Part shown: in pieces, positions 1 through 64,000 of the stretch | Layout: each line of letters begins with the position of its first letter | How positions within the stretch are numbered: position 1 is the stretch's first letter | Translations under genes and position numbers: made by a program | Notes under the pieces: model-generated | Seen by the model: the letters and a program-made list of their open reading frames with translations, nothing else | Databases searched by the model: none | Told to the model about the DNA's origin: nothing | NCBI GenBank assembly: GCA_009859145.1 | Contig: VRVR01000034.1 | Location: 119,358-183,357, forward strand | Direction: 5' to 3' | From: Andalucia godoyi And28 | Taxonomy: Eukaryota; Protista; Jakobida | Length of the DNA stretch: 64,000 bases

Positions 1-1878
1 TGGATGAGAATCTGGTTCACACACGGGCTCAGACACTGGTGGAGACACTGGTGCAGACACTGGATGAGAATCTGGCTCAGACAGTGATTCTGAACAGGAG
101 TTGGAGGACGAATCCGGTATCGCAAAATCTGGATCCAAGGGCTCGACAGCAAAGAGTTCAGCGGCTGATGCACCGACAAGCACATCAGTGGAAGACGTCT
201 CCACAGTAACTGGTTGCGAATCTCTGTAGGTGGCAATACCATCAGATTGCAAGTCCTCGCTAACAATAGGCGCTGCAAGAGCCGCCACCGGCAAGGAATG
301 ATCCTCTGCGGACTCGTCGGCTTCTTCATTCGCAAGAATCATTTCGGCAGGGTCACTCGTGTTGCTTGGGTCCCGCTCAAAAGGGGCTGACGAATGGTCT
401 TTGGCATTCCCATCTTTAGACGGCTCTTCCGATGCATTTGCCTCGATTGGGGATCCAACAGCAACCACAACAACCGCTGCAGCGACTCCCACGACCCCCA
501 CAGCTAGAAGCAAATTGGCATCCGCTGATGTTCCGTTTTCAAATTCTTCTCCCGATGTCCGGCTGCAGGGGCAGCTGTTATCTTGAACATCAGCGCCGTC
601 GACAGTCGCAACGGCTGCAGAACACGACGTGGCGGTGATCTCATCCGAGGAAAGAGGCCCGCAGTTTTTCGACTCTGTCGTAGGCAACGGATTCTCATCA
701 TGAGGCTCGCTGCTTGTTTGATCTCTCAACAGCGACATATTGTTCGACATTTCCTCGCCATGATGTTCATCTGCCGCAACGGCGAATTGTGCGGCTTGAG
801 AATCCATGAGAGGCACTTCAGACACCGAACCATCAGAATCTGCGGGATGATTCTGCGATTCGACCGCCGTATCGTCCGAACCCGCTGTCATCGATTCGGC
901 TTCCTTCGCCCTGTCCACCTCGACGGAGCCTCGGCCATCACAAGGTTCATCGAGACCACTTTCAGATCTTTCTGGATGCGTTTTTTCGTCTGTAATCGCC
1001 GCGGCCGCCACTACCACCACTACCGTTGCTGTCGCTGGTGATGTTGCTGTTGCTGTTGCTGTTGCTGCCTGCGCATCTCCCTCAGCATCTTCTAAGCTGC
1101 AGACACTCGATGATGGAGACAATGGATTGCGAAATATCTCCTCGGTATCTTCATCCCCCTCATTCGCGACCTTTCTTGCCAAATCCGACTGCATCACATT
1201 GTCAGGATGCGTTTCCTCTTTCGATTCGATCCCCTTGTCCCGCTCGTTCTCGTTCTCGCCTTGCATGACAGCAATTGCTGCTGCCACGGCCTCTGTATTG
1301 CGGCTGTCCTGCAGGGCCGAGTCCGCAACGGACGCAGCGCGCGGTGACACGGACTCTGAGCCCATCGAAGCGTTCTGCGACGAGTCAGCTGGAGAAACTG
1401 CAATTGCAGCTGCAGTGGATTCCTGCCCTGATCCAGACGATGATGATGACGACGATGCACGATGCAGCGTATTCGCGCCGTTTTCGTTTGAATGCTGTTC
1501 CTGATCACGGATGCTAGCCACAGCAGCAACAGGTGCAAATGCAGGTGCGGGGCTTTGGGTGCGCTTAGGAGGATCAATTGCATTTTGGATGAGGTTCAGC
1601 ATGGTCTGTCGATCCTGATTGGAGTCTGCAGCACAATGAAACGTGCGACCGCTCGCCGTGCATTGAATATCGAAGGCAAACAATCTCTTCTTATTGAAAA
1701 CATCAGGGAACACCACGGATCCCTCAAGCGGAATGCTTCCAAGAGCCTCCTTTAGCTTCTCTCGGCTCTCAAAGTAGTACACCGTCTTTCCAATTACCAC
1801 GAACCATCGCCGTTTCCAGCTCTTATGCCCTCCTCCTTCTTTCCACAGATACACTCCCGGTGCATCGCTTGCACTCAT
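1..1878 (-). CDS. PH-domain protein with long Ser/Ala/Asp/Pro-rich disordered tail; 3' end runs off the window
   Basis: Absent from the ORF track because it has no stop in the window. I checked the minus frame from ATG 1878 to base 1: open for 626 codons. N-terminus reads GVYLWKEGGGHKSWKRRWFVVIGKTVYYFESR...LGSIPLEGS...FAFDI...RTFHCAADSNQDRQTMLNLIQ, a PH fold pattern. PVSxPVS/EPDSHP repeats occur at 1-100. Confidence 0.8.
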   Translation of the reverse strand, partial: MSASDAPGVYLWKEGGGHKSWKRRWFVVIGKTVYYFESREKLKEALGSIPLEGSVVFPDVFNKKRLFAFDIQCTASGRTFHCAADSNQDRQTMLNLIQNAIDPPKRTQSPAPAFAPVAAVASIRDQEQHSNENGANTLHRASSSSSSSGSGQESTAAAIAVSPADSSQNASMGSESVSPRAASVADSALQDSRNTEAVAAAIAVMQGENENERDKGIESKEETHPDNVMQSDLARKVANEGDEDTEEIFRNPLSPSSSVCSLEDAEGDAQAATATATATSPATATVVVVVAAAAITDEKTHPERSESGLDEPCDGRGSVEVDRAKEAESMTAGSDDTAVESQNHPADSDGSVSEVPLMDSQAAQFAVAADEHHGEEMSNNMSLLRDQTSSEPHDENPLPTTESKNCGPLSSDEITATSCSAAVATVDGADVQDNSCPCSRTSGEEFENGTSADANLLLAVGVVGVAAAVVVVAVGSPIEANASEEPSKDGNAKDHSSAPFERDPSNTSDPAEMILANEEADESAEDHSLPVAALAAPIVSEDLQSDGIATYRDSQPVTVETSSTDVLVGASAAELFAVEPLDPDFAIPDSSSNSCSESLSEPDSHPVSAPVSPPVSEPVCEPDSHP

Positions 1879-1974
1879 CGTCAGATCCAAGCTGCGTATT
1901 TGAATGAATGCGTCAAAACGCAGCACCAGCCCACACACACGAGGAACCAACAACAACAGTAACAACTTCTACGG

Positions 1975-2008
<34 letters not shown>

Positions 2009-2313
2009 AAGACTAATGCTTCAAAAAGGTTAAACAACTTTCGCGCCACTGGGACTCGTCCAAGAGAACAAACTCGGGACTTTTTCGGTCGAATGCTTCC
2101 AAGCATGTCCATCAGGCTCTCAAGTCTTTTTTGTCCACCGTACAGCCGGCTGGGATGAAGAGAAAAAGAAAAAGAAAACAGAAAGTGCAATAAATAAAGG
2201 CGCTCTAATGATATTGAGTTTGGTTCGAATGCATAATGGAGGCGTACGAGTCGCTGCCCTCCACTTTGTCGTCTTCGACCTTGGGTTCTATTATTATTAA
2301 TTAATTAATTTTT

Positions 2314-3129
2314 TTAAAGTTTGGCGTCCACCCAGGGAAGCGCGGTCTGAACAGGGATGCGTCCTGAAGGCGGCAGCATGGACAGCGCAGTCTGTCTGAC
2401 GATGTTGGACACCATGTGCTTCTGCTTCATGCTCTGTGTTCGAAGGACCGACTCGCAAAATTCATTGAACCACATGTACACAGACATTGCAGACGCTCCT
2501 GATTTCCAGTCGCCCTTGTGTGGGCAGTAGATCAGAAGCACCAGATCGTGGCACACGCCCTGGTCCTCAGACAATGGAGGCTGAATGTACCTACATTTCA
2601 ACCATGAAAACCCGATGCGAGAAAGAATCTGCTGCCGCTGCGCCGTATCCATGATCCCATCCGATGCGCCAAACTCGATGGTTTCCGCAAAAAAGTACGA
2701 CGGTCGATCCGTCATTGAGATTTTCTGCAGCGACGCATATGCCTGTTCTGCCATGTACTTGCCAAGCCCGGTCTTTCGAGCATTTGGCTGCACCGCAAAG
2801 TAGTCCAGCAAGCCGCAGTTTGAAACCGGAAATTGCTCCCAGACACAAACACCCATCACATTCTTCCAGTTGTTTGTATCCGTGCATGCCGCATCAAAGT
2901 ACACCTCAATGTGCATCAAGGGAGGATCCAAAGACGACCCGCGGCCCATCACATCCAGCCACACATCAAACGGATCAAGCTCGTCATCCACAGGAAAGTG
3001 AACTCGCATAATCTGCTCATAGACATCAAACAGTAACTCGTCATTGCGCTCTTGGTACATATCCCGCTTCAAAAACTTGATGCGGGTCGTCATCGGCGTC
3101 GTCATCGAGTTTCTCAAGAATACACGCAC
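2314..3129 (-). CDS. GNAT-family N-acetyltransferase-like protein
   Basis: Acetyl-CoA-binding motif A (LLDYFAVQPNARKTGLGK), plus FFAE and RIGFSWLKCRYIQPPL segments. Real start may be one of the downstream Mets. Confidence 0.7.
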   Translation of the reverse strand: MRVFLRNSMTTPMTTRIKFLKRDMYQERNDELLFDVYEQIMRVHFPVDDELDPFDVWLDVMGRGSSLDPPLMHIEVYFDAACTDTNNWKNVMGVCVWEQFPVSNCGLLDYFAVQPNARKTGLGKYMAEQAYASLQKISMTDRPSYFFAETIEFGASDGIMDTAQRQQILSRIGFSWLKCRYIQPPLSEDQGVCHDLVLLIYCPHKGDWKSGASAMSVYMWFNEFCESVLRTQSMKQKHMVSNIVRQTALSMLPPSGRIPVQTALPWVDAKL

Positions 3130-3956
3130 AATACAAGCACTACTTCTCCTTTTCTTCTTTGATTTCTAGTCTTTGTGGACGTGGAAGTGGACGTGGGCTT
3201 GGTTGCTTGCTGTTGCTGATGCTTCGCTCACTTGTAATTTTCCAACTCCAGATAGTTTCCTTTGCACCGTTCTTTCAGTTCTGAAATTATGGCCTGCTCG
3301 AGATAATCCATCCAGTACTTCAAAATGAAAAAATGCAAAGGGAAAAAGAAAAGGTTTAAACAATGAAAATACACTACACACTACAAGTATATTATTATTA
3401 TTATTATTATTATATATTATATGTATTTATTTATTTTTTTCAAAAAAAAAAATTGAATGCATAAAGACCAGGGCGCGCAACTGGTTTTTTTTTTTTTCGT
3501 TTTTGTTTCGCGTATTCGAGATCGGCCGTTTTGTTTTGTGTTTTGTGTTTTGTTTTTGATGTTTTTGATGTTTATTCATGTTTATTCATGTTTCGCTGTT
3601 GCAACTTTTGTTGGACAAACGGGGGGGAAGTAAGCATCAATTGATGGAAAAGCAGTTTTTTTAATTACACCTTTTTTTAATTTTTCTTTTTTTTGTTTTT
3701 TACGACCGCACCGAAGAAAGCAGGGAACAAGCTGCTTGTTTCCCTTTTCATCAGCAGCAGCAGCAGCAACAACAACGATCAATTTCGACCAACGTTTCGC
3801 CACTGGAAGAAAACGCGAAGTTTATTTTGTAATATTATATATATCTTCTTGGTTCTTTTCTTGCTTCTCGTATTTGTGATTTTCAAGTAGTTTCTTTCTT
3901 TCTTTCATTCATTCATTCATTCATTCTGTTTTCCTTCCTTCCACCGTCGGTCTCGA

Positions 3957-5453
3957 ATGCTGACTCGCCGTATGTTGTCCAGCGCAGCACACGTTGCAAA
4001 GAACACGCCTGATCACGGTCGAGTGTTGACTGTGGACAAGCTGTCTCCTGCGATCCTCAATGCCGAATACGCAGTTCGTGGAGAGCTTGTCATTCGTGCT
4101 GGAAAACTTGAATCAGAAGGTCGCAAAATCATTTATTGCAACATTGGTAATCCACACCAATTAGGGCAGAAGCCAATCACGTTCTTTCGACAGGTGCTGG
4201 CTGCAACGCAGTATCCAGAGCTCATCTCGTCGAGCGGCCTTGCCGAGGATGCAAAGGCACGTGCGGCAGAGTACCTTGCTAACATTCCCGGTGGCACTGG
4301 TGCATATTCCCACTCACAGGGCATCCCCATTGTGAGAAAACAGGTTGCGGATTTCATCACTGCGCGTGACAAAGTTGCTGCAAAGGCGGATCCAGAAGAA
4401 ATCTTTCTTACCGATGGTGCTTCTCCGGGAATTCAGCGGGTCTTGTCACTGCTGATTGATCCCACTCTTCCATTTTCGTCAAAGGCAGCAACAGGAAAGG
4501 CGCGCAAGCATGGAATTCTGATCCCAATTCCGCAGTATCCGCTGTACTCAGCATCGATCACCTTGCTTGGGGGCGCTCAGGTTGGCTATGAGCTTGATGA
4601 GGAGCGTGGCTGGGAGCTTTCGATTGATTCGATGAAAAAACAAGTGACTGCTGCCCGCGCGCAGGGAATTGAGCCGCGTGCCATTGTCGTCATCAATCCA
4701 GGAAACCCCACCGGACAGTGTTTGTCGGCGCAGAACGTTGCGGAGGTGATCAACTTTGCTGAACAAGAGGGGTTGGTGGTGCTGGCAGACGAGGTCTACC
4801 AGGTTAACACGTATCGTGCAGATCGACCGTTTGTGTCGTTCAAAGCAGAGGCAGTCAAGAACAAGTCGCATGTCGAGCTGTTTTCTTTCCACTCCGTCTC
4901 CAAGGGAGTCTTGGGCGAATGCGGACGCCGTGGAGGTTATTTCGAGTGCTACAACATTGATGGAGCGGTGAAGGAGCAGCTCTACAAGCTGGCCTCCGTT
5001 TCTCTCTGCTCAAATGTCGATGGGCAGATCATGACCGGACTGATGGTGCAGCCACCCAAGAAGGGCGATCCGTCGTTTGCGCAGTACAATGCAGAAGTGT
5101 CCGAGCTGTATGCCTCCCTTGCACGACGGGCAAAGACCCTTACTGCAGCCCTTGACGGTCTTCATGGAATGTCATGCAACTTTACAGAGGGCGCTCTCTA
5201 TGCCTTCCCGCAAGTGATGCTGCCCGCAAAGGCAGTCGCTGCGGCAAAGGCTGCTGGAAAGAATCCGGATACGTTCTACTGCTTGCAGATGCTCGAAGAA
5301 ACCGGCATTTGCGTCGTTCCCGGGTCTGGATTCGGTCAAAAGAATGGGACGTTCCATTTCCGAACGACTATCTTGCCCCAGGAATCCGTCATGTCCCAGG
5401 TTGTCGAAAAGATTGCAAACTTCCACAACTCCTTCATCAAGAAGTATGAATAA
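3957..5453 (+). CDS. GPT: Alanine aminotransferase (PLP-dependent class I), probably mitochondrial
   Basis: Motifs AEYAVRGE, NIGNP, GAYSHSQG, PIPQYPLYSA, INPGNPTG, DEVYQ, SVSKG (PLP lysine), VPGSGFGQ, HFRTTILP. Arg/Ser-rich presequence MLTRRMLSSAA. Confidence 0.95.
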   Translation: MLTRRMLSSAAHVAKNTPDHGRVLTVDKLSPAILNAEYAVRGELVIRAGKLESEGRKIIYCNIGNPHQLGQKPITFFRQVLAATQYPELISSSGLAEDAKARAAEYLANIPGGTGAYSHSQGIPIVRKQVADFITARDKVAAKADPEEIFLTDGASPGIQRVLSLLIDPTLPFSSKAATGKARKHGILIPIPQYPLYSASITLLGGAQVGYELDEERGWELSIDSMKKQVTAARAQGIEPRAIVVINPGNPTGQCLSAQNVAEVINFAEQEGLVVLADEVYQVNTYRADRPFVSFKAEAVKNKSHVELFSFHSVSKGVLGECGRRGGYFECYNIDGAVKEQLYKLASVSLCSNVDGQIMTGLMVQPPKKGDPSFAQYNAEVSELYASLARRAKTLTAALDGLHGMSCNFTEGALYAFPQVMLPAKAVAAAKAAGKNPDTFYCLQMLEETGICVVPGSGFGQKNGTFHFRTTILPQESVMSQVVEKIANFHNSFIKKYE

Positions 5454-5920
5454 CGCTTCCGATTTTGCTCCTTTTCCCTCCCTCCCCGCGTAAACGACCC
5501 TGTCCGAGGGGCTACCACCACTACATTTATTAAGTTTAACAAACCAAACTTTGATTGCTTTTATGTCGAAACAGATTCCTTCACTCCAGTTATTCAATAA
5601 ACGAAAACATTCTCCGCGAGCGCCTCGACAGATTTGATGACACCAAATATATATATAATAACCATAATTATTAAAATACAAATACAAAATACAAAAAAAA
5701 AAGAGAAGAAAAAAACCAAATACATGCAAACCAACAAAAAAACGAAATGAAAAAAAAAAAAGACGAACGTGTCAACCTTTCAAGAATTAAAGTAAAGAAA
5801 GACGAAAAGAAGAAGAAGAAAATAAATCCCCAAAAATGATACAATACGCGATCTTCTACGTACGAACGAGGCATCACGAAAAAGGAAGATGGGGGGAACG
5901 AGAGAACGACAGCGCGTGCG

Positions 5921-5924
<4 letters not shown>

Positions 5925-5985
<61 letters not shown>
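5925..5985. repeat. (CT)n microsatellite
   Basis: Read directly. Similar tracts occur at about 11960-12010, 12490-12523, 16910-16932 and 27272-27312. Confidence 0.95.
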
Positions 5986-5988
<3 letters not shown>

Positions 5989-6012
5989 ATGACCATCACT
6001 TGGATTGCTGCA

Positions 6013-7257
6013 TTACAGCGCAATGGACTCCACTTCAAAGAACGAGTCATCCAAGTCAGCATTATCCGGCAAGTCCCAGGTAGCTTCGGAAGCAATAGAA
6101 CGAACGGAATTGGTGCGTTCGAGACGAGTGGTTGGCACTGGGGACGAAAAGGGAGAGTTGGGACTGTTGGACTTGTGCGGGGACTGTTGAAGCTGACTCC
6201 TGAGAACGGACTCGCGGAGAGAAGGTGACGATCGTTCTCTCCGGACGCTTGAAGTCGCAAGCTGGTGATACTGCGATATGACGCTCTGCACGATATCAAC
6301 TCTCTTGCTGGCCTTTGCACTGCCGCTGATCTTGCATGCCCGATCGAAATAAATAAGAGACGATTTCAGCTTCCGAAGTCTCCAGTAGCAAACGCCCAGC
6401 GCATCGTAAACATCGGCCGCTTGTTTGGAGTCCCTTCCAAACTGATGATGGACAAAGTCCTTGACTCTGACATACATCCGTTCTGCATTTCGCCAATCCT
6501 GGTCCGCAACGTGCACAGCGGCCATTGCAAGCCGCACGTCATTCTGTGTCGCATCCATCAGGTCTTCTTTTCCCATCAATGTCAACGTCTTCTCAAAATG
6601 GAACAGCGCATCCGAGTTCTTGCCAAGCGAAGCATAGCATCTGCCGAGATTGAACGCAACGAGTTTTTGCATTTCGAGCTTTTCCGGTTGTGCACCAAGC
6701 ACTTCCAGCGCCGCACGGTTCGCAGCATTGAAGTCCGCAATGGCCTCTTCATGCAAGTTCGATTTCGCAAGCAGCAAGGCCTTGTTGAGCAAGATGGTAG
6801 CCTTTGCAAACCCAGGTTCTGCAAGCTTCAACGCTGCACTGAACGCGCTCTTTGCATTTGCAAACTCATTAAGCGAGGCATGGATGTTTCCGAGCTGGAA
6901 ATGAACCTCTGCAGACTGTGCATTGAGCGGGATATTCCTAAGCTCCCGCACTGCATCCTTCAGCTTTCCCATATCCTGCAGCATCAGCGCTACAATCGAG
7001 CGTGCATAGACGACATCTGCATGGGTTTCCGATTGGTGGACAGATCGAGCAATCTGAACAGCATGTCGAGCGATCTCAAGCCCATCATCAGGATTCCCAG
7101 CATCGGCGCTCTCCTGCGCTTTTCGAAGTAGATTCGACACTTGCGTCCCCAAACTCTGCCGCTTGCTCGAAAAGAAATCCCCACTCTTCCCATCACTATC
7201 AGTAATCCTGCTGTTTCTACTCCTATCACTGTTATTATTGCTGTTGCGATTACTCAT
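6013..7257 (-). CDS. TPR-repeat protein
   Basis: Helical repeats such as AEVHFQLGNIHASLNEFANAKSAFSAAL, VAFNLGRCYASLGKNSDALFHFEKTL and ADVYDALGVCY. Start moved to MSNRN (7257); the upstream in-frame stretch crosses a G-run and low-complexity DNA. Confidence 0.8.
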   Translation of the reverse strand: MSNRNSNNNSDRSRNSRITDSDGKSGDFFSSKRQSLGTQVSNLLRKAQESADAGNPDDGLEIARHAVQIARSVHQSETHADVVYARSIVALMLQDMGKLKDAVRELRNIPLNAQSAEVHFQLGNIHASLNEFANAKSAFSAALKLAEPGFAKATILLNKALLLAKSNLHEEAIADFNAANRAALEVLGAQPEKLEMQKLVAFNLGRCYASLGKNSDALFHFEKTLTLMGKEDLMDATQNDVRLAMAAVHVADQDWRNAERMYVRVKDFVHHQFGRDSKQAADVYDALGVCYWRLRKLKSSLIYFDRACKISGSAKASKRVDIVQSVISQYHQLATSSVRRERSSPSLRESVLRSQLQQSPHKSNSPNSPFSSPVPTTRLERTNSVRSIASEATWDLPDNADLDDSFFEVESIAL

Positions 7258-7663
7258 TTTCTTCTTCTTTCTGCTTCTTGTTGTTTGTTGTTTGTCGTTT
7301 GTCAAGTCAAGAGTAGCAAAGGGAGAGTAGTGGAAGCAGTAATGTTGATGACGGTAGGAGGTGGGGGGGGGGGGGGGGGGGAAGATAAACGCCAGAAGAA
7401 TCGTGACTGATAGGAATTTAGGATGAAACAACACGGAAAAGAACCAAAAATCAATACCAAAATCAAAACAAAAAAGAAAAGAAAAGAAAAGAAAGAAAAG
7501 GACGACGATAAATGGTTCAACTTGGGTTTGGAACGTTGCCGATTTTCAGGATTCAATGCTTTCCTCAGACCTCCGTTTTACCAAGCACATATCGGGGCAA
7601 AGCACCCGAGCACACGAGCAACGAGCAACGAGCATGCTGCCGCAAGGCCGTTGAATCATGACC

Positions 7664-8027
7664 CGTCATTGTCATGCATACGGAAGTATCCATAAACAGA
7701 CATGGTCGATACTGGCCGACACTAGCACGCTTGTTTCACAGGGGAACTCGTGCTTACGCACGCTCGGCCAAAATTCAGCTTGCGACACAGGCTCCGCATT
7801 TTCGACACTCTTTAACGCAGCATCCGTAGCCATCTGTTCTATCATTCGTTGGTTCCACTTTATTAATTCAAATATGGGCTTGAGTGGGCTGGGATAACGC
7901 ATTCGCCTACGCCTACGCCGCTCGACACAGGACCTCCTAAGAGACCACGTGTCACTACGCCTACCGCCTCTTCCTCTCGTGTCACGCTGAGAAAGCGGTT
8001 CACCGATTGATCGAGATTGGGAACGGA
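7664..8027 (+). mobile_element. Copy A: internally deleted Fanzor/TnpB element relic, truncated on the right
   Basis: 7664-7760 aligns with the reverse complement of about 55775-55871. 7978-8027 matches copy B across the deletion junction (CGTGTCACGCTGAGAAAG-GG-TCACCGATTGATCGAGATTGGGAACGGA). Confidence 0.8.
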
Positions 8028-8067
8028 ATCATAATATTGTCGTGTTTTTATTTTACTTTAGCGTAGA

Positions 8068-9636
8068 CTATTGCCGCTGGCTTGCTGGGGAATGGGGAAG
8101 GGCATGAGAGCGGGAAGAGTCGGCATCGGAGTGGTCGACAAATCGAGAATAGAGCTTGTCCATGATGGCGAGGACGACTTCGACAGAGATGAGAATGATG
8201 ATGATCCACTCCAACCGATCACTCTTATCCTGATGCACGAGTTCCAAAAAGAACTTTGTGTTGTGCTGCACCAGGTTCATTTTGAAGTCGATTCCGCGAA
8301 AACGCTCTTCAAGCTCAAACTCGTCTTTCAAATCCTGCGAGACCCCAGAGTACTTCCCGTGCTTCCATGATATCTCCGACTTGTCCAGCACGCGAGTCTT
8401 GGACAGAATCTCTGCCATGAGCGTGTTGTTTTCTGCCACAAGTCGAAACAGCTCCGCACGTCTGCGCAGCCCAAACGAATAGCTACCGCTTCCTCCGGAC
8501 TGCGATGAATAGACTAGTCCGAGCTCTTCATTCAGTTTTGTAAACGTCGAAACGAGCATGTCCACCTTCTTCTCAAAATGATCCAGCGCAACTGTTTGAC
8601 GCAAAACACCCGCAATCACAAGCAAGTTGTTCAGATCGAGTTCTTGGACGACCACAGTGTCCTGCCCGGGACGTAGTTCAAACCAATGAGGAAGCTTCGG
8701 TGCAATCGCTACAGTGAAGTCGTCGTGCAAAGGAGCCGCAATCGGCTCCACAGAAAACTCCCGGATCAACCGAAGCAACGGCGTCACAGGCGTCGAAAAC
8801 GCTACACTTCCACCATGCGATCCTCCGTTCGAAAACGATGCACTCGCATTCGAAAACGACGATGACGATGACGATGACGATGACGAATAAGAATGAGTGG
8901 CAGGACTGGAAGGACTGGAAGGAACAGACGATACTGGTGGTGATGATGATGGTGGTATACCAGTAGCAGTTGCAGAAGGAGCTGTGAGAGGAGGAGGAAC
9001 AGGAGAGGAAGATGGCAACAACGAAGAAGAGGCAGAGGAGTTTCCGAAAAAGACGACGGATCCGAAACCATACACAACCATGTACAACTCAGCAGGAATG
9101 TTCGACTTGTGCGCCAAAGACTGCTGCAGCACCGAAGCGTCCCACGCAGCAGTGCCCTTGAGAGACTGCGGGGTATTCGTGAAGAACTCTGCATTGGGCT
9201 CTGAGTGTGACGGTGTGGAATGAGACTGCATGGAAACATGATCCAGGGCAGAAGCATCGAGTGCAACGGTAACCGAGTCTCGCTGCAGTGCATGCGGCCG
9301 GTCTGCAAAGTGAGTTTGAAACAATCGCACAAAGTCAATGGATCGCGCGACGTAGAACGCCTTGATGGGCAGAGCAGTTTGGATTTCCACATTGTCTGGA
9401 TGGTTGCTGCTTGAATTTGACATGTTTGAAGATGAGTGTCCAGAGTCGTGATCATTCAACTCGCGTGATGAAAAGAGTCTCTTCAACACCGTCGTCGGGC
9501 GGAATATGCTCCTCTGTGCAGATTGCACACACGGGGATGCAAATAGCAAGGAATGCGCGACTGGCGCCGCCGCTGAGAGGAACCGCTTGCCGGGCAGCAA
9601 CGGTCTTGCCGAACGCATAAGCAGGCCATTCAACAT
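8068..9636 (-). CDS. RMND1: RMND1/Sif2-Sif3 (DUF155) family protein, mitochondrial-type presequence
   Basis: IKAFYVARSID, YMVVYGFGSVVFF, QTVALDHFE, LKDEFELEERF...KMNLVQHNTKFFLEL...KSDRLEWIIIILISVEVV. Start taken at MLNGLLMRSARP. Confidence 0.85.
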   Translation of the reverse strand: MLNGLLMRSARPLLPGKRFLSAAAPVAHSLLFASPCVQSAQRSIFRPTTVLKRLFSSRELNDHDSGHSSSNMSNSSSNHPDNVEIQTALPIKAFYVARSIDFVRLFQTHFADRPHALQRDSVTVALDASALDHVSMQSHSTPSHSEPNAEFFTNTPQSLKGTAAWDASVLQQSLAHKSNIPAELYMVVYGFGSVVFFGNSSASSSLLPSSSPVPPPLTAPSATATGIPPSSSPPVSSVPSSPSSPATHSYSSSSSSSSSSFSNASASFSNGGSHGGSVAFSTPVTPLLRLIREFSVEPIAAPLHDDFTVAIAPKLPHWFELRPGQDTVVVQELDLNNLLVIAGVLRQTVALDHFEKKVDMLVSTFTKLNEELGLVYSSQSGGSGSYSFGLRRRAELFRLVAENNTLMAEILSKTRVLDKSEISWKHGKYSGVSQDLKDEFELEERFRGIDFKMNLVQHNTKFFLELVHQDKSDRLEWIIIILISVEVVLAIMDKLYSRFVDHSDADSSRSHALPHSPASQRQ

Positions 9637-9954
9637 TGTAGATGCCGTATGCAAGTCACGCAGTAGTACGCAACTTATATAAAAAAAATTGAAAGACTGG
9701 CGATATGACGGAAGCAGCAGAAGCGAAAATGAAGGGGCGGCAAAAATGAAATCGCACAACAAGACTGTGGAAAATTTGGGGAAACACCCGATACGAGAAG
9801 ATCAGAAAGGGAAAAGGACGCTGGGGAAAGAGGCGAGCGGATGCTAATGGTGGTGCTCGTTTCTCATCTCTTTTACTCTTGCAAGGGAGGGGGAGGAAGC
9901 GGGGAGGAAACAGAAGACCCATGACGGAGACAGGGTACAGAAAGTATTGTCGAT

Positions 9955-11955
9955 TTAGAGCGATCCATATCCACCGGAAGCACCAGACTGCGGCGCAGTC
10001 TGTGCAGCAGGGGCAGCAGATGCTCCCGAGTCGAACGTACCGTATGCGGCAGTTGATTTCGGCTTGCATCCATTGATGAGGAAGACGAATCCTTCCATCA
10101 CGAGTCCGTAGATCGATCCCCAGAATTCGTGGTTCGGGCAGGACTCGACACCGCGGGTGCCCTTCGCAAAGGTCTTGAAGAGGAATCCACCGCCAAAGTA
10201 GACTGCCGAAACAACGACAAGGATGATGATGAAGATCCAACCGCCAGAAAGACCCTTCTTGGCGCTGCCGCCATTATCCGAGCCATGGCCGACGCAGAAT
10301 CCAGCAGGACATCCAGCAAGCGACGAGACCACAAAGTGGTACGGGCCGCAATTGGACTCATATTCGTCAATGAACTGAATACGGCCAGAGAGATCCACCG
10401 ATGCATCGCAGTCGCACTTAAAGTCAATTTGAGACGTTCTGGGGATTCCGTGGCAGCCCACAAGGGTGTTGTACTGATCGCCATTGTAGATGTGCATCGA
10501 GATGCCGGCATTGGAGTTGGAGGTGTCGAGCAGAGTAAAGTTTGTCATCGCCGAGTGGGTTCCGCACTTTTTGCACTGTCCACCGGTGGCAATGGCCAAC
10601 TGCGCAACCGTCTCTGCGTAGATTCCACAACCATCCTTGATGATTCCGCATGGATTCAATCGGTACTTGAACTGCTTCGACGGCTGCGACGGGTCTGTTC
10701 CGTTTCGGATCTCGTAATAGTTTGCAGTGGCCACGGCATTGAGGTCATAGTACGATCCACCGAGAGTGGTCCTGCACCATGCAGGGTTCACAACGGGTGG
10801 CTGAGAGCATGCCTCGATGGGGCAGGCCGCCGCGGAAGACGCAGTAAACTCGTACGGGCCGCACTCTGCTTTCAATTCACCGGCAAACTTGAGGTTGTCG
10901 AGCATGGACGATCCCGAGCAGTCGCACGTGATGTTGATTCTCGACGATCGCTCCACTCCAGAGCATCCCGGAAGCGTGTTGTACGGGTCTCCATGCACAA
11001 TGCGCATGGAAACACCGGCCATTGCATTCGTCGGATCTAGCTGGGAAAGACGAGTGTCTCCGGAATGCGTTCCGCAGTCCTTGCACTGTCCACCAACGAC
11101 ACCGACAGGGAACTGTGCAACGGTCTCGTTCATGAAAGAGCACCCAGACTTCACGTATCCGCAGGGGTTCAATCGGTAGTCCATGCGAGGGGCTGCTGGG
11201 ACATCGGGCACCTGGTAGGCTCTGCCATCGGTGTATGCAATTGTGTTCAAATCATAGCGGTTACCATCTGCCGCGGTGAACTGGCACCATTCGGGTTGAG
11301 CAGTAGGGGTCACCGGGTTGAAGTTGCAGAAGCCAATGGGGCATGCTGCTTGCGAACGAGTGGCAAAGACATAGGGTCCGCAGGTGGATTCCGACTCGAA
11401 GAACACCGATCCCGAGAACAACGTGTTGGGCGCATAGCAGTCGCAGTGCAGCCGCACAAGCGTGTGTCGCGACCGGTTGGTGCAAGGCGCGGAGTTGTAC
11501 GTATCACCATGGTCATACTCGATGGTGAGTCCCAGTGTCGGGTTGATCGGGTCCAACAGCATAATGACTGCATCCTGGTCATAAGCCCCGAGCGATTTGC
11601 AGAGCGCGCCCTGTGCAACCGTAGCGTTGCGCTGCGTTGCAGACGTCGTCTTTCCGTTCGGGCACTGGGCACTCGCTGCAAGCGTTCCACACACTTCGAG
11701 TGTAAGATCGTATTTTGCAGGGTCGGTAGGCTTCACACTCCTCGTATACAGCGTCGTTCCAAGGCCATCCGCAGACTTTAACACCGAGAAGTCCCAGTTA
11801 TACGTCGCAGAAGCTGTCGTTGTCGTGTACGTGCACGGGGGGCTTCCCTGCGCACCACACAGTGCCGCAGCACACACCACCACTACAGCCACACAAGCGA
11901 CACTCGCCGAAAAAGACATAGAAGACACTCGCATCACGGACACACACTCACACAC
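9955..11955 (-). CDS. Mannose-6-phosphate-receptor-like type I membrane protein with three MRH domains
   Basis: Signal peptide; three Cys-rich repeats each ending R-x-(S/T/H)...C-x-C...E...CGPY-x-F; TM segment GLSGGWIFIIILVVVSAVYFGGGFLF; ATG27/CD-MPR-like tail GTRGVESCPNHEFW. True start may be the second or third Met. Confidence 0.8.
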   Translation of the reverse strand: MCECVSVMRVSSMSFSASVACVAVVVVCAAALCGAQGSPPCTYTTTTASATYNWDFSVLKSADGLGTTLYTRSVKPTDPAKYDLTLEVCGTLAASAQCPNGKTTSATQRNATVAQGALCKSLGAYDQDAVIMLLDPINPTLGLTIEYDHGDTYNSAPCTNRSRHTLVRLHCDCYAPNTLFSGSVFFESESTCGPYVFATRSQAACPIGFCNFNPVTPTAQPEWCQFTAADGNRYDLNTIAYTDGRAYQVPDVPAAPRMDYRLNPCGYVKSGCSFMNETVAQFPVGVVGGQCKDCGTHSGDTRLSQLDPTNAMAGVSMRIVHGDPYNTLPGCSGVERSSRINITCDCSGSSMLDNLKFAGELKAECGPYEFTASSAAACPIEACSQPPVVNPAWCRTTLGGSYYDLNAVATANYYEIRNGTDPSQPSKQFKYRLNPCGIIKDGCGIYAETVAQLAIATGGQCKKCGTHSAMTNFTLLDTSNSNAGISMHIYNGDQYNTLVGCHGIPRTSQIDFKCDCDASVDLSGRIQFIDEYESNCGPYHFVVSSLAGCPAGFCVGHGSDNGGSAKKGLSGGWIFIIILVVVSAVYFGGGFLFKTFAKGTRGVESCPNHEFWGSIYGLVMEGFVFLINGCKPKSTAAYGTFDSGASAAPAAQTAPQSGASGGYGSL

Positions 11956-12485
11956 ACACTCTCTCTCTCTCGCTCACTCTCTCTCTCTCTCACTCTCTCT
12001 CTCTCTCTCGCTCGCTCGCTCGCTCGCTCTCTTCAAAGAGAAGGGGGAAATGTTCCGAAAAACAGGAGAAGAAGCAGAAGAAAAAAGAAAAAAGTAAACA
12101 AATAAAAACCAAGTTTTAAAAAGGCAAACAACTAAAATAAAATAAAAATGAAAATGAAAAACAATATAGAAAAACAATATAAAGCGAAGAAGAGGTGCAC
12201 GAGAGAAGACGAGAAGGGACGGGACAAGGAGAAGAGGGTTTGGCCTTTAAAGGACTTTGGGGGAAGGGAAAGAAATGGAAGTGAACGCGAATACGGGAAG
12301 TTTTCCGATTTCAAAAGGGGGAAAAGACTTTGCAAATCGGACTTGGCGAGCGGTAAGCGGTAAGGGAAAAAAACTCCCATGGGAATTGTTGAATTCCCTT
12401 GTTGATGGGAGGTGACGTGTCATTTGACGCTTGATGCTTCTGCTTTTTTCCTCGGTGCGAGTACAGCAGATGTTGCGTGCAGTCT

Positions 12486-12526
<41 letters not shown>

Positions 12527-12556
12527 AGGCGAGGTTTGGTGCACGACGTCTTGCTT

Positions 12557-13111
12557 TTAATAGTGGATATCAAACGCTCCGAAATCGTGGGTAAAGTTTC
12601 CAAGACATTTAGAGCCGAGACAGAGGATGGTAGCATCGAGCCAGACGTCACCGGTGGCTTCCTTTTGCTGATAATTAATGTTCAAGTCCTGGAGTTCGAG
12701 ACAGAGAGAGAAGATATCCGCGGGGATGAATCCATGGATCTTGATGATTTCCTCCAGCAGTGCCTTGTAAGGAGCGAGCACAGGGATGAGCTCCGCAAGC
12801 TTCAAGAGCGTCATGTCGTCAACACACAAGTGGTTGGCGGCGATTTCCTCGTTGATGACGACGTTTCCACGGATGGAGAGTGTAATGTTCACAGACAAGG
12901 CTGCTGGATCTGCAATCACCGCAACACACGTCTCGCCAATCAGAGGTAGATCCGCACACTTTTGCCAAGACGGATCCGATCCAAGCGAGATCGACCGCTG
13001 TTGCTGCTGCTGCACAACCGCCGCAGGGACAAATGCTCGTGCATCAGAAACAGACAGCAGCGCACAGAATCCTACCACGACTGCCACTGCAAACAGAAAA
13101 ACACGCTTCAT
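12557..13111 (-). CDS. Secreted Cys-containing protein of unknown function
   Basis: Clear signal peptide MKRVFLFAVAVVVGFCALLSVSDA, a poly-Q stretch, then a roughly 145-aa domain with six Cys. Confidence 0.65.
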   Translation of the reverse strand: MKRVFLFAVAVVVGFCALLSVSDARAFVPAAVVQQQQQRSISLGSDPSWQKCADLPLIGETCVAVIADPAALSVNITLSIRGNVVINEEIAANHLCVDDMTLLKLAELIPVLAPYKALLEEIIKIHGFIPADIFSLCLELQDLNINYQQKEATGDVWLDATILCLGSKCLGNFTHDFGAFDIHY

Positions 13112-13614
13112 GTTTGCTCGCTTGATTAAGAGGGGGGGAGAGAGAGAAAATAGCAAAACTAAATTCAAAAAATAAACTAAAAATATTCTTCAACAATCAG
13201 AAAATCACGTGAAATGCGAGTATGTTTTACAACTACAACAAAATACCAAAACAAAAATAAAAAAGTAAAAAAGTGTATTGAAGAAACCATTATCGGAAGA
13301 TAAACAGCAAGAAATGGACGAGCGGATTGGCCTCGAGAAAGGGCAATGGCGTTGGAGGGAAATGGGCCGACGACTGGTGGACTGATGGCGTCGTAATCAA
13401 CCCAACTGACTTTTTTTTAATTGAGATTATTATTATTGTTATTTAATTTTTGGACGCAATAAAAAAAAGAAAAGAAAACAGCAAGGGAACGACAGAGTTA
13501 CGACTGCATATCTATTAAGTAAAAATAAATATATATGTATATACAAAAGGCGAGCGACAACCGGACAGCGTGCTGGTGGGGCGGTTTGGCTACAGATTTT
13601 TTGACCGAGCATGA

Positions 13615-14505
13615 TCAGGAACGCAGTTCGGCGGAAGAGCGAATGACATGACTTGCCTTTGCGATATCCATGACGATGCTTTCGAGAATGCCGAGATAGT
13701 GGTCGATTGCCAGCTTTCCCTTTTCTGCAGTTGCCAAGTAAGCCTCTCCGACGACCCCTGTGGGATTCAGGTCTTCGCTCATCCACGCGAACCGAGCCAA
13801 CGATCGTGCCTCGGCGGACAAGTACGTGAACTCGGCGACGTGTTGCTCGTCTTGGGAAGGGAAGTCACAGAGCTTGTCCATGCGTACGAGATCCGGTCTG
13901 AGGAACATCACCATGGACGTCTCAAGAGTCCCGCCGTGGATGCCATAGCAACCGTCTCGCTTCGACTCGATGTGCAGCTCGGCGTGTGGAAACCCAAGAA
14001 CAGTAGACTTGACGACCAGCATTCCGTGCCTCTGTCGCAGCTGCATCGCAGCAATCTCCATCACGGGCGGATTTCCTCCGTGGCAATTCAGAAACAGAAT
14101 CTTGCGGATTCCTGACGCCGCTACACACTCGCAAACAGCCATGATCTGGTCCACAACCGTGGTGTACGGCATCGCCAGCGTTCCTGCATACGACGAATGT
14201 TCGGGCGAAAACCCAATCGAGAGCGTCGGAAGCACCAGAATCCGCACACGACTCTCTTCGCTGGAGTCCAAGTTGTTATCTTTGTTGTCAGCGTCGCTGC
14301 GAGAGTTCGCCGAGTTTGCTGAATTGAGCCGTTGGACGAGTAGTCTCGCCAGACTCTCAGCCACCAGAGTGTCCGTGCACAGCGGCAAATGCGGACCATG
14401 CTGCTCGATTGCGCCCATTGGAAACACAGCAACCGTCGTTTCTGGATCAAACCGCGCAAAATCACACGTCGTCAACTCGGACCAGTACCCAGACAGGCCC
14501 TTCAT
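13615..14505 (-). CDS. Creatininase / creatinine amidohydrolase family protein
   Basis: Family metal-binding motifs GAIEQHGPHLPLCTD, GFSPEH, NCHGGN, HGGTLETS, and C-terminal LNPTGVVG...ATAEKG. Confidence 0.9.
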   Translation of the reverse strand: MKGLSGYWSELTTCDFARFDPETTVAVFPMGAIEQHGPHLPLCTDTLVAESLARLLVQRLNSANSANSRSDADNKDNNLDSSEESRVRILVLPTLSIGFSPEHSSYAGTLAMPYTTVVDQIMAVCECVAASGIRKILFLNCHGGNPPVMEIAAMQLRQRHGMLVVKSTVLGFPHAELHIESKRDGCYGIHGGTLETSMVMFLRPDLVRMDKLCDFPSQDEQHVAEFTYLSAEARSLARFAWMSEDLNPTGVVGEAYLATAEKGKLAIDHYLGILESIVMDIAKASHVIRSSAELRS

Positions 14506-15334
14506 TGTCTCCCTTCTCTACCTACGGCTATTCCCACAAACACGATGCTAGAGACTGCTCGTATTGGCTCCCCTCTTTGGAAATTTGAAAAGACGGAAGT
14601 GAAAAAGAAACGGAAAAACGAAAATGAATGAACAGGAAATGAAATTGAAATAGAAAATGAAATGACATCTCATGCGAAAAATGAAAGCGACATCCTTTGG
14701 GACTGGGGGGTGGTTAGGGAAACGCATTCTTCTCTCTCATTCATGATTTCTCCCTCCCTTGGAGCTGTGACAGTCCTGATGAGTCGGTGAGCTTCCTATT
14801 TTGGAGTTCACTGGTCACCACCGGCTGCCAAAGACTGCTTGTATGTCCAAGCAGACTCGAAGACCATCGGCCGCCCCCAGATCCCTTGCTCATCCCTGCC
14901 AAACACCCGTGCTACCCGGCCCTGGCTGGAAGAAGGAAACATAACCCAGTTCCTCCTCCATCACCACCACCGTCACCACCACACCAAAAGTACTCCCAAC
15001 TCCACAGTTTCCACGGCACGAGAAGAGCAGCCGGACTGACATACATATACGAAATAGTCGACACGGAACCTGGATCGCTTCACGAAAAGAAGAGGAAGGA
15101 AAATTCTCCTCTTGATCTACAAATATCGCGATGTCGGTGAAATTCACGCAGATTATCTGCGTGCAACACCAACGAAGAGGATACGCGGGGGGAACAGCTA
15201 TATTCGAGTGCGAGAGATTTCCTGGGACACGACATCCGCAGGAACATAAATAACACTGTAGACCGAATTCTCGGGAGACAGAATGCGTGTCTGGGAGTGT
15301 GTATGTGTGTGTGTGTGTGTGTGTGTGCAAAGGA

Positions 15335-15859
15335 CTATCGAAACGAGACGCGACTTGAAGGCGCAGAAAGCCGATGCTGCTGGTTTGCGGCTTGGATCTG
15401 GTCGGCTTTCGACGAAGCGGGCGAAGAGGAAAAGTTCGGTTTGACAGTTTTCATAATATCCACGAACCGCGCCTGCTGGTCAGACTCGAACTGGAGTCTT
15501 GTGACGCGTGGACGAAGCGAGGTGGGCGGCTCAAGGACGATTGCCTTGTAAAACATGGTGGACCACGTCGCATCGGACTCTTCGTACCAGAGTGCCAGTA
15601 CCTTGTCGCCGCGCTTGTAATTGTATGACGGGGGAGGAAACGGCAGCAGAAACCCTTCCGACACCACATACTCGTTCGCTGCACTCGCTGCGACAGCCGC
15701 GGCTGCATCGCTTGATCCTACCCCGGACTCGGGAACCTGGTCCGCAATCGCATACCGATTCCCACCGAGACTCCGCTTTACAACTCCAACTATCCACTCG
15801 CGCTTCTTCTTGCCTTCGTACGGCACAAACGCAGCAACCACAGACCCACTCACAAACAT
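15335..15859 (-). CDS. SGF29-like tandem Tudor domain protein
   Basis: VAAFV...EWIVGVV...RYAIAD (Tudor 1) and YKRGDKVLALW...TMFYKAIV...LQFESD (Tudor 2) follow the SGF29 pattern. Confidence 0.65.
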   Translation of the reverse strand: MFVSGSVVAAFVPYEGKKKREWIVGVVKRSLGGNRYAIADQVPESGVGSSDAAAAVAASAANEYVVSEGFLLPFPPPSYNYKRGDKVLALWYEESDATWSTMFYKAIVLEPPTSLRPRVTRLQFESDQQARFVDIMKTVKPNFSSSPASSKADQIQAANQQHRLSAPSSRVSFR

Positions 15860-16254
15860 CAGTCAATCAATCAATAAGCACACACGCGTATACATACACA
15901 TACACATATACATGCACATACACATGCATACGTAAAACGCAAACAAACAAGACAAACATTACGCAAGAAAACCACAAGCGTCGCCCAGCTCATCCCTTGG
16001 GGAATAGCCCTTCTTCTTAATGTGCAGTGGCTAACGTGCAATTTGAACCGCCCCTACAACTGCCCAAAATACAAAGTGCATCTTCCCCAAAAAAAACCCT
16101 AGCTGTTGTTGCGTTCTTCCTCTTTTTTGCATGGTCTTCGTTTTTTTGCTGCTCGTTTTCTCCTTTTTATTTATGTTTTTCTTTTTCTTTTTCGAGTGTT
16201 CTTTGGGTGAATTGTGTTTTTGGTTTCAAGAGAAAGATCAGTTGAATTCAGGAG

Positions 16255-16839
16255 ATGTTGTTTCGAGTAGTTCCGCGTGTTCGACTACTGTCGAGCGTTC
16301 CGTCAGCGTCAGCGACTCTGAACTGGAGCGGACTGTCGTCTGCGCTGCAGTCGAAGGAGTCCAAGGACGCGCTGTTTTCGCTTCGTCGGACCCTTGATGA
16401 TCTCGACAAGGAGCTCTCGTCTGTTCCAGAGACTCCCGAGACCGTGGACTTTGCAGCATGGCGTGCATCTCTCAGTGCTGCCTCGCATCCGGTGGTTGCG
16501 GCATATGCTTCTGCACTCTCTGCTGCATCTTCGCCGTCCGTTATGAAGCCGTTTGCAAACCCCCTTGCTGCCGATGCTCGCTCTGCCTTCCTTGCCCTCG
16601 AGGCTCAAGCTGCGGATGCTGCGCGCACCACAGAATCCACTCTCCGCTCGCTCCAAAACGACCTTGCTGCGCTCGATGCCCGTAGAAACCAGGCTAACAC
16701 CACCGTCGAAGAAGAACTTGCCAAGAACCCTGCTGTCGCCGCTGCCATCGCCAATGAAATCAACGACGACAACTGGACATATGGTGGAGCCGCGCCTGTT
16801 GACCCCCTCGCCAAGTCCCACGATAATCACCACCACTAG
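16255..16839 (+). CDS. ATP5PD: Mitochondrial ATP synthase subunit d
   Basis: Presequence MLFRVVPRVRLLSS, then LNWSGL, VPETPETVDFAAWRASL, and TVEEELAKNP...EINDDNW. Confidence 0.8.
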   Translation: MLFRVVPRVRLLSSVPSASATLNWSGLSSALQSKESKDALFSLRRTLDDLDKELSSVPETPETVDFAAWRASLSAASHPVVAAYASALSAASSPSVMKPFANPLAADARSAFLALEAQAADAARTTESTLRSLQNDLAALDARRNQANTTVEEELAKNPAVAAAIANEINDDNWTYGGAAPVDPLAKSHDNHHH

Positions 16840-17083
16840 TCGTCCGTCTGCGGATCGTTGGTAGAATCAGCGTCCATCAGCTCATGGAGGTACGCACACA
16901 TACACACACACTCTCTCTCTCTCTCTCTCTCTCTGCTCCTCCTCCTCTTTCTCCTTCTCTCGTTTTTTTCAGTGTTGGATAAATAAATAAGAAAATGAAT
17001 GAATGGGCGATTTGTGTTTATGGAGATGAGCGTGTTGTGTACAAAAATGGAGGGGAAAAAACCAATTAATCAGATGCGACGAC

Positions 17084-17434
17084 TTACGAGAGTTCGATGA
17101 GCCGGCGCGAGGAAGTATCGAAAGCAATGTGGAAGCGATGCAGTGCGCGGTTTGCACGTGTGAGAAAGGTGGCTGGGTGTGCAATGTGTTTCGTGAATGC
17201 GCCGACCGCGACGAATGCATACAGTGCGTATGCGGCGATGAGAGCAATAGCCGCGCACACAAGCGACGAGTAAGAATACGCAAGTCGGGCAAACAGCAAA
17301 CACAGAACCGATGTGCTCAGCACAGCTCCAATATAGAACCGCTTGTGACTCGACAGCGTCGCAAGTCGATATCGAACCACCTCCTCAAACAAGAACAAGT
17401 CGTCTCTCTGCTGCTCCGACTTTAATACTACCAT
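17084..17434 (-). CDS. Nuclear envelope phosphatase regulatory subunit (CNEP1R1/Spo7-like)
   Basis: 116 aa from MVVLKSEQ: DDLFLFEEVV, two TM helices, then KHIAHPATFLTRANRALHRFHIAFD, matching the TMEM188/Spo7 layout. Confidence 0.6.
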   Translation of the reverse strand: MVVLKSEQQRDDLFLFEEVVRYRLATLSSHKRFYIGAVLSTSVLCLLFARLAYSYSSLVCAAIALIAAYALYAFVAVGAFTKHIAHPATFLTRANRALHRFHIAFDTSSRRLIELS

Positions 17435-17789
17435 GATGATGACGATCCGTCGTGGATTTTTTTTTCTCCTGCCACTCCCTCTGTGTGTGTCTATATGTAT
17501 GTATGTATGTATGTATGTATCTGTGTGTGTGTGTGTGTGTGTGTGTAGTATGCGTAAGCGTATATCTGTCAGTCTATCTATGAGTGCATGTTCATCTGCC
17601 TGTCGTCGTCTCCATTCTTTCGTCTTGTTCTGCCTTTTGTTGTTCTTGTCTGACTTGGGGGCATTTCGAAGAAGCAAAGAACCCTGCGTGGGTTGATGCT
17701 GGAATGGTTGATGCTTCGACGTCCCAAAAAGAAAGGCAGCGGGCGTGGGTACGTGTTGGACTGCTGCTGGAGGCGTGAAGAAACGGGCT

Positions 17790-17965
17790 TTCCTTGAACA
17801 CTAAGCACGGCGAATCACTGCTCACCATCGATATACAGTCTTGCATCGGAACCCCAGTGTGAATTCCATTCAGAAGACGGGTAGGCCCCGACACGCTGAA
17901 AGGTTCGCGCATCATTCCAATCCCTCGATTTTGGACGTGCCGGACAGGACAGGGGACATCGGAAT
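17790..17965 (-). mobile_element. Copy D: degenerate 3' end of a Fanzor/TnpB element
   Basis: Translates FRCPLSCPARPKSRDWNDARTFQRVGAYP (decayed Zn-finger and RuvC-III DRDxNGARNI). Has GCGTGTCGGGGCCTAC, the hairpin and AGTGT in the same order as copies B and C. Confidence 0.7.
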
Positions 17966-18395
17966 GACGATGCGGGATGGCGTGAATGAAAAAAAATATA
18001 TGCCGAATAGAATAGCATTGTTTAGAATGTCTGGATGAGTGGGGTAAAGAGTGGATATCAAGATGAGAAATATATTGAAAACAAAATGTGACTTGCTTGT
18101 GTATGCAGTGCGACGGATGCAACGGTTGCCCCTCCGCCGAACGACGCAGGGCGGAAGAAGGATGCGAACCACCGTTTCCATTCAACCACTCGTGCAGCGC
18201 ACAAATAGAACTGCGCCAGGAACCGGCAACAAACGAATGACAAGAAGAAGAAGAAACCGGTACTTGAAATCCAGTCCACTTACATTCGAAAACCGTTCTT
18301 CATAAATTTGATTGTACTCGTACTTGTTACTTCCCATCTCGTTCTGTCTGTTCTGCATTTTACGCACACAAAGGGCAGATAGTATGCAGGTAAAG

Positions 18396-18550
<155 letters not shown>

Positions 18551-18559
18551 ATTCAGCAA

Positions 18560-19501
18560 ATGCTAACGATGATGCTGATGCTGGAAATGAAAGAGGCGGA
18601 ACTGGAGACGGTGTGGGGACCGATATTCCCGCAGCCGACGTGGACATGGGCACTCATGATTATGACGAGTCTGTCGCTATTCTCGATGGTTCTGAGCATC
18701 TGGGCACAGTGGTTCTCGTATTTTTGGGAACCGATCACGACAGACGGAGCGGTTCTGCAGCGAAACAATCGTCCAACGCACGCGGCTGTGCTAAGCTGGG
18801 CGGGAAACCACTCGTGCTCGGGTATCCTGACGTACTTTGCCTGGACGTATGCATGCACCCACGACATGTTCTATGAAATGGACGTTACAAGCATGGGGGT
18901 CCAGCAGCTTGGTGTTTATGTTCTCATTGTGTTTGGCCATGCGCTCAGCCAGCTCATGATGTACGACCTCCAAGTGTACATCATCCACAAGGTGTCGCAC
19001 AAGTCGAGACTTCTCTACCGGCTAGTCCACGCCTGGCACCATGAAAACTCGCTGCCTTGCGGATTCCTCGACGGGATCTATGGCGATGCATTCGAAGGAT
19101 CGCTTATTTCCGTATTTGCATTGTGGCCGATGTGTGTGTTTCGATTCACATCGTCAGGGACTGCTTTGTACGTCATGTACATTGCAATTACGGTCCAGCT
19201 CAATCACTCCGGCCGGAAAGTCGAGATTCCCTGGCTCTTCTACACGGCCCGCATGCACTTCTACCACCACCAACGCCGGATCGTCAACTATGCAGAGCAC
19301 TTGCCCATCTGGGACTGGCTCTTTGGAACGTTGTACCTCCCGACGGACTACGAGATCGTCGGAGCATCCACGGCAAACAAAGTCCGCAGCAGAATATACG
19401 AATCATCAGGCGCCGCGGTCATCGATCCCCAAGCCAACATCACGATCCTTGCGGCTGCCAAAACGACCGGTTCACAACCCATGGCACAAGCTGCATCCTA
19501 A
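18560..19501 (+). CDS. Fatty acid hydroxylase / sterol desaturase superfamily protein; 5' structure uncertain
   Basis: His boxes HKVSH, HAWHH, NHSG and HFYHH, plus NYAEHLPIWDWLFGT. Possible upstream donor GTAAAG at 18390 with a (CA)n-filled intron. Confidence 0.85.
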   Translation: MLTMMLMLEMKEAELETVWGPIFPQPTWTWALMIMTSLSLFSMVLSIWAQWFSYFWEPITTDGAVLQRNNRPTHAAVLSWAGNHSCSGILTYFAWTYACTHDMFYEMDVTSMGVQQLGVYVLIVFGHALSQLMMYDLQVYIIHKVSHKSRLLYRLVHAWHHENSLPCGFLDGIYGDAFEGSLISVFALWPMCVFRFTSSGTALYVMYIAITVQLNHSGRKVEIPWLFYTARMHFYHHQRRIVNYAEHLPIWDWLFGTLYLPTDYEIVGASTANKVRSRIYESSGAAVIDPQANITILAAAKTTGSQPMAQAAS

Positions 19502-19643
19502 CACCCCCCTCCCGGGGGGGCCCACACAACAGTTCTCGACTGAAAACACATTCGCATTCGCACCTGTCGTTAGCGTTCTTCTGCCATCATCCCCGAGTTG
19601 TGTAGTGAATGTCAAAAAAGAGAAGACAAACGCCAAGAAAGGA

Positions 19644-19697
19644 GAAGAAGAAGAAGAAGAAGAAGAAGAAGAAGAAGAAGAAGAAGAAGAAGAAGAA
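19644..19697. repeat. (GAA)n microsatellite
   Basis: Read directly; lies between convergent genes. Confidence 0.95.
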
Positions 19698-19819
19698 AGG
19701 GCTGCGTCCAAGGAGCACGATTATGTCAATGAGGAAACGACTCCTAATGTAAAGAAATTGCATGAAATATGCAAGCTCAAACACAGCCCAACACACAATG
19801 CAGCATCAGAAAGCCCAGT

Positions 19820-20797
19820 CTAGTTCAGCGGGAGATTCAGCTCGACGGCATCCTTCCAATACGGCAAGAATCGTGCAGCAGACGGAAAGTGCGGTTCCAG
19901 AACATCATACACAACCAGCTGTCCAAGAGGAGAGAAGTGGAGACCGTCGCTCATGAGCGCATCCACAGACACCGATCGAATCTTAGCTGCCCTTTCGAGC
20001 TCGGAGAACATGTCGACAAACACTATGTTCGGATCTGCCTCCTGCGAAGAACAAGAAGACGCACACTTCTGAGTTACTGCACGTGCACGCTCTGCATATG
20101 CACGAGCACGTTCTGAATTGCGGTCGGCACCAGAACAACCCATTGCGATGCAGTGCGCATGGTACTTGTCATGAATGACTGGAGTGCACCCGACGACAAT
20201 CACCCGGGCAGCCACTCTGCGAACACGCTGCACGATCTCCTCGAGGTTCTGTGCAAACTCCTCAATTCCGACATGCTGGATAGAAGATTCAACAGCAGCG
20301 TCGTTCGCACCTAGCCAAACAACAGCGCAATCAATGGGATACCTTGCGCCACCGTCAACTCCGCTATGGCCATGATCATGGTCTTGGAAATCCAAGATTC
20401 GAGACAGTGCTGACTTCACAAGGCGCGTCGTGTATCCCGAGAATCCGCGGTTCAGAATATCGGCGGTTCGAACGTACGTAGACTGCAATCGGTGGACCCA
20501 ACCAAGCTCGGACACCGCCGCAATTTCCGACTCGGTGCGGATCACCACGTTGTAGCCTCGTTCTGTAAGAGAATCGCCAAGCAGCAAGAACAGCAATGGT
20601 CGTTCAGACGAGTAGGGCAACGGACGTCGAGATGAGTTCATACTGAAAATTGCCTCCCGTATCCAAGCTGTCCAATCTGCCAAGAACACTCTCCGGAGAA
20701 AAATTCGTTTTTCCAAGAATCTCTGCCTTCCAACAGCGGCCAACTGTAGTAAAAGCGCAAAAAAGCTGCGAAAAAGGATTTTGACTGCATTCATTCT
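19820..20797 (-). CDS. IAH1: SGNH/GDSL hydrolase, IAH1-like esterase
   Basis: LLGDSLTE, DILNRGFSGYTT, VWLGANDA, SDGLHFS. Start is either 20797 or 20644. Confidence 0.85.
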   Translation of the reverse strand, partial: RMNAVKILFRSFFALLLQLAAVGRQRFLEKRIFLRRVFLADWTAWIREAIFSMNSSRRPLPYSSERPLLFLLLGDSLTERGYNVVIRTESEIAAVSELGWVHRLQSTYVRTADILNRGFSGYTTRLVKSALSRILDFQDHDHGHSGVDGGARYPIDCAVVWLGANDAAVESSIQHVGIEEFAQNLEEIVQRVRRVAARVIVVGCTPVIHDKYHAHCIAMGCSGADRNSERARAYAERARAVTQKCASSCSSQEADPNIVFVDMFSELERAAKIRSVSVDALMSDGLHFSPLGQLVVYDVLEPHFPSAARFLPYWKDAVELNLPLN

Positions 20798-20803
20798 GGG
20801 GAG

Positions 20804-20835
<32 letters not shown>

Positions 20836-20836
20836 A

Positions 20837-20881
<45 letters not shown>

Positions 20882-20951
20882 AAAGAAGAAGAAGAATAAT
20901 AGGAGTAGTAGTGGTGGTGATAATTCTCGATTGTATTTCTGCAAAGACCAC

Positions 20952-21920
20952 ATGAGCTCAGTTCTTGGACCTCCGGTGTCGGACAGTGAGCGGACCTTCA
21001 AGATTCTGTGTGTGGGCGACTATGCGACCGGGAAGACATCGCTGATCCAGCGACTCTGCACGGGGTTTTTCACTCCGAATTACAAGGTCACAATAGGAGT
21101 TGATTTTGGAAAGCGGTCTTATCCAGGACGATGGGTTGATTCGTCTTTTGCATCCGACTCGGTTTCTGTTTCTGAAGGCCAAGCCGCTGATTCGAACCGT
21201 CAGCAGCACCAGCACAACGAATCCGAGTCGAATGCCGATCGATCCGTGTCTGTGGATGATGAGCTGTCCGGAAAGCACTTTGTGGAAGGGTACAATGTTC
21301 AGCTGTGGGATGTTGCTGGCCATGAGCGATTTGGAACGATGCTTGGTGTGTACTACCGGCAGGCAGCTGGGGCAGTGATTGTGTGCGATGTTTCAAGACC
21401 GCAGACGAGTGTGTCGGTGACAAAATGGGTCCGCGATATGGATGAAAAGGTACGACTTCCGAACGGAGACAAGATTCCAAAGATACTGATTGTCAACAAG
21501 TGCGACATGCTTGAAGAACGCGACAAGTCTGCTGCTTTGAGCGGAAGCGGTGGAGGTGCCGAGGAGAGCGGGGAAGGGACGCCAAAGGCACACAGTGGAC
21601 CGGCAAAGCAATTTGTGGAGCCGTCCGCCGCAGATGCGCTGTGTCAAGAGTTGGATCTGCTGGGATGGTTCTACACCTCTTCGAAAACAGGAGTCAATGT
21701 CGAGGATGCATTCATGTCGATTGGAGACGCCGTAAGTACACGCGGCGAGTGTTCGCTGCAGCAAATCAATTCCAAAAAGAACTTTGCTCATAGCACAGTC
21801 TCCCTTTCCAGACCAACGTCGCCAAAGACTCCTCACTCTCCGTCTCAAAACAATAGGAATCCCGGCATTGGCGATCTCGGCGCCGCAGGTTCCACAAAGA
21901 AAAAGGGCGGATGTTGTTGA
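20952..21920 (+). CDS. Rab32/38/29-family small GTPase
   Basis: GDYATGKTS, YKVTIGVDF, LWDVAGHERFG, NKCD, YTSSK, C-terminal GGCC. FG-x-M...VYYR in switch II is the Rab32-family pattern. Confidence 0.85.
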   Translation: MSSVLGPPVSDSERTFKILCVGDYATGKTSLIQRLCTGFFTPNYKVTIGVDFGKRSYPGRWVDSSFASDSVSVSEGQAADSNRQQHQHNESESNADRSVSVDDELSGKHFVEGYNVQLWDVAGHERFGTMLGVYYRQAAGAVIVCDVSRPQTSVSVTKWVRDMDEKVRLPNGDKIPKILIVNKCDMLEERDKSAALSGSGGGAEESGEGTPKAHSGPAKQFVEPSAADALCQELDLLGWFYTSSKTGVNVEDAFMSIGDAVSTRGECSLQQINSKKNFAHSTVSLSRPTSPKTPHSPSQNNRNPGIGDLGAAGSTKKKGGCC

Positions 21921-22077
21921 ACGTGCAGGGTGCAGCACGTCTCTCCTCTACCCCTCTCTGGGCACCACCTCCTCGTCATCCGCCACCCATAAACAATTCG
22001 CATCTGCGCGGCGGCCTATGTGCGTATTTGTGGTCTTGTGGAACTTCTTCGCAGCGAAACATTTGTATACTGGTATT

Positions 22078-22127
22078 TCTTCTTCTTCTTCTTCTTCTTC
22101 TTCTTCTTCTTCTTCTTCTTCTTCTTC

Positions 22128-22159
<32 letters not shown>

Positions 22160-22160
22160 G
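22078..22160. repeat. Compound (TCT)n(TGT)n microsatellite
   Basis: Read directly from the sequence. Confidence 0.95.
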
Positions 22161-22291
22161 CAGCGAACATAATCTAAAATAATAATTAAAATAAATAAAT
22201 AAAAGGGTACTGAAAATCAATGTGTTGGATAGGCTACAAAGAATGCTAAGAAAAATAAGATTGTTTTTCTTCTTGCGTCGTCCAATACAGA

Positions 22292-22846
22292 TCATGACGC
22301 AACTGCATCGAGCTCCATCTTGGCGCGCTCTAGGTCTGCAAGGAGTCCGTAGAATTGAGGAAGTGTCATTTCAGCCCACTGCGTCGTTCCATTCTCAAAC
22401 GTCAGTTTGATTTGCAAGTACGAGGCTCCGATGCCGGCCAATGCATGCGACTCGGACGATGCTGCAGTGACCCCGAATCTCCAGTCCATGTCGACAACGC
22501 GGCCTGAAGGCGTCAGAGCGTTCTTGAAGAAGCGATTAGAAATGTCAGTCATTCGCAACGACACTGCTTGGATTGTCGATGCTGACTGAGCCTCCGTCAT
22601 TCCGAGACAGTTGACCAAGTCCTCCTTGATTTCGGCCATAAACAAACCTTTTGGAAGTGCTGTGTTGAGAAAATAGTGAAGAAGAATGCGCAGTCCTTGT
22701 TGTGCCTCGCTCGAGGAAACTAACGTCAGAACAGAGTCTGCAGCAGCCGCAGTGGTCATCGTCGGATCTTGCGACAGAACAGATATGCAAGTCGAAACGA
22801 CTGTTTGCAAATCATCCGCAGATAATCTCAATGTAGAAAAGGACAT
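22292..22846 (-). CDS. COMMD7: COMM domain protein, COMMD7-like
   Basis: VVDMDWRFGVTAASSE...SYLQIKL...EMTLPQFYGLLADLERAK. Confidence 0.8.
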   Translation of the reverse strand: MSFSTLRLSADDLQTVVSTCISVLSQDPTMTTAAAADSVLTLVSSSEAQQGLRILLHYFLNTALPKGLFMAEIKEDLVNCLGMTEAQSASTIQAVSLRMTDISNRFFKNALTPSGRVVDMDWRFGVTAASSESHALAGIGASYLQIKLTFENGTTQWAEMTLPQFYGLLADLERAKMELDAVAS

Positions 22847-22920
22847 TGTTCAGAAACGCTGACCGGAGGGGATAGAATCCAGTACACCGGAATGGTTGCT
22901 CAACACGTGGGAGAGAGTGT

Positions 22921-22974
22921 GCGTGTGCGTGTGCGTGTGCGTGTGCGTGTGCGTGTGCGTGTGCGTGTGCGTGT
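22921..22974. repeat. (GCGTGT)n hexanucleotide repeat in a divergent intergenic region
   Basis: Read directly from the sequence. Confidence 0.9.
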
Positions 22975-23335
22975 GTGTGTGGGAGAGAGAGCGAGAGTGA
23001 GAAAGTGAGAAAGTCCACACTCAGAACTCCAGACTCGGGAGAACCAAAAAAATTAAAAATTAAAAATTAACCGAGAATTTCTTTCCGGTCGTAAAGTTCG
23101 AACAATCGTTTGTTTGTTCGCTTTTACGGTCAGTGGGAAGATGGCTTTGTTTTTTCGCGGTTGTCCATCCTGGAGCTGCAAGAACGCGTTTCTGGGGAAA
23201 CTGATGAATGCACCCAGGCTGGAGGAAGAAGGGATAAAAATTAAAAAATTAAAAAAAGACAAGGGGGAAAAGAAAGATAGCAACCAAGGAGGGGCTGGAT
23301 TTTTGTTGACAGGAGTGGTGAAAGATACTGCGGTG

Positions 23336-23971
23336 ATGAGTGTGTTTGGAGGGCTTTTGCGCATGATTGGATATCACGGAAACTATGCAATGTCGATCCG
23401 CTCCTCTCGCGAAGTGTATGCCAGATGCATGCTGCAAGCTTCATCGGCTGACATGATCCATGCATTCCTTCCGACAAAGCTCGAGTTTTCACAAAAATGG
23501 GAATTTCACGTAATTCACGTATGGCTTGTGCTTCGAAGGCTTCGGAGCGTGCATCCCGATGCAAAATCCGCCGCCAAGGATGTGTCACAAAAGGTGTTTG
23601 ATCGAATGTGGGAAGATTCGGAGAAGAAGGTGCTGGATGCGGGTGTCTCTGCGTTTGTGTTGTCAAGGTACGTGAAGAAGCTCCAACAAGGATTCTATGG
23701 GTCCTGCATGGCGCTCGATCTCGCAACGTCCACGAACGCTGGAAGTGGTGCTGATGCAGTCCTGGCTGGAGCTCTGTTTCGCAATTTACACGAATGCGAC
23801 TCCACGGAAATATCTGCAGAGGCGCTTCGCAATGGGGCAGTGTATATCCGCGCACAACTGAATCACCTTTCTGCCATTCCGGATGCGCAGATGCTTGCCG
23901 GGGACTTTGCATTTTTGCCGTGGGAGAATGTGGAGCAAATCATTCAGAAATCGCTATCAACTGCAAACTAA
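23336..23971 (+). CDS. UQCC1: Complex III assembly chaperone Cbp3/UQCC1
   Basis: FSQKWEFHVIHVWLVLRRLR, FDRMWED, FYGSCMALD, LAGALFRN, AVYIRAQLNHL. Start uncertain; 23336 chosen. Confidence 0.85.
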   Translation: MSVFGGLLRMIGYHGNYAMSIRSSREVYARCMLQASSADMIHAFLPTKLEFSQKWEFHVIHVWLVLRRLRSVHPDAKSAAKDVSQKVFDRMWEDSEKKVLDAGVSAFVLSRYVKKLQQGFYGSCMALDLATSTNAGSGADAVLAGALFRNLHECDSTEISAEALRNGAVYIRAQLNHLSAIPDAQMLAGDFAFLPWENVEQIIQKSLSTAN

Positions 23972-24100
23972 GTAAAGCAGTGAACGGATGGGAAAAGGTG
24001 TTTTAAATTAAGGATTTTTATGTAAAAAGCAGCGAAATACTTGGTGGGGGGATGACTTACGACCTAACCACATATTTACAAAAAGGAGAACAAAGAAACC

Positions 24101-25887
24101 TTAGTCGATGGGATGACCAATGGTCTTCATGTGACGGCGGATGGCCTGGCGAACATCAGGGGGCGCGTCGCCATGGAAAATCCACTGACGGACAAGTTCT
24201 CGTACAACATCCATGCCATGAACTGGAGAGTCTTCGTCCGCAGACGGTGGGACCCCAAACTTGGCGGCAAGCTGTGACAAGGTCCACCGCATCCGAGACA
24301 AGTGAAAATCCGACATGGACGCATCATTTCGTGCACGATCTCCAGGATTGTCGATTAGGAAGGGTATGTACTCGTTCCACGACAGGACTCGCGGTTCAGC
24401 GCGACGAACCTTGGCTGCAGGGGCGCCAGCGGTGCGATCGCTGCTATCAACAGCACCACGATGATCCGTCTTCTGAAATGTCCTTTCCCACATCTTGTCC
24501 AGATATTTGCGAGGCCTCTGCGCGCGTTCCAGGCGCTGCACTGCCTCCGCCTCCGGTTCCAGACGGAACAAGTGTATTCCAATTCCACGCAATTCGGATG
24601 GAGGAATATTCAGCGGCTTCCATAGTTCGAATGCAAGGGCAGCAAAAATAGTCGCGTCATTCGTTGGCCTCCACAGCGTACCTGCTCGGTTGTGCACATC
24701 ACACCATCCATGACCCATGAACTTCGGAGGATCCCTCGGTGCATCACGGTGGCGCGACAGAACACGAAGGGTGACACGAGAGGCAACGGCCTTTTCAATC
24801 TGCATTTTCCTTTCCACCTGCAACGATACGTCCTGCAAGAGTTTGAAGACTTCTGAGTGATCAGCAACACGAATTGCATAATTAACATCGGTTCCGATGC
24901 TTTTTCGCTGGACGCTCTTGTCACACTGCAGAGGACGATTATCAATCCCTCTTGAAAATTCGTAGAGCATGTCGCCTGTCTTTGACCCAAACTTGTCCCG
25001 GAGAATTTGGACATCGGCAACCGTCTGCAAGTCTTGGCACGTTCGAATGCCGAGTTCATGAACCAGACGCTCTCGGAGCGCCGGTCCGACTCCTGGCAAC
25101 TCATCCACTGGCAACGGAGCAAGAATCAATTTCAATTGTTCCTCTTCATGTGTGTCGATGAAATGCTCGCCATTGGGCTTTGCTTTCTTCGTTGCAATCC
25201 TCGCAAGCAGCATGTTGTGGGAGATTCCCGCCGACGCCGTGCAGCCAGTCTCCTCTGCAATTTGCCTTCTCAAACTGCGGACAAACGCCAAAGGGTCACT
25301 GACATTGTGGACTTCCAAATAGGACTCGTCCACGGACATGGACTGAACGTACGGAGTACAATTAAAAAGGATGCGATACACCTTGTATGCAATCTTCTCA
25401 TACAACGCAAAGTCATATGGGACGACTTCCAGATTCGGACAGAGCTCGCGTGCTTGCGTCATCCACATGCCAGCACGTACACCAAAAGAGCGTGCTTCGT
25501 ACGACGCTGACGAGACCTCAGCGGCTCCCTTGGAATGCGCAACAACAAATGGTCTCCCTTTGAGCAGTGGATTGGACAGCAACGCACAGGAAGCGAAGAA
25601 CATATCCATGTCGACGTGGATGATGATGCGATTCTCAGAGAGAGGAATAGACGAGGGCAGCTGGATGCCCTGTTCGTGTACCCAATCCAGGAAACGCTGC
25701 CTCCATGAGCCAATGAAATGCAGACGAGAGTTCTTGAGAAATCCTTCGACGTCATTCGCTTGTGCTAGAACAATCCCACCAGACGGCTCAATTTTAGCCA
25801 GTGTCGGTGATTCCAACCTTGGCACCGGAACAGACTCGAGAAACGGGGGTTCCATTGCAGAACTACTGAGTCCGCCACCGTCTTTCA

Positions 25888-25921
<34 letters not shown>

Positions 25922-26494
25922 CGCACCGGAAGTAATGGCAGTACTGCTTCGCTTCTTCTGGAGCGATTCTGCGATTGTCGCCATTCCTGTTTCTGCAGCT
26001 GGCGCCGACATGCCTCTTGGGGGTTGCACACGATACGGAAACGTAGGAAGAATTCGAGAAGCAGCAATTGAATCCAACACCCACTGGGGTCGCACTAGGA
26101 TGTGCTTGCTTGTGGAAAGCTGCTTGTACTTTGCGGCTGACAGTGTGTCCGCAACAACATGTGTCACCTGAGACAACAAGTAATTCTCAAACATCCCACC
26201 ATGCTGCTGCATGAGAATCTTCAGCGAAGCGTGCGGGGGATTGGTCAGACCTGTGACGTAGATGCACACATCCTTGAAAAGATTGCTCGTCACAGGGACC
26301 CCGCCAGCGTTCAGAAAGGACTGTTCCGTTGACGCAGCGCCCGCGGAACTGGATTTTGCATCGTCTCGGCTTCCGTGAAAAAATTCGTTCCGTTGACCTA
26401 GAAATTGCTCCCGTTGTTTGGCGATCTTCCGCGCCATATACTCTCCAAAGGAGCCTCCGCGTGGATCATCATCCCTGTTGACGTTTCGATTCAT
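24101..26494 (-). CDS. REV1: Y-family deoxycytidyl transferase REV1
   Basis: GGSFGEYMARK N-terminus, BRCT domain (VTHVVA...VRPQWVLDSI), SRLHFIGSW N-digit, HVDMDMFF, SVDES, HNMLLARIATKKAKPNG. Confidence 0.93.
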
Positions 26495-27267
26495 TGCAGG
26501 AAAACACTGCCATCTGTCTTTGCAAATGCCACCACTACCATCTACACTGCAATAATGCTAAGAACAAAGATAATAATGATAATAATTACAACAATATGAC
26601 TTTGTGCGGAGAAGATTTGAATTTTCATATTTCATTTCTTTGTTCCACTCGACCACAGGAAACGGGGGAGCTCTACAGGCGTCCCAACGCCCTGTTCCTG
26701 GGGCTTGCAGGAATGAGGACGATTGACCACTGATGATAATGGTACATCGACGCAGCGAGCGAGGGACAGGGTGTTGGCCGGCCCCATCGAGCAGCGACCC
26801 CAGTGATTCGCCTCACCGCGATCAGCGGCCAATTTTTTCTCTCGCAGAACAAAAGATCTTCTCTCTGGGGTCTCTTCCGAAGTGGATGGGAAATGTGTAC
26901 CAGTCGCGAAACGTGCGGATGCGGGAGACTGGACTACTTTTTGCAGCGTCGGCGCATCGGCTCCTGCACGGATGTGCGTGCAGCCGTGCAAGCTGAACAA
27001 AAATGGAAGGAACCGCACTCCCGGTTACTTTGCTCTGCAACCTCTGCTGCACGCCCCTTCGTGTCTCTCCGGTGTCAGAAATGATTTTTGTTTCGCCTCG
27101 CACATGCGAGCTGCAGCGGGATTCGTTGAACAGGAAAAACTGGAATTCAGGACTGTGTTGTGCTCCGCTCAGGGGCTCCCACGAACAGAATCATTCCTGG
27201 CGTCCTTCATGTGTATATATGTGCATGTATGCATGCATATGAAAGTACCCGCTTCGTCATGTTCCCA

Positions 27268-27314
<47 letters not shown>

Positions 27315-27413
27315 GTCTCTCCGTCTTTGCGTATCAGTCTGCCTCTTTCGTTCTACCTCCTTCTTTCTGCCTGTTTTGACGCTTCCTTTACCTTAACTCC
27401 TACTGCATAAGAA

Positions 27414-30400
27414 ATGGGGGGATACTGTCACCATCTCCCAAAACTCTTGCTCTTTCTGACCGTTGCATTCTACGCCGCAACCGAGTCTGTGCAGGAGGCC
27501 CTGACTTCCACGCGCGAAGCAATTCAGCGCAAGCAGCAACGTCGCCCAGGCCTTCCTTCTCGTGAGCCCACGGACGGAATCCTTGCGGACGGCCGTTCTT
27601 TTTTCGCAGCGTCTTCCAACAAGCTGTGCGGACTGTTAAAGAGAGATTTCGGTTTCTCGCAAACCGTCGGCAACGCAACTTGGTGGCACGTCCTCCGCTG
27701 TCGGTTTTCCGAAAAGGTCGTCACCGATGTCCAGGCTGCGGTCGCATCTTTCACCTTCGACATGGTGAACAAGATTGCGTCGACTGCACATCCTTCCAGG
27801 ATGGCACAGTCTTCAAGCAGTCCCGATGTGGTTGCCAACTTTCAGTCGTCGGTTTTGCTGCAGGATTCCGCGACGAGTTCTGCTCGGAGAGCGTCGCAGG
27901 CTTACTTCTCATCTTTTGAAGAGGATTGCCTTGCACTGTGGTCCATTTACGAAACAACGAATGGAACCGGCTGGAGAAACCAAACAGGATGGAATCTCGG
28001 AAGGGAATACATTCGAGTTAATTGCTGCAGTGGGGAGGTATACGGAGTAACCTGCGATCAGAACGGACGTGTGACTGCACTCGTTCTTAGTGATAACAGG
28101 CTGGCTGGTGCCATTTCTCGTGCGATAAGCCAGCTGTCGGCCATCACGAACGTGGATCTCAACACAAACTCTCTGTACGGGGTCATTCCTCCTGTATTCC
28201 AAAAATTTCCAGCACTTCGGTTTCTGGACCTGTCGTCGAATTTGTTGTCAGGAGGATTTCCTGCTTTCGCCAACGACAGTCAGCTGAACCACCTGGATTT
28301 GGCTGCAAATGAACTGGAAGGTCCTCTCCCCGAGATGATTGGCGAGCTGAAAAGTCTGAGCCACTTGGATCTCAGTTCGAATTCGTTCAGTGGAACCATT
28401 CCATCGGCTTTAGGACGCCTGCAACAACTCCAGACGCTGAATCTGTTTTCGAATCGCTTCACAGGGCCAATTACCTTCAGCTTTACGGGAATGACTCAAT
28501 TGCAAACGCTGAATCTGCGAATGAACTTCCTTGACAGCTGGATCCCAGACGGCATCCGAGATCTTTCGGGGTTGCAACGACTCGATTTTTCTTCGAATCG
28601 CTTCTCGGGATCCATTCCCCTGAGTATTGGAAACTTGACCAACATTATCTACCTCGATTTGTCTTCCAACTTGCTGGAAAGCTCCATTCCGGATAACATC
28701 GGTCAGTTGGTGCAGTTGGAAACTTTGGATTTGTCTTCGAACCGGCTCAGTGGCCCTGTCCCCGGGTCGTTTTTGAACCTCGGAAAACTGCTTGTTTTGC
28801 ATTTGTACTCCAATCTGCTTAACGGATCCATTATCGTCCCAGACCTTGCTGCAAAGTTACCGCACCTGCAGGACCTTCAGATTCAGAACAACTTCCTGTC
28901 TGGAAATATCGTGGATTTCAGCTTACCGAAAGACCTCGTTACTCTGAACGCCCGTCTGAATGAATTTTCTGGTCCTCTTCATGAGTCCCTCTGTAATCTG
29001 ACAAACCTGAAGTTCCTTTACATTTCCTCCAACCGCCTCACCGCGTTTCCCAACTGCTCTCTCCCGCAGCTGGTGAACCTGGACTTGTCTGCGAATCAGC
29101 TCTCTCAGTTTCCCTTTGATCGAATCTCAGAGTTTTCTTCGCTAATAAGCTTGGATCTTTCTCTCAATCTTCTTGAAGGTGATTTTCCGCGATATCTGTT
29201 CCAGCAGGGCTTGTCTTTAAGATCTCTCTCCCTGGCACGGAACAGTTTCCAAGGCGCATTTCCGCTATGGTTGTGTGCGAATTCTTCTCCGATGGCAGAG
29301 TCTGCAAACCAACACTTGACTGGCTTGATCGATCTTGATCTGTCTGGCAACAACATCACCGGAGCCCCTGGAATATTCTCCACCAAGATCTGCGATACAC
29401 GTTGCCCAACTTTGTATGTGAGTCTGTCGGTCTTGGTAATGTCTTCATCGTCCTTGCCATCCATTTTCCCGTCCTACTCCTATGTTACGGAATCCGGAAA
29501 GCCATGCACAACTGCACCTTATCCTCCAACAGCCATGTTTGCGAATCTTCCATCGCTCCGCCGTCTTGTCCTGCGAGATAACGGTCTTTCAGTTGGACTA
29601 GACAGGATATTCGACGACCTTCCTGTGCTGAACGAGGTTGACATTTCTGGAAATGCGGACGCACGCAAGAACTCTCTTTCGACCGCAAATCAGCGACTGT
29701 TCTCGTTCGATCCTTCCTCAGCTTATCCGTACAACAGAGAGATCATTTGCTACAAAGCCAACATTCGCTCGTATGAATGGCAGGTGGAGCAGTTGGAGAT
29801 TACTGCCGATCCCAGCTTTTATGACTTCAAGAACTGCCTGTGCCGTCCTGGGTTCTACCGCAAGCCTCCCCACTGCATCCCTTGTATGTCTGAGCATGCT
29901 GTCTGTTCATTTGATCCGAGTACTGATTTGTCAACACTGGACCCACTTCTGGCCTACAACCAAAGCGGAAATGTGGTTCCGAAACCGGGGTACTATCCTT
30001 CACCCAACGTGCCTCTGCCAGAGATGGAGCGGGATGAAAGGTATCCAGTAACCATCGAGATTTGCCCAAACGCAGGAACGGACATAACTCCGTGTCAATC
30101 AACAAGCACGTCAGTTTGCATTCGGGGATATCAAGGAAGGTTGTGCACCTCCTGCGAGCAAGGATACTTTCGAACCGGAGATCGATGTGTTTCGTGCCCT
30201 TCGAGAGTCGGACTGGTTTTATTCGCATTGCTCGTCTTCACCGTCATTTGCTGTGTCGTTGCATGGTCGTTTTTCGTTGGAAGTTCTTCTTCGGGTGTCT
30301 TCAAGATCCTGCTGTTCTTTATTCAGGCTCTTTATTACCTTCGAGCACCAATGCCAGTCAATCTGTATGTCATCACAAACAGCAGTACTTCACTGTCGAA

Positions 30401-31346
30401 CCTTTCGTTTGCTGGACCGGAATGTTTTTTCAAGGACTGGAGTCATACAGAGTCTTTTGTGGTTGCCGTCACAGCTCCTGTCGTGTCTGGTCTCATTGTT
30501 TTCGGAATATGGGCAGTTCGTGCGTCCTGGTTCAAGATGCGCCGCTGCATGTATGGAGTTCGCCTCTCCTCTCGCCAGTGGAATTCATGGATCGACAGAA
30601 GCAGGCGGTCCGCAATTTTCTTGTTCACAGTGTTGTTCAGTCCCGCAATCAGCGCCGTGCTTGCACCGCTTTCGTGTGCAAAAGACATGGGCGACGGAGA
30701 GTCGTATCTCCGTTATTACCCTGATGTCAAATGCTCAGCAACCATGCAGATTGCCGCTTCGCTGTTTCTCCTTTTTTACGGAGTGTGTGTTCCGGGAACT
30801 CTGATATTCCTGGTACGGCGAAGCGATGTCTTGAAGAGCTCCACTTCTCAGCATTCGCGGCGCATGTACGTGTATTCCCTGCTGTTCGACTCGTACCGCA
30901 AGGGCTGCCGCTGGTGGGAAATACTGGTTACCGTGCGTCGGATCTTGTTTGTCGCTGCGTATGTGACAATCAGTCGTCTTTCCCAGTTCCGAACAGTGTT
31001 AGTCTCCATTGTCCTGTCCGCAGCAACCGTTTTCCAGGCAACTGCCATTCCATATGGTACCAAGACTGACAACATTGCAGAATCTACATCTCTGGCTCTT
31101 CTCCTGGTGAATCTCCTTTGCAGCATCCAGTCCGACGTGTTAGGCATTTTTGATGTTGAAACCGTAGGTATCATTTTATTTTCCCTCAATCTGGGGTTCG
31201 TTGGTGTCCTTTCTTTTGTTTTGACCCTCCATCTCCGTAAGCATGTTATCGAATATTTCGCGACAAGAGATTTTCGGAAGATAGTTCTGGACAACAAGGA
31301 GCTTCGACGGTCCATCCGTTCACTCCTTCGAAGCGGAGAGCCCTGA
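27414..31346 (+). CDS. Large LRR ectodomain + Cys-rich region + multi-pass (about 7 TM) receptor-like protein
   Basis: N-terminal hydrophobic segment; plant-RLK-type LRRNT cap (CCSGEVYGVTCD); roughly 18-20 LxxLDLSxNxLxG repeats; Cys-rich C...CxxCxxGYF region; about 7 hydrophobic helices with YRKGCRWWEI and PYGTKTDN motifs. Confidence 0.85.
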   Translation: MGGYCHHLPKLLLFLTVAFYAATESVQEALTSTREAIQRKQQRRPGLPSREPTDGILADGRSFFAASSNKLCGLLKRDFGFSQTVGNATWWHVLRCRFSEKVVTDVQAAVASFTFDMVNKIASTAHPSRMAQSSSSPDVVANFQSSVLLQDSATSSARRASQAYFSSFEEDCLALWSIYETTNGTGWRNQTGWNLGREYIRVNCCSGEVYGVTCDQNGRVTALVLSDNRLAGAISRAISQLSAITNVDLNTNSLYGVIPPVFQKFPALRFLDLSSNLLSGGFPAFANDSQLNHLDLAANELEGPLPEMIGELKSLSHLDLSSNSFSGTIPSALGRLQQLQTLNLFSNRFTGPITFSFTGMTQLQTLNLRMNFLDSWIPDGIRDLSGLQRLDFSSNRFSGSIPLSIGNLTNIIYLDLSSNLLESSIPDNIGQLVQLETLDLSSNRLSGPVPGSFLNLGKLLVLHLYSNLLNGSIIVPDLAAKLPHLQDLQIQNNFLSGNIVDFSLPKDLVTLNARLNEFSGPLHESLCNLTNLKFLYISSNRLTAFPNCSLPQLVNLDLSANQLSQFPFDRISEFSSLISLDLSLNLLEGDFPRYLFQQGLSLRSLSLARNSFQGAFPLWLCANSSPMAESANQHLTGLIDLDLSGNNITGAPGIFSTKICDTRCPTLYVSLSVLVMSSSSLPSIFPSYSYVTESGKPCTTAPYPPTAMFANLPSLRRLVLRDNGLSVGLDRIFDDLPVLNEVDISGNADARKNSLSTANQRLFSFDPSSAYPYNREIICYKANIRSYEWQVEQLEITADPSFYDFKNCLCRPGFYRKPPHCIPCMSEHAVCSFDPSTDLSTLDPLLAYNQSGNVVPKPGYYPSPNVPLPEMERDERYPVTIEICPNAGTDITPCQSTSTSVCIRGYQGRLCTSCEQGYFRTGDRCVSCPSRVGLVLFALLVFTVICCVVAWSFFVGSSSSGVFKILLFFIQALYYLRAPMPVNLYVITNSSTSLSNLSFAGPECFFKDWSHTESFVVAVTAPVVSGLIVFGIWAVRASWFKMRRCMYGVRLSSRQWNSWIDRSRRSAIFLFTVLFSPAISAVLAPLSCAKDMGDGESYLRYYPDVKCSATMQIAASLFLLFYGVCVPGTLIFLVRRSDVLKSSTSQHSRRMYVYSLLFDSYRKGCRWWEILVTVRRILFVAAYVTISRLSQFRTVLVSIVLSAATVFQATAIPYGTKTDNIAESTSLALLLVNLLCSIQSDVLGIFDVETVGIILFSLNLGFVGVLSFVLTLHLRKHVIEYFATRDFRKIVLDNKELRRSIRSLLRSGEP

Positions 31347-32779
31347 TGTATCGATGTATCGATGTATTTTTTAATACGTGTTTTTTCTTCTTCTTTTTTC
31401 ATTTTTATTTGAACTTTATCCCAAGCGATCGTATTGCGAGTGATTTCTGTCATCCCCGGCGCCCAAACAAGCAAAAGAATAGAAAAAGGAAAAAAAGAAG
31501 GGGGAAAAAAAAAAGTCGCTCGCCCAATCTTGTTCGTTTATTGTCCAGCTCCAACAAAGACGTATCACACGGGATTCAAGTAAAATTCTCGGTTCACAAA
31601 CAGTTTCGAACGACCGATCCTTGCAAAGGCTGTCCGAAGACCTCTGCAATCCATGCTGTTTCTGGCCTTGCTTCGACAGCATCTTCTGTGTTTTCTATCC
31701 TTTCTTTGCTCCCCCATGACGAATTCAGACCCCAAACAAACAAGACATGAATTAACAGAATTACGGTTTTTTTATTAAAAAAAAAGAAAGAATCGGCTGT
31801 ACAAGTACTGCTGAGCTGTCGGTCTAGAATGCAAAATGCGTTCGAAGACGGTTTCCTAGACGTGAATAGCATCAAATATCACGGATGCCCGCCATTCATC
31901 ATTGTGTCTTTCGGACAAGGTGCTTTTGCGCCCAGGGGCACACCACAATCCAACGGGACCATACCGTTCATCAGAGATTCCGAATATTCTATCTTAATTT
32001 GGAACAGCCCGACTTTGTTATAAGCTCATTGCAATGATACTCAACAAAAACGGAGTGCACATCTGTTCCGCCTTCGTCAGGCCCAGTTGTATTGTGGATC
32101 CGGCTTGGTGTCCTACCGGGGTCGAATGGATATTCTACGATGGAACGAATCGCAATGGAAACATGTTGGGTTACACGCTGACTAGTATCATCCTCCAAGC
32201 ACACGGAGACGGACGAGCAGTCAACAATCTGGACATCGGACTCTTGATGTACGCGAGGCAAGATTTATTTGATCCTGCGTCTGATCCTGGATTTTCGATG
32301 CTGTCACACAATGGCGGAAGCATTAGCCCCACTGTTATTGCTGCTGCGCAGTGCAAACTCGATTCGAGGCGTCAAAGGCTCCGGAAACGCACTGCGACTG
32401 CGGAAGACGGGACCGCACAGCATTCATAAGACGCAAGGATGGCGATTTCAAGTCCGGTGCAGAGCCGGGAAAAGAGTATGTGGAGATTGACTAGAATTGG
32501 CCTTGAAGAATGATCCTTGGAGTAGTGGAGAGGAAATGCGGGATAGAAAGAAGAAGAAAAGAAGAAGAAAAACCAAGGACACTCGGACTCGAGGCAGAGA
32601 AATTAGCATTCGCAATGAAACGGACAGAGAAGGCGCGCAGCGGGTACTCATGTGGACGGGTGGGTTATGTCAGGTTATGGAGACGCGGGCAAGCATCAAG
32701 TATCAAGCTATGGGTTCTCCAGTCTTTGGAGCATGCCTCAAAAAGATTTTTTTTTTTGATGCAGTTGAAGGATGTCGGC

Positions 32780-33140
32780 GAGCGCCTACAACGTACACTA
32801 GCCACGGATAATCATCGCTGATCACCCATAATCAATGTTGCAACCCAGCATGCATGGCATGATTGGGAAGGGGTAGGCCCCAACACGCCCCTCGGCGTGC
32901 GAGACGTTCCTAAGATAGACGTAGATGTTGAGCGCGCCGTTCCAATCGACACCTGCCGCCCCGCGAATTCGTGCGATTTGCAGAGCAGCCGCTGCTGGAA
33001 TTGATAATGGCCCCATGTCAACATCTGCCACGTCGTTGACGCCTTGGCGATCTTTCCTGGCGGCGGCCCAGCGTCGGTGGAGATTGTCACAGGTCTTGCG
33101 CAGCGTTGCGGGTGTGACGTGTATGGTGCGTTGCATGGAC
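32780..33140 (-). mobile_element. Copy C: multiply deleted Fanzor2 3' fragment with intact putative omegaRNA end
   Basis: Frames give LRKTCDNLHRR, MLTWGHYQFQQRLLCKSHEFAG and DWNGALNIY...RVGAYP, followed by the hairpin and AGTGTACGTTGTAGG. Confidence 0.85.
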
Positions 33141-33522
33141 AATAAAAATTAAAAAAAAATAATAAGAAATGAGCGTCGCTGTGCGAGAATGCAACGCGGC
33201 GGCGTGTTTATATAGGGATTTCATGATCAAAATGGGGGCGAAACGAATCAGGCATCGTGCGACGGAGCTGTTAAGATAGCAATCGCATGCGCATGCGCAT
33301 GGCGCGTGGCAGTGTTTTTGTGCTTTACGTGCGCTTTAGATTGCTTCATCATATCGCAGTGAGTGGCAGCGGTTTCTTGTTCGGGTTTTTTTTCCTTTTT
33401 TTCCCCCCTTTTTCTTTTGGTCCTCATCATCTTCATCTTTGCCTTCGTTCCCATAGTTGGTATAGTGAATTTGTGCTACAAGATTCTTTTAATTCTTAGA
33501 ATACTACTGATTTGCGATCACC

Positions 33523-34059
33523 ATGTTTCAGCGAGCGTCGACCATTTTTCGGCCTGTGCTTTGCCGAGCCTTCTCTTCGGGAGCGACAGTGCCCAACGTC
33601 GCGGCAAAAGCGAGATCGCGTCGGATTCTGTATATTTCCGCTGCAGTTTTTGGACTCGGCGCTGGGGGACTCCTTCTTGCAAACTCGTTTCAAGACAGTT
33701 TAATGTTCTATATGACTCCGCAACAGGCAATGGAGGCCGATCCCCCCGTTGCGCCCAACAAAAAGCTGCGTCTTGGCGGTCTTGTGGTACCTGGATCTGT
33801 ATCGCATGATAAGAAGTCCATGTCCATTCAGTTTGATGTGAGCGATTACTCCGCATACTCTATCCGGGTGTCATACATGGGAATGCTTCCAGATTTGTTC
33901 AGAGAAGGGCAGGGCGTTGTTGCAGAAGGATTTCTCGACAAGAGCACTTCGTCTTTTCGTGCAACGGAGGTGCTGGCGAAACACGACGAGAACTATGCGC
34001 CAAAGGGTATCAAAGAATCGATGGAATCGAACCGCAATCGTGCAGAATCAAAGATCTAA
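33523..34059 (+). CDS. ccmE: Cytochrome c maturation heme chaperone CcmE (System I), mitochondrion-targeted
   Basis: FYMTP, LRLGGLVVPGSV, YMGMLPDLFREGQGVVAEG, and EVLAKHDENY (covalent heme HxxxY motif). Presequence MFQRASTIFRPVLCRAFSS, followed by one TM. Confidence 0.95.
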   Translation: MFQRASTIFRPVLCRAFSSGATVPNVAAKARSRRILYISAAVFGLGAGGLLLANSFQDSLMFYMTPQQAMEADPPVAPNKKLRLGGLVVPGSVSHDKKSMSIQFDVSDYSAYSIRVSYMGMLPDLFREGQGVVAEGFLDKSTSSFRATEVLAKHDENYAPKGIKESMESNRNRAESKI

Positions 34060-34194
34060 GGAATTGCTGAATGTCCAGTTATTTGATTTTATGTCGATAT
34101 GAATCCATGTACACTCGGTGAAACCTTCTCTTCGTGTTTTAATGTTTACGTCTCCTTTATCCTCTCTTTTTAATTATGTACCATGGGGGAGTGC

Positions 34195-35813
34195 TCACTG
34201 TGCAGTCTTTGAAATTCTTCGTTTTTGGATTCGAATGTTACCGAAGCCCGGAATGCTGTTGTTTGGGGATGTTGGCGGCGCGCTGCTACCGATATTTTGG
34301 ACATTCATTGTTGCGAATATGGATCCGAGCATCTTCTGAACTTGTGGAGATCGCTGTTCGTCCCTTGACTTCCTTCGGATGGCGAGCAGCTGATCCATGA
34401 GGGTTGGCGAGCGAACGACGACTGCAGATGCTGGGGAATGCATGATGGAGGACGAAGACGAAGACGAGGATGCGGAGGGAAGTGGGGACGTTGCAGGACC
34501 ACCCTTGGCTGACTCTTGAGATCTCGTCGCTGCCGGTGGCCGGTTTGCATACGATAGCTTCGTGGGTCCTCTTTCTTGATTGGTGCTACTCATAAACTGT
34601 TCTGAAAGGGCGTTCTTTTTGAGCACTCCTTTGGTTAGTACCGCAGTGCGAATCTTCTCCCATCGCCGTCTCGCCGGAGTCACCAGCGGATGAGAAAAAG
34701 AAACACGAAGCTGAGTCGAATCGTCAGATAAACTTGTGCTGTGGCTGGATCGCCTCGACAAAATCGGGTGGTTGGAATACCCAGTGGACCGATTCGATGA
34801 TGCTGAGCTGGAACCGAGACTGCATGCAGATTCTATACTGGAGAACGAAGAGCGACGTCCATCACGATTTTCCGCGGAATGCCGTTGATTGCACAGTTCC
34901 ACGTGCAAGGATGGTGTAACCGAAGAAGTCGATGGAGACGAAATGTGATGCTTCTGGCGGTCTCCACTAGCTGTCGCTTCGAAAGTGACTGCAGACAAAG
35001 AGGGATGTTTTGAGGTTAGTGATCGTTTCGATTTCTTTCTTGGAAAAACGCAAGTGTTGTAGATTGTGGTTGCATACCGTTTGTCGTTCTTCCTGCATAG
35101 TCACTTGGATGCTGCGAGTTCGTAAAGTACGTGTCCGGATGCAGCTGCATGTCGCGACGTATCTGTGCCAAGGAAAGGATGTGGTGCGGTGCGAGAACAC
35201 TGCTTGCGGAAAGGAAGCCCATTTCCGTGAATTCTTCCAGGAAACACTGAATAAGAGTACGAGAAACCATCTCAGACACCAGCTTGATATTATCACAGAA
35301 TCTTCTCATGAACAGCAGCGATAAGAGCATTTTGGTGTCCACCTGGGTTGGGATGCTATTGCACGGAATCGAAAATCGAATGTCATTTTCGTAGCCGCCT
35401 GGTCGATGTACAACAACGTCCCCTGCAGGACAGAATATCAACAGATGCGTGTTGTCTGAAAAGAACCTGGCTTCGCAGGTCCCAGAACTGTATAGCGAAA
35501 ATATCGCATCTGCGTTTTCGTGTTGACAGAACAGAGATCCGAACGCAGAAGTGTTCGCATGTGGACTGCTGGACGGAACCGGAGAATCTGGTTGTCGAGA
35601 TATGATCGAACCTGTTGTCGGAGGCACTGATCCGCTTTTCAGTGGACTCCTCGGAGGGAGAGCATGCGAAAGAACAAGATTCAAAACATCTTTGCGTGCG
35701 ACGGCGCGAGGCTCCGATTCCAAACGTCTTCGCCGAGCTTCGTCTAAAACAGCGTTGAGCGCCTTGATTCGGCGATCGTCGAGACGTGCTTGCGGTGATT
35801 TCGTCGTCACCAT
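34195..35813 (-). CDS. Two-exon hypothetical protein (exons 35813-35078 and 34988-34195); weak C5orf34-like segment
   Basis: An 89-nt intron at 35077-34989 (GTATGC donor, CACTAAC branch point, CTGCAG acceptor) joins the two track ORFs in frame (RTTN-V-TFEAT). SLYSSGTCEARF resembles the C5orf34 N-terminus only weakly. Confidence 0.6.
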
Positions 35814-36237
35814 GGCCTCCCTCGACGATGAGAGCTTGTGAAAGTTGATTTCTTTTTTATTTCTTTATAATTTTTTCTCTTTTATTTCATTTTTTCAACA
35901 AAAAAATAATAATAATAATATATATGAAAGAAAAAATAGACAATAGACTCTCCGCTGTTTTTGGCAGCTGTCACAACGGAGAAACCGCTTCTTCTCTCCC
36001 TGTCGTACCGTTCTGTCGTTGGTCTGTACAGCAGATCCCACTCTTTTTCGGGCCTTCCCTCGGTGATTCGACCAGATTCGATCCTCCGCAGCATCCAGAA
36101 GATTCGTGCAAAACGTGCATGAGCGGGTTGCTCGCTGCCATTCACAACGGAAAAGTAATAAAGGAAAGGGGCGGGGAGAAAAAGCGGTTTCTGAAAGGAA
36201 GACGTTTTTTTTTTGTTGAAGGGGAGAATAATAGCAC

Positions 36238-37920
36238 ATGGGAGCAGGGTGTGGCAAAGGAAAGTCGAAGAGCGCTGATAGCGATGAGCGCATTGTACCT
36301 GCTGCAACAACGACACAGAAGAGTGAGCAAGTATCTGTTGATTCATCTCGGTTGAAGATAGCTTGCTTGCAAAAATCAGTATGGGTTCAATGCGTCCAAG
36401 ATAACCACGTGAGCGGTAACCTCGACTATGGCGCTCACTTCGGATATTCCCACGATTCAGTACTCGGGTGGAAACCGTGCTTCGTCACCGAGGCTCCGTT
36501 GGTATGTCCGCAGTTCCTTTTACAGTTTCAGAATCTGGATCATGAAATCGATAATTGTCAGATGCTGCCGCTTTCTGTTTGTTTGCGGGGCCCCTGTGTA
36601 GAGCATTTGCAGAATATATGCATGTTGGTCAGTGCCGTTCCCAGCACAACAGCTTCGCGATCTGTCCTCGAGCATCCTCAAAGGATTCCTCAAAACCCAT
36701 TCGGGCAGCAGGTCATGGCCAGCAACTTTGATCGGCTGGAAATGCGCTGTGAGGTGAACGTCAGCAAACTGGTGGAATCCGCCGTGCACATTGCAATTTA
36801 CGCTTCTCCTGCTGCATCCTTATCTTCTGCGCTTTCGTCAGATCCAAAGACTCGCAGAGAATCCGCGTTTGTGAACGTATTTGCGTCACGGCCTTTTCAA
36901 GTTTGCCAAATTCCTGCCTTCTTAGCAGGCGAAGTTTCCGAAGAGAGGACGTCGGAAATTCTTGACAGCAGTCAGCCTGCGGCGTTTGTCCTGCACAGAT
37001 TTCCTCTGTTTCAGTTAAGGATCGCTCCTGCATCGATTGCCGGGATCCAGAACTTTGCAGATTTCATGAAAACTGAGACGGGGCTGCTTTTGTGTGCACA
37101 ATCAAAAGGAAACTGCCTTTCGTTGGTCATGATAAAGCCGCTGCATCCATCTATCGATGGAGTATTGGATTGCTTGATGCAGCAGACCGAATTTCCGGAC
37201 TCTTCCACCGGCAATGAAGTCACCACAATTTGGAAAAAACAAGAAACTCTTCAGAGCCTTGTAGAAGGCAGTTTGTTTGTGCTCGCACTGCCTTGTTCAT
37301 TCTTGACACCACATGAATCGGCTGTTAAGATGCAAGTCTTTATGGAGCCGGTGTTTGAGAATCGTAGATTGTCGGTGATTGCGAACAGCATGGGGCAGTG
37401 GCGATTCAGCGAAGAAACACTCTCGTTCTCCTTGCCGTTCAAATTGAACATTGATACCAGATGGGAAGATTCATTGCAATTCGACATTTTTTTCACTGTT
37501 GATCAAGCTAGTCTTTGGGTCGTTCTGGAAAGCATGGTGCTGCCGCATCTCCACGCTGTTTATGTGATTCAGCTTCCAGAATTGCAAGGAAAACGGATTC
37601 ATAACATTATGGACTTTCCGTTCGGCTACGCGCAACAGTCGTTGGAGATTCATCACACAAGAAGACGAACAGAGACTTTTAAGCTCTTGCGTCTGCAGAA
37701 TGTCCCTTCAGTTCGGTTGTTCATTCCTTTGCCAAAAAGTATTGGAGAAGAAGCGAGGCGATTAACTCTCAGACTCGTTGGTACGCTGCTGGACACTCAA
37801 CAAACCATGGTGTCTTTAAATCCCCACATCACGGCTGTGGGGCATCACAACTGCAAAGATGTTCCGTATTTTAATGGCGTTGGTCTTGCGAAAAGCTCCT
37901 TGACGCATGAGTGTATTTGA
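36238..37920 (+). CDS. Hypothetical protein with predicted N-myristoylation/palmitoylation
   Basis: 560-aa ORF starting MGAGCGKGKS; no family recognised. Confidence 0.6.
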   Translation: MGAGCGKGKSKSADSDERIVPAATTTQKSEQVSVDSSRLKIACLQKSVWVQCVQDNHVSGNLDYGAHFGYSHDSVLGWKPCFVTEAPLVCPQFLLQFQNLDHEIDNCQMLPLSVCLRGPCVEHLQNICMLVSAVPSTTASRSVLEHPQRIPQNPFGQQVMASNFDRLEMRCEVNVSKLVESAVHIAIYASPAASLSSALSSDPKTRRESAFVNVFASRPFQVCQIPAFLAGEVSEERTSEILDSSQPAAFVLHRFPLFQLRIAPASIAGIQNFADFMKTETGLLLCAQSKGNCLSLVMIKPLHPSIDGVLDCLMQQTEFPDSSTGNEVTTIWKKQETLQSLVEGSLFVLALPCSFLTPHESAVKMQVFMEPVFENRRLSVIANSMGQWRFSEETLSFSLPFKLNIDTRWEDSLQFDIFFTVDQASLWVVLESMVLPHLHAVYVIQLPELQGKRIHNIMDFPFGYAQQSLEIHHTRRRTETFKLLRLQNVPSVRLFIPLPKSIGEEARRLTLRLVGTLLDTQQTMVSLNPHITAVGHHNCKDVPYFNGVGLAKSSLTHECI

Positions 37921-38194
37921 CTCGTTCAGAAACGCACTTGTTTTTCCTTTTGCTCTTAAGAAGTCCGCCAGCGTCGTCCCATAAACTCATGCACCCCAAG
38001 GATAAAATATCCCAAGAACCGCGTACAGGTGCTGATACACATTGTTTTTGATCTGCGCAATTTTTTTCTCAGGAAGATGGCAAAACTGCTGGTGTCCTGC
38101 GGCGGTTTGCTGGTGGGGACATTCGCTGGATGCGCAGTCACTGCTGTCGTACGGAGCAGCGCGTACGCGGGGCAACTGTCGGCTGGTGTGACTG

Positions 38195-38249
38195 GATTTC
38201 CGTTTTCTGATTTCCGTTTTCTGATTTCCGTTTTCTGATTTCCGTTTCT
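38195..38249. repeat. 14-bp tandem repeat GATTTCCGTTTTCT, about 4 units
   Basis: Three exact units and one with a 1-nt deletion, ending 25 nt before the ATG at 38274. Confidence 0.9.
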
Positions 38250-38273
38250 GCAAGGTGCAGACAATTGCTCATC

Positions 38274-38915
38274 ATGCCCGCATCCGTAGATCAGGCGTTG
38301 CTGCATAAGGCATCTGGCCAATTTGATCTTCTCCAAGTGCGTCACCTTGATCTTCGATGTTGCGGACTTTCGGACCTCGATGGGTTGAAGCTTGTTCCCA
38401 ACTTGGTTTCGCTTAATGTCTCGGGCAACGCACTGTCATCTTTGGAGTCTGTCCGTTGTCTATCGCACCTCCAAGTTCTCGATGCATCTTCCAATAGCAT
38501 TACAAGCACAAAAGGACTGGGCACACTGGACTGCTTAAAGGTTATCAAGCTATCCAACAATGCAATCAAGATGTTTGATGATGTCTCGGATTTAGTCCGC
38601 ATTCCATACATTCGGTCCCTGTCTCTTGCAGAAAATCCGATTTGCAGATCTGAGAAGTACGTCATGCAGATTACTCGACTGCTCCCTCAACTTCGAACAT
38701 TGGACGGACATCGCTGTGATCTTCCTGCCGAGTTTGAAGACGAAGGTCCTTCTATCGAAAGCCTTATCCCGCCGAAAAAGGACTGGGGATCCGAGTTCTC
38801 GTTCAGCATGCAGTTCCCGCCTTCCAAAGCCGACTTGTCTGCAAAGGTATTTCATGACACGCTGAAAGATTGCCAAAAACTATGCAGAACCGCGGACGCC
38901 CTTTTGAATCAGTAG
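38274..38915 (+). CDS. LRRC61: Leucine-rich repeat protein, LRRC61-like
   Basis: LLHKASGQFDL...LDLRCCGL, SDS22-type LRRs, NPIC...LLPQLRTLDG cap, and C-terminal FHDTLKDCQKL. Confidence 0.7.
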   Translation: MPASVDQALLHKASGQFDLLQVRHLDLRCCGLSDLDGLKLVPNLVSLNVSGNALSSLESVRCLSHLQVLDASSNSITSTKGLGTLDCLKVIKLSNNAIKMFDDVSDLVRIPYIRSLSLAENPICRSEKYVMQITRLLPQLRTLDGHRCDLPAEFEDEGPSIESLIPPKKDWGSEFSFSMQFPPSKADLSAKVFHDTLKDCQKLCRTADALLNQ

Positions 38916-39762
38916 TGAAAAACCCACACACGCACAGATACACACAAACGCCCACGCACACACATTTTTTGGCTCATGCATGGGGGGTGTTCGTGATTAT
39001 CGCACGATCCTTTATCTACTATACAAGTAGTGGCTTTCTGGTGTTATTATTTCATGTGCCAGTACTTTCTGCTGGGATTGCAGCGCAAGCTTTCTTCGTT
39101 TTCGTTTTTATGCTGTTGAAAGTAGTTCTGTCACCATGAGAGATGGGTTGTAAAAACTGGATCGACGATTGACAGCTATGTGTATCATGATTGCTGAACA
39201 TCCCAGCTATACGATTTTCTTACCGTCGTCAAGTCTAGAATTTCTTCATTCTTCACTTTCTATTCCTTCAATTATTCTTTCTGTTTGTTTGGTTTTTTAA
39301 TAATCGAACCCTCAAGCAGCACCTTTCATCAGAGACAAAACATCCCATGGCTCCAAAGGAGGATCTTCCCAACAAACTCAAACCGGCCATGCCCGCAGAT
39401 GCCGAGAACCAAGATACTCGTGGTTGTGACGACCCTTTGATGCAGAGCAATCTGCATTGAAGAGTTGGTGCTCGCCCCCAAATAAAAACAAAGCACACGG
39501 CTTGGATCTGTCTTTGGAGACAACTTAGCCCGATGACCAATAACGATTCGTGTTTTTGGCAAGTGGTGGATAAAATAGGACAATTCCCGCTGTACGATTA
39601 TATCCACGACGTTTATTCCGCTCCTCCCTCCCGTATGTCTGGAAAAAAAAGCAGGACTTTTTTTGCAGTGTCCGTCGATTCTGTTGCTACGTGTGCGTTT
39701 ACTGGTTTTTCATTGCATTTCCCTGCAGCATCCGCCGGGTGCATATCAAAAAGTCGTGCAAC

Positions 39763-40806
39763 ATGTTGCTGCGGAAAATGAGAATCCAGAAAGAGTCTGT
39801 CATTTCTGCACTTCTGGGACAGTTTCTTTCTCTGATGATTGTAGGAACGGGTGTGTTTTCAACGTATCTGGCGGATAAGGGCGTCGTCATTCCTACAACG
39901 CAGTCTTTTTTCCTGTATTTCCTGCTCGCTGTGGTTTACGGATCCTGGTTTTTTCTCTACAAGAAACAAAAATTGCAATTGGCATGGTACAAGTACGTTC
40001 CGATGGCGCTTGCAGACGTGGAGGCAAACTATTTTGTCGTCAAAGCATATGCCTACACATCGATTGTTTCCATTATGCTTTTGGATTGCCTGACGATTCC
40101 CTTTGTGATGATCCTGTCTGTTATGTTTCTGAAAACTAAATATTCATGGAAGCACTTGCTGGTCGTGCTCTACACCATCAGCGGCGCGATTTTACTGGTG
40201 TTCACTGATTTCATGGATGAGAACGGCGACGAATCGAACAGTTCAGATGCCTGGATCGGCGACTTACTCTGCGTCGCATCCTCTTTGTGTTACGCCATTA
40301 GCAACGTTTTCCAAGAATCAGTTGTGAAGGAGTACGAGAGAAGCGAGTTTTTGTCGATGATTGGGGCGTTTGGAAGCGTGATCAGTATCTGCCAAATTGC
40401 GATTCTCGAACGAGAGGGGCTTTCAATTTTTGTTTCTGGGACGTGGATGCTGATACTCGGCTTCGTCTTCTGTATGTTCATGTTGTATTCGTTTGCACCT
40501 GTGTTGATTCAAATGGAATCCGCAACATTCTTCAACTTGTCTCTGTTGACTGCCGATGCATTGGCGTTGGTCGTCGGCATCTTCTTGTTTGACGACAGGC
40601 TTTCAAACTTGTTTTGGCTCGCAATGGCTATCATCCTGAGCGGAATCACATTGTATAATCTTTTACCTGAAGTTAAGCCAAAGGAGCCTCGCAGAGAGTT
40701 GATGATCGACGACGACGATGCATGGGCCAATGAGGACGAAAACGCAGATATCAGGCTGATTCCGCACGGCGATAGTGCATCATCTGTGTTATCAGATGAT
40801 GCGTGA
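39763..40806 (+). CDS. SLC35F1/F2-like drug/metabolite transporter
   Basis: LLGQFLSL, PTTQSF, LADVEANYFVVKAYAYTSIVSIMLLDC, GDLLC, YAISNVFQE, SATFFNLSLLTAD. Confidence 0.9.
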   Translation: MLLRKMRIQKESVISALLGQFLSLMIVGTGVFSTYLADKGVVIPTTQSFFLYFLLAVVYGSWFFLYKKQKLQLAWYKYVPMALADVEANYFVVKAYAYTSIVSIMLLDCLTIPFVMILSVMFLKTKYSWKHLLVVLYTISGAILLVFTDFMDENGDESNSSDAWIGDLLCVASSLCYAISNVFQESVVKEYERSEFLSMIGAFGSVISICQIAILEREGLSIFVSGTWMLILGFVFCMFMLYSFAPVLIQMESATFFNLSLLTADALALVVGIFLFDDRLSNLFWLAMAIILSGITLYNLLPEVKPKEPRRELMIDDDDAWANEDENADIRLIPHGDSASSVLSDDA

Positions 40807-41030
40807 TGGAAATTGATCTCGCTCTTGCTCATTTATTTCACCGCAAACGCTTTGCAAGAACAGGACACGAGCGTGGCAAGGCAACGCTTGTAACTCCTCG
40901 CAGTAGGGCCCTGCAACAGATGCGTGATGATCGCATCTGGTAACGTGTGCGTTCCTGCATTTCCGGAAACAGCGGAATGAGATCCTTGTCGGAAATGCAC
41001 ACGCTGCAAAAAGAGAGAAACAGTGTTTGG

Positions 41031-42029
41031 TCACGAATGCAACCAATCTTGTTCGTCCGGCAAAGGCAGGTATCGCGGCACAGTTGCGCTCTCAGCACTA
41101 TTGTTGTTGCTGACTGATTCTAGGACGTACATTAGAGACGCAAGGAGACACTGGATGCATCCCAGCACTTGAATAAACGACAGTGACGTCCCATAGATGA
41201 CATTGGACAGCACTAGCACGACAACCACGGTGATCGACGCAGCAATGCCCTTGAACACGTTGTTTGCATATTTGAGAACAACAGAGACCGCGATTCCGTC
41301 ACAGGATTGAATCAATATCAACGGAAACACAATCCCGGAATAACCCTCAAAGTATCCTCCTGCTGATATTCTGCTCCAGAAAACGGTCAGCACAAAGAGG
41401 AGATTCAAGAAAGCGCCGACGCCGTACAAAATTGCATTTTGCAAGAACAAAGGAGCCTGGGCCTTCTCTTTAATGATCCATTCATTGAAGGTGCTGGCGG
41501 AAGCGGAACACAGATCCATGAAAAAGCAAATCAGGTACGACAACACACCGAAGCGAAACGTTCCCGAGGATGGATTATACTGAGAAAAGACCAGGGAAAA
41601 TGCTAAAAACACCAGAGAAAACCACTGTGATTTTGTTATTGGCTGTTTGAGGAAGCGCCACAGCATTAAAGCCGTAAAAAGAATGGACCCAGAGCGAAAG
41701 AGGAGAATTGTCACAGGATCTACTCTTTCAAAGAGATACATCAGCAGATTATTGTAGACTACATACATCGCAGCCAACCCCGCCAGACTTTGCACAATAA
41801 ACGTGCTCAAGCTTTCACGAGCAACATTCCTCGCTTGCATGAACCCTCCGGAGTCGTACACAAAAAACGCCACTGCAAAGAAGCATTTTAGCAACTCGGA
41901 AAACACCAAGACGGTGGGGACGATGAACGAATAATTCCCATCTTCTGCAAGAGCAAATTTGCAAATGAGGACATTGAACACACTAGTGGTCACAAGCCAA
42001 ATTACGCTTCCTGCTTGCAATAGCCGCAT
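41031..42029 (-). CDS. Nucleotide-sugar transporter, SLC35A family
   Basis: SELLKC, YVVYNNL, DPVT, FTALM...FLKQPITKSQW, FNEWIIK, QNAILY, VLKYANNVFK. Confidence 0.85.
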   Translation of the reverse strand: MRLLQAGSVIWLVTTSVFNVLICKFALAEDGNYSFIVPTVLVFSELLKCFFAVAFFVYDSGGFMQARNVARESLSTFIVQSLAGLAAMYVVYNNLLMYLFERVDPVTILLFRSGSILFTALMLWRFLKQPITKSQWFSLVFLAFSLVFSQYNPSSGTFRFGVLSYLICFFMDLCSASASTFNEWIIKEKAQAPLFLQNAILYGVGAFLNLLFVLTVFWSRISAGGYFEGYSGIVFPLILIQSCDGIAVSVVLKYANNVFKGIAASITVVVVLVLSNVIYGTSLSFIQVLGCIQCLLASLMYVLESVSNNNSAESATVPRYLPLPDEQDWLHS

Positions 42030-42330
42030 TACATTGCATGTCTCGTTTGCATATTATTAATTTTTAAATGTATAAAAATTTACGAATGCGGGAAGATTGT
42101 GGTTGTGAAGGGTTGTGTGCATGTGCGTTTCATAAACTTCCTTGCGACTGCTGGGAAGAACAATGTGCATCGTCATGCATCAAACGTCTACAGAATGGCA
42201 GGTGGCTTTTGATTGTACTTATCTCGGGTGGTCACTTTTTGCAAAGATAACAAATATCGCCTGCGTTTATTATTTTGTATGTGACGCATTGCTCTATTGT
42301 TTTCTGTTTTTTTTTTCTTCCGTCTCGCCA

Positions 42331-42645
42331 CATGGAATCTCGGCGTACGTGACGGCCCCCTGCGACGGTGGGGGAGAGTGGGCCGCCTCAGGGCGGATCC
42401 GAAGCGTGTGAACCAGTTCGCACCACATGTATAAACAACAACATCGATGACATCGGAAGAAGAAGAAAAAGAAAAAAGAAAGACCGTCCGGCAACTCGTC
42501 GAAATTGAGAAAGCGAAATCAGTCGTGTTCTATGCAAGAGTCTCGTCGATCCAACCAAGAAGCGAACCTCCCAAGCTAGAATGCCGATCTCCGTGTGTAG
42601 CCTTGTGCCGACGCCCATGCCGAGCTCGACGGTGACACCGCCAGA
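42331..42645 (+). pseudogene. IS607-type TnpA serine recombinase relic (MerR-like HTH plus catalytic N-terminus)
   Basis: Across small indels it reads HGISA...LRRW-AASGRIRSV*TSSHHMY (HTH) and then VVFYARVSS-SNQEANL...DLR...ELDGDTAR (YARVSS catalytic motif, Q-x-x-D/N-L, D-x-A). Confidence 0.75.
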
Positions 42646-42680
42646 TGCTGTCGCGGGAGAGTCATTACAGTGATTCCCGT

Positions 42681-43586
42681 CTAGTCCCGTTCGGGGTCCA
42701 AGTCCACAAACTCCGTCCGTTCAAAACCGTTTCTTCGTGCAGAGTAATCCTCCAGAGTCTTTTGGAGCTCTTCACGAGTGTTCATAACGAACGGCCCATA
42801 ACGGGCGATGGGCTCGTCGATTGGCTCGCCAGCGACCAGCAGAACGCGGGCACCCGCCTTGCCAGCCCGAAAACCGATTACAGATGCCGAATCTTCGTTC
42901 TTGTTCCGGAATACTAGTGTTGCGTTTGGATGCACTTGAACCGGGTCCCCAGAAGTCGGCTCTGTCACCGTCAGGGTTCCCTCCACTGGAAATACAAATC
43001 CGTGCCAGTTCGCCGGAATCGATTCGGTGAATTGCAATCGTTTCTGCGGAGCTAGTGTGATGTCCAAGTACAACATTGGGGTCAGCCATCCACCTTCTGG
43101 CATGTTTGTCAACCCATGACTTGTTCCTACAACAACGCGAACAGACCCGCCCCCCTCCTCCAGTTCATAAACCGGCATGTTCTTCAGATCACGATAAATG
43201 GGCTTGCACATTTTGTCCTTTTTTCGAAGATTGATCCACAACTGGAAGCCTCGCGTGCGAATGCCTCGCACCATGGCTTCATTATGAATGATACCTCGAC
43301 CGGCAGTCATCCACTGTGCTTCGTGTGGTCCGATTGCGCCTTTATGTCCCTTGCTGTCCTTGTGCTTGATGCATCCTGAAATCAAGTACGTCAGCGTTTC
43401 AATTCCGCGATGGGGATGCGGACTCAGAACGGGTTCGTCATCAACCCCAAGGTTCGAATCCCAGGCGTCCCACAAAAGAAACGGACCAACGTTATTCAAG
43501 TCTTGCTGGCCGATGCTCCGATGCACGATTGCCTTTGGACCGAATTCATTGGTCTTTGTCGGTGGATACACAGTCACAATCTCCAT
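42681..43586 (-). CDS. PIR: Pirin (bicupin)
   Basis: GPFLLWD, PHPHRGIETLTY, QWMTAGRGIIHNE, GFQLWINL, EPIARYGPFVMNT. Start taken at MEIVTVYP. Confidence 0.93.
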   Translation of the reverse strand: MEIVTVYPPTKTNEFGPKAIVHRSIGQQDLNNVGPFLLWDAWDSNLGVDDEPVLSPHPHRGIETLTYLISGCIKHKDSKGHKGAIGPHEAQWMTAGRGIIHNEAMVRGIRTRGFQLWINLRKKDKMCKPIYRDLKNMPVYELEEGGGSVRVVVGTSHGLTNMPEGGWLTPMLYLDITLAPQKRLQFTESIPANWHGFVFPVEGTLTVTEPTSGDPVQVHPNATLVFRNKNEDSASVIGFRAGKAGARVLLVAGEPIDEPIARYGPFVMNTREELQKTLEDYSARRNGFERTEFVDLDPERD

Positions 43587-44010
43587 TTCTCTCCCCCCTC
43601 TTTCTCTTCTTTTGTTTGTTTGCTTTGAACTTCGAAAGGATCTATTATGAGCAAGGCTAAGGAACAGTTGGAATTTTTTGAAACAACAGAAAATGAAATG
43701 AAAAGACATTGAGAAAAGAGAAACAGAGAAACCGAACAATGTATCGTACATATGGATCACGCACTACGAAAGCGGCAGCGGTAATATGCCGAAATATCTC
43801 CGACGATTTTTGCGGCTCCGTTCCGATTTTATTGCCGCTGCAGAAACCCACAGCCCGTCACACGCCACACAAAGTCACACGTCACGAGCACGGCTGCGGA
43901 CCGCCGACAGGTTTGGTGGGCCGAGGAGAATCGGAGTTATGCAGCGAGTAATCATGATGATGATGGTGATGCTGATGACAGGTTGGGATAAAATGTATAC
44001 TGTTTTTATT

Positions 44011-44880
44011 TTACTCATGCATGTTATCAGCATGAGGTGCAAAGGATGAGTCCCATTCGTCGGCGTCGGCAGCAGCGAGATCCTGCCTGACGAGCTCCAG
44101 GGGCGGCAGCTGGTTACCATCCGTGAAACCCTGCGACGATAATCGGAGTGACGCACCATATTTGTCTAGAAAATGCTTCGCAACGACCGGAGGCACTCCG
44201 AACTCAAACACGTTGTACATTTGTCTCTCTGCATAGAATGCCCATTCAACCTGATCCATTTTCTGCAAACAATCGACACAGAGGGACCAGTATTCCACGG
44301 ATGGTCCCTGCAGTTTCAAAATCATGATCGCCGCTTTGAAAGTTTGAAGCCAGTGTTTCGCTCGGAAACTCTCCGCAGCCAGACGTTCCAGATGCGGAAT
44401 ATCCATTTGGTCTGATTTTTCGTATCCAGGGGAATTTGCATGCCCGTTTGTTCGTAAAGACTGGTCCTGCTGCTGTTTGTCGACCCTATACTGAAACCAC
44501 GTGCGCACGTAATGTGCATGCTGAGCGAAATCACCGATCTGCGAACCAGCAATGACATCGAAAAACTGTACAAAAGCCTCGAGCAAAATCATCTCGTTTG
44601 GTCTGATTTGCAACGATAAGACATGAGCTCGGCGAGCCGCTTGGAAAAGGCCAAAGTGTCCAAGTGGCTTCGCTAGAAACAGCCACGTTTTTCGACCATA
44701 CGGGAAGAGCCTGCATAATCGCGGTGCAATCAGCATCGCGGACCCATAGTCACCTTGCGCCATGTGGTCGGACGCAATATCATACAACACAACCCCTGCA
44801 TCCCGAACGGCAGGTCGAGCCGGAGAGAGGAAATTGGACAGACCGTCGTTTTTCGAGCGAGGGAAGTGGCACCTTTTCAT
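44011..44880 (-). CDS. Hypothetical helical-repeat (TPR-like) protein
   Basis: 289-aa ORF with helix-turn-helix-like segments (KTWLFLAKPLGHFGLFQAARRAH); no family recognised. Confidence 0.45.
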   Translation of the reverse strand: MKRCHFPRSKNDGLSNFLSPARPAVRDAGVVLYDIASDHMAQGDYGSAMLIAPRLCRLFPYGRKTWLFLAKPLGHFGLFQAARRAHVLSLQIRPNEMILLEAFVQFFDVIAGSQIGDFAQHAHYVRTWFQYRVDKQQQDQSLRTNGHANSPGYEKSDQMDIPHLERLAAESFRAKHWLQTFKAAIMILKLQGPSVEYWSLCVDCLQKMDQVEWAFYAERQMYNVFEFGVPPVVAKHFLDKYGASLRLSSQGFTDGNQLPPLELVRQDLAAADADEWDSSFAPHADNMHE

Positions 44881-45068
44881 TCGTTGCTCTTCTTTTTTGC
44901 ATGAACATGGTTCAGAGCCTAGAAGAACTGGAAAGAAAATCTTGTCTGTGTATTTCTTCTCTGCGTTCTGGAGGATAATAACATATCACACACTCTGCAA
45001 AGAAATCTGAGTGTTTGCCAATCAACTCCAGATTCCCCAGTTTTTATTTCTTTTCGGTTTGTGTTATT

Positions 45069-45115
<47 letters not shown>

Positions 45116-45414
45116 ATTTATTTTTTTTAGAATTCAAAAATTGGAAATCACGCGCTGTCTGAGGATCTGTTTCTGTCGTACCTCGGGGTTGAGCGTTGCC
45201 CCGACAGCCTTGAACCCAAAAGTCGCCCACTCTGTTCCCCTGACCACAAGAAGACGACTTTCTCAATTTCCCAGCATCTTTTCTTCTTCTTCTTCTTCTT
45301 CTTTTCTCTTCTTCGTCTTATTTAATTTGAGTTTCCCTTTCCTGGCCATCCTCTTAGTCGGTTGTTTTTCCTCCTTTCCTGAGTTCCCAGAATCCGTGTT
45401 GCAGGTTAACCGCA

Positions 45415-48400
45415 ATGTCTGTTTCCGACCGTTCCGATTTCCGACGCGAGGTCTTGCTTTCGCATTTGCAATCCGTGGCAAGTGCAAGTGAGGGCGATGC
45501 CTTTTCTGCGGTTCTGAGTGCCGCTGATGTTGCCGGTACGGTATCCTCCTCCCCATCTCAACAAAAGCTTCTGACCACTGTGTCTGTGCGACCAGACGGG
45601 GTAGCCATTATCACCATTGACAACCCACCAGTCAACGCCCTTTCGGCACTAAACGTGGCTTCGATTGATGCTTCTTTCCAGCAAGCTTCTGCAGACCCGG
45701 CAGTGAGGGCGATTGTTCTTACTGGTGCTGGACAAGCGGCCTTCGTTGCAGGTGCGGATATCTCGTTTCTGCAGGAGCAACAGGAAAAGAAACTGTGTCC
45801 CCTGTCGTTTATTGAGTATGGAAACGGTGTTTTGAATGCAATCGAAAAGTCCACAAAGCCTGTGGTTGCCGCGCTAAATGGAGTTACGCTTGGCGGTGGC
45901 CTTGAACTTGCTATGGCATGCCATGCGCGTGTTGCGGCTCAAAACGTTGTTGTCGGACTGCCTGAATTGAAGCTTGGTGTGATTCCTGGCTTCGGCGGAA
46001 CGCAGAGACTTCCCCGGTTGGTTGGAGTTGCAAAGGCTTGCGAAATGATCCTTACTTCGAAGCAAGTCCCTGCAAAGGAAGCGGCGCAAATAGGGCTTGT
46101 GGACTCCGTTGTTGCCACTTCTGTTGTGGATGCTGCTGTCGCTCTTTGCAACGACTTTATCCGAGGACAAAAGCCGCTGCGCCGTGCCCTCCAACTCCAG
46201 ATTGAAAACAAGGAAGTTGCTCTTGCAGATATTGCGAAGGCACGGAAGCTTCCCGTGGTTAAACTGCCTTTCCACTTGGCTGCTTTGAATGCAATTGAGG
46301 CCGGCGTTCTGACAAGCCCCTTCACTGGAGGATTTGCGGCGGAGGGAAACGAGTTCGCGCGCTGCTTGCATTCGCCAGAGTCGCGTGCGCTTGTCCACTT
46401 CTTTTTTGCGTCTCGTAATTCCAGCAAAGTTCCTTCGTCCTCCAACCCGAACCAGTTCATTTCGGTTGCAAAGGTCTCGCCGAAGACGTGTCCTGTAGTC
46501 GGAGTCGTCGGTGGTGGACTGATGGGTGCTGGAATCGCAACTGCTGCGTTGCTGGCAGGTTTCCGTGTACTTGTCAAGGAGATCAATCCACAATTGGCAG
46601 AGGCTGGAAAGCAGCGCATTGTGCAGAACCTTAAAGGGCGCAAGCCGGTTGATATCGGGAAAATGCTGAATGTGCAAACCGACTGGTCGGGATTTGAGCA
46701 ATGCGGCGTTGTCATTGAGGCTGTCTTGGAGATTGTCGATCTGAAACGCAAAGTCTTTGCGGAGATTGAAAAGGTCGTCTCACCATCGTGTATTCTCGCA
46801 TCGAACACGTCGACCATTTCATTGCGTGTTATTGGTGAGAATCTGACCACCAACCAGAAGAAGCGCCTCGTCGGACTCCACTTTTTCTCTCCAGCGCATC
46901 TCATGCCTCTGCTTGAAATTGTTCGCGACGACATGACTACTTCCGAGGAGGCCGTTGCGTTTTCTCTTGGGTTTTCTGCTGCACTTGGAAAGACGGCCAT
47001 TGTCGTTGGCAACTGCTCAGGGTTCGCTGCGAATCGTGTGTTCTTGCCATATGGAGAAGCAGCCCATTTCTTGGTTGATTCCGGAGTTTGTCCGTATGCA
47101 ATTGACAAAGCGCTGGAGAAGTTTGGATTTCCCATGGGTGTTTTCCGGATGTCGGACATGGCTGGCTTGCACATTTCTGCATCTGCACAAAAGTACATGC
47201 AGGCCGCATATCCCGACCGTGCGTATGTGTGTCAAGTTGCGAATGCGTTAGTGAAAGACAACAAGATTGGGGAGTATTCCAATGAAGGATTTTATGTCTA
47301 TAAGACAAATGAAAAGGGTCGCAAGGATGCATCGCAGAATCCGAACTTGTCGAGGTATATCGATGATGCCCGCGCGCGTCGTCCAATCGCGTTTGATGCG
47401 ACTGGCTTCAGTTCTGATGAGATCGTGGACCTCATTGTGTTCTCCGTTGTGAACGAGTGCTGCCGTGTCCTTGATGAAGGGTATGCTATTCGCGCAGATG
47501 ATTTGGATGTTGCGTCGGTTACCGGATATGCTTTCCCTGCGCATCGAGGTGGAGTCATGAAGTACGCTGCCGAGCGTGGGTGGGATGTTGTAGCGGATCG
47601 ACTTGCGCAGTTCTTCCGTGTTACTGGCCTTGAACTGCTCCGTCCGTGTGATTACCTGACTCAGCTCGCGAACAAGACCGCGAAAAGGGGTAAGAAGGTG
47701 TTTGAGAAGTCGGACGATGATGTCGTTATTGTTGCTGCAACTCGCTCCGCCATGGGTCGTGCCAAACGAGGATCTTTCGCGGAAACTCGCCCCGACCTCC
47801 TGTTGACTCCAATCTTGAAGGCCCTTCTTCAGAAGTCGAAGATCGACCCCTCGTTGATTGACGATATTATCATTGGAACAGTTTTACCGAAGAGCGACGT
47901 TGGAGCTGTTGAGACCCGAATTGCTGGACTTGCTGCTGGGATTCCCTCGTCAACGTCCGTTCGATGCTTGAATCGTCTTTGCTCATCCGGAATGCAGGCC
48001 ATGTGTGACGGTGCTGCTGCTATTCAAGCAGGCTATTCGAACATTGTGATCGCAGGAGGAGTAGAGTCCATGTCGATCAATCCTTTTGACTGGACTCTGG
48101 TTCCCAAGAACGAGGCGTATCAGAAGGCTGGAATTACGGAAGCTATGGATTGCTATTTGCCCATGGGTATTACTGCAGAGAACGTTGCCCGAAAGTACGG
48201 TGTGTCAAGAGTTGAGCAGGATCTGTTTGCCGTCGAGTCGAATCGTCGAGCATTGAATGCCATTCAGAACGGATATTTTGCGCAGGAGATCACACCAATC
48301 GAGACTACTCTCCAAGGAAAGTCCGTTGTTGTTTCAACCGACGAAGGCCCGCGTGACACGACCATTGGTAGCCTTATGAAGCTCCGGCCGGCCTTCATCA

Positions 48401-48873
48401 AGGATGGCTGCTCCACTGCTGGAAACTCCTCCCAGCTCACAGACGGTGCGGCGGCGGTTCTGATGATGAAGCGATCAAAGGCCCGTGAGCTCGGAATGAC
48501 TATTGTGGGCGTCTGGCGCGGAGCCGTTTGCGTTGGAGTTCCGCCAAACATCATGGGTGTTGGTCCATCCGTTGCGATTCCCGCGTTGTTCAAGAAGTAC
48601 GGAGTGGAAAAGGATGATATCGATGTTTACGAAATCAACGAGGCCTTCGCCCCTGTCCCAATGGTTGCGTCTCGTCTGATCGGGCTAGATGCATCAAAGG
48701 TGAATCCAAATGGTGGCGCAATCGCCATGGGACATCCATTGGGATGCACTGGCGCTCGCATCGCTGTTTCTTCTTTATACCATCTCCAGCGCACTGGAGG
48801 TCGCTTTGCCTGCCTTAGTGCTTGTGTCGGTACTGGTATGGGCTATGCAGTCCTCTTGGAGAAGGAGTACTGA
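45415..48873 (+). CDS. Single-chain beta-oxidation enzyme: enoyl-CoA hydratase + 3-hydroxyacyl-CoA dehydrogenase + 3-ketoacyl-CoA thiolase
   Basis: Crotonase motifs (FVAGADI, LGGGLELAMACH, GLPELKLGVIPGFGGTQRLPRL); dehydrogenase motifs (GGGLMG, EAVLE, SNTST, HFFSPA); thiolase motifs from about 47710 (VVIVAATRS, NRLCSSG, QLTDGAAA, EINEAF, NPNGGAIAMGHPLG, CVGTG). No stop codon between modules. Confidence 0.93.
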   Translation: MSVSDRSDFRREVLLSHLQSVASASEGDAFSAVLSAADVAGTVSSSPSQQKLLTTVSVRPDGVAIITIDNPPVNALSALNVASIDASFQQASADPAVRAIVLTGAGQAAFVAGADISFLQEQQEKKLCPLSFIEYGNGVLNAIEKSTKPVVAALNGVTLGGGLELAMACHARVAAQNVVVGLPELKLGVIPGFGGTQRLPRLVGVAKACEMILTSKQVPAKEAAQIGLVDSVVATSVVDAAVALCNDFIRGQKPLRRALQLQIENKEVALADIAKARKLPVVKLPFHLAALNAIEAGVLTSPFTGGFAAEGNEFARCLHSPESRALVHFFFASRNSSKVPSSSNPNQFISVAKVSPKTCPVVGVVGGGLMGAGIATAALLAGFRVLVKEINPQLAEAGKQRIVQNLKGRKPVDIGKMLNVQTDWSGFEQCGVVIEAVLEIVDLKRKVFAEIEKVVSPSCILASNTSTISLRVIGENLTTNQKKRLVGLHFFSPAHLMPLLEIVRDDMTTSEEAVAFSLGFSAALGKTAIVVGNCSGFAANRVFLPYGEAAHFLVDSGVCPYAIDKALEKFGFPMGVFRMSDMAGLHISASAQKYMQAAYPDRAYVCQVANALVKDNKIGEYSNEGFYVYKTNEKGRKDASQNPNLSRYIDDARARRPIAFDATGFSSDEIVDLIVFSVVNECCRVLDEGYAIRADDLDVASVTGYAFPAHRGGVMKYAAERGWDVVADRLAQFFRVTGLELLRPCDYLTQLANKTAKRGKKVFEKSDDDVVIVAATRSAMGRAKRGSFAETRPDLLLTPILKALLQKSKIDPSLIDDIIIGTVLPKSDVGAVETRIAGLAAGIPSSTSVRCLNRLCSSGMQAMCDGAAAIQAGYSNIVIAGGVESMSINPFDWTLVPKNEAYQKAGITEAMDCYLPMGITAENVARKYGVSRVEQDLFAVESNRRALNAIQNGYFAQEITPIETTLQGKSVVVSTDEGPRDTTIGSLMKLRPAFIKDGCSTAGNSSQLTDGAAAVLMMKRSKARELGMTIVGVWRGAVCVGVPPNIMGVGPSVAIPALFKKYGVEKDDIDVYEINEAFAPVPMVASRLIGLDASKVNPNGGAIAMGHPLGCTGARIAVSSLYHLQRTGGRFACLSACVGTGMGYAVLLEKEY

Positions 48874-48912
48874 AAATGATTCTCGCTTCGTCGTAAAACG
48901 CTAGTAGTTTAA

Positions 48913-49573
48913 TCATTGTTGATCACCGCTTGCGCACCCATGGCAACCACATGTTTGACATTCTATGGCTTCCTGTGAAAACAAGAACAGAAAGAGAGAA
49001 AAATCAAAAGACAAAAACAAAAGGCCAGCTGTCAGTGAGAACATTATTGAGATGGAACGAAAGCAAAAACAAAACAAAGCGGAAAAACACACATACCTCA
49101 GCATTGGACCTCTTGGACTTGGGAACGCGGCAAATGCACACTCCACCAAAATTCTTGTCTGTTTCAATGCAACGAAGACAACACAGTTTTTCATACCCAG
49201 ACTATGCACTCAAAAAGAAAAAGTGAGAATACCGCACACACACACACGCGCGCGCGCGAGTAAGGAAAAGCAGCAGCAAAGAAGAACAACATACCTTCTT
49301 CCATTTGGCGATCAATGCTGCGTCTGCAAACTTCTCTTTCAGCAGCCATTCATACAATTCTCGACTGATTTCAGCTTTCTTGTAGACATCAAACACGTAT
49401 TTGGAACGATCATGATGCACTTTTGTAATTTCCCACGTAGACTCGGCACGACGTTTGCCTTCATGGGATTCCGTTTCAGCGGCTCGCATCCGGCGCTCAA
49501 ACTCCAGCAATGTTGCTTCAACCTTGTCGAAACCTTCCGGCTGTTTACCTCTGAATCTCGAAAGCTTCGGCAT
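48913..49573 (-). CDS. BUD31: BUD31/G10 spliceosomal protein, three exons (49573-49295, 49201-49097, 48972-48913)
   Basis: Two introns with GTATGT donors and AG acceptors (93 and 124 nt) restore [16 protein letters not shown]...CICRVPK...[14 protein letters not shown], 147 aa. Confidence 0.95.
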
Positions 49574-49884
49574 CTCACCGTTTGTTCGTTAAAAAAACAC
49601 GATCACAGTCGATTCAACGAAAAAGAATGAAGCGAGAGAGTAAAGACCTTCTGCAGACAAGTGAGTCCTTGACATCCAGAAGCACGCAAAACCACAACCT
49701 CCCTTTTCTTAATGTTCCAACTTCTCTTCTTTACCCTACTTTACCCCACTCACCCATAAATTGCAGACAGTGCTGTTCTGCTCGCCCTTTTTCATTCACT
49801 CAAGTCCATCGTCATTCGTTTTTTATTTTTATTTTTATTTTTATTTTTATTGTTTGGTGTTGTTGTTTTTTAAATTTAAACCCA

Positions 49885-50294
49885 ACAAAAATCACCCTCT
49901 GGAATCCGACGACAGACTTGAGACGAAAACTGGCCAAGTGGTTTATGGGCGCTGTATGACTGTGTCCTGCTGCCAAAGTTTGAGACGGCTGGAATGGTCT
50001 TGAAAGACGGACGACGAATCATCAACAACAAGGCGTCAAATGCTGATTTGTGCCACTTTCAATTCCGACAAAAACTGCTGCATAAGACGACGGAATACGC
50101 GGACCGCGAGATCCACGCTGTGACCGAGGAGTGCACCTCCAAGACATGTGGACTTTGTGACGTTATTCATGAGCGGCTGGGGCGAAAACAAAGTGCTCTG
50201 ATGCCCGTTCTGTCTGGCACATCTGGATCGAGATCGGAATGGTGCACGCAACATCCGTTTGAAGAACGCTCCCATGCATAGTGTAAAATGCAGG
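49885..50294 (+). pseudogene. Copy E: Fanzor2/TnpB C-terminal RuvC and Zn-finger relic with terminal motif
   Basis: Across frameshifts and a stop: DLRRKLAKWF / YDCVLLPKFET...CHFQFRQKLLHK...VTEECTSKTCGLC...LG / ENKVL*CPFC...LDRDRNGARNIRLKN, then AGTGTAAAATGCAGG. Confidence 0.9.
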
Positions 50295-50562
50295 CAAACG
50301 CAAGCAGAACGCAAGACAGAAGAGAGGCATCCAAAAAAAGACGCCGTGTACAATTTGAACTCTTGTCACCGGTTGGTATTACTGAGAAGCTCAAATCTTG
50401 CAATTACTGGTGCGCAACTTGGTGACACCCCTCTCTCTTGAGTGGCACACGTTTGATCGCATTTCACTAGCACACGGCACATGATAACCAAATATCTCGA
50501 GCACGGATTTGGCGTGCAATAGGAAGCAGATAAACGTAGATGGGGGAAAAACGGACAAGGAT

Positions 50563-51501
50563 TCAGACGTCTTCAAGACCGTCCAAAGTTCCAACAAATG
50601 GAAGAGCGTCGGAGACGAGCATTGATCGACCACGCGCTTCAAATCCTTTCCGAAACGCCAGCCGGCTGAATACGGTCCCAGCGTATGCTGCTTGAATCAT
50701 GGGGTGCAGCTGCAGAGCAGGATTCTCGCTGTGAGGAGAGCCCGCAGAGCGAATCGAGGCCCAAGCTGCGCAAGCGGCAATGCATCCTGAAAGCACATCG
50801 CCCTGGCCACCAACTCTCCTGGGAATTCCTTCCATTGTGTTCACGATGGTTTCGTTTCCGTTGGAACAACAGTCTTCTGTTCCCTTGCGGACAATGCACA
50901 CGCTGCCCAGCTTTACCGCAACCTCCGAAACAGTCTGAGCAGAGGAGCTGGCCTTATCCTCAGCATCGTACTTTGGTAGCACTGCCTTTGCTAATCTTGA
51001 GAACTCGACAGAATTCGGTGTGAGAATTGCATTTTCGTAGCCGCGGACGATCTCGAATTCGGAATTGATCAGCCATAAACCATCTGCATCTATGACTATG
51101 GGGATTGACAGGGTTTTTGCGTAGAGTATAGATTCTTTGGCCATGTCGAGCATGAATTGAGACCTTCCCATTCCAGGACCGATAACAAGCGCATGCAACC
51201 TGTCGATGATTGGTCGAACAACCGCCATTCCGTCCGACACCGAACCACCGTCCACCGAGCCCACAGGAATTACCATGAGATCCGGAGAATATGCCTTGAT
51301 CGGCACCGCAGCCTCTGCTGAACACAACACATAAGACAGATCACATCCCATTCGAAGCGCAGATATTGCAGAAAAGAACGGTGCACCTGTGTATTCAAGC
51401 GCTCCTCCGAGAACCGCAATCCGCCCATTCTGCCCTTTGTGCGAAGCTCCGTTCAGCGAGGGAATCAAACCGTGCACGATCCTCGACGTTGAGTGACGCA
51501 T
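50563..51501 (-). CDS. NAXD: ATP-dependent NAD(P)HX dehydratase
   Basis: HKGQNGRIAVLGGALEYTGAPFFS, IKAYSPDLMV, VIGPGMGR, VIDADGL, LTPNSVEF, RRVGGQGDVLSG. Confidence 0.95.
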   Translation of the reverse strand: MRHSTSRIVHGLIPSLNGASHKGQNGRIAVLGGALEYTGAPFFSAISALRMGCDLSYVLCSAEAAVPIKAYSPDLMVIPVGSVDGGSVSDGMAVVRPIIDRLHALVIGPGMGRSQFMLDMAKESILYAKTLSIPIVIDADGLWLINSEFEIVRGYENAILTPNSVEFSRLAKAVLPKYDAEDKASSSAQTVSEVAVKLGSVCIVRKGTEDCCSNGNETIVNTMEGIPRRVGGQGDVLSGCIAACAAWASIRSAGSPHSENPALQLHPMIQAAYAGTVFSRLAFRKGFEARGRSMLVSDALPFVGTLDGLEDV

Positions 51502-51915
51502 ATTTTGAAACTGACGACGCCGCAGTGCATAAAGAAAAGAGAGACAGAGAGATAGAGAGAGAACCCCGGGCAAGGAAAAGAAAAATGAATGGGTGAATGA
51601 AGAAACATGCGGGCTTGTGAGGCTTCGTTTTCGCTTCTGGAAACGGGCGCCAGTTTGGGCTTCCAGGTTTCAGTGGACGGTGTTGACGGATGTCGACACT
51701 GGAAGAACCACTCGGGCTAGGACTCGGGACGGGCATGTCTTCCAATGGAGGCAGCGGGAGAGGGTCTTTGGGAGGAGGGCAGTCCACACCTCGGGAGCAG
51801 TGATGGCGTGGTCTTTAATTCTTTGTGTTTTCTTTTCTTCTTATTTTGATCATTTGCCTATTTCTGGTGAAGGAAGAGAGGAAAATAGCGCTTTTTGAAA
51901 TAGTTGTTCCCGAAC

Positions 51916-53274
51916 ATGTCTTCGCCCACTCGGAACCCCTCTGCAACACCGAATGCGGAAGGTCGTCATCAGATTCTGTACGACATTCTGAGCAAAGTGG
52001 ACTTGCTGCTGGAAGAGCAGCGACGTGAACGAGAAATGCTGCGAGACGCCTCTTCTCAGCGATCTGCGAGGAAGCGCAGCCCAGCTGCTTCCTCTCGTTC
52101 TCAATATCGCCCAGACTCTGGTCCTGCTGGAAAGCAGCTGGACTTTGGAACCGCGGTGGAAGGGTCAAATGATTCGCATGGGCAGTTGCAGCAGTCGTCG
52201 CATTCATCCGCTTCATTCGCTGCGCCAAAAGGCTATGTATTGATTGAGGAGAAGGAGCTTGATGAAATGTTACTGCGTGTCGTTGCTTTGGAGGATCGGG
52301 TGAAAACGTATGAAGTCGAGCTGCGAAATGAGCGCTCGGAGTCTGAGCGTGCGTTGCAAGAAGCGCAGGAAGCCATTGTTGGCAGTCTCAAGGATCAGAA
52401 GAAGATTCTGGAGGAAAACAAGCGGCTCAAGGAACAGCTTGTGGAATCGTTGAATCTCAATGCCCGCCTTCACGAATTGCTGGACATGGCGGTGAAGGAA
52501 CTGCAAGAGAAGGAGAAAACTGCTCCTCCTCCAGCGTCTTCTCCTCCGTCAAAATTAAGTCCGCCTCCGGTACCTAGTCGCCATGATCGCAGAGTAGGCT
52601 CTCCTCCTCCTGCCCCTCCTCAGCAAAAATCAAAACAGGCTGTCATTGTTCCCAGTGGGTCATCGGCATCGCAGTCCTCACCGCCCAGACGACCAACAAG
52701 TCCGCAGCGTGCAGAGCCGCAGCAGCGTCAGGTTGCGTCACAACCGGAAGATCCCGTCATGTCACAAGAAGACTATGAACGCTTTGTCGAACTTCAGCAG
52801 AAGCTTGCTGAACAGGAAAAGCAGCGGAATGCCGCAATGCAGCAGTTGGAGCAACTGGAACGCTTGAAGGAGATGTTGATGTTCCTCGGATCTGTGGATG
52901 CGGATCCGCAGGTATTGGACGCCCTTGCAAACGGAACGCTTGGCCCTTCGGCATCCTCTGGTCGTGGTGCTCAAATCCAAGACGTGAGCGATAGCCATAT
53001 GACGGATGGTAATGCGAACGCAATCATGATGCAGTCGCGTCACCAACAGCAATCGCAGGAGGAAGATGAGTATGAAGAGGAAACGGCCAATGGAAATGAA
53101 GAGTATGACGATGAGGTGGGAGTTCAGGATGAGCGCGAGGAACAGCTTCGCAGCAAGCTTGCTGAATTGGAGGCGCTCAATTCTGAACTTCAAAATCTAA
53201 TGCAAGATGAACGGTTCTTGGAAGCTTTAATGCAACAGCAGCAGCAGCAGCAACAAGGAAGTGATGATCAGTAA
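51916..53274 (+). CDS. Coiled-coil hypothetical protein
   Basis: Several E/Q/K-rich heptad regions separated by Pro/Ser-rich linkers. Confidence 0.7.
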   Translation: MSSPTRNPSATPNAEGRHQILYDILSKVDLLLEEQRREREMLRDASSQRSARKRSPAASSRSQYRPDSGPAGKQLDFGTAVEGSNDSHGQLQQSSHSSASFAAPKGYVLIEEKELDEMLLRVVALEDRVKTYEVELRNERSESERALQEAQEAIVGSLKDQKKILEENKRLKEQLVESLNLNARLHELLDMAVKELQEKEKTAPPPASSPPSKLSPPPVPSRHDRRVGSPPPAPPQQKSKQAVIVPSGSSASQSSPPRRPTSPQRAEPQQRQVASQPEDPVMSQEDYERFVELQQKLAEQEKQRNAAMQQLEQLERLKEMLMFLGSVDADPQVLDALANGTLGPSASSGRGAQIQDVSDSHMTDGNANAIMMQSRHQQQSQEEDEYEEETANGNEEYDDEVGVQDEREEQLRSKLAELEALNSELQNLMQDERFLEALMQQQQQQQQGSDDQ

Positions 53275-53416
53275 TAGCCATGTTGCCAGTCGCAATAAAC
53301 ATTTCTTTTTTTGTCTACACGACTTTCCGACGCGACGTCTGTCAGCACGTTGGAATATGATTCCTGTCTTCAGAAAGTTGCGTATACGGGAGAAGAAAAT
53401 AGGAAGAACACTCGCT

Positions 53417-55198
53417 TCAAGCTTGCGAAAGCGGACTCTGCAGCGCAAGGGGCAGCATCTGGATTACACTCTTTCGCAACGTCTCTAAACGCGTAACCAT
53501 CTCCATGTCGTTCCACGACTTGCAAGTATCCTGAAGGTCTGTAATGCGAAGGCACACGTCAATCTTTTGAACATCGGACTTGTTCAGGAACATGGAGCAC
53601 AGTCGATCAATGGAACATATTTCGAGAGTTGAAATAAGGAACGAGCGCCACATCATAATCAAAAATGACTCAAAAAGCTGCGTCTCAACGAACGACTCGT
53701 ACAACGCAAGAATGGCTTTTTCAGAGCCTTGTAACATTTTTTGATCGTATCCGTGCGTTTTCACATAAGCAAGGAATGTGTGGGAAGGGAAAATATTGTG
53801 CACTTCTGCACAAATCAGAATATCCAGGGATTTTGAATTCCAAATCTGCTGGAACGCGAGTTGCAGCGGGAGTAGAAATGCATTGGTCAACTGAGAGAAG
53901 TAGCGACGAAGAGTTGCAGAATTTGCGGCAACTGAAGCCGAAGAATGAGATCGGTCGTCCACAAGCGACGAAATGACGGACTTGTCAACTTGCAAAATAG
54001 GTTTCGAAGATGCGTTGAATCGCTTCTTAAAATCCTCAGTCAAGCTCAACCTCTTGTCTAATTTCTTCGGCGTTCGAAAAGGAGAAAAGGAAAACGACGA
54101 TGTCATAGAGTCGAATCGCTTGTGCGGTGTTTTCTTCGGTGTTTCCGAAGCAGCAGAATCCGAAGAACCTTGCTGTCCAAAATCTATTGACCCGTGGAAA
54201 CACCGAACATGCCAGTGTTTGGAATCCGATGAATCCGTGGAAGACGACAAGCCTTCCTGCATCCGAGGATCGTCTCCGAGAGACACGAAGTTCGGCCAAT
54301 CGGCAAAAGCCTTCGTAAAGAATGGATTGGTTGCCCCAACAACTGCATTATAAGAGCCTGAAACCCCAATTGACGACAAGGACTTGAATTCTGAGTCGTG
54401 GATGGTTGTGTACGGTCTGAGAATCCCTTGAAACCGCAAAGGAGAAATAATGGACACAATGGCAAACACGGCAGCAGAACTTTGATGAGGGGTTGGGGCA
54501 AGAACCCACAGCGGCTCTTCCCGAATCAGAATCTCCCATATGTGCCACAGATGCGGTGCATTTGCAGAACTGAACGCTTGGCCGATTTCACAGTCTTGGA
54601 ACGCAAACGAGCGGCCCGTTAAGAACGAATTTTGTTGCGAGTCTACATTAACGGAGAAGACGCTGTTATCAAAAACAGGTGTCCGATAAGCGAGGGAATG
54701 GCTGCCGATGCAGAGCTGAGGATAAGACGTATCGGATATCACATCGGGCCATGAGGCGATCTGCTCGGCGATTTCCCTGAACAAAACGTTGGCCAGCTGA
54801 CTGGCCTCCAGATCGTTGGACGATGAAGCGCGAATACGACGCACCACCTCGGATCCCACGACATGTGCCATCTCTCCAAGAAGGCGTACGAATGGAAATC
54901 GCGACACAATGCACACAGATCGCTGCGAATACCGTCGCTTCGATGTTGAATCAACATAGCGAAAAAAATGAACGCCGACAAAGTATCGACGAAATGTGCA
55001 GACATAGACAGACTCGACCTCAGAAGATGGAGATATGCATTCTGAACTAAATTCTGGAAGTCCGACGAATGCGAGTTCAGAAAGTGCGTCGGCCGCAAGA
55101 GCCTGGTCTGGATGCACGAGCTCCACTCGCTGTCCATCTTCAAGATGAAAATTCACAAGAGAAAAGCAAACAAACCATTTACGAGGAAGCTCTGGCAT
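53417..55198 (-). CDS. DENND6: DENN domain protein, DENND6/FAM116-like
   Basis: CFSLVNFHLEDGQRVELVHP, YSQRSVCIVSRFPF, LWHIWEILIREEP, RPYTTIHDSEF, VVGATNPFF, LRRYFSQLTNAFLLPL. Confidence 0.85.
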   Translation of the reverse strand: MPELPRKWFVCFSLVNFHLEDGQRVELVHPDQALAADALSELAFVGLPEFSSECISPSSEVESVYVCTFRRYFVGVHFFRYVDSTSKRRYSQRSVCIVSRFPFVRLLGEMAHVVGSEVVRRIRASSSNDLEASQLANVLFREIAEQIASWPDVISDTSYPQLCIGSHSLAYRTPVFDNSVFSVNVDSQQNSFLTGRSFAFQDCEIGQAFSSANAPHLWHIWEILIREEPLWVLAPTPHQSSAAVFAIVSIISPLRFQGILRPYTTIHDSEFKSLSSIGVSGSYNAVVGATNPFFTKAFADWPNFVSLGDDPRMQEGLSSSTDSSDSKHWHVRCFHGSIDFGQQGSSDSAASETPKKTPHKRFDSMTSSFSFSPFRTPKKLDKRLSLTEDFKKRFNASSKPILQVDKSVISSLVDDRSHSSASVAANSATLRRYFSQLTNAFLLPLQLAFQQIWNSKSLDILICAEVHNIFPSHTFLAYVKTHGYDQKMLQGSEKAILALYESFVETQLFESFLIMMWRSFLISTLEICSIDRLCSMFLNKSDVQKIDVCLRITDLQDTCKSWNDMEMVTRLETLRKSVIQMLPLALQSPLSQA

Positions 55199-55438
55199 GT
55201 AACTTCAATGGGCCGTACCTCTGAGTGGTGTACGTGCTTGCCTGCTGGTCAACGGCCTGTTACTGCTCGAAAAATCCAATCTCAAAAAAAATCCGTTTCC
55301 CGATCAAGAAGTCCATGCCAGACGACGCCTCCCAGATGGCTACTGTGTGCTTTCAAAAAGGAGAAATGGAAATGTGTGGTTCTGCCGGATTTTTTTATTT
55401 TCGAGTCAGGACCCAGAAGTTCAAAACTCACGACTCAG

Positions 55439-55871
55439 GAGCACCTACATTATACACTGAATATGCATATCTACGAATAGACATGCATATTCAATCCTGC
55501 ATCCCGTTGGCTGGAAGGGGATCGGCCCCAACACGCCTCACGGCGTTCTTCAGATAAATGTTCCGCGCTCCGTTCCCAATCTCGATCAATCGGTGAGCCA
55601 CTTTCTCAGCGTGACACGTTGTTCCTGAGAAGGGTGCATTTTGATTCTGACGGCCCTAGCAGCAGGCGCTTTCGTGTCCTCAGCTGCAGCGCGATTGATG
55701 CACCTGGAGATACGAGATCGTGTCTTGGAAGTTCGCCTCTTGGCAGTGCGCTGAACGAATGATAGATGACTACGCGTAAGCACGGATTCCTGTGAAGCAA
55801 ACGTGCTAGTGTCGGTCGGCTAGTATTGACCGTGTCTGTTTATGTATACTTCCGTATGCATGACAATGACG
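55439..55871 (-). mobile_element. Copy B: compact non-autonomous Fanzor derivative (5' region, N-terminal HTH fused to RuvC-III end, complete putative omegaRNA end)
   Basis: RAVRIKMHPSQEQRVTLRKWL (TnpB/IS605-OrfB N-terminal HTH) abuts IDRDW-NGARNIYLKN...RVGA, followed by a 16-bp UUCG hairpin and AGTGTATAATGTAGG. Confidence 0.88.
55458..55493 (-). ncRNA. 16-bp hairpin with UUCG loop in the putative omegaRNA scaffold
   Basis: UGAAUAUGCAUGUCUA-UUCG-UAGAUAUGCAUAUUCA. Fully paired (one G-U) on the minus strand only. Confidence 0.55.
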
Positions 55872-56065
55872 TGTTATTGTCCAGAGAGCGGCGTGCGTGC
55901 GTAGCCACACACGCAGCGTTCTCGTGAAGATCGTGTTTTTATTTTGTCGTCGCTCGAGCACTGCAGATGCTGACAGATCCGCGCACACGATCGGCATTTC
56001 CATGAAGCGACAAGGACAACCATCCTTCATGCTCTCCCTTCGCTGCTCAATGTTTTCAGTTGACG

Positions 56066-57163
56066 TCACATCGGACAGGCCTGGCTTGAAGAAGAAGGAG
56101 ACGAGGGAGAAGAGGGATGCAGACGGTTGATTTTGGCCTCTGAAACTAAAATGGAAAAATCGTCGTAATACAACCCCTTGCTGGTGTTCTTTCCATTTTG
56201 GGGAGCCCGACAAAGATCGGCAATTGCATCTGCCATGCCTTCGCAGTCAAGTGAGCCGTCTTTGCCAAGATATTGATACAAAATCTCGTTCACCTTCTCC
56301 CGGTGTACGTGTGGGTCGTTGCTATCTGACAGATGTTTCCACATTCCATCGCTTGCAAGTATGAGAAACACGAATTTGAAGTCGCGGACGTCCACCACAT
56401 GCACATCTGGTGTGGGAGATATCACTGGCTTGTCGGGAACAGCTTTGAATGCAAAATTTCCCATCGAACGGGACATATTGAGCATTGTGTGCTGCGGAAA
56501 GAGTTCTTCGTTGTTCTCCAATTCTGCTTGACTTCCCTCCCGAATCGCAATATAGCTACCTCCTGCCACAACTTCTCCGCCTGCTCGGATCGCTCTTCTT
56601 GTGTCTGCGTTGTTAACGTCTATGTCATGATCTTGAGATTCGAATACAACGCGGGCTCTTGGAAGGACCATCGGGCCTTCACTCCCAAATATCATAATCC
56701 GAGAGTCTCCGACTGTTGCTGCAAAAATCGTTGTGTCCCAAACCACTACTACAGAGGCTGTTGAACCCCCGTCATGCTTATGCAAATGGTCTGCGCTCAT
56801 CACGTACCTGTAGAAATCCGCATCCGACTTTAAGAACGCGTCCACAATGCACTGCTTCATCTTGGAAAGATCAGTCTGGACCGTCTCAAATTGCAACAGC
56901 GCGTTTTCAACCTTGTCCGTAAGATCTTTTGAGAACCATTCTGCGGCATGGTGACCCGGCTTGCCGTGGCCGTCGCAAACGGTGAAAATTCCCTTCAATC
57001 GCGGGGATTTTGGTCGGCTCTCGGTTGTCGCGTACACCTCTGATCCGACTCTTTGAAGAACACGGTCTTGGAAAGGGTGCTTTGATCTTTGGGATCCTCG
57101 CCGGGAAATGACAAGATTCGTCTGTTCGACTTTGTGCAAATCTGATACCTCTACCAATGCCAT
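56066..57163 (-). CDS. PP2C/PPM-type protein phosphatase
   Basis: FQDR, FTVCDGHG, GGSTASV, ATVGDSR, QDHD, MSRSMGN, ILASDGMW, DDFSI. Confidence 0.9.
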   Translation of the reverse strand: MALVEVSDLHKVEQTNLVISRRGSQRSKHPFQDRVLQRVGSEVYATTESRPKSPRLKGIFTVCDGHGKPGHHAAEWFSKDLTDKVENALLQFETVQTDLSKMKQCIVDAFLKSDADFYRYVMSADHLHKHDGGSTASVVVVWDTTIFAATVGDSRIMIFGSEGPMVLPRARVVFESQDHDIDVNNADTRRAIRAGGEVVAGGSYIAIREGSQAELENNEELFPQHTMLNMSRSMGNFAFKAVPDKPVISPTPDVHVVDVRDFKFVFLILASDGMWKHLSDSNDPHVHREKVNEILYQYLGKDGSLDCEGMADAIADLCRAPQNGKNTSKGLYYDDFSILVSEAKINRLHPSSPSSPSSSSQACPM

Positions 57164-57588
57164 TCGCTTCTTATCTACAATGAGTCCAGAATAACAAAAC
57201 ACAACCGAGAAGCAAGCGAAAGAATGTCCAAATGCACAAAACCGCACCCTCCTTTCTCCATCCATTTTCTCGCCTGTGCAACTTGTTGTATTCCACTGGA
57301 ACTGCTGCGTATAAGCAGACACGAATCGCAACTTGCTCTTCAACAAAAAACAAAAAAATTCCATTTATGTACAATTTTGAAATTTTTGCACTTCTTTTCT
57401 TTCCCCTCAGCAGAACGTGCACCGTTGACGCAAAGTGCCCTCACAAAAAAGGAATCCGAAGGAAAGAGGGTCAGAAGTGGTAAAGTGTAAGCGGAACACG
57501 ATAAAACAGAGATTTTGGATGAAACCGCGTGGTGATTGGATGCAGGCGGAAGCTGCATTTTCCAAACAAAACAAATAATCGGAAACCC

Positions 57589-58473
57589 TTAGACGAGCAG
57601 GTTTCTGTGAGGTTCGCAAACGGCTACAGGAGATTCGGGTCTATCTCCGTCCATGACGCACGAGGAAACCGGAGCAGAAACCTCTGAGTGCATTTCCTTT
57701 TGGAAAAGGTCCCACAGAGAATCCTTGGCAAGAGTGAGTTGTTCTCCGTCAATGCCAAAGACTCGTTCAAAATACGACGTCCAGAGCTCCATGTCGATCG
57801 GAAATCCGCACATTTGTAAAGACGCGGTGCACAGAAAGACAGCTGCTCCAATCACTGGAGTAGAATGCTGCGAAACAATAGCATGGCTGCAAAGAGCCAA
57901 GTCTGCGAAAAAGAGCACTGTGGCATTGACTCTGTGATCAAGCACGACATTCTCCAGCAACTGAAGAATCCGGTAGGTGATCGAGTGCGGAGACACAAAG
58001 GACTGCGCATTATAGACGTGCTTGCAAGTCCAAAGTGCATCAAGAACGCACAGCTCTGTGTCGCGCAATGCAATTTCACCAAACTGCTCAGAAGACGCCT
58101 GCACAAGTTGATCGATTGCAAGTGGCCGAGTTTCCTCGATCTTGGCAGAAATCAACAGAGATGCTGCTGCAGCTAGCATCGAAAATCGCTCCGAAACGAA
58201 AACATGAGTGCAGAAAGCGTCGAAGATGCTGACCGCACGGGCAAAAGTCTCGGAAGAAAACCCATAAGTCTCAGCAAGGTGAAGCATCCATCGAGTTGCA
58301 CTGTCTCGCACTGCGGAATCAAGTGAGACGACAACCGAAGATGTCTTCTTGCACCGCTGAAGAGCGTGCTTCAAGGACGAGGCAAGAGGCCGATCGTGGA
58401 CACGTGTGCAAAGCAAGTGTCTCGGAGAGGAGAATACATTCATTGCAGGAATGCTTTTTGCGTACATTGGCAA
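57589..58473 (-). CDS. Cyclin (cyclin box), subfamily unresolved
   Basis: RDSATRWMLHLAETYGFSSETFARAVSIFDAF...AAASLLISAKIEE...ELCVLDAL. Confidence 0.85.
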   Translation of the reverse strand: MPMYAKSIPAMNVFSSPRHLLCTRVHDRPLASSLKHALQRCKKTSSVVVSLDSAVRDSATRWMLHLAETYGFSSETFARAVSIFDAFCTHVFVSERFSMLAAAASLLISAKIEETRPLAIDQLVQASSEQFGEIALRDTELCVLDALWTCKHVYNAQSFVSPHSITYRILQLLENVVLDHRVNATVLFFADLALCSHAIVSQHSTPVIGAAVFLCTASLQMCGFPIDMELWTSYFERVFGIDGEQLTLAKDSLWDLFQKEMHSEVSAPVSSCVMDGDRPESPVAVCEPHRNLLV

Positions 58474-59994
58474 AAGTGGAACAAATACAAAAATGATAAA
58501 CAGAAATGTTACAAGAGATCACAGCGTCCTGAGGATACTTGGAGACAATGAATGGTAATGTTTTTTTTTAAAAAAAGAACTCTTGATTGACTCTTTCAAT
58601 CTTGCCTTTGATGTGGTTCGGCAGCAGCACTGCGTAGAGGAAACAGTATGGAGCACGGAACAAAAAAAAAGAAGCAAGACAAATAAGAGCAACAACAAAT
58701 CTCTCAAAAGAATTGGCTCCAAGAAGAAAACGAAACAGGAGAAGAGAAAGAAGGAGGAGGAGAGAAAAGAAAGAAAAAGACGCACGAGATGGGGCTGGCT
58801 GGCGCAGACCAGGGAACATGCGGGACGCGGGGCGAAACAATATCTCTGCCGGACATTTGAAATTCAGAGAAACCCTGGAGGGAAATGGAAATTCAAAGGG
58901 TTGATGGGTGCTGAAGTGCGCGGGATGGACTAAAGGAGTTATGTGCAAGGGCAATCACAAAAATGACAGCAGGATACTGAGCAAAAAGGAAGCGACAGGT
59001 GTCGAATCCAACTTTTTGGTCGGAGGAAACATTTTTGCAAGAAACTGCTTCGTGCACCATCCGCTCCGGTGCAGGGAGCTTGCCAGCGCTTCTTCATCCG
59101 ATCGGGAACTAAGAACTCCAAACTGTTTCCGTTCTGCTTCGGCAGATTCCTGAAAACTACGGAGCCGCAGGGCGGAATGCTGGGGTGGGAACCGGAAGCA
59201 AAACATCGAATCAGCAAGATGCCTCGCAGCAGCGGCATTTTTCACACCCCCCACACTTTGTGACTTTGCAGATAAATGGAGAATTTTCGAGGAGGGCTTA
59301 GTGCCTTTGCAGGGATGGGGAACTCCAGGAGCACAGCCCATCGCAGCGACGTAACCACAGCAAATGGAACCAACAAAGTCCTGTTCGGACGTTTTGGAAA
59401 TTCTTCCTGGCTGGAGACTGGGAAAAAACACCCCATCAAAAAACTCTGCATCCATGCAGCTCTCCTTTCGCTGTGCTACAAGAAAAGAAAAATACCACAC
59501 AAAAAAATATATTATTTTTAATTAAAAAAATCACCAAGGCTGTTGTTGTGTCTCGAACTGTTCCATTCAACAACAACAGCATCAAACAGAAAAGAGACTG
59601 AAATGGTGAGCACGGTCTGAGAAACGAGATGAAAAAAGGTGAGTTTGATCCATTCGTTAGCGAAGCCCCAAGCGGATATTCACTTCTGCAGACGCACTGC
59701 ACAAGCTATCAATCGCTTTTCAACGGTTCTTTTACTGTAATCCTCAGCTCTGGCTTGATTCGCAGCCTGGAAGAAGGATTGACATCTTCTTCGGACCAGG
59801 CATGTCCCGGAGCTGCCGTTTCAGATCTTTTCCGAGAATCAGCACCAAGCGTCTGCAAGAGTTGCTTCTAAGGTACTATGGGTATATTAATTCTCTGGGT
59901 GCCTGTTAAGCATCCCAATGTCATCAAACAAACGAGATGTACATCTATTATTATTTTTTGTCCAATGGGTGAAATGTAGCGCAACCTTTGACTT

Positions 59995-60600
59995 CTACAG
60001 CACACGCATTTTTCGCTGCACGTTGTCCAGTTCCTGACGACACACGAGAACACACAGTTGCACCTGCTTGATATTACCACTCCGAGATAGAAATTCGTAG
60101 GAAGTGCCATCTTCACAAGGAACTGACACTTCAACAACAAAACGACGAAGAGCATTTTCAATATCGTGCAGAAAAGGTCGTTGGTCGACAAGGAATCTTT
60201 CGTAGAGAAGAGTGAGCGCAGCACGCAGTTTACCGACAGACAGTCGGCATCCCCGAATGTGCGTTTGAAGCAAATCTCTCAGCTCTGCACACTTCTGGTG
60301 CACGATCTGAAGATGACAGGAAACGAAATGCACGTGAGACGCCATGAGCGACTCTTCACGAGAAGCCGACTCCCAGGTGTCGTCAATCCGCAGCCGGGAG
60401 AGTTCTGCTTCTTCCAGCTTCAGAACCACAACCAAAGCTGAATCACAACGCTCGGCGAGAATGTCACATGCGCGCCGAACTGAAGAAAACAGGTGATCCA
60501 TGAATAAATCACTGTCTTTCCAGAAGGCTTTCAATGCGCAAAAGAACATAAATTTAGGAACAACCACCCATAAATCTGCCATCAGAGGAGAGAGACGCAT
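59995..60600 (-). CDS. Hypothetical protein, probably one exon of a spliced gene
   Basis: 201-codon helical-looking ORF. Downstream intron-like DNA (ending CTTAACAG) and a short open frame at about 59700-59870 suggest further exons. Confidence 0.4.
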   Translation of the reverse strand: MRLSPLMADLWVVVPKFMFFCALKAFWKDSDLFMDHLFSSVRRACDILAERCDSALVVVLKLEEAELSRLRIDDTWESASREESLMASHVHFVSCHLQIVHQKCAELRDLLQTHIRGCRLSVGKLRAALTLLYERFLVDQRPFLHDIENALRRFVVEVSVPCEDGTSYEFLSRSGNIKQVQLCVLVCRQELDNVQRKMRVL

Positions 60601-60823
60601 TCAACGCCTCGAGAGTTGAGACTCAAGAATGAAAGAGTTTGACGACGCACTCAAGATGAATTTCGGAACCTCAACTGGGGAAGAAAGACCCCGCTGAAGG
60701 GAGGGGAAGGAACAACCGAATCGCAAATTCTTCCTTCCGCAGTTCTGCACTGGGCTTCATCGCAACTTCAGAGAAGATTGTCAAACTACGGGATATAAAC
60801 GTATATGGCGAATAGTTATTGAC

Positions 60824-62212
60824 ATGCAAACCACAGGACCTTCTTATTATACTGGCCCGCTTTCCGGGACGGTGTATCTGTGCCTGTCTGCATTGTCCTC
60901 TAGCGTGGCTTGTGACATTGCCTTTGTTCTCTTCTATTCTGTTTGCCCATTCATGTACATTGCGCCATTTTTCCAAGGGATCCTAATGGTTTTGAGCTAT
61001 TTCGTGTTTTTATTGTTTGGTCTTTTCTCGGAAAATATCGTGCGTCCGCGATTGTCAATCCCCTTGATACTCTACTCGTTTGCGGGAGGCTGCTGCGTCC
61101 AAACGTTGCGAGTGTGGGTTCTGTACAGCATTCCTTCTGTTCGCTATGTTTTCATTCTCTCGTTTATCGACTTTTTTTTTGGGTCGCTGTTTCTCGCCGC
61201 ATTTCAGAAGTTGCAGCGAGTGTCGGCAAGCACTATGTTTTTTGCGCTGCTAACAGCATGTGCGGCAGTGATGATGGCGTTCTTCGAGTTGCCGTCATTT
61301 GCCGCATCGGCTGATTGGTTTGTTTTAGTTCTGTATTGTGCGTACCGACTACTCTCGGTCGCATTTATTACTGGCGTGCATTCCTTCCTCCGCTTGCACT
61401 CCAATGGCCTTGAAACGGAAGGTTTGGCTATTCATCGACCCGGAGAGGACCTGTATCGTTTGCGCATTAACAGTTGTTTCGGATCTTTGTCAAGTTGCGC
61501 GGATGTCCTTGCGTTCGGTCCTTTAGATTTGATTGACATCCGTTTGTTATCCGAATCTGTTCCATCAGTCATGGCGGCTTGCTTCCTTTGTGGCTTTTAT
61601 GGGCAGTTTGATGGAATCCTTTCGTTTTCTGCAGTGGAGATTCTCCTGGCAGTTGTGCTTGCTTCGCAACCGCTGCTCAATTCTGCATGTCGTACGTTGT
61701 CCGTTGCTTCGACAAGTGACGCAATCCACGTCATGTCCAGGATCATGTTGATCGTCGGTTTTGCAGCGTATCTGGAATTCACTGGTTCTGCTGTAATTCG
61801 AAACATCTATGATGTCTATGTTGCTTTCGGCTGCCTTTTCTTTTGCTTTCTGGTTTTCTGGACAGACTTTCGCACTTCTCAGATTGAACATTCAAAACAT
61901 ATGCTGGAATTGCTGCGAACTTCCTCATTTGCTATTTCCAATAAGGACCGGGAATATATCCGGGATGCCTGCTCCATCTTCTCGTATGAGGAATTCTCGA
62001 TGACCGTTTTCAAAATACTTCTGCAGACTGGATCTCCGCGGAAATCAGTGGCCACTTTTGTTGAACCCGCCTTCTCTTCGAAAGTGTTGAGCATCCGCGA
62101 TCCTGAGGACGTCATCCGGATTCGAAACAGAAAACACAATCTGAAAAACGCTTTGGATCAAAGTTCTTTGCAAGATCCGGATTCAGAAGACGATTCGTGC
62201 TCGTCAGAATAA
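60824..62212 (+). CDS. Polytopic membrane protein (about 10 TM, DMT-like), unknown substrate
   Basis: 462-aa ORF with about ten hydrophobic helices and a soluble C-terminal tail. Confidence 0.6.
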   Translation: MQTTGPSYYTGPLSGTVYLCLSALSSSVACDIAFVLFYSVCPFMYIAPFFQGILMVLSYFVFLLFGLFSENIVRPRLSIPLILYSFAGGCCVQTLRVWVLYSIPSVRYVFILSFIDFFFGSLFLAAFQKLQRVSASTMFFALLTACAAVMMAFFELPSFAASADWFVLVLYCAYRLLSVAFITGVHSFLRLHSNGLETEGLAIHRPGEDLYRLRINSCFGSLSSCADVLAFGPLDLIDIRLLSESVPSVMAACFLCGFYGQFDGILSFSAVEILLAVVLASQPLLNSACRTLSVASTSDAIHVMSRIMLIVGFAAYLEFTGSAVIRNIYDVYVAFGCLFFCFLVFWTDFRTSQIEHSKHMLELLRTSSFAISNKDREYIRDACSIFSYEEFSMTVFKILLQTGSPRKSVATFVEPAFSSKVLSIRDPEDVIRIRNRKHNLKNALDQSSLQDPDSEDDSCSSE

Positions 62213-62736
62213 GGATGCAAAATCATAATCACAATATGCAGATGTCTCCGGATTGACATTACCCTCTGCGCCGGGTGACGCCGGAACAACTCCCAGACAT
62301 CTGCATCGTAAAGCTCGGGATCAATGAAGCGAGATAAGTATCCCAGCTCGGTAGGAGTTATCAGTGATCTGAAAAATTTTGCACACACACTGTGGCACAG
62401 AGCTTCGGTGCTGGTCACTGGAGTGGAAGCATGGTAAACATCCGAGTCGTTATTTACAGTGCAAAAGCCTTTGCAATGCGCCGAATGGCTGTTAATATTA
62501 CAAAATGAGTGTACCTGACAAATGTAAATGCAATAAGGAATTCCTTGTCGTTGCCGGTTTGGTGCGTCTTCGAAACAGCATTCGAGTGCGAGTGGTTTCG
62601 GTGAAATACCGTGCACATCGCGGTTAAGTCGTAAATACATGCATCCACAGCAGCGAACGCTCTTAGCAGGTCTCATACAAAAAGCAGAAATGCGATGAAA
62701 CACACATAAAACGACAGAATTCGAAAGAAAGAACAA
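62158..62736 (-). CDS. Possible coding fragment (hypothetical)
   Basis: 192-codon frame with a non-ATG start that overlaps the neighbouring gene's 3' end by 55 nt; exon structure unresolved. Confidence 0.25.
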   Translation of the reverse strand: MFFLSNSVVLCVFHRISAFCMRPAKSVRCCGCMYLRLNRDVHGISPKPLALECCFEDAPNRQRQGIPYCIYICQVHSFCNINSHSAHCKGFCTVNNDSDVYHASTPVTSTEALCHSVCAKFFRSLITPTELGYLSRFIDPELYDADVWELFRRHPAQRVMSIRRHLHIVIMILHPYSDEHESSSESGSCKEL

Positions 62737-64000
62737 CGTTCATAGGACAACAAGTCCTCAACAACACCGATCCACCAGAAAATTCTGGTGTTCATCGCTA
62801 CGTCCCACTAACGGCATGTTCAAAAAATCAAAAACCAGGGAAATCAGCGCGTGTTCGCTGTGGCCTTCTCATTTTGAATATGCGGAACGACTGAGCAGTT
62901 GGCACATTAAGAGAAAACATCTAATGGTGAGGCATCACTCTTTTTGGCAGTGAGGCCAGTGGAATCAGTGTCCGAAAATCTCAGCTTCGACTGCTTTTGT
63001 AGCTGTTACGAAAATCTGATGTAACAACTGACCTTCGTATTTGTTGCATTCAGATGGAAGGACGAGATCAAGAAAACAGTATTCAGTTAAGAATTAAGAT
63101 CTGAAAATGGGGGAATCGTCATAAGGATAAATCAACTTTGTGATACATGCGCCAGATGTCAGAAGAAGATGAGCAAAGGAGGACGTTGCAGAAAGACTTT
63201 ATCGTTGCCGCTATCTGGCAGTGGCTCGTTTGTGGCGATTAAGTGAATGAACATCCCGGAAACGTTATTCTTCTGTTCTCGGTATGAGGAAGCCTTCATG
63301 CCGCCCTAAACCTTTCGGAATGACGTCAGAGCACCATTTCTAAATGCCTCAAATATGAGCAGCTCTAATTTTTGATATGCTTTGAAGACTATTGCATCCT
63401 TCAAAAAACTCGAACCAACATTTTCGGTTGTCCACTCCCACTAATCAGTGGTCAGGCACACCCCTAAGGCCAGCTTCGCGTATTGCGACTGTCAGCGTTG
63501 TGACGGTGATTGAAGAACGCCCACCGAATCCTGTCAGCGCCTGTTCCTTTTTTTGCTTCAACTAAAAGCTGGCTCTCCGAGTTATGCGCTTATCTGTGCG
63601 ATGTGTCCCTTCCATATTTCTTATCTCTTTGGTTAGTACATCTCAAACGAGGCAGCTATCCAACCATTCCAGATACCGTATGCGAACGGAAATTGCAAAG
63701 CCTTCTCCTTCCCTTTGTGCATCGTTTCATGTTGTTTGTCTGCTGGAAAGTTTTCTTCCTGTCGCTTCCATTCCAGAAGGAAGTCGAAACTGGAAATTAT
63801 TTGCGTTTCTCTACTTTATATCCTGTTGACTGGCACTTGCCAATCAGTTTGGATGGCACACTGTTGATGCAACGGCTTCTGTGAAAACCACAGTGGTGTC
63901 CATCCTGCAGAAACGCATGCCGCCGACAAATCGCATGTTGCATTCTTCGGCCATTCACATTCGAATATCGTGACAGTATTTTTCTTCTGACAGGGAGCTT

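Follow-up and report, generated by a model that had tools for sequence, protein, structure and literature searches.

Six broken, intergenic sequences in a window of Andalucia godoyi nuclear DNA (the whole 64,000-nucleotide stretch analyzed; GCA_009859145.1, contig VRVR01000034.1) are the remains of an RNA-guided transposon whose kind is already known, an IS607-type element with a Fanzor2 nuclease. Five of them (relics A-E) carry nuclease sequence and one (relic T) tnpA sequence (Table 1). The initial annotation had reported six fragments at these places, and profile, family and DNA matches put them far beyond chance; the count is correct inside the window, but a seventh relic (a sixth nuclease copy) lies 2.8-3.2 kb upstream of it (L001 3201-2835). 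No further copies were found within the window by a covariance-model search with filters off, and the density of about one relic per 10 kb applies to these 70 kb only. An aminotransferase gene of the window maps to this contig, which belongs to the A. godoyi assembly VRVR00000000. The genes around the relics are cellular; they include Rev1, ATG27/M6PR, RMND1 and one for a beta-oxidation fusion protein. None of the window relics has an intact reading frame, and there is no intact fanzor or tnpA relative among the annotated A. godoyi genes. The novelty is the presence of the system in A. godoyi, a jakobid host, and not its kind; no mention of Andalucia was found in the Fanzor literature searched, including supplements.

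Intact eukaryotic IS607-type elements ('IS607EU') are about 2 kb long and encode a Fanzor2 RNA-guided nuclease and the serine recombinase TnpA, which cuts the element out and inserts it as double-stranded DNA. The omegaRNA scaffold is transcribed from the closing ~150-200 nt of the element, a stretch that overlaps the nuclease gene at its 3' end, and the guide is read off the DNA immediately past the right end. While such an element is alive, the nuclease and its omegaRNA together cut the donor site once it is empty, and the element is thereby restored there by copying (restorative homing). The relics described here are very probably decayed, internally deleted copies of such an element, belonging to a family in which dead derivatives were copied, and which then died and is now inert.

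Table 1. Positions of the relics and their parts in the window; minus-strand features are given in reading direction.
Relic	Feature	Coordinates	Strand	Remarks
A	Whole relic	7664-8075	+	Internal-deletion derivative
A	Fanzor2 N-terminal-domain coding block	7664-7764	+	Common to relic E
A	Deletion junction RVTLRKRF/IDRDW	7978-8027	+	Same extra G as relic E
A	Second deletion, from 8027 to possible right-end remnant	~8050-8075 (remnant)	+	Weak; MAFFT alignment alone
B	Whole relic	18074-17783	-
B	Upstream block X	18074-17956	-	Common to relic D
B	Second zinc-finger CxxC (CPLSCPA)	17958-17938	-
B	SRDWNDARTFQRVGAYP	17928-17878	-
B	Structured 3' module	17922-17783	-
C	Whole relic	33207-32780	-	~Reference residues 425-500
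C	ATLRKTCDNLHRRWAAA	33109-33059	-
C	HYQFQQRLLCKSHEFAGRQV	33009-32950	-
C	DWNGALNIY	32947-32921	-
C	EGRVGAYPFP	32893-32864	-
C	Structured 3' module	32947-32780	-
T	5' third of IS607-type serine recombinase gene (tnpA)	42324-42636	+
T	MerR-like HTH LATWNLGVRDGPLRRWGRVGRLRA	42324-42395	+
T	Catalytic-serine motif VVFYARVSS	42522-42548	+
T	SNQEANLPS*NADLRV*PCADAHAELDGD	42550-42636	+	Beyond frameshift
D	Whole relic	49719-50295	+
D	Block X	49719-49819	+	Then T-rich stretch
D	Last ~125 nuclease codons	49903-50279	+	Three frames; in order NPTTDLRRKLAKWF, YDCVLLPKFETAGM, VTEECTSKTCGLC, CPFCLAHLDRDRNGARNIRLKNA
D	VTEECTSKTCGLC, alternative Glu and first CxxC	50120-50158	+
D	CPFCLAHLDRDRNGARNIRLKNA	50202-50270	+	In-frame stop before it
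E	Whole relic	55874-55439	-
E	Part of Fanzor2 N-terminal domain, TDTSTFASQESVL...	55816-55778	-	Then basic stretch
E	HTH start RIKMHPSQEQRVTLRKWL	55648-55595	-
E	IDRDW (+1 nt)	55590-55573	-
E	NGARNIYLKNAVRRVGADPLP	55574-55512	-
E	Complete structured 3' module	55581-55439	-	Has 18-bp hairpin

Relics A-E descend from one Fanzor2-type nuclease gene. Against a family profile built from 104 full-length relatives, the coding remains of relic D match with E=2.4e-31 (its C-terminal frame gives another match at 6e-8), relic C (33109-32864, -) with 2.9e-10, and the N-terminal piece of relic E (55816-55595, -) with 1.1e-4. Because this last piece also matches the closest intact relative (1.6e-7) and contains RIKMHPSQEQRVTLRKWL, the N-terminal HTH annotated at 55590-55665 is right. 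Relic D has 874 relatives, with a top identity of 50%; its best NCBIfam model is IS607_TnpB (3.7e-11), and it also matches Pfam PF07282 (1.6e-12). DNA matches of 106 bp (85% identity) and 50 bp (96%) join relic A to relic E, and relic B is joined to relics C (E=1.8e-7) and D (6e-11). The assignment of all five fragments to one TnpB/Fanzor-like protein therefore stands, by profile for D, C and E, and by DNA and relic ties for A and B.

Relic D retains the Fanzor-specific alternative RuvC-II glutamate (ExxxxxxCxxC), the zinc finger and the RuvC-III motif DRDxNGARNI, in agreement with the RuvC-II region and zinc finger annotated at 49885-50270. Its arrangement E-x6-CxxC-x14-CxxC-x4-D is that by which Fanzor and pro-Fanzor proteins are defined (Yoon et al., PMC10711439), and the consensus of the relatives includes ALDPGVRTF and VTEEYTSKTCG. 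The DRDxNGARNI ending had been assigned to all of A-E; it is complete in D and E, but is degenerate in C (DWNGALNI) and B (SRDWNDARTF), and is cut after IDRDW in A. Assignment to Fanzor2 rather than Fanzor1 is supported because the top solved structure is mimivirus L79/ApmFz2 (9b0l), both for relic D (6.3e-10) and for the family profile (8.8e-61), and neither matches a Fanzor1 structure at 1e-3 or better; together with the three retained motifs, this bears out the type originally proposed. The profile alignment to L79 starts at residue 55, inside the N-terminal domain restricted to Fanzor2 (L79 residues 53-130; PMC11832414), part of which relic E keeps along with the HTH.

Frameshifts are present in the relics, as the initial annotation had observed, but the damage goes beyond them, and the relics are internal-deletion derivatives in which the nuclease fragments always include or approach the 3' end of the gene. 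In relic E an internal deletion of ~340 codons follows the HTH start, and HTH nucleotides run directly into IDRDW/NGARNIYLKN (55590-55512); relic C has lost the RuvC-II glutamate and zinc finger by deletion; and a deletion of ~110 bp has left little of the 3' module in relic D beyond ATGCATAGTGTAAAATGCAGG (to ~50295). The possible right-end remnant of relic A abuts the stop codon of an RMND1-like gene (8068-9762, -), and relic T is cut short by a host gene (42681-43760, -). Relics A and E have an identical deletion junction and an identical 1-nt insertion (an extra G), and an already dead derivative was therefore copied. Relics C and D have a common 5' structure, in which a T-rich stretch (to ~33260 upstream of relic C, and similar in relic D) is followed by resumption of the reading frame from ~residue 425, and relics B and D have block X in common. 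Defective derivatives would have been copied to new sites, most likely through mobilization in trans by a then-active autonomous copy, in the manner of MITE-like or PATE-like derivatives; the family would have died afterwards, at least within the assembled genome, leaving the relics as inert intergenic spacer DNA. Apart from transposition, ectopic gene conversion or dispersed duplication could also have produced the common deletion junctions.

We note that relics A and E start inside the coding region at a common left boundary, CGTCATTGTCATGC, which is odd for elements requiring both ends to move; the proposed explanation does not account for this boundary or for block X. No element left end was found around the window relics.

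A structured module of ~150 nt, which starts at the NGARNI codons and runs to the right end, is kept in relics B, C and E and in the copy outside the window. It is modeled as 153 nt with 33 pairs that make up three main helices; the share of paired cells is 88%, versus 28-47% with partners slid, and compensatory changes occur at 11 pairs, values reached by none of 500 shuffles. Both these values and the structure come from the same six sequences, of which one genome supplied four. The model stops at the end of homology, which is also the end of the contig of a close relative, L103. In the covariance-model search relic B, a training member, scores 95 bits, and relic D, which was not in the training set, 26.9 bits (E=1.2e-5). 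The G-U pairs are many and conserved, which implies a sense-strand RNA. The strong covariation and the G-U pairs are as expected for an omegaRNA scaffold, which the module is predicted to be, and the covariation lends direct support to the earlier placement of an omegaRNA at the ORF 3' end and right end of the element.

The persistence of complete modules in relics B, C and E and in the copy upstream of the window, despite ruined reading frames, raises the question of whether the relics are truly inert, or are omegaRNA mini-elements served in trans by intact Fanzor2 and TnpA in unassembled parts of the genome, or 3' modules that have come to serve the host as regulatory elements or small RNAs. 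The module of relic E forms a perfect 18-bp hairpin (z=-4.66), dead derivatives were copied, and subtelomeric scaffolds, mostly transposon or viral-like sequence, were left out of the A. godoyi assembly (PMC7050145). We nonetheless think any such activity or adoption unlikely: the modules are 64-73% identical to each other and most copies are therefore old, little of the module is left in relics D and A, position and orientation relative to neighboring genes are inconsistent, and the annotation contains no intact relative.

Relic T consists of a MerR-like HTH, a spacer and VVFYARVSS-SNQEANL, with one stop and one frameshift. Its sole family match is NCBIfam transpos_IS607 (E=2.7e-5, 23.8 bits, under the 110-bit cut-off), consistent with its annotation as an IS607-type serine recombinase; it also matches a giant-virus IS607 TnpA profile (18.4 bits) and the TnpA of L103 (32% identity over 81 aa, E=1e-6). 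These profile scores are modest (18-24 bits, under the NCBIfam curated cut-off), sequence comparison reveals no demonstrable DNA in common between relic T and the nuclease relics, and it is not physically linked to any of them within the window. We infer that it comes from the same element, and the two genes, which would have counted against the initial annotation if never adjacent, do lie together in other genomes. The closest intact relative (P0249 in L004), which has 57% protein identity to relic D and whose DNA is 73% identical to relic E over 180 bp, extending 57 nt beyond the stop codon, has a decayed tnpA in an overlapping frame directly upstream; the second-closest, L103, has an intact 270-aa TnpA (208 bits) directly upstream of and overlapping nuclease gene P0009; and the tnpA-fanzor pair is present in 28 distinct giant-virus or metagenome loci. 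It is accordingly very unlikely that the nuclease came from another transposon class (Fanzor1-like, or a Fanzor2 within a TIR element) and that relic T is unrelated, even though relic T is unlinked and modest in score, some Fanzor2 genes are known within non-IS607 elements (PMC13565253), and solo Fanzor2 genes exist, as in Lipomyces (L005). The surroundings of the relics showed neither terminal inverted repeats nor remnants of a DDE transposase, and an IS607-type recombinase fragment lies within the same 64 kb.

Giant-virus contigs are rich in relatives (chloroviruses and many GVMAG bins are among the 74 IMG/VR loci), mimivirus supplies the closest solved one, and viral-like sequence is mentioned for the A. 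godoyi genome (PMC7050145). That the fragments are debris of giant-virus DNA once integrated in the nuclear genome, and not a cellular transposon family, is nevertheless very improbable, as the relics are 300-600 bp long and solitary between ordinary cellular genes across 70 kb, have no other viral gene alongside, and match the surrounding DNA in G+C, and the junctions common to A and E show copying within the genome. Original arrival by a viral vector is also compatible with the explanation that we favor, of decayed copies of an IS607EU transposon.

Prokaryotic PATEs and MITE-like derivatives of IS200/IS605 elements are short, have lost their genes but kept terminal structured sequence, and are multiplied by proteins acting in trans, and are thus a functional match to the A/E and C/D pairs. 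A Y1 transposase moves them as single strands, and they retain the hairpins at both ends, whereas the presumed mobilizer here is a serine recombinase, and the left end was not found. Bacterial IS607 elements (TnpA serine recombinase plus TnpB) supply the best NCBIfam model for relic D and the only one for relic T, and cyanobacterial pro-Fanzor TnpBs (Yoon 2023, PMC10711439) have the DPG and alternative-glutamate active site in common with the family; the relatives of the relics differ in having an N-terminal domain of the type found in eukaryotes and viruses, the host here is a eukaryote, and the relic scores are far under the bacterial equivalog cut-offs. The IS607EU elements (ACa-1/2, CRv-1, ISvNY2A_1 and others; Bao and Jurka 2013, PMC3627910) similarly combine a serine recombinase with Fanzor2, and NlovFz2 of Naegleria (PMC10432273) represents the other Discoba lineage with a studied Fanzor2; in these, too, terminal inverted repeats are not evident and the hosts are protists or their viruses, but A. 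godoyi is a jakobid with relics only, and we found no description in the literature on these families of non-autonomous deletion derivatives copied after death. ApmFz2/mimivirus L79 (of the IS607-type element ISvMimi; PDB 9b0l; Jiang 2023, PMC10530073; Schargel 2024, PMC11832414) differs in being an intact viral gene rather than dead fragments in a cellular genome, in its low protein identity to relic D (42 bits), and in its RNA of ~205 nt compared to the 153 nt modeled here. No other solved structure is as close to relic D and to the profile, and the likeness extends to the alternative RuvC-II glutamate, zinc finger and DRDxNxARNI motif, the Fanzor2-specific N-terminal domain, an upstream tnpA, and an omegaRNA scaffold that reaches over the 3' end of the gene and whose last nucleotides take part in long-range pairing (PMC10530073; PMC11832414).

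The relics of Fanzor2-type nuclease genes (A to E) and of an IS607-type tnpA gene (T) are listed in the table below, together with other features of the region and of related loci. Six-frame translation recovers the motifs reported in the fragments by the initial annotation, and its assignment of them to the TnpB/Fanzor proteins is borne out by a profile built from 104 full-length relatives and searched against all 2,291 fragments that lie between stop codons in the window; this profile matches D (E=2.4e-31, and 6e-8 for the D C-terminal frame), C (E=2.9e-10), and the N-terminal piece of E (E=1.1e-4), while A and B are joined to the other relics through DNA similarity. The longest in-frame piece of D (49922-50278) has 874 relatives in an exhaustive HMMER search, the best with 50% identity over ~83 residues, and all of those tested are TnpB-family proteins. 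A word-indexed protein search with the stitched D peptide returned no match, nor did a scan of giant-virus contigs with the same peptide, and the exhaustive search is thus required to detect the relatives of D. A DNA profile of the common 3' tail, applied to the 6 kb that precede the window (L001), identifies an additional nuclease relic (L001 2968-2845, E=2.3e-8; its extension to 3201 is from the protein level), so that the spacing of about one relic per 10 kb goes on beyond the window. Weak matches at ~23.4-23.95 kb (E=0.02 with the protein profile, 0.23 with the DNA profile) were taken as chance, as they are on opposite strands, have no reference match, and lie inside a long ORF.

Coordinates of relics and other features. 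Positions are those of the window unless a locus is named; relic residues are numbered on the extended protein of L004, the metagenome locus of the closest intact relative.
Feature	Position	Strand	Content
Relic A	7664-8075	+	Left block, junction, and extra G after TGG as in E; middle differs; further 3' deletion
Relic B	18074-17783	-	Last ~45 codons only; block X upstream
Relic C	33207-32780	-	Begins near residue 425; T-rich stretch upstream
Relic D	49719-50295	+	Protein from about residue 425 on, preceded by block X and a T-rich stretch
Relic E	55874-55439	-	Residues ~100-194, then ~533-572; internal deletion of ~340 codons
Additional relic	L001 2835-3201, ~2.8-3.2 kb before window position 1	-	Residues ~457-572; complete 3' RNA module
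Relic T	42324-42636	+	5' third of IS607-type tnpA
Block X in B	17956-18074	-	~100 bp, C/A-rich; B and D copies 69% identical
Block X in D	49719-49819	+	As above
Aminotransferase gene	3957-5453		On GCA_009859145.1 VRVR01000034.1 (297,821 bp), of the A. godoyi nuclear assembly VRVR00000000
Beta-oxidation fusion ORF	45415-48873	+	1152 residues
Microsatellites	5913-5988, 11959-12037, 12486-12531, 15284-15327, 17482-17546, 18396-18550
Microsatellites, further	19639-19698, 20804-20884, 22076-22160, 22907-23012, 27265-27328
tnpA/fanzor overlaps, examples	L002 4940-5707, L006 3202-4023, L012 3400-3993, L026 3325-4008, L103 3-815, L004 ~230-400

Fanzor and pro-Fanzor proteins are defined by a RuvC-I DPG motif and a glutamate that precedes the first CxxC by six residues (Yoon et al. 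2023; PMC10711439). Relic D reads VTEECTSKTCGLC-x14-CPFC-LAHL-DRDRNGARNI, and thus keeps the alternative RuvC-II glutamate (ExxxxxxCxxC; 50120-50158), the zinc finger, and RuvC-III (CGLC-x14-CPFC-LAHL-DRDRNGARNI, in agreement with CxxC-x(12-18)-CxxC-x(4-8)-D), with one stop codon and one frameshift in the zinc-finger spacer. Where the canonical glutamate motif would lie, D has LLPKFET, and the residue there is variable among relatives; Pfam PF07282 matches D with E=1.6e-12. The RuvC-I region is retained by no relic, and reads ALDPGVRSF in the closest intact relative (P0249) and ALDPGVRTF in the consensus of the relatives. The relics are the remains of Fanzor members and not functioning members; in the 70 kb examined there is no intact reading frame and no intact expressible nuclease gene, with every copy carrying stops, frameshifts, and deletions of 100-340 codons.

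The best relative of solved structure is mimivirus L79 (ApmFz2, PDB 9b0l; E=6.3e-10 with D and 8.8e-61 with the family profile), and neither D nor the family profile matches a Fanzor1 structure among the PDB entries. The family profile alignment to L79 begins at residue 55, within the N-terminal domain that is unique to Fanzor2 (Schargel et al., PMC11832414), and relic E has its match in the P0249 N-terminal extension, with 35% identity over 80 residues (E=1.6e-7). Judged from these alignments, the nuclease relics probably belong with Fanzor2 and not Fanzor1, as they are nearer to L79 and keep part of the N-terminal domain.

P0249 is encoded on a 13-kb JGI metagenome contig (L004, 50% G+C), is 57% identical to D, and has a reading frame that is open up to the contig end. 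The DNA of L004 is 73% identical to E over 180 bp, reaching 57 nt past the P0249 stop codon, and this similarity beyond the stop gives the correct reading of the tail as DRDWNGARNIYLKNAERRVGAYPLP...; a 'GVLGP' reading of the tail after NGARNI was dropped for RRVGAYPLP on comparison with intact P0249. Mapping on L004 also qualifies the description of the copies as all frameshifted: the frameshifts are there, but the lesions are mostly large deletions, and the copies are not merely frameshifted. Relics A and E both start at CGTCATTGTCATGC, within the coding sequence, and are 96% identical over 50 bp spanning the junction. Some deletions are inherited by more than one copy, and defective derivatives were thus themselves copied. 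Block X lies directly upstream of CATCGTCATTC in both B and D and lacks a counterpart among the intact relatives; it may represent the left end of the element, a piece of another repeat, or an insertion, and the 5' end of L103, the contig of the second closest relative, has no informative match in the window.

A 3' module, present in relics B (17922-17783), C (32947-32780), and E (55581-55439) and in the L001 copy, can be aligned with L004 and L103 over a stretch that opens at the NGARNI codons and closes at a shared end, ...AGTGTAnAATGTAGGCG, which coincides with the end of homology and with the end of the L103 contig. RNAalifold predicts three main helices with 33 pairs: one formed by the NGARNI codons and GGCGTGTTG, one joining GGCCTAC to GTAGGCG at the extreme end, and, between these two, a 17-pair hairpin. 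With the six sequences, a small set from which the structure was itself derived, 88% of cells are paired compared to 28-47% when partners are slid by 1-3 columns, and none of 500 shuffles reaches the observed values, which include compensatory changes in 11 pairs (e.g. GCCTGG...CCAGGC in L103 and GCCTAC...GTAGGC in the others); the pairing controls were also run on a four-sequence version. The omegaRNA proposed by the initial annotation thereby takes form as a predicted structured RNA with covariation support, and conserved G-U pairs favor a sense-strand RNA over a DNA hairpin. A covariance model of the module (R1) finds relic D, which was absent from its training (26.9 bits, E=1.2e-5), and nothing else in the window beyond the training copies; it also matches, more weakly, the 3' termini of several viral fanzor genes, where the signal is partly coding similarity. 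No Rfam family matches in the window, and none corresponds to the 3' module. The module, as modelled, has what is expected of an omegaRNA: a conserved, folded RNA that covers the 3' end of the nuclease gene and stops at the right end of the element. Fanzor2 omegaRNAs are placed in the same way with respect to gene and element, and have the same long-range helix with the last nucleotides.

Relic T codes for a MerR-like HTH, LGVRDGPLRRWGRVGRL, followed at the right spacing by VVFYARVSS-SNQ (reading across a single stop and a single frameshift), so that the N-terminal HTH and the YxRVSSxxQ catalytic serine motif are both present. Its sole NCBIfam match is transpos_IS607 (NF033518, E=2.7e-5), with a score of 23.8 bits that is below the 110-bit cut-off because only one third of the gene remains. 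It scores 18.4 bits with a profile from 21 giant-virus IS607 TnpAs and matches the L103 TnpA (32% over 81 residues, E=1e-6); the NCBIfam and L103 matches confirm the IS607-type serine recombinase fragment first recognized from the sequence alone.

The proposed link of this TnpA with the nuclease holds in the nearest relatives, L103 and L004, but is not tied by DNA in the window. The second closest nuclease relative, P0009, is encoded on L103, a Logan contig of 2029 bp (SRR24358103), with an intact 270-residue IS607 TnpA (208 bits) directly upstream and overlapping the nuclease gene. L004 has a decayed tnpA in another frame (FQYKRPSTLLERVCC*AIYIVVVAHRNRRSR; 11 bits, profile positions 104-157), and among the 74 giant-virus and 23 metagenome loci with the family there are 28 distinct tnpA genes directly upstream of fanzor. 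These genes, with L103 and L004, show the nuclease family to be IS607-linked; solo Fanzor2 copies also exist, e.g. in Lipomyces. In L002, a 179-aa ORF upstream of fanzor was rejected as the TnpA, the actual tnpA being in another frame and overlapping the fanzor call. L103 begins ~40 nt before the tnpA start, its other end coincides exactly with the inferred right end, and it may be a complete element of ~2.0 kb, repeats having broken the assembly; if so, it provides a reference for both ends. Within the window the nuclease relic nearest to T is 7 kb away, no DNA common to T and the nuclease relics was found, and the region upstream of T has no convincing alignment with block X or with the A-E left block, the only similarity being T-rich and of low complexity. 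No tnpA remnants are detectable in the overlapping frame of A and E, where a match apparent by eye gave no score.

The two genes overlap in the IS607-type elements of giant viruses and metagenomes: the 3' two-thirds of tnpA, read in the +1 frame, remain open as part of fanzor, with zero stops in 27 of the 28 distinct loci, against an average of 11.7 stops in the +2 frame. The conserved Fanzor N-terminal motif K.LKPFW...WLP.KTD...NSWFS is encoded by the same nucleotides as TnpA SGINWKRKGL...VVAHRDRLCRFGFE, the overlap stretch can be aligned with that N-terminal domain of mimivirus L79 which is specific to Fanzor2, and the PFW motif is kept in the Lipomyces solo Fanzor2 without any tnpA remnant. 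From sequence comparison, these features suggest that the Fanzor2-only N-terminal domain arose by overprinting of tnpA. A text search on overlap in selected Fanzor/OMEGA literature found no description of the tnpA/fanzor gene overlap, and coding of this domain in a second frame of tnpA seems more surprising than the relics themselves.

The host ORFs in the window are ordinary eukaryotic genes, including those coding for a Rev1-type polymerase, an ATG27/mannose-6-phosphate receptor protein, an RMND1-like protein, an LRR protein, and an enoyl-CoA hydratase/dehydrogenase/thiolase fusion. The last is a single ORF combining enoyl-CoA hydratase, 3-hydroxyacyl-CoA dehydrogenase, and a complete thiolase, and so places the three beta-oxidation activities of the trifunctional enzyme on one chain. 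Dinucleotide and trinucleotide microsatellites are frequent between genes, and possibly within coding sequence, although the genome is compact in other respects, and several create spurious long ORFs (e.g. at ~17.6-18.6 kb). The relics are all located between ORFs and occupy much of their respective spacers, which in a gene-dense genome has a bearing on DNA gain and loss.

The A. godoyi genome paper omitted subtelomeric scaffolds, described as mainly transposon or viral-like, and transposons are otherwise undiscussed (PMC7050145). A living IS607/Fanzor2 system in A. godoyi could have its intact copies in such unassembled scaffolds, with the short gene-less relics that carry the omegaRNA module as non-autonomous 'guide-only' passengers that would still be mobilized or homed in trans, or would serve the host in a new role as small RNAs. 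We regard this as rather improbable; if true, the guide-only relics would be the first eukaryotic counterpart of the prokaryotic PATE-type derivatives. No protein closer than 55% to P0249 is present in the collection searched, which includes the EukProt and NCBI proteomes of A. godoyi, and the Fanzor papers and supplements examined make no mention of Andalucia or jakobids.

Overall, the observation and interpretation of the initial annotation stand, refined by the deletions, the additional copy, the RNA covariation, and the tnpA link in relatives. A jakobid, from a deep-branching eukaryotic group and with a very compact genome, joins the hosts of IS607-type Fanzor2 elements, and we note that surveys of intact reading frames overlook lineages that retain relics alone. 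Genome-wide and metagenome-wide searches are made easy by the 3' RNA model, with its support from covariation, and by L004 and L103 as near intact relatives. The element type, proteins, and RNA are of a biochemically and structurally characterized kind, so the relics alone raise no new question; they extend a well-characterized system, in decayed form, to a new host lineage.
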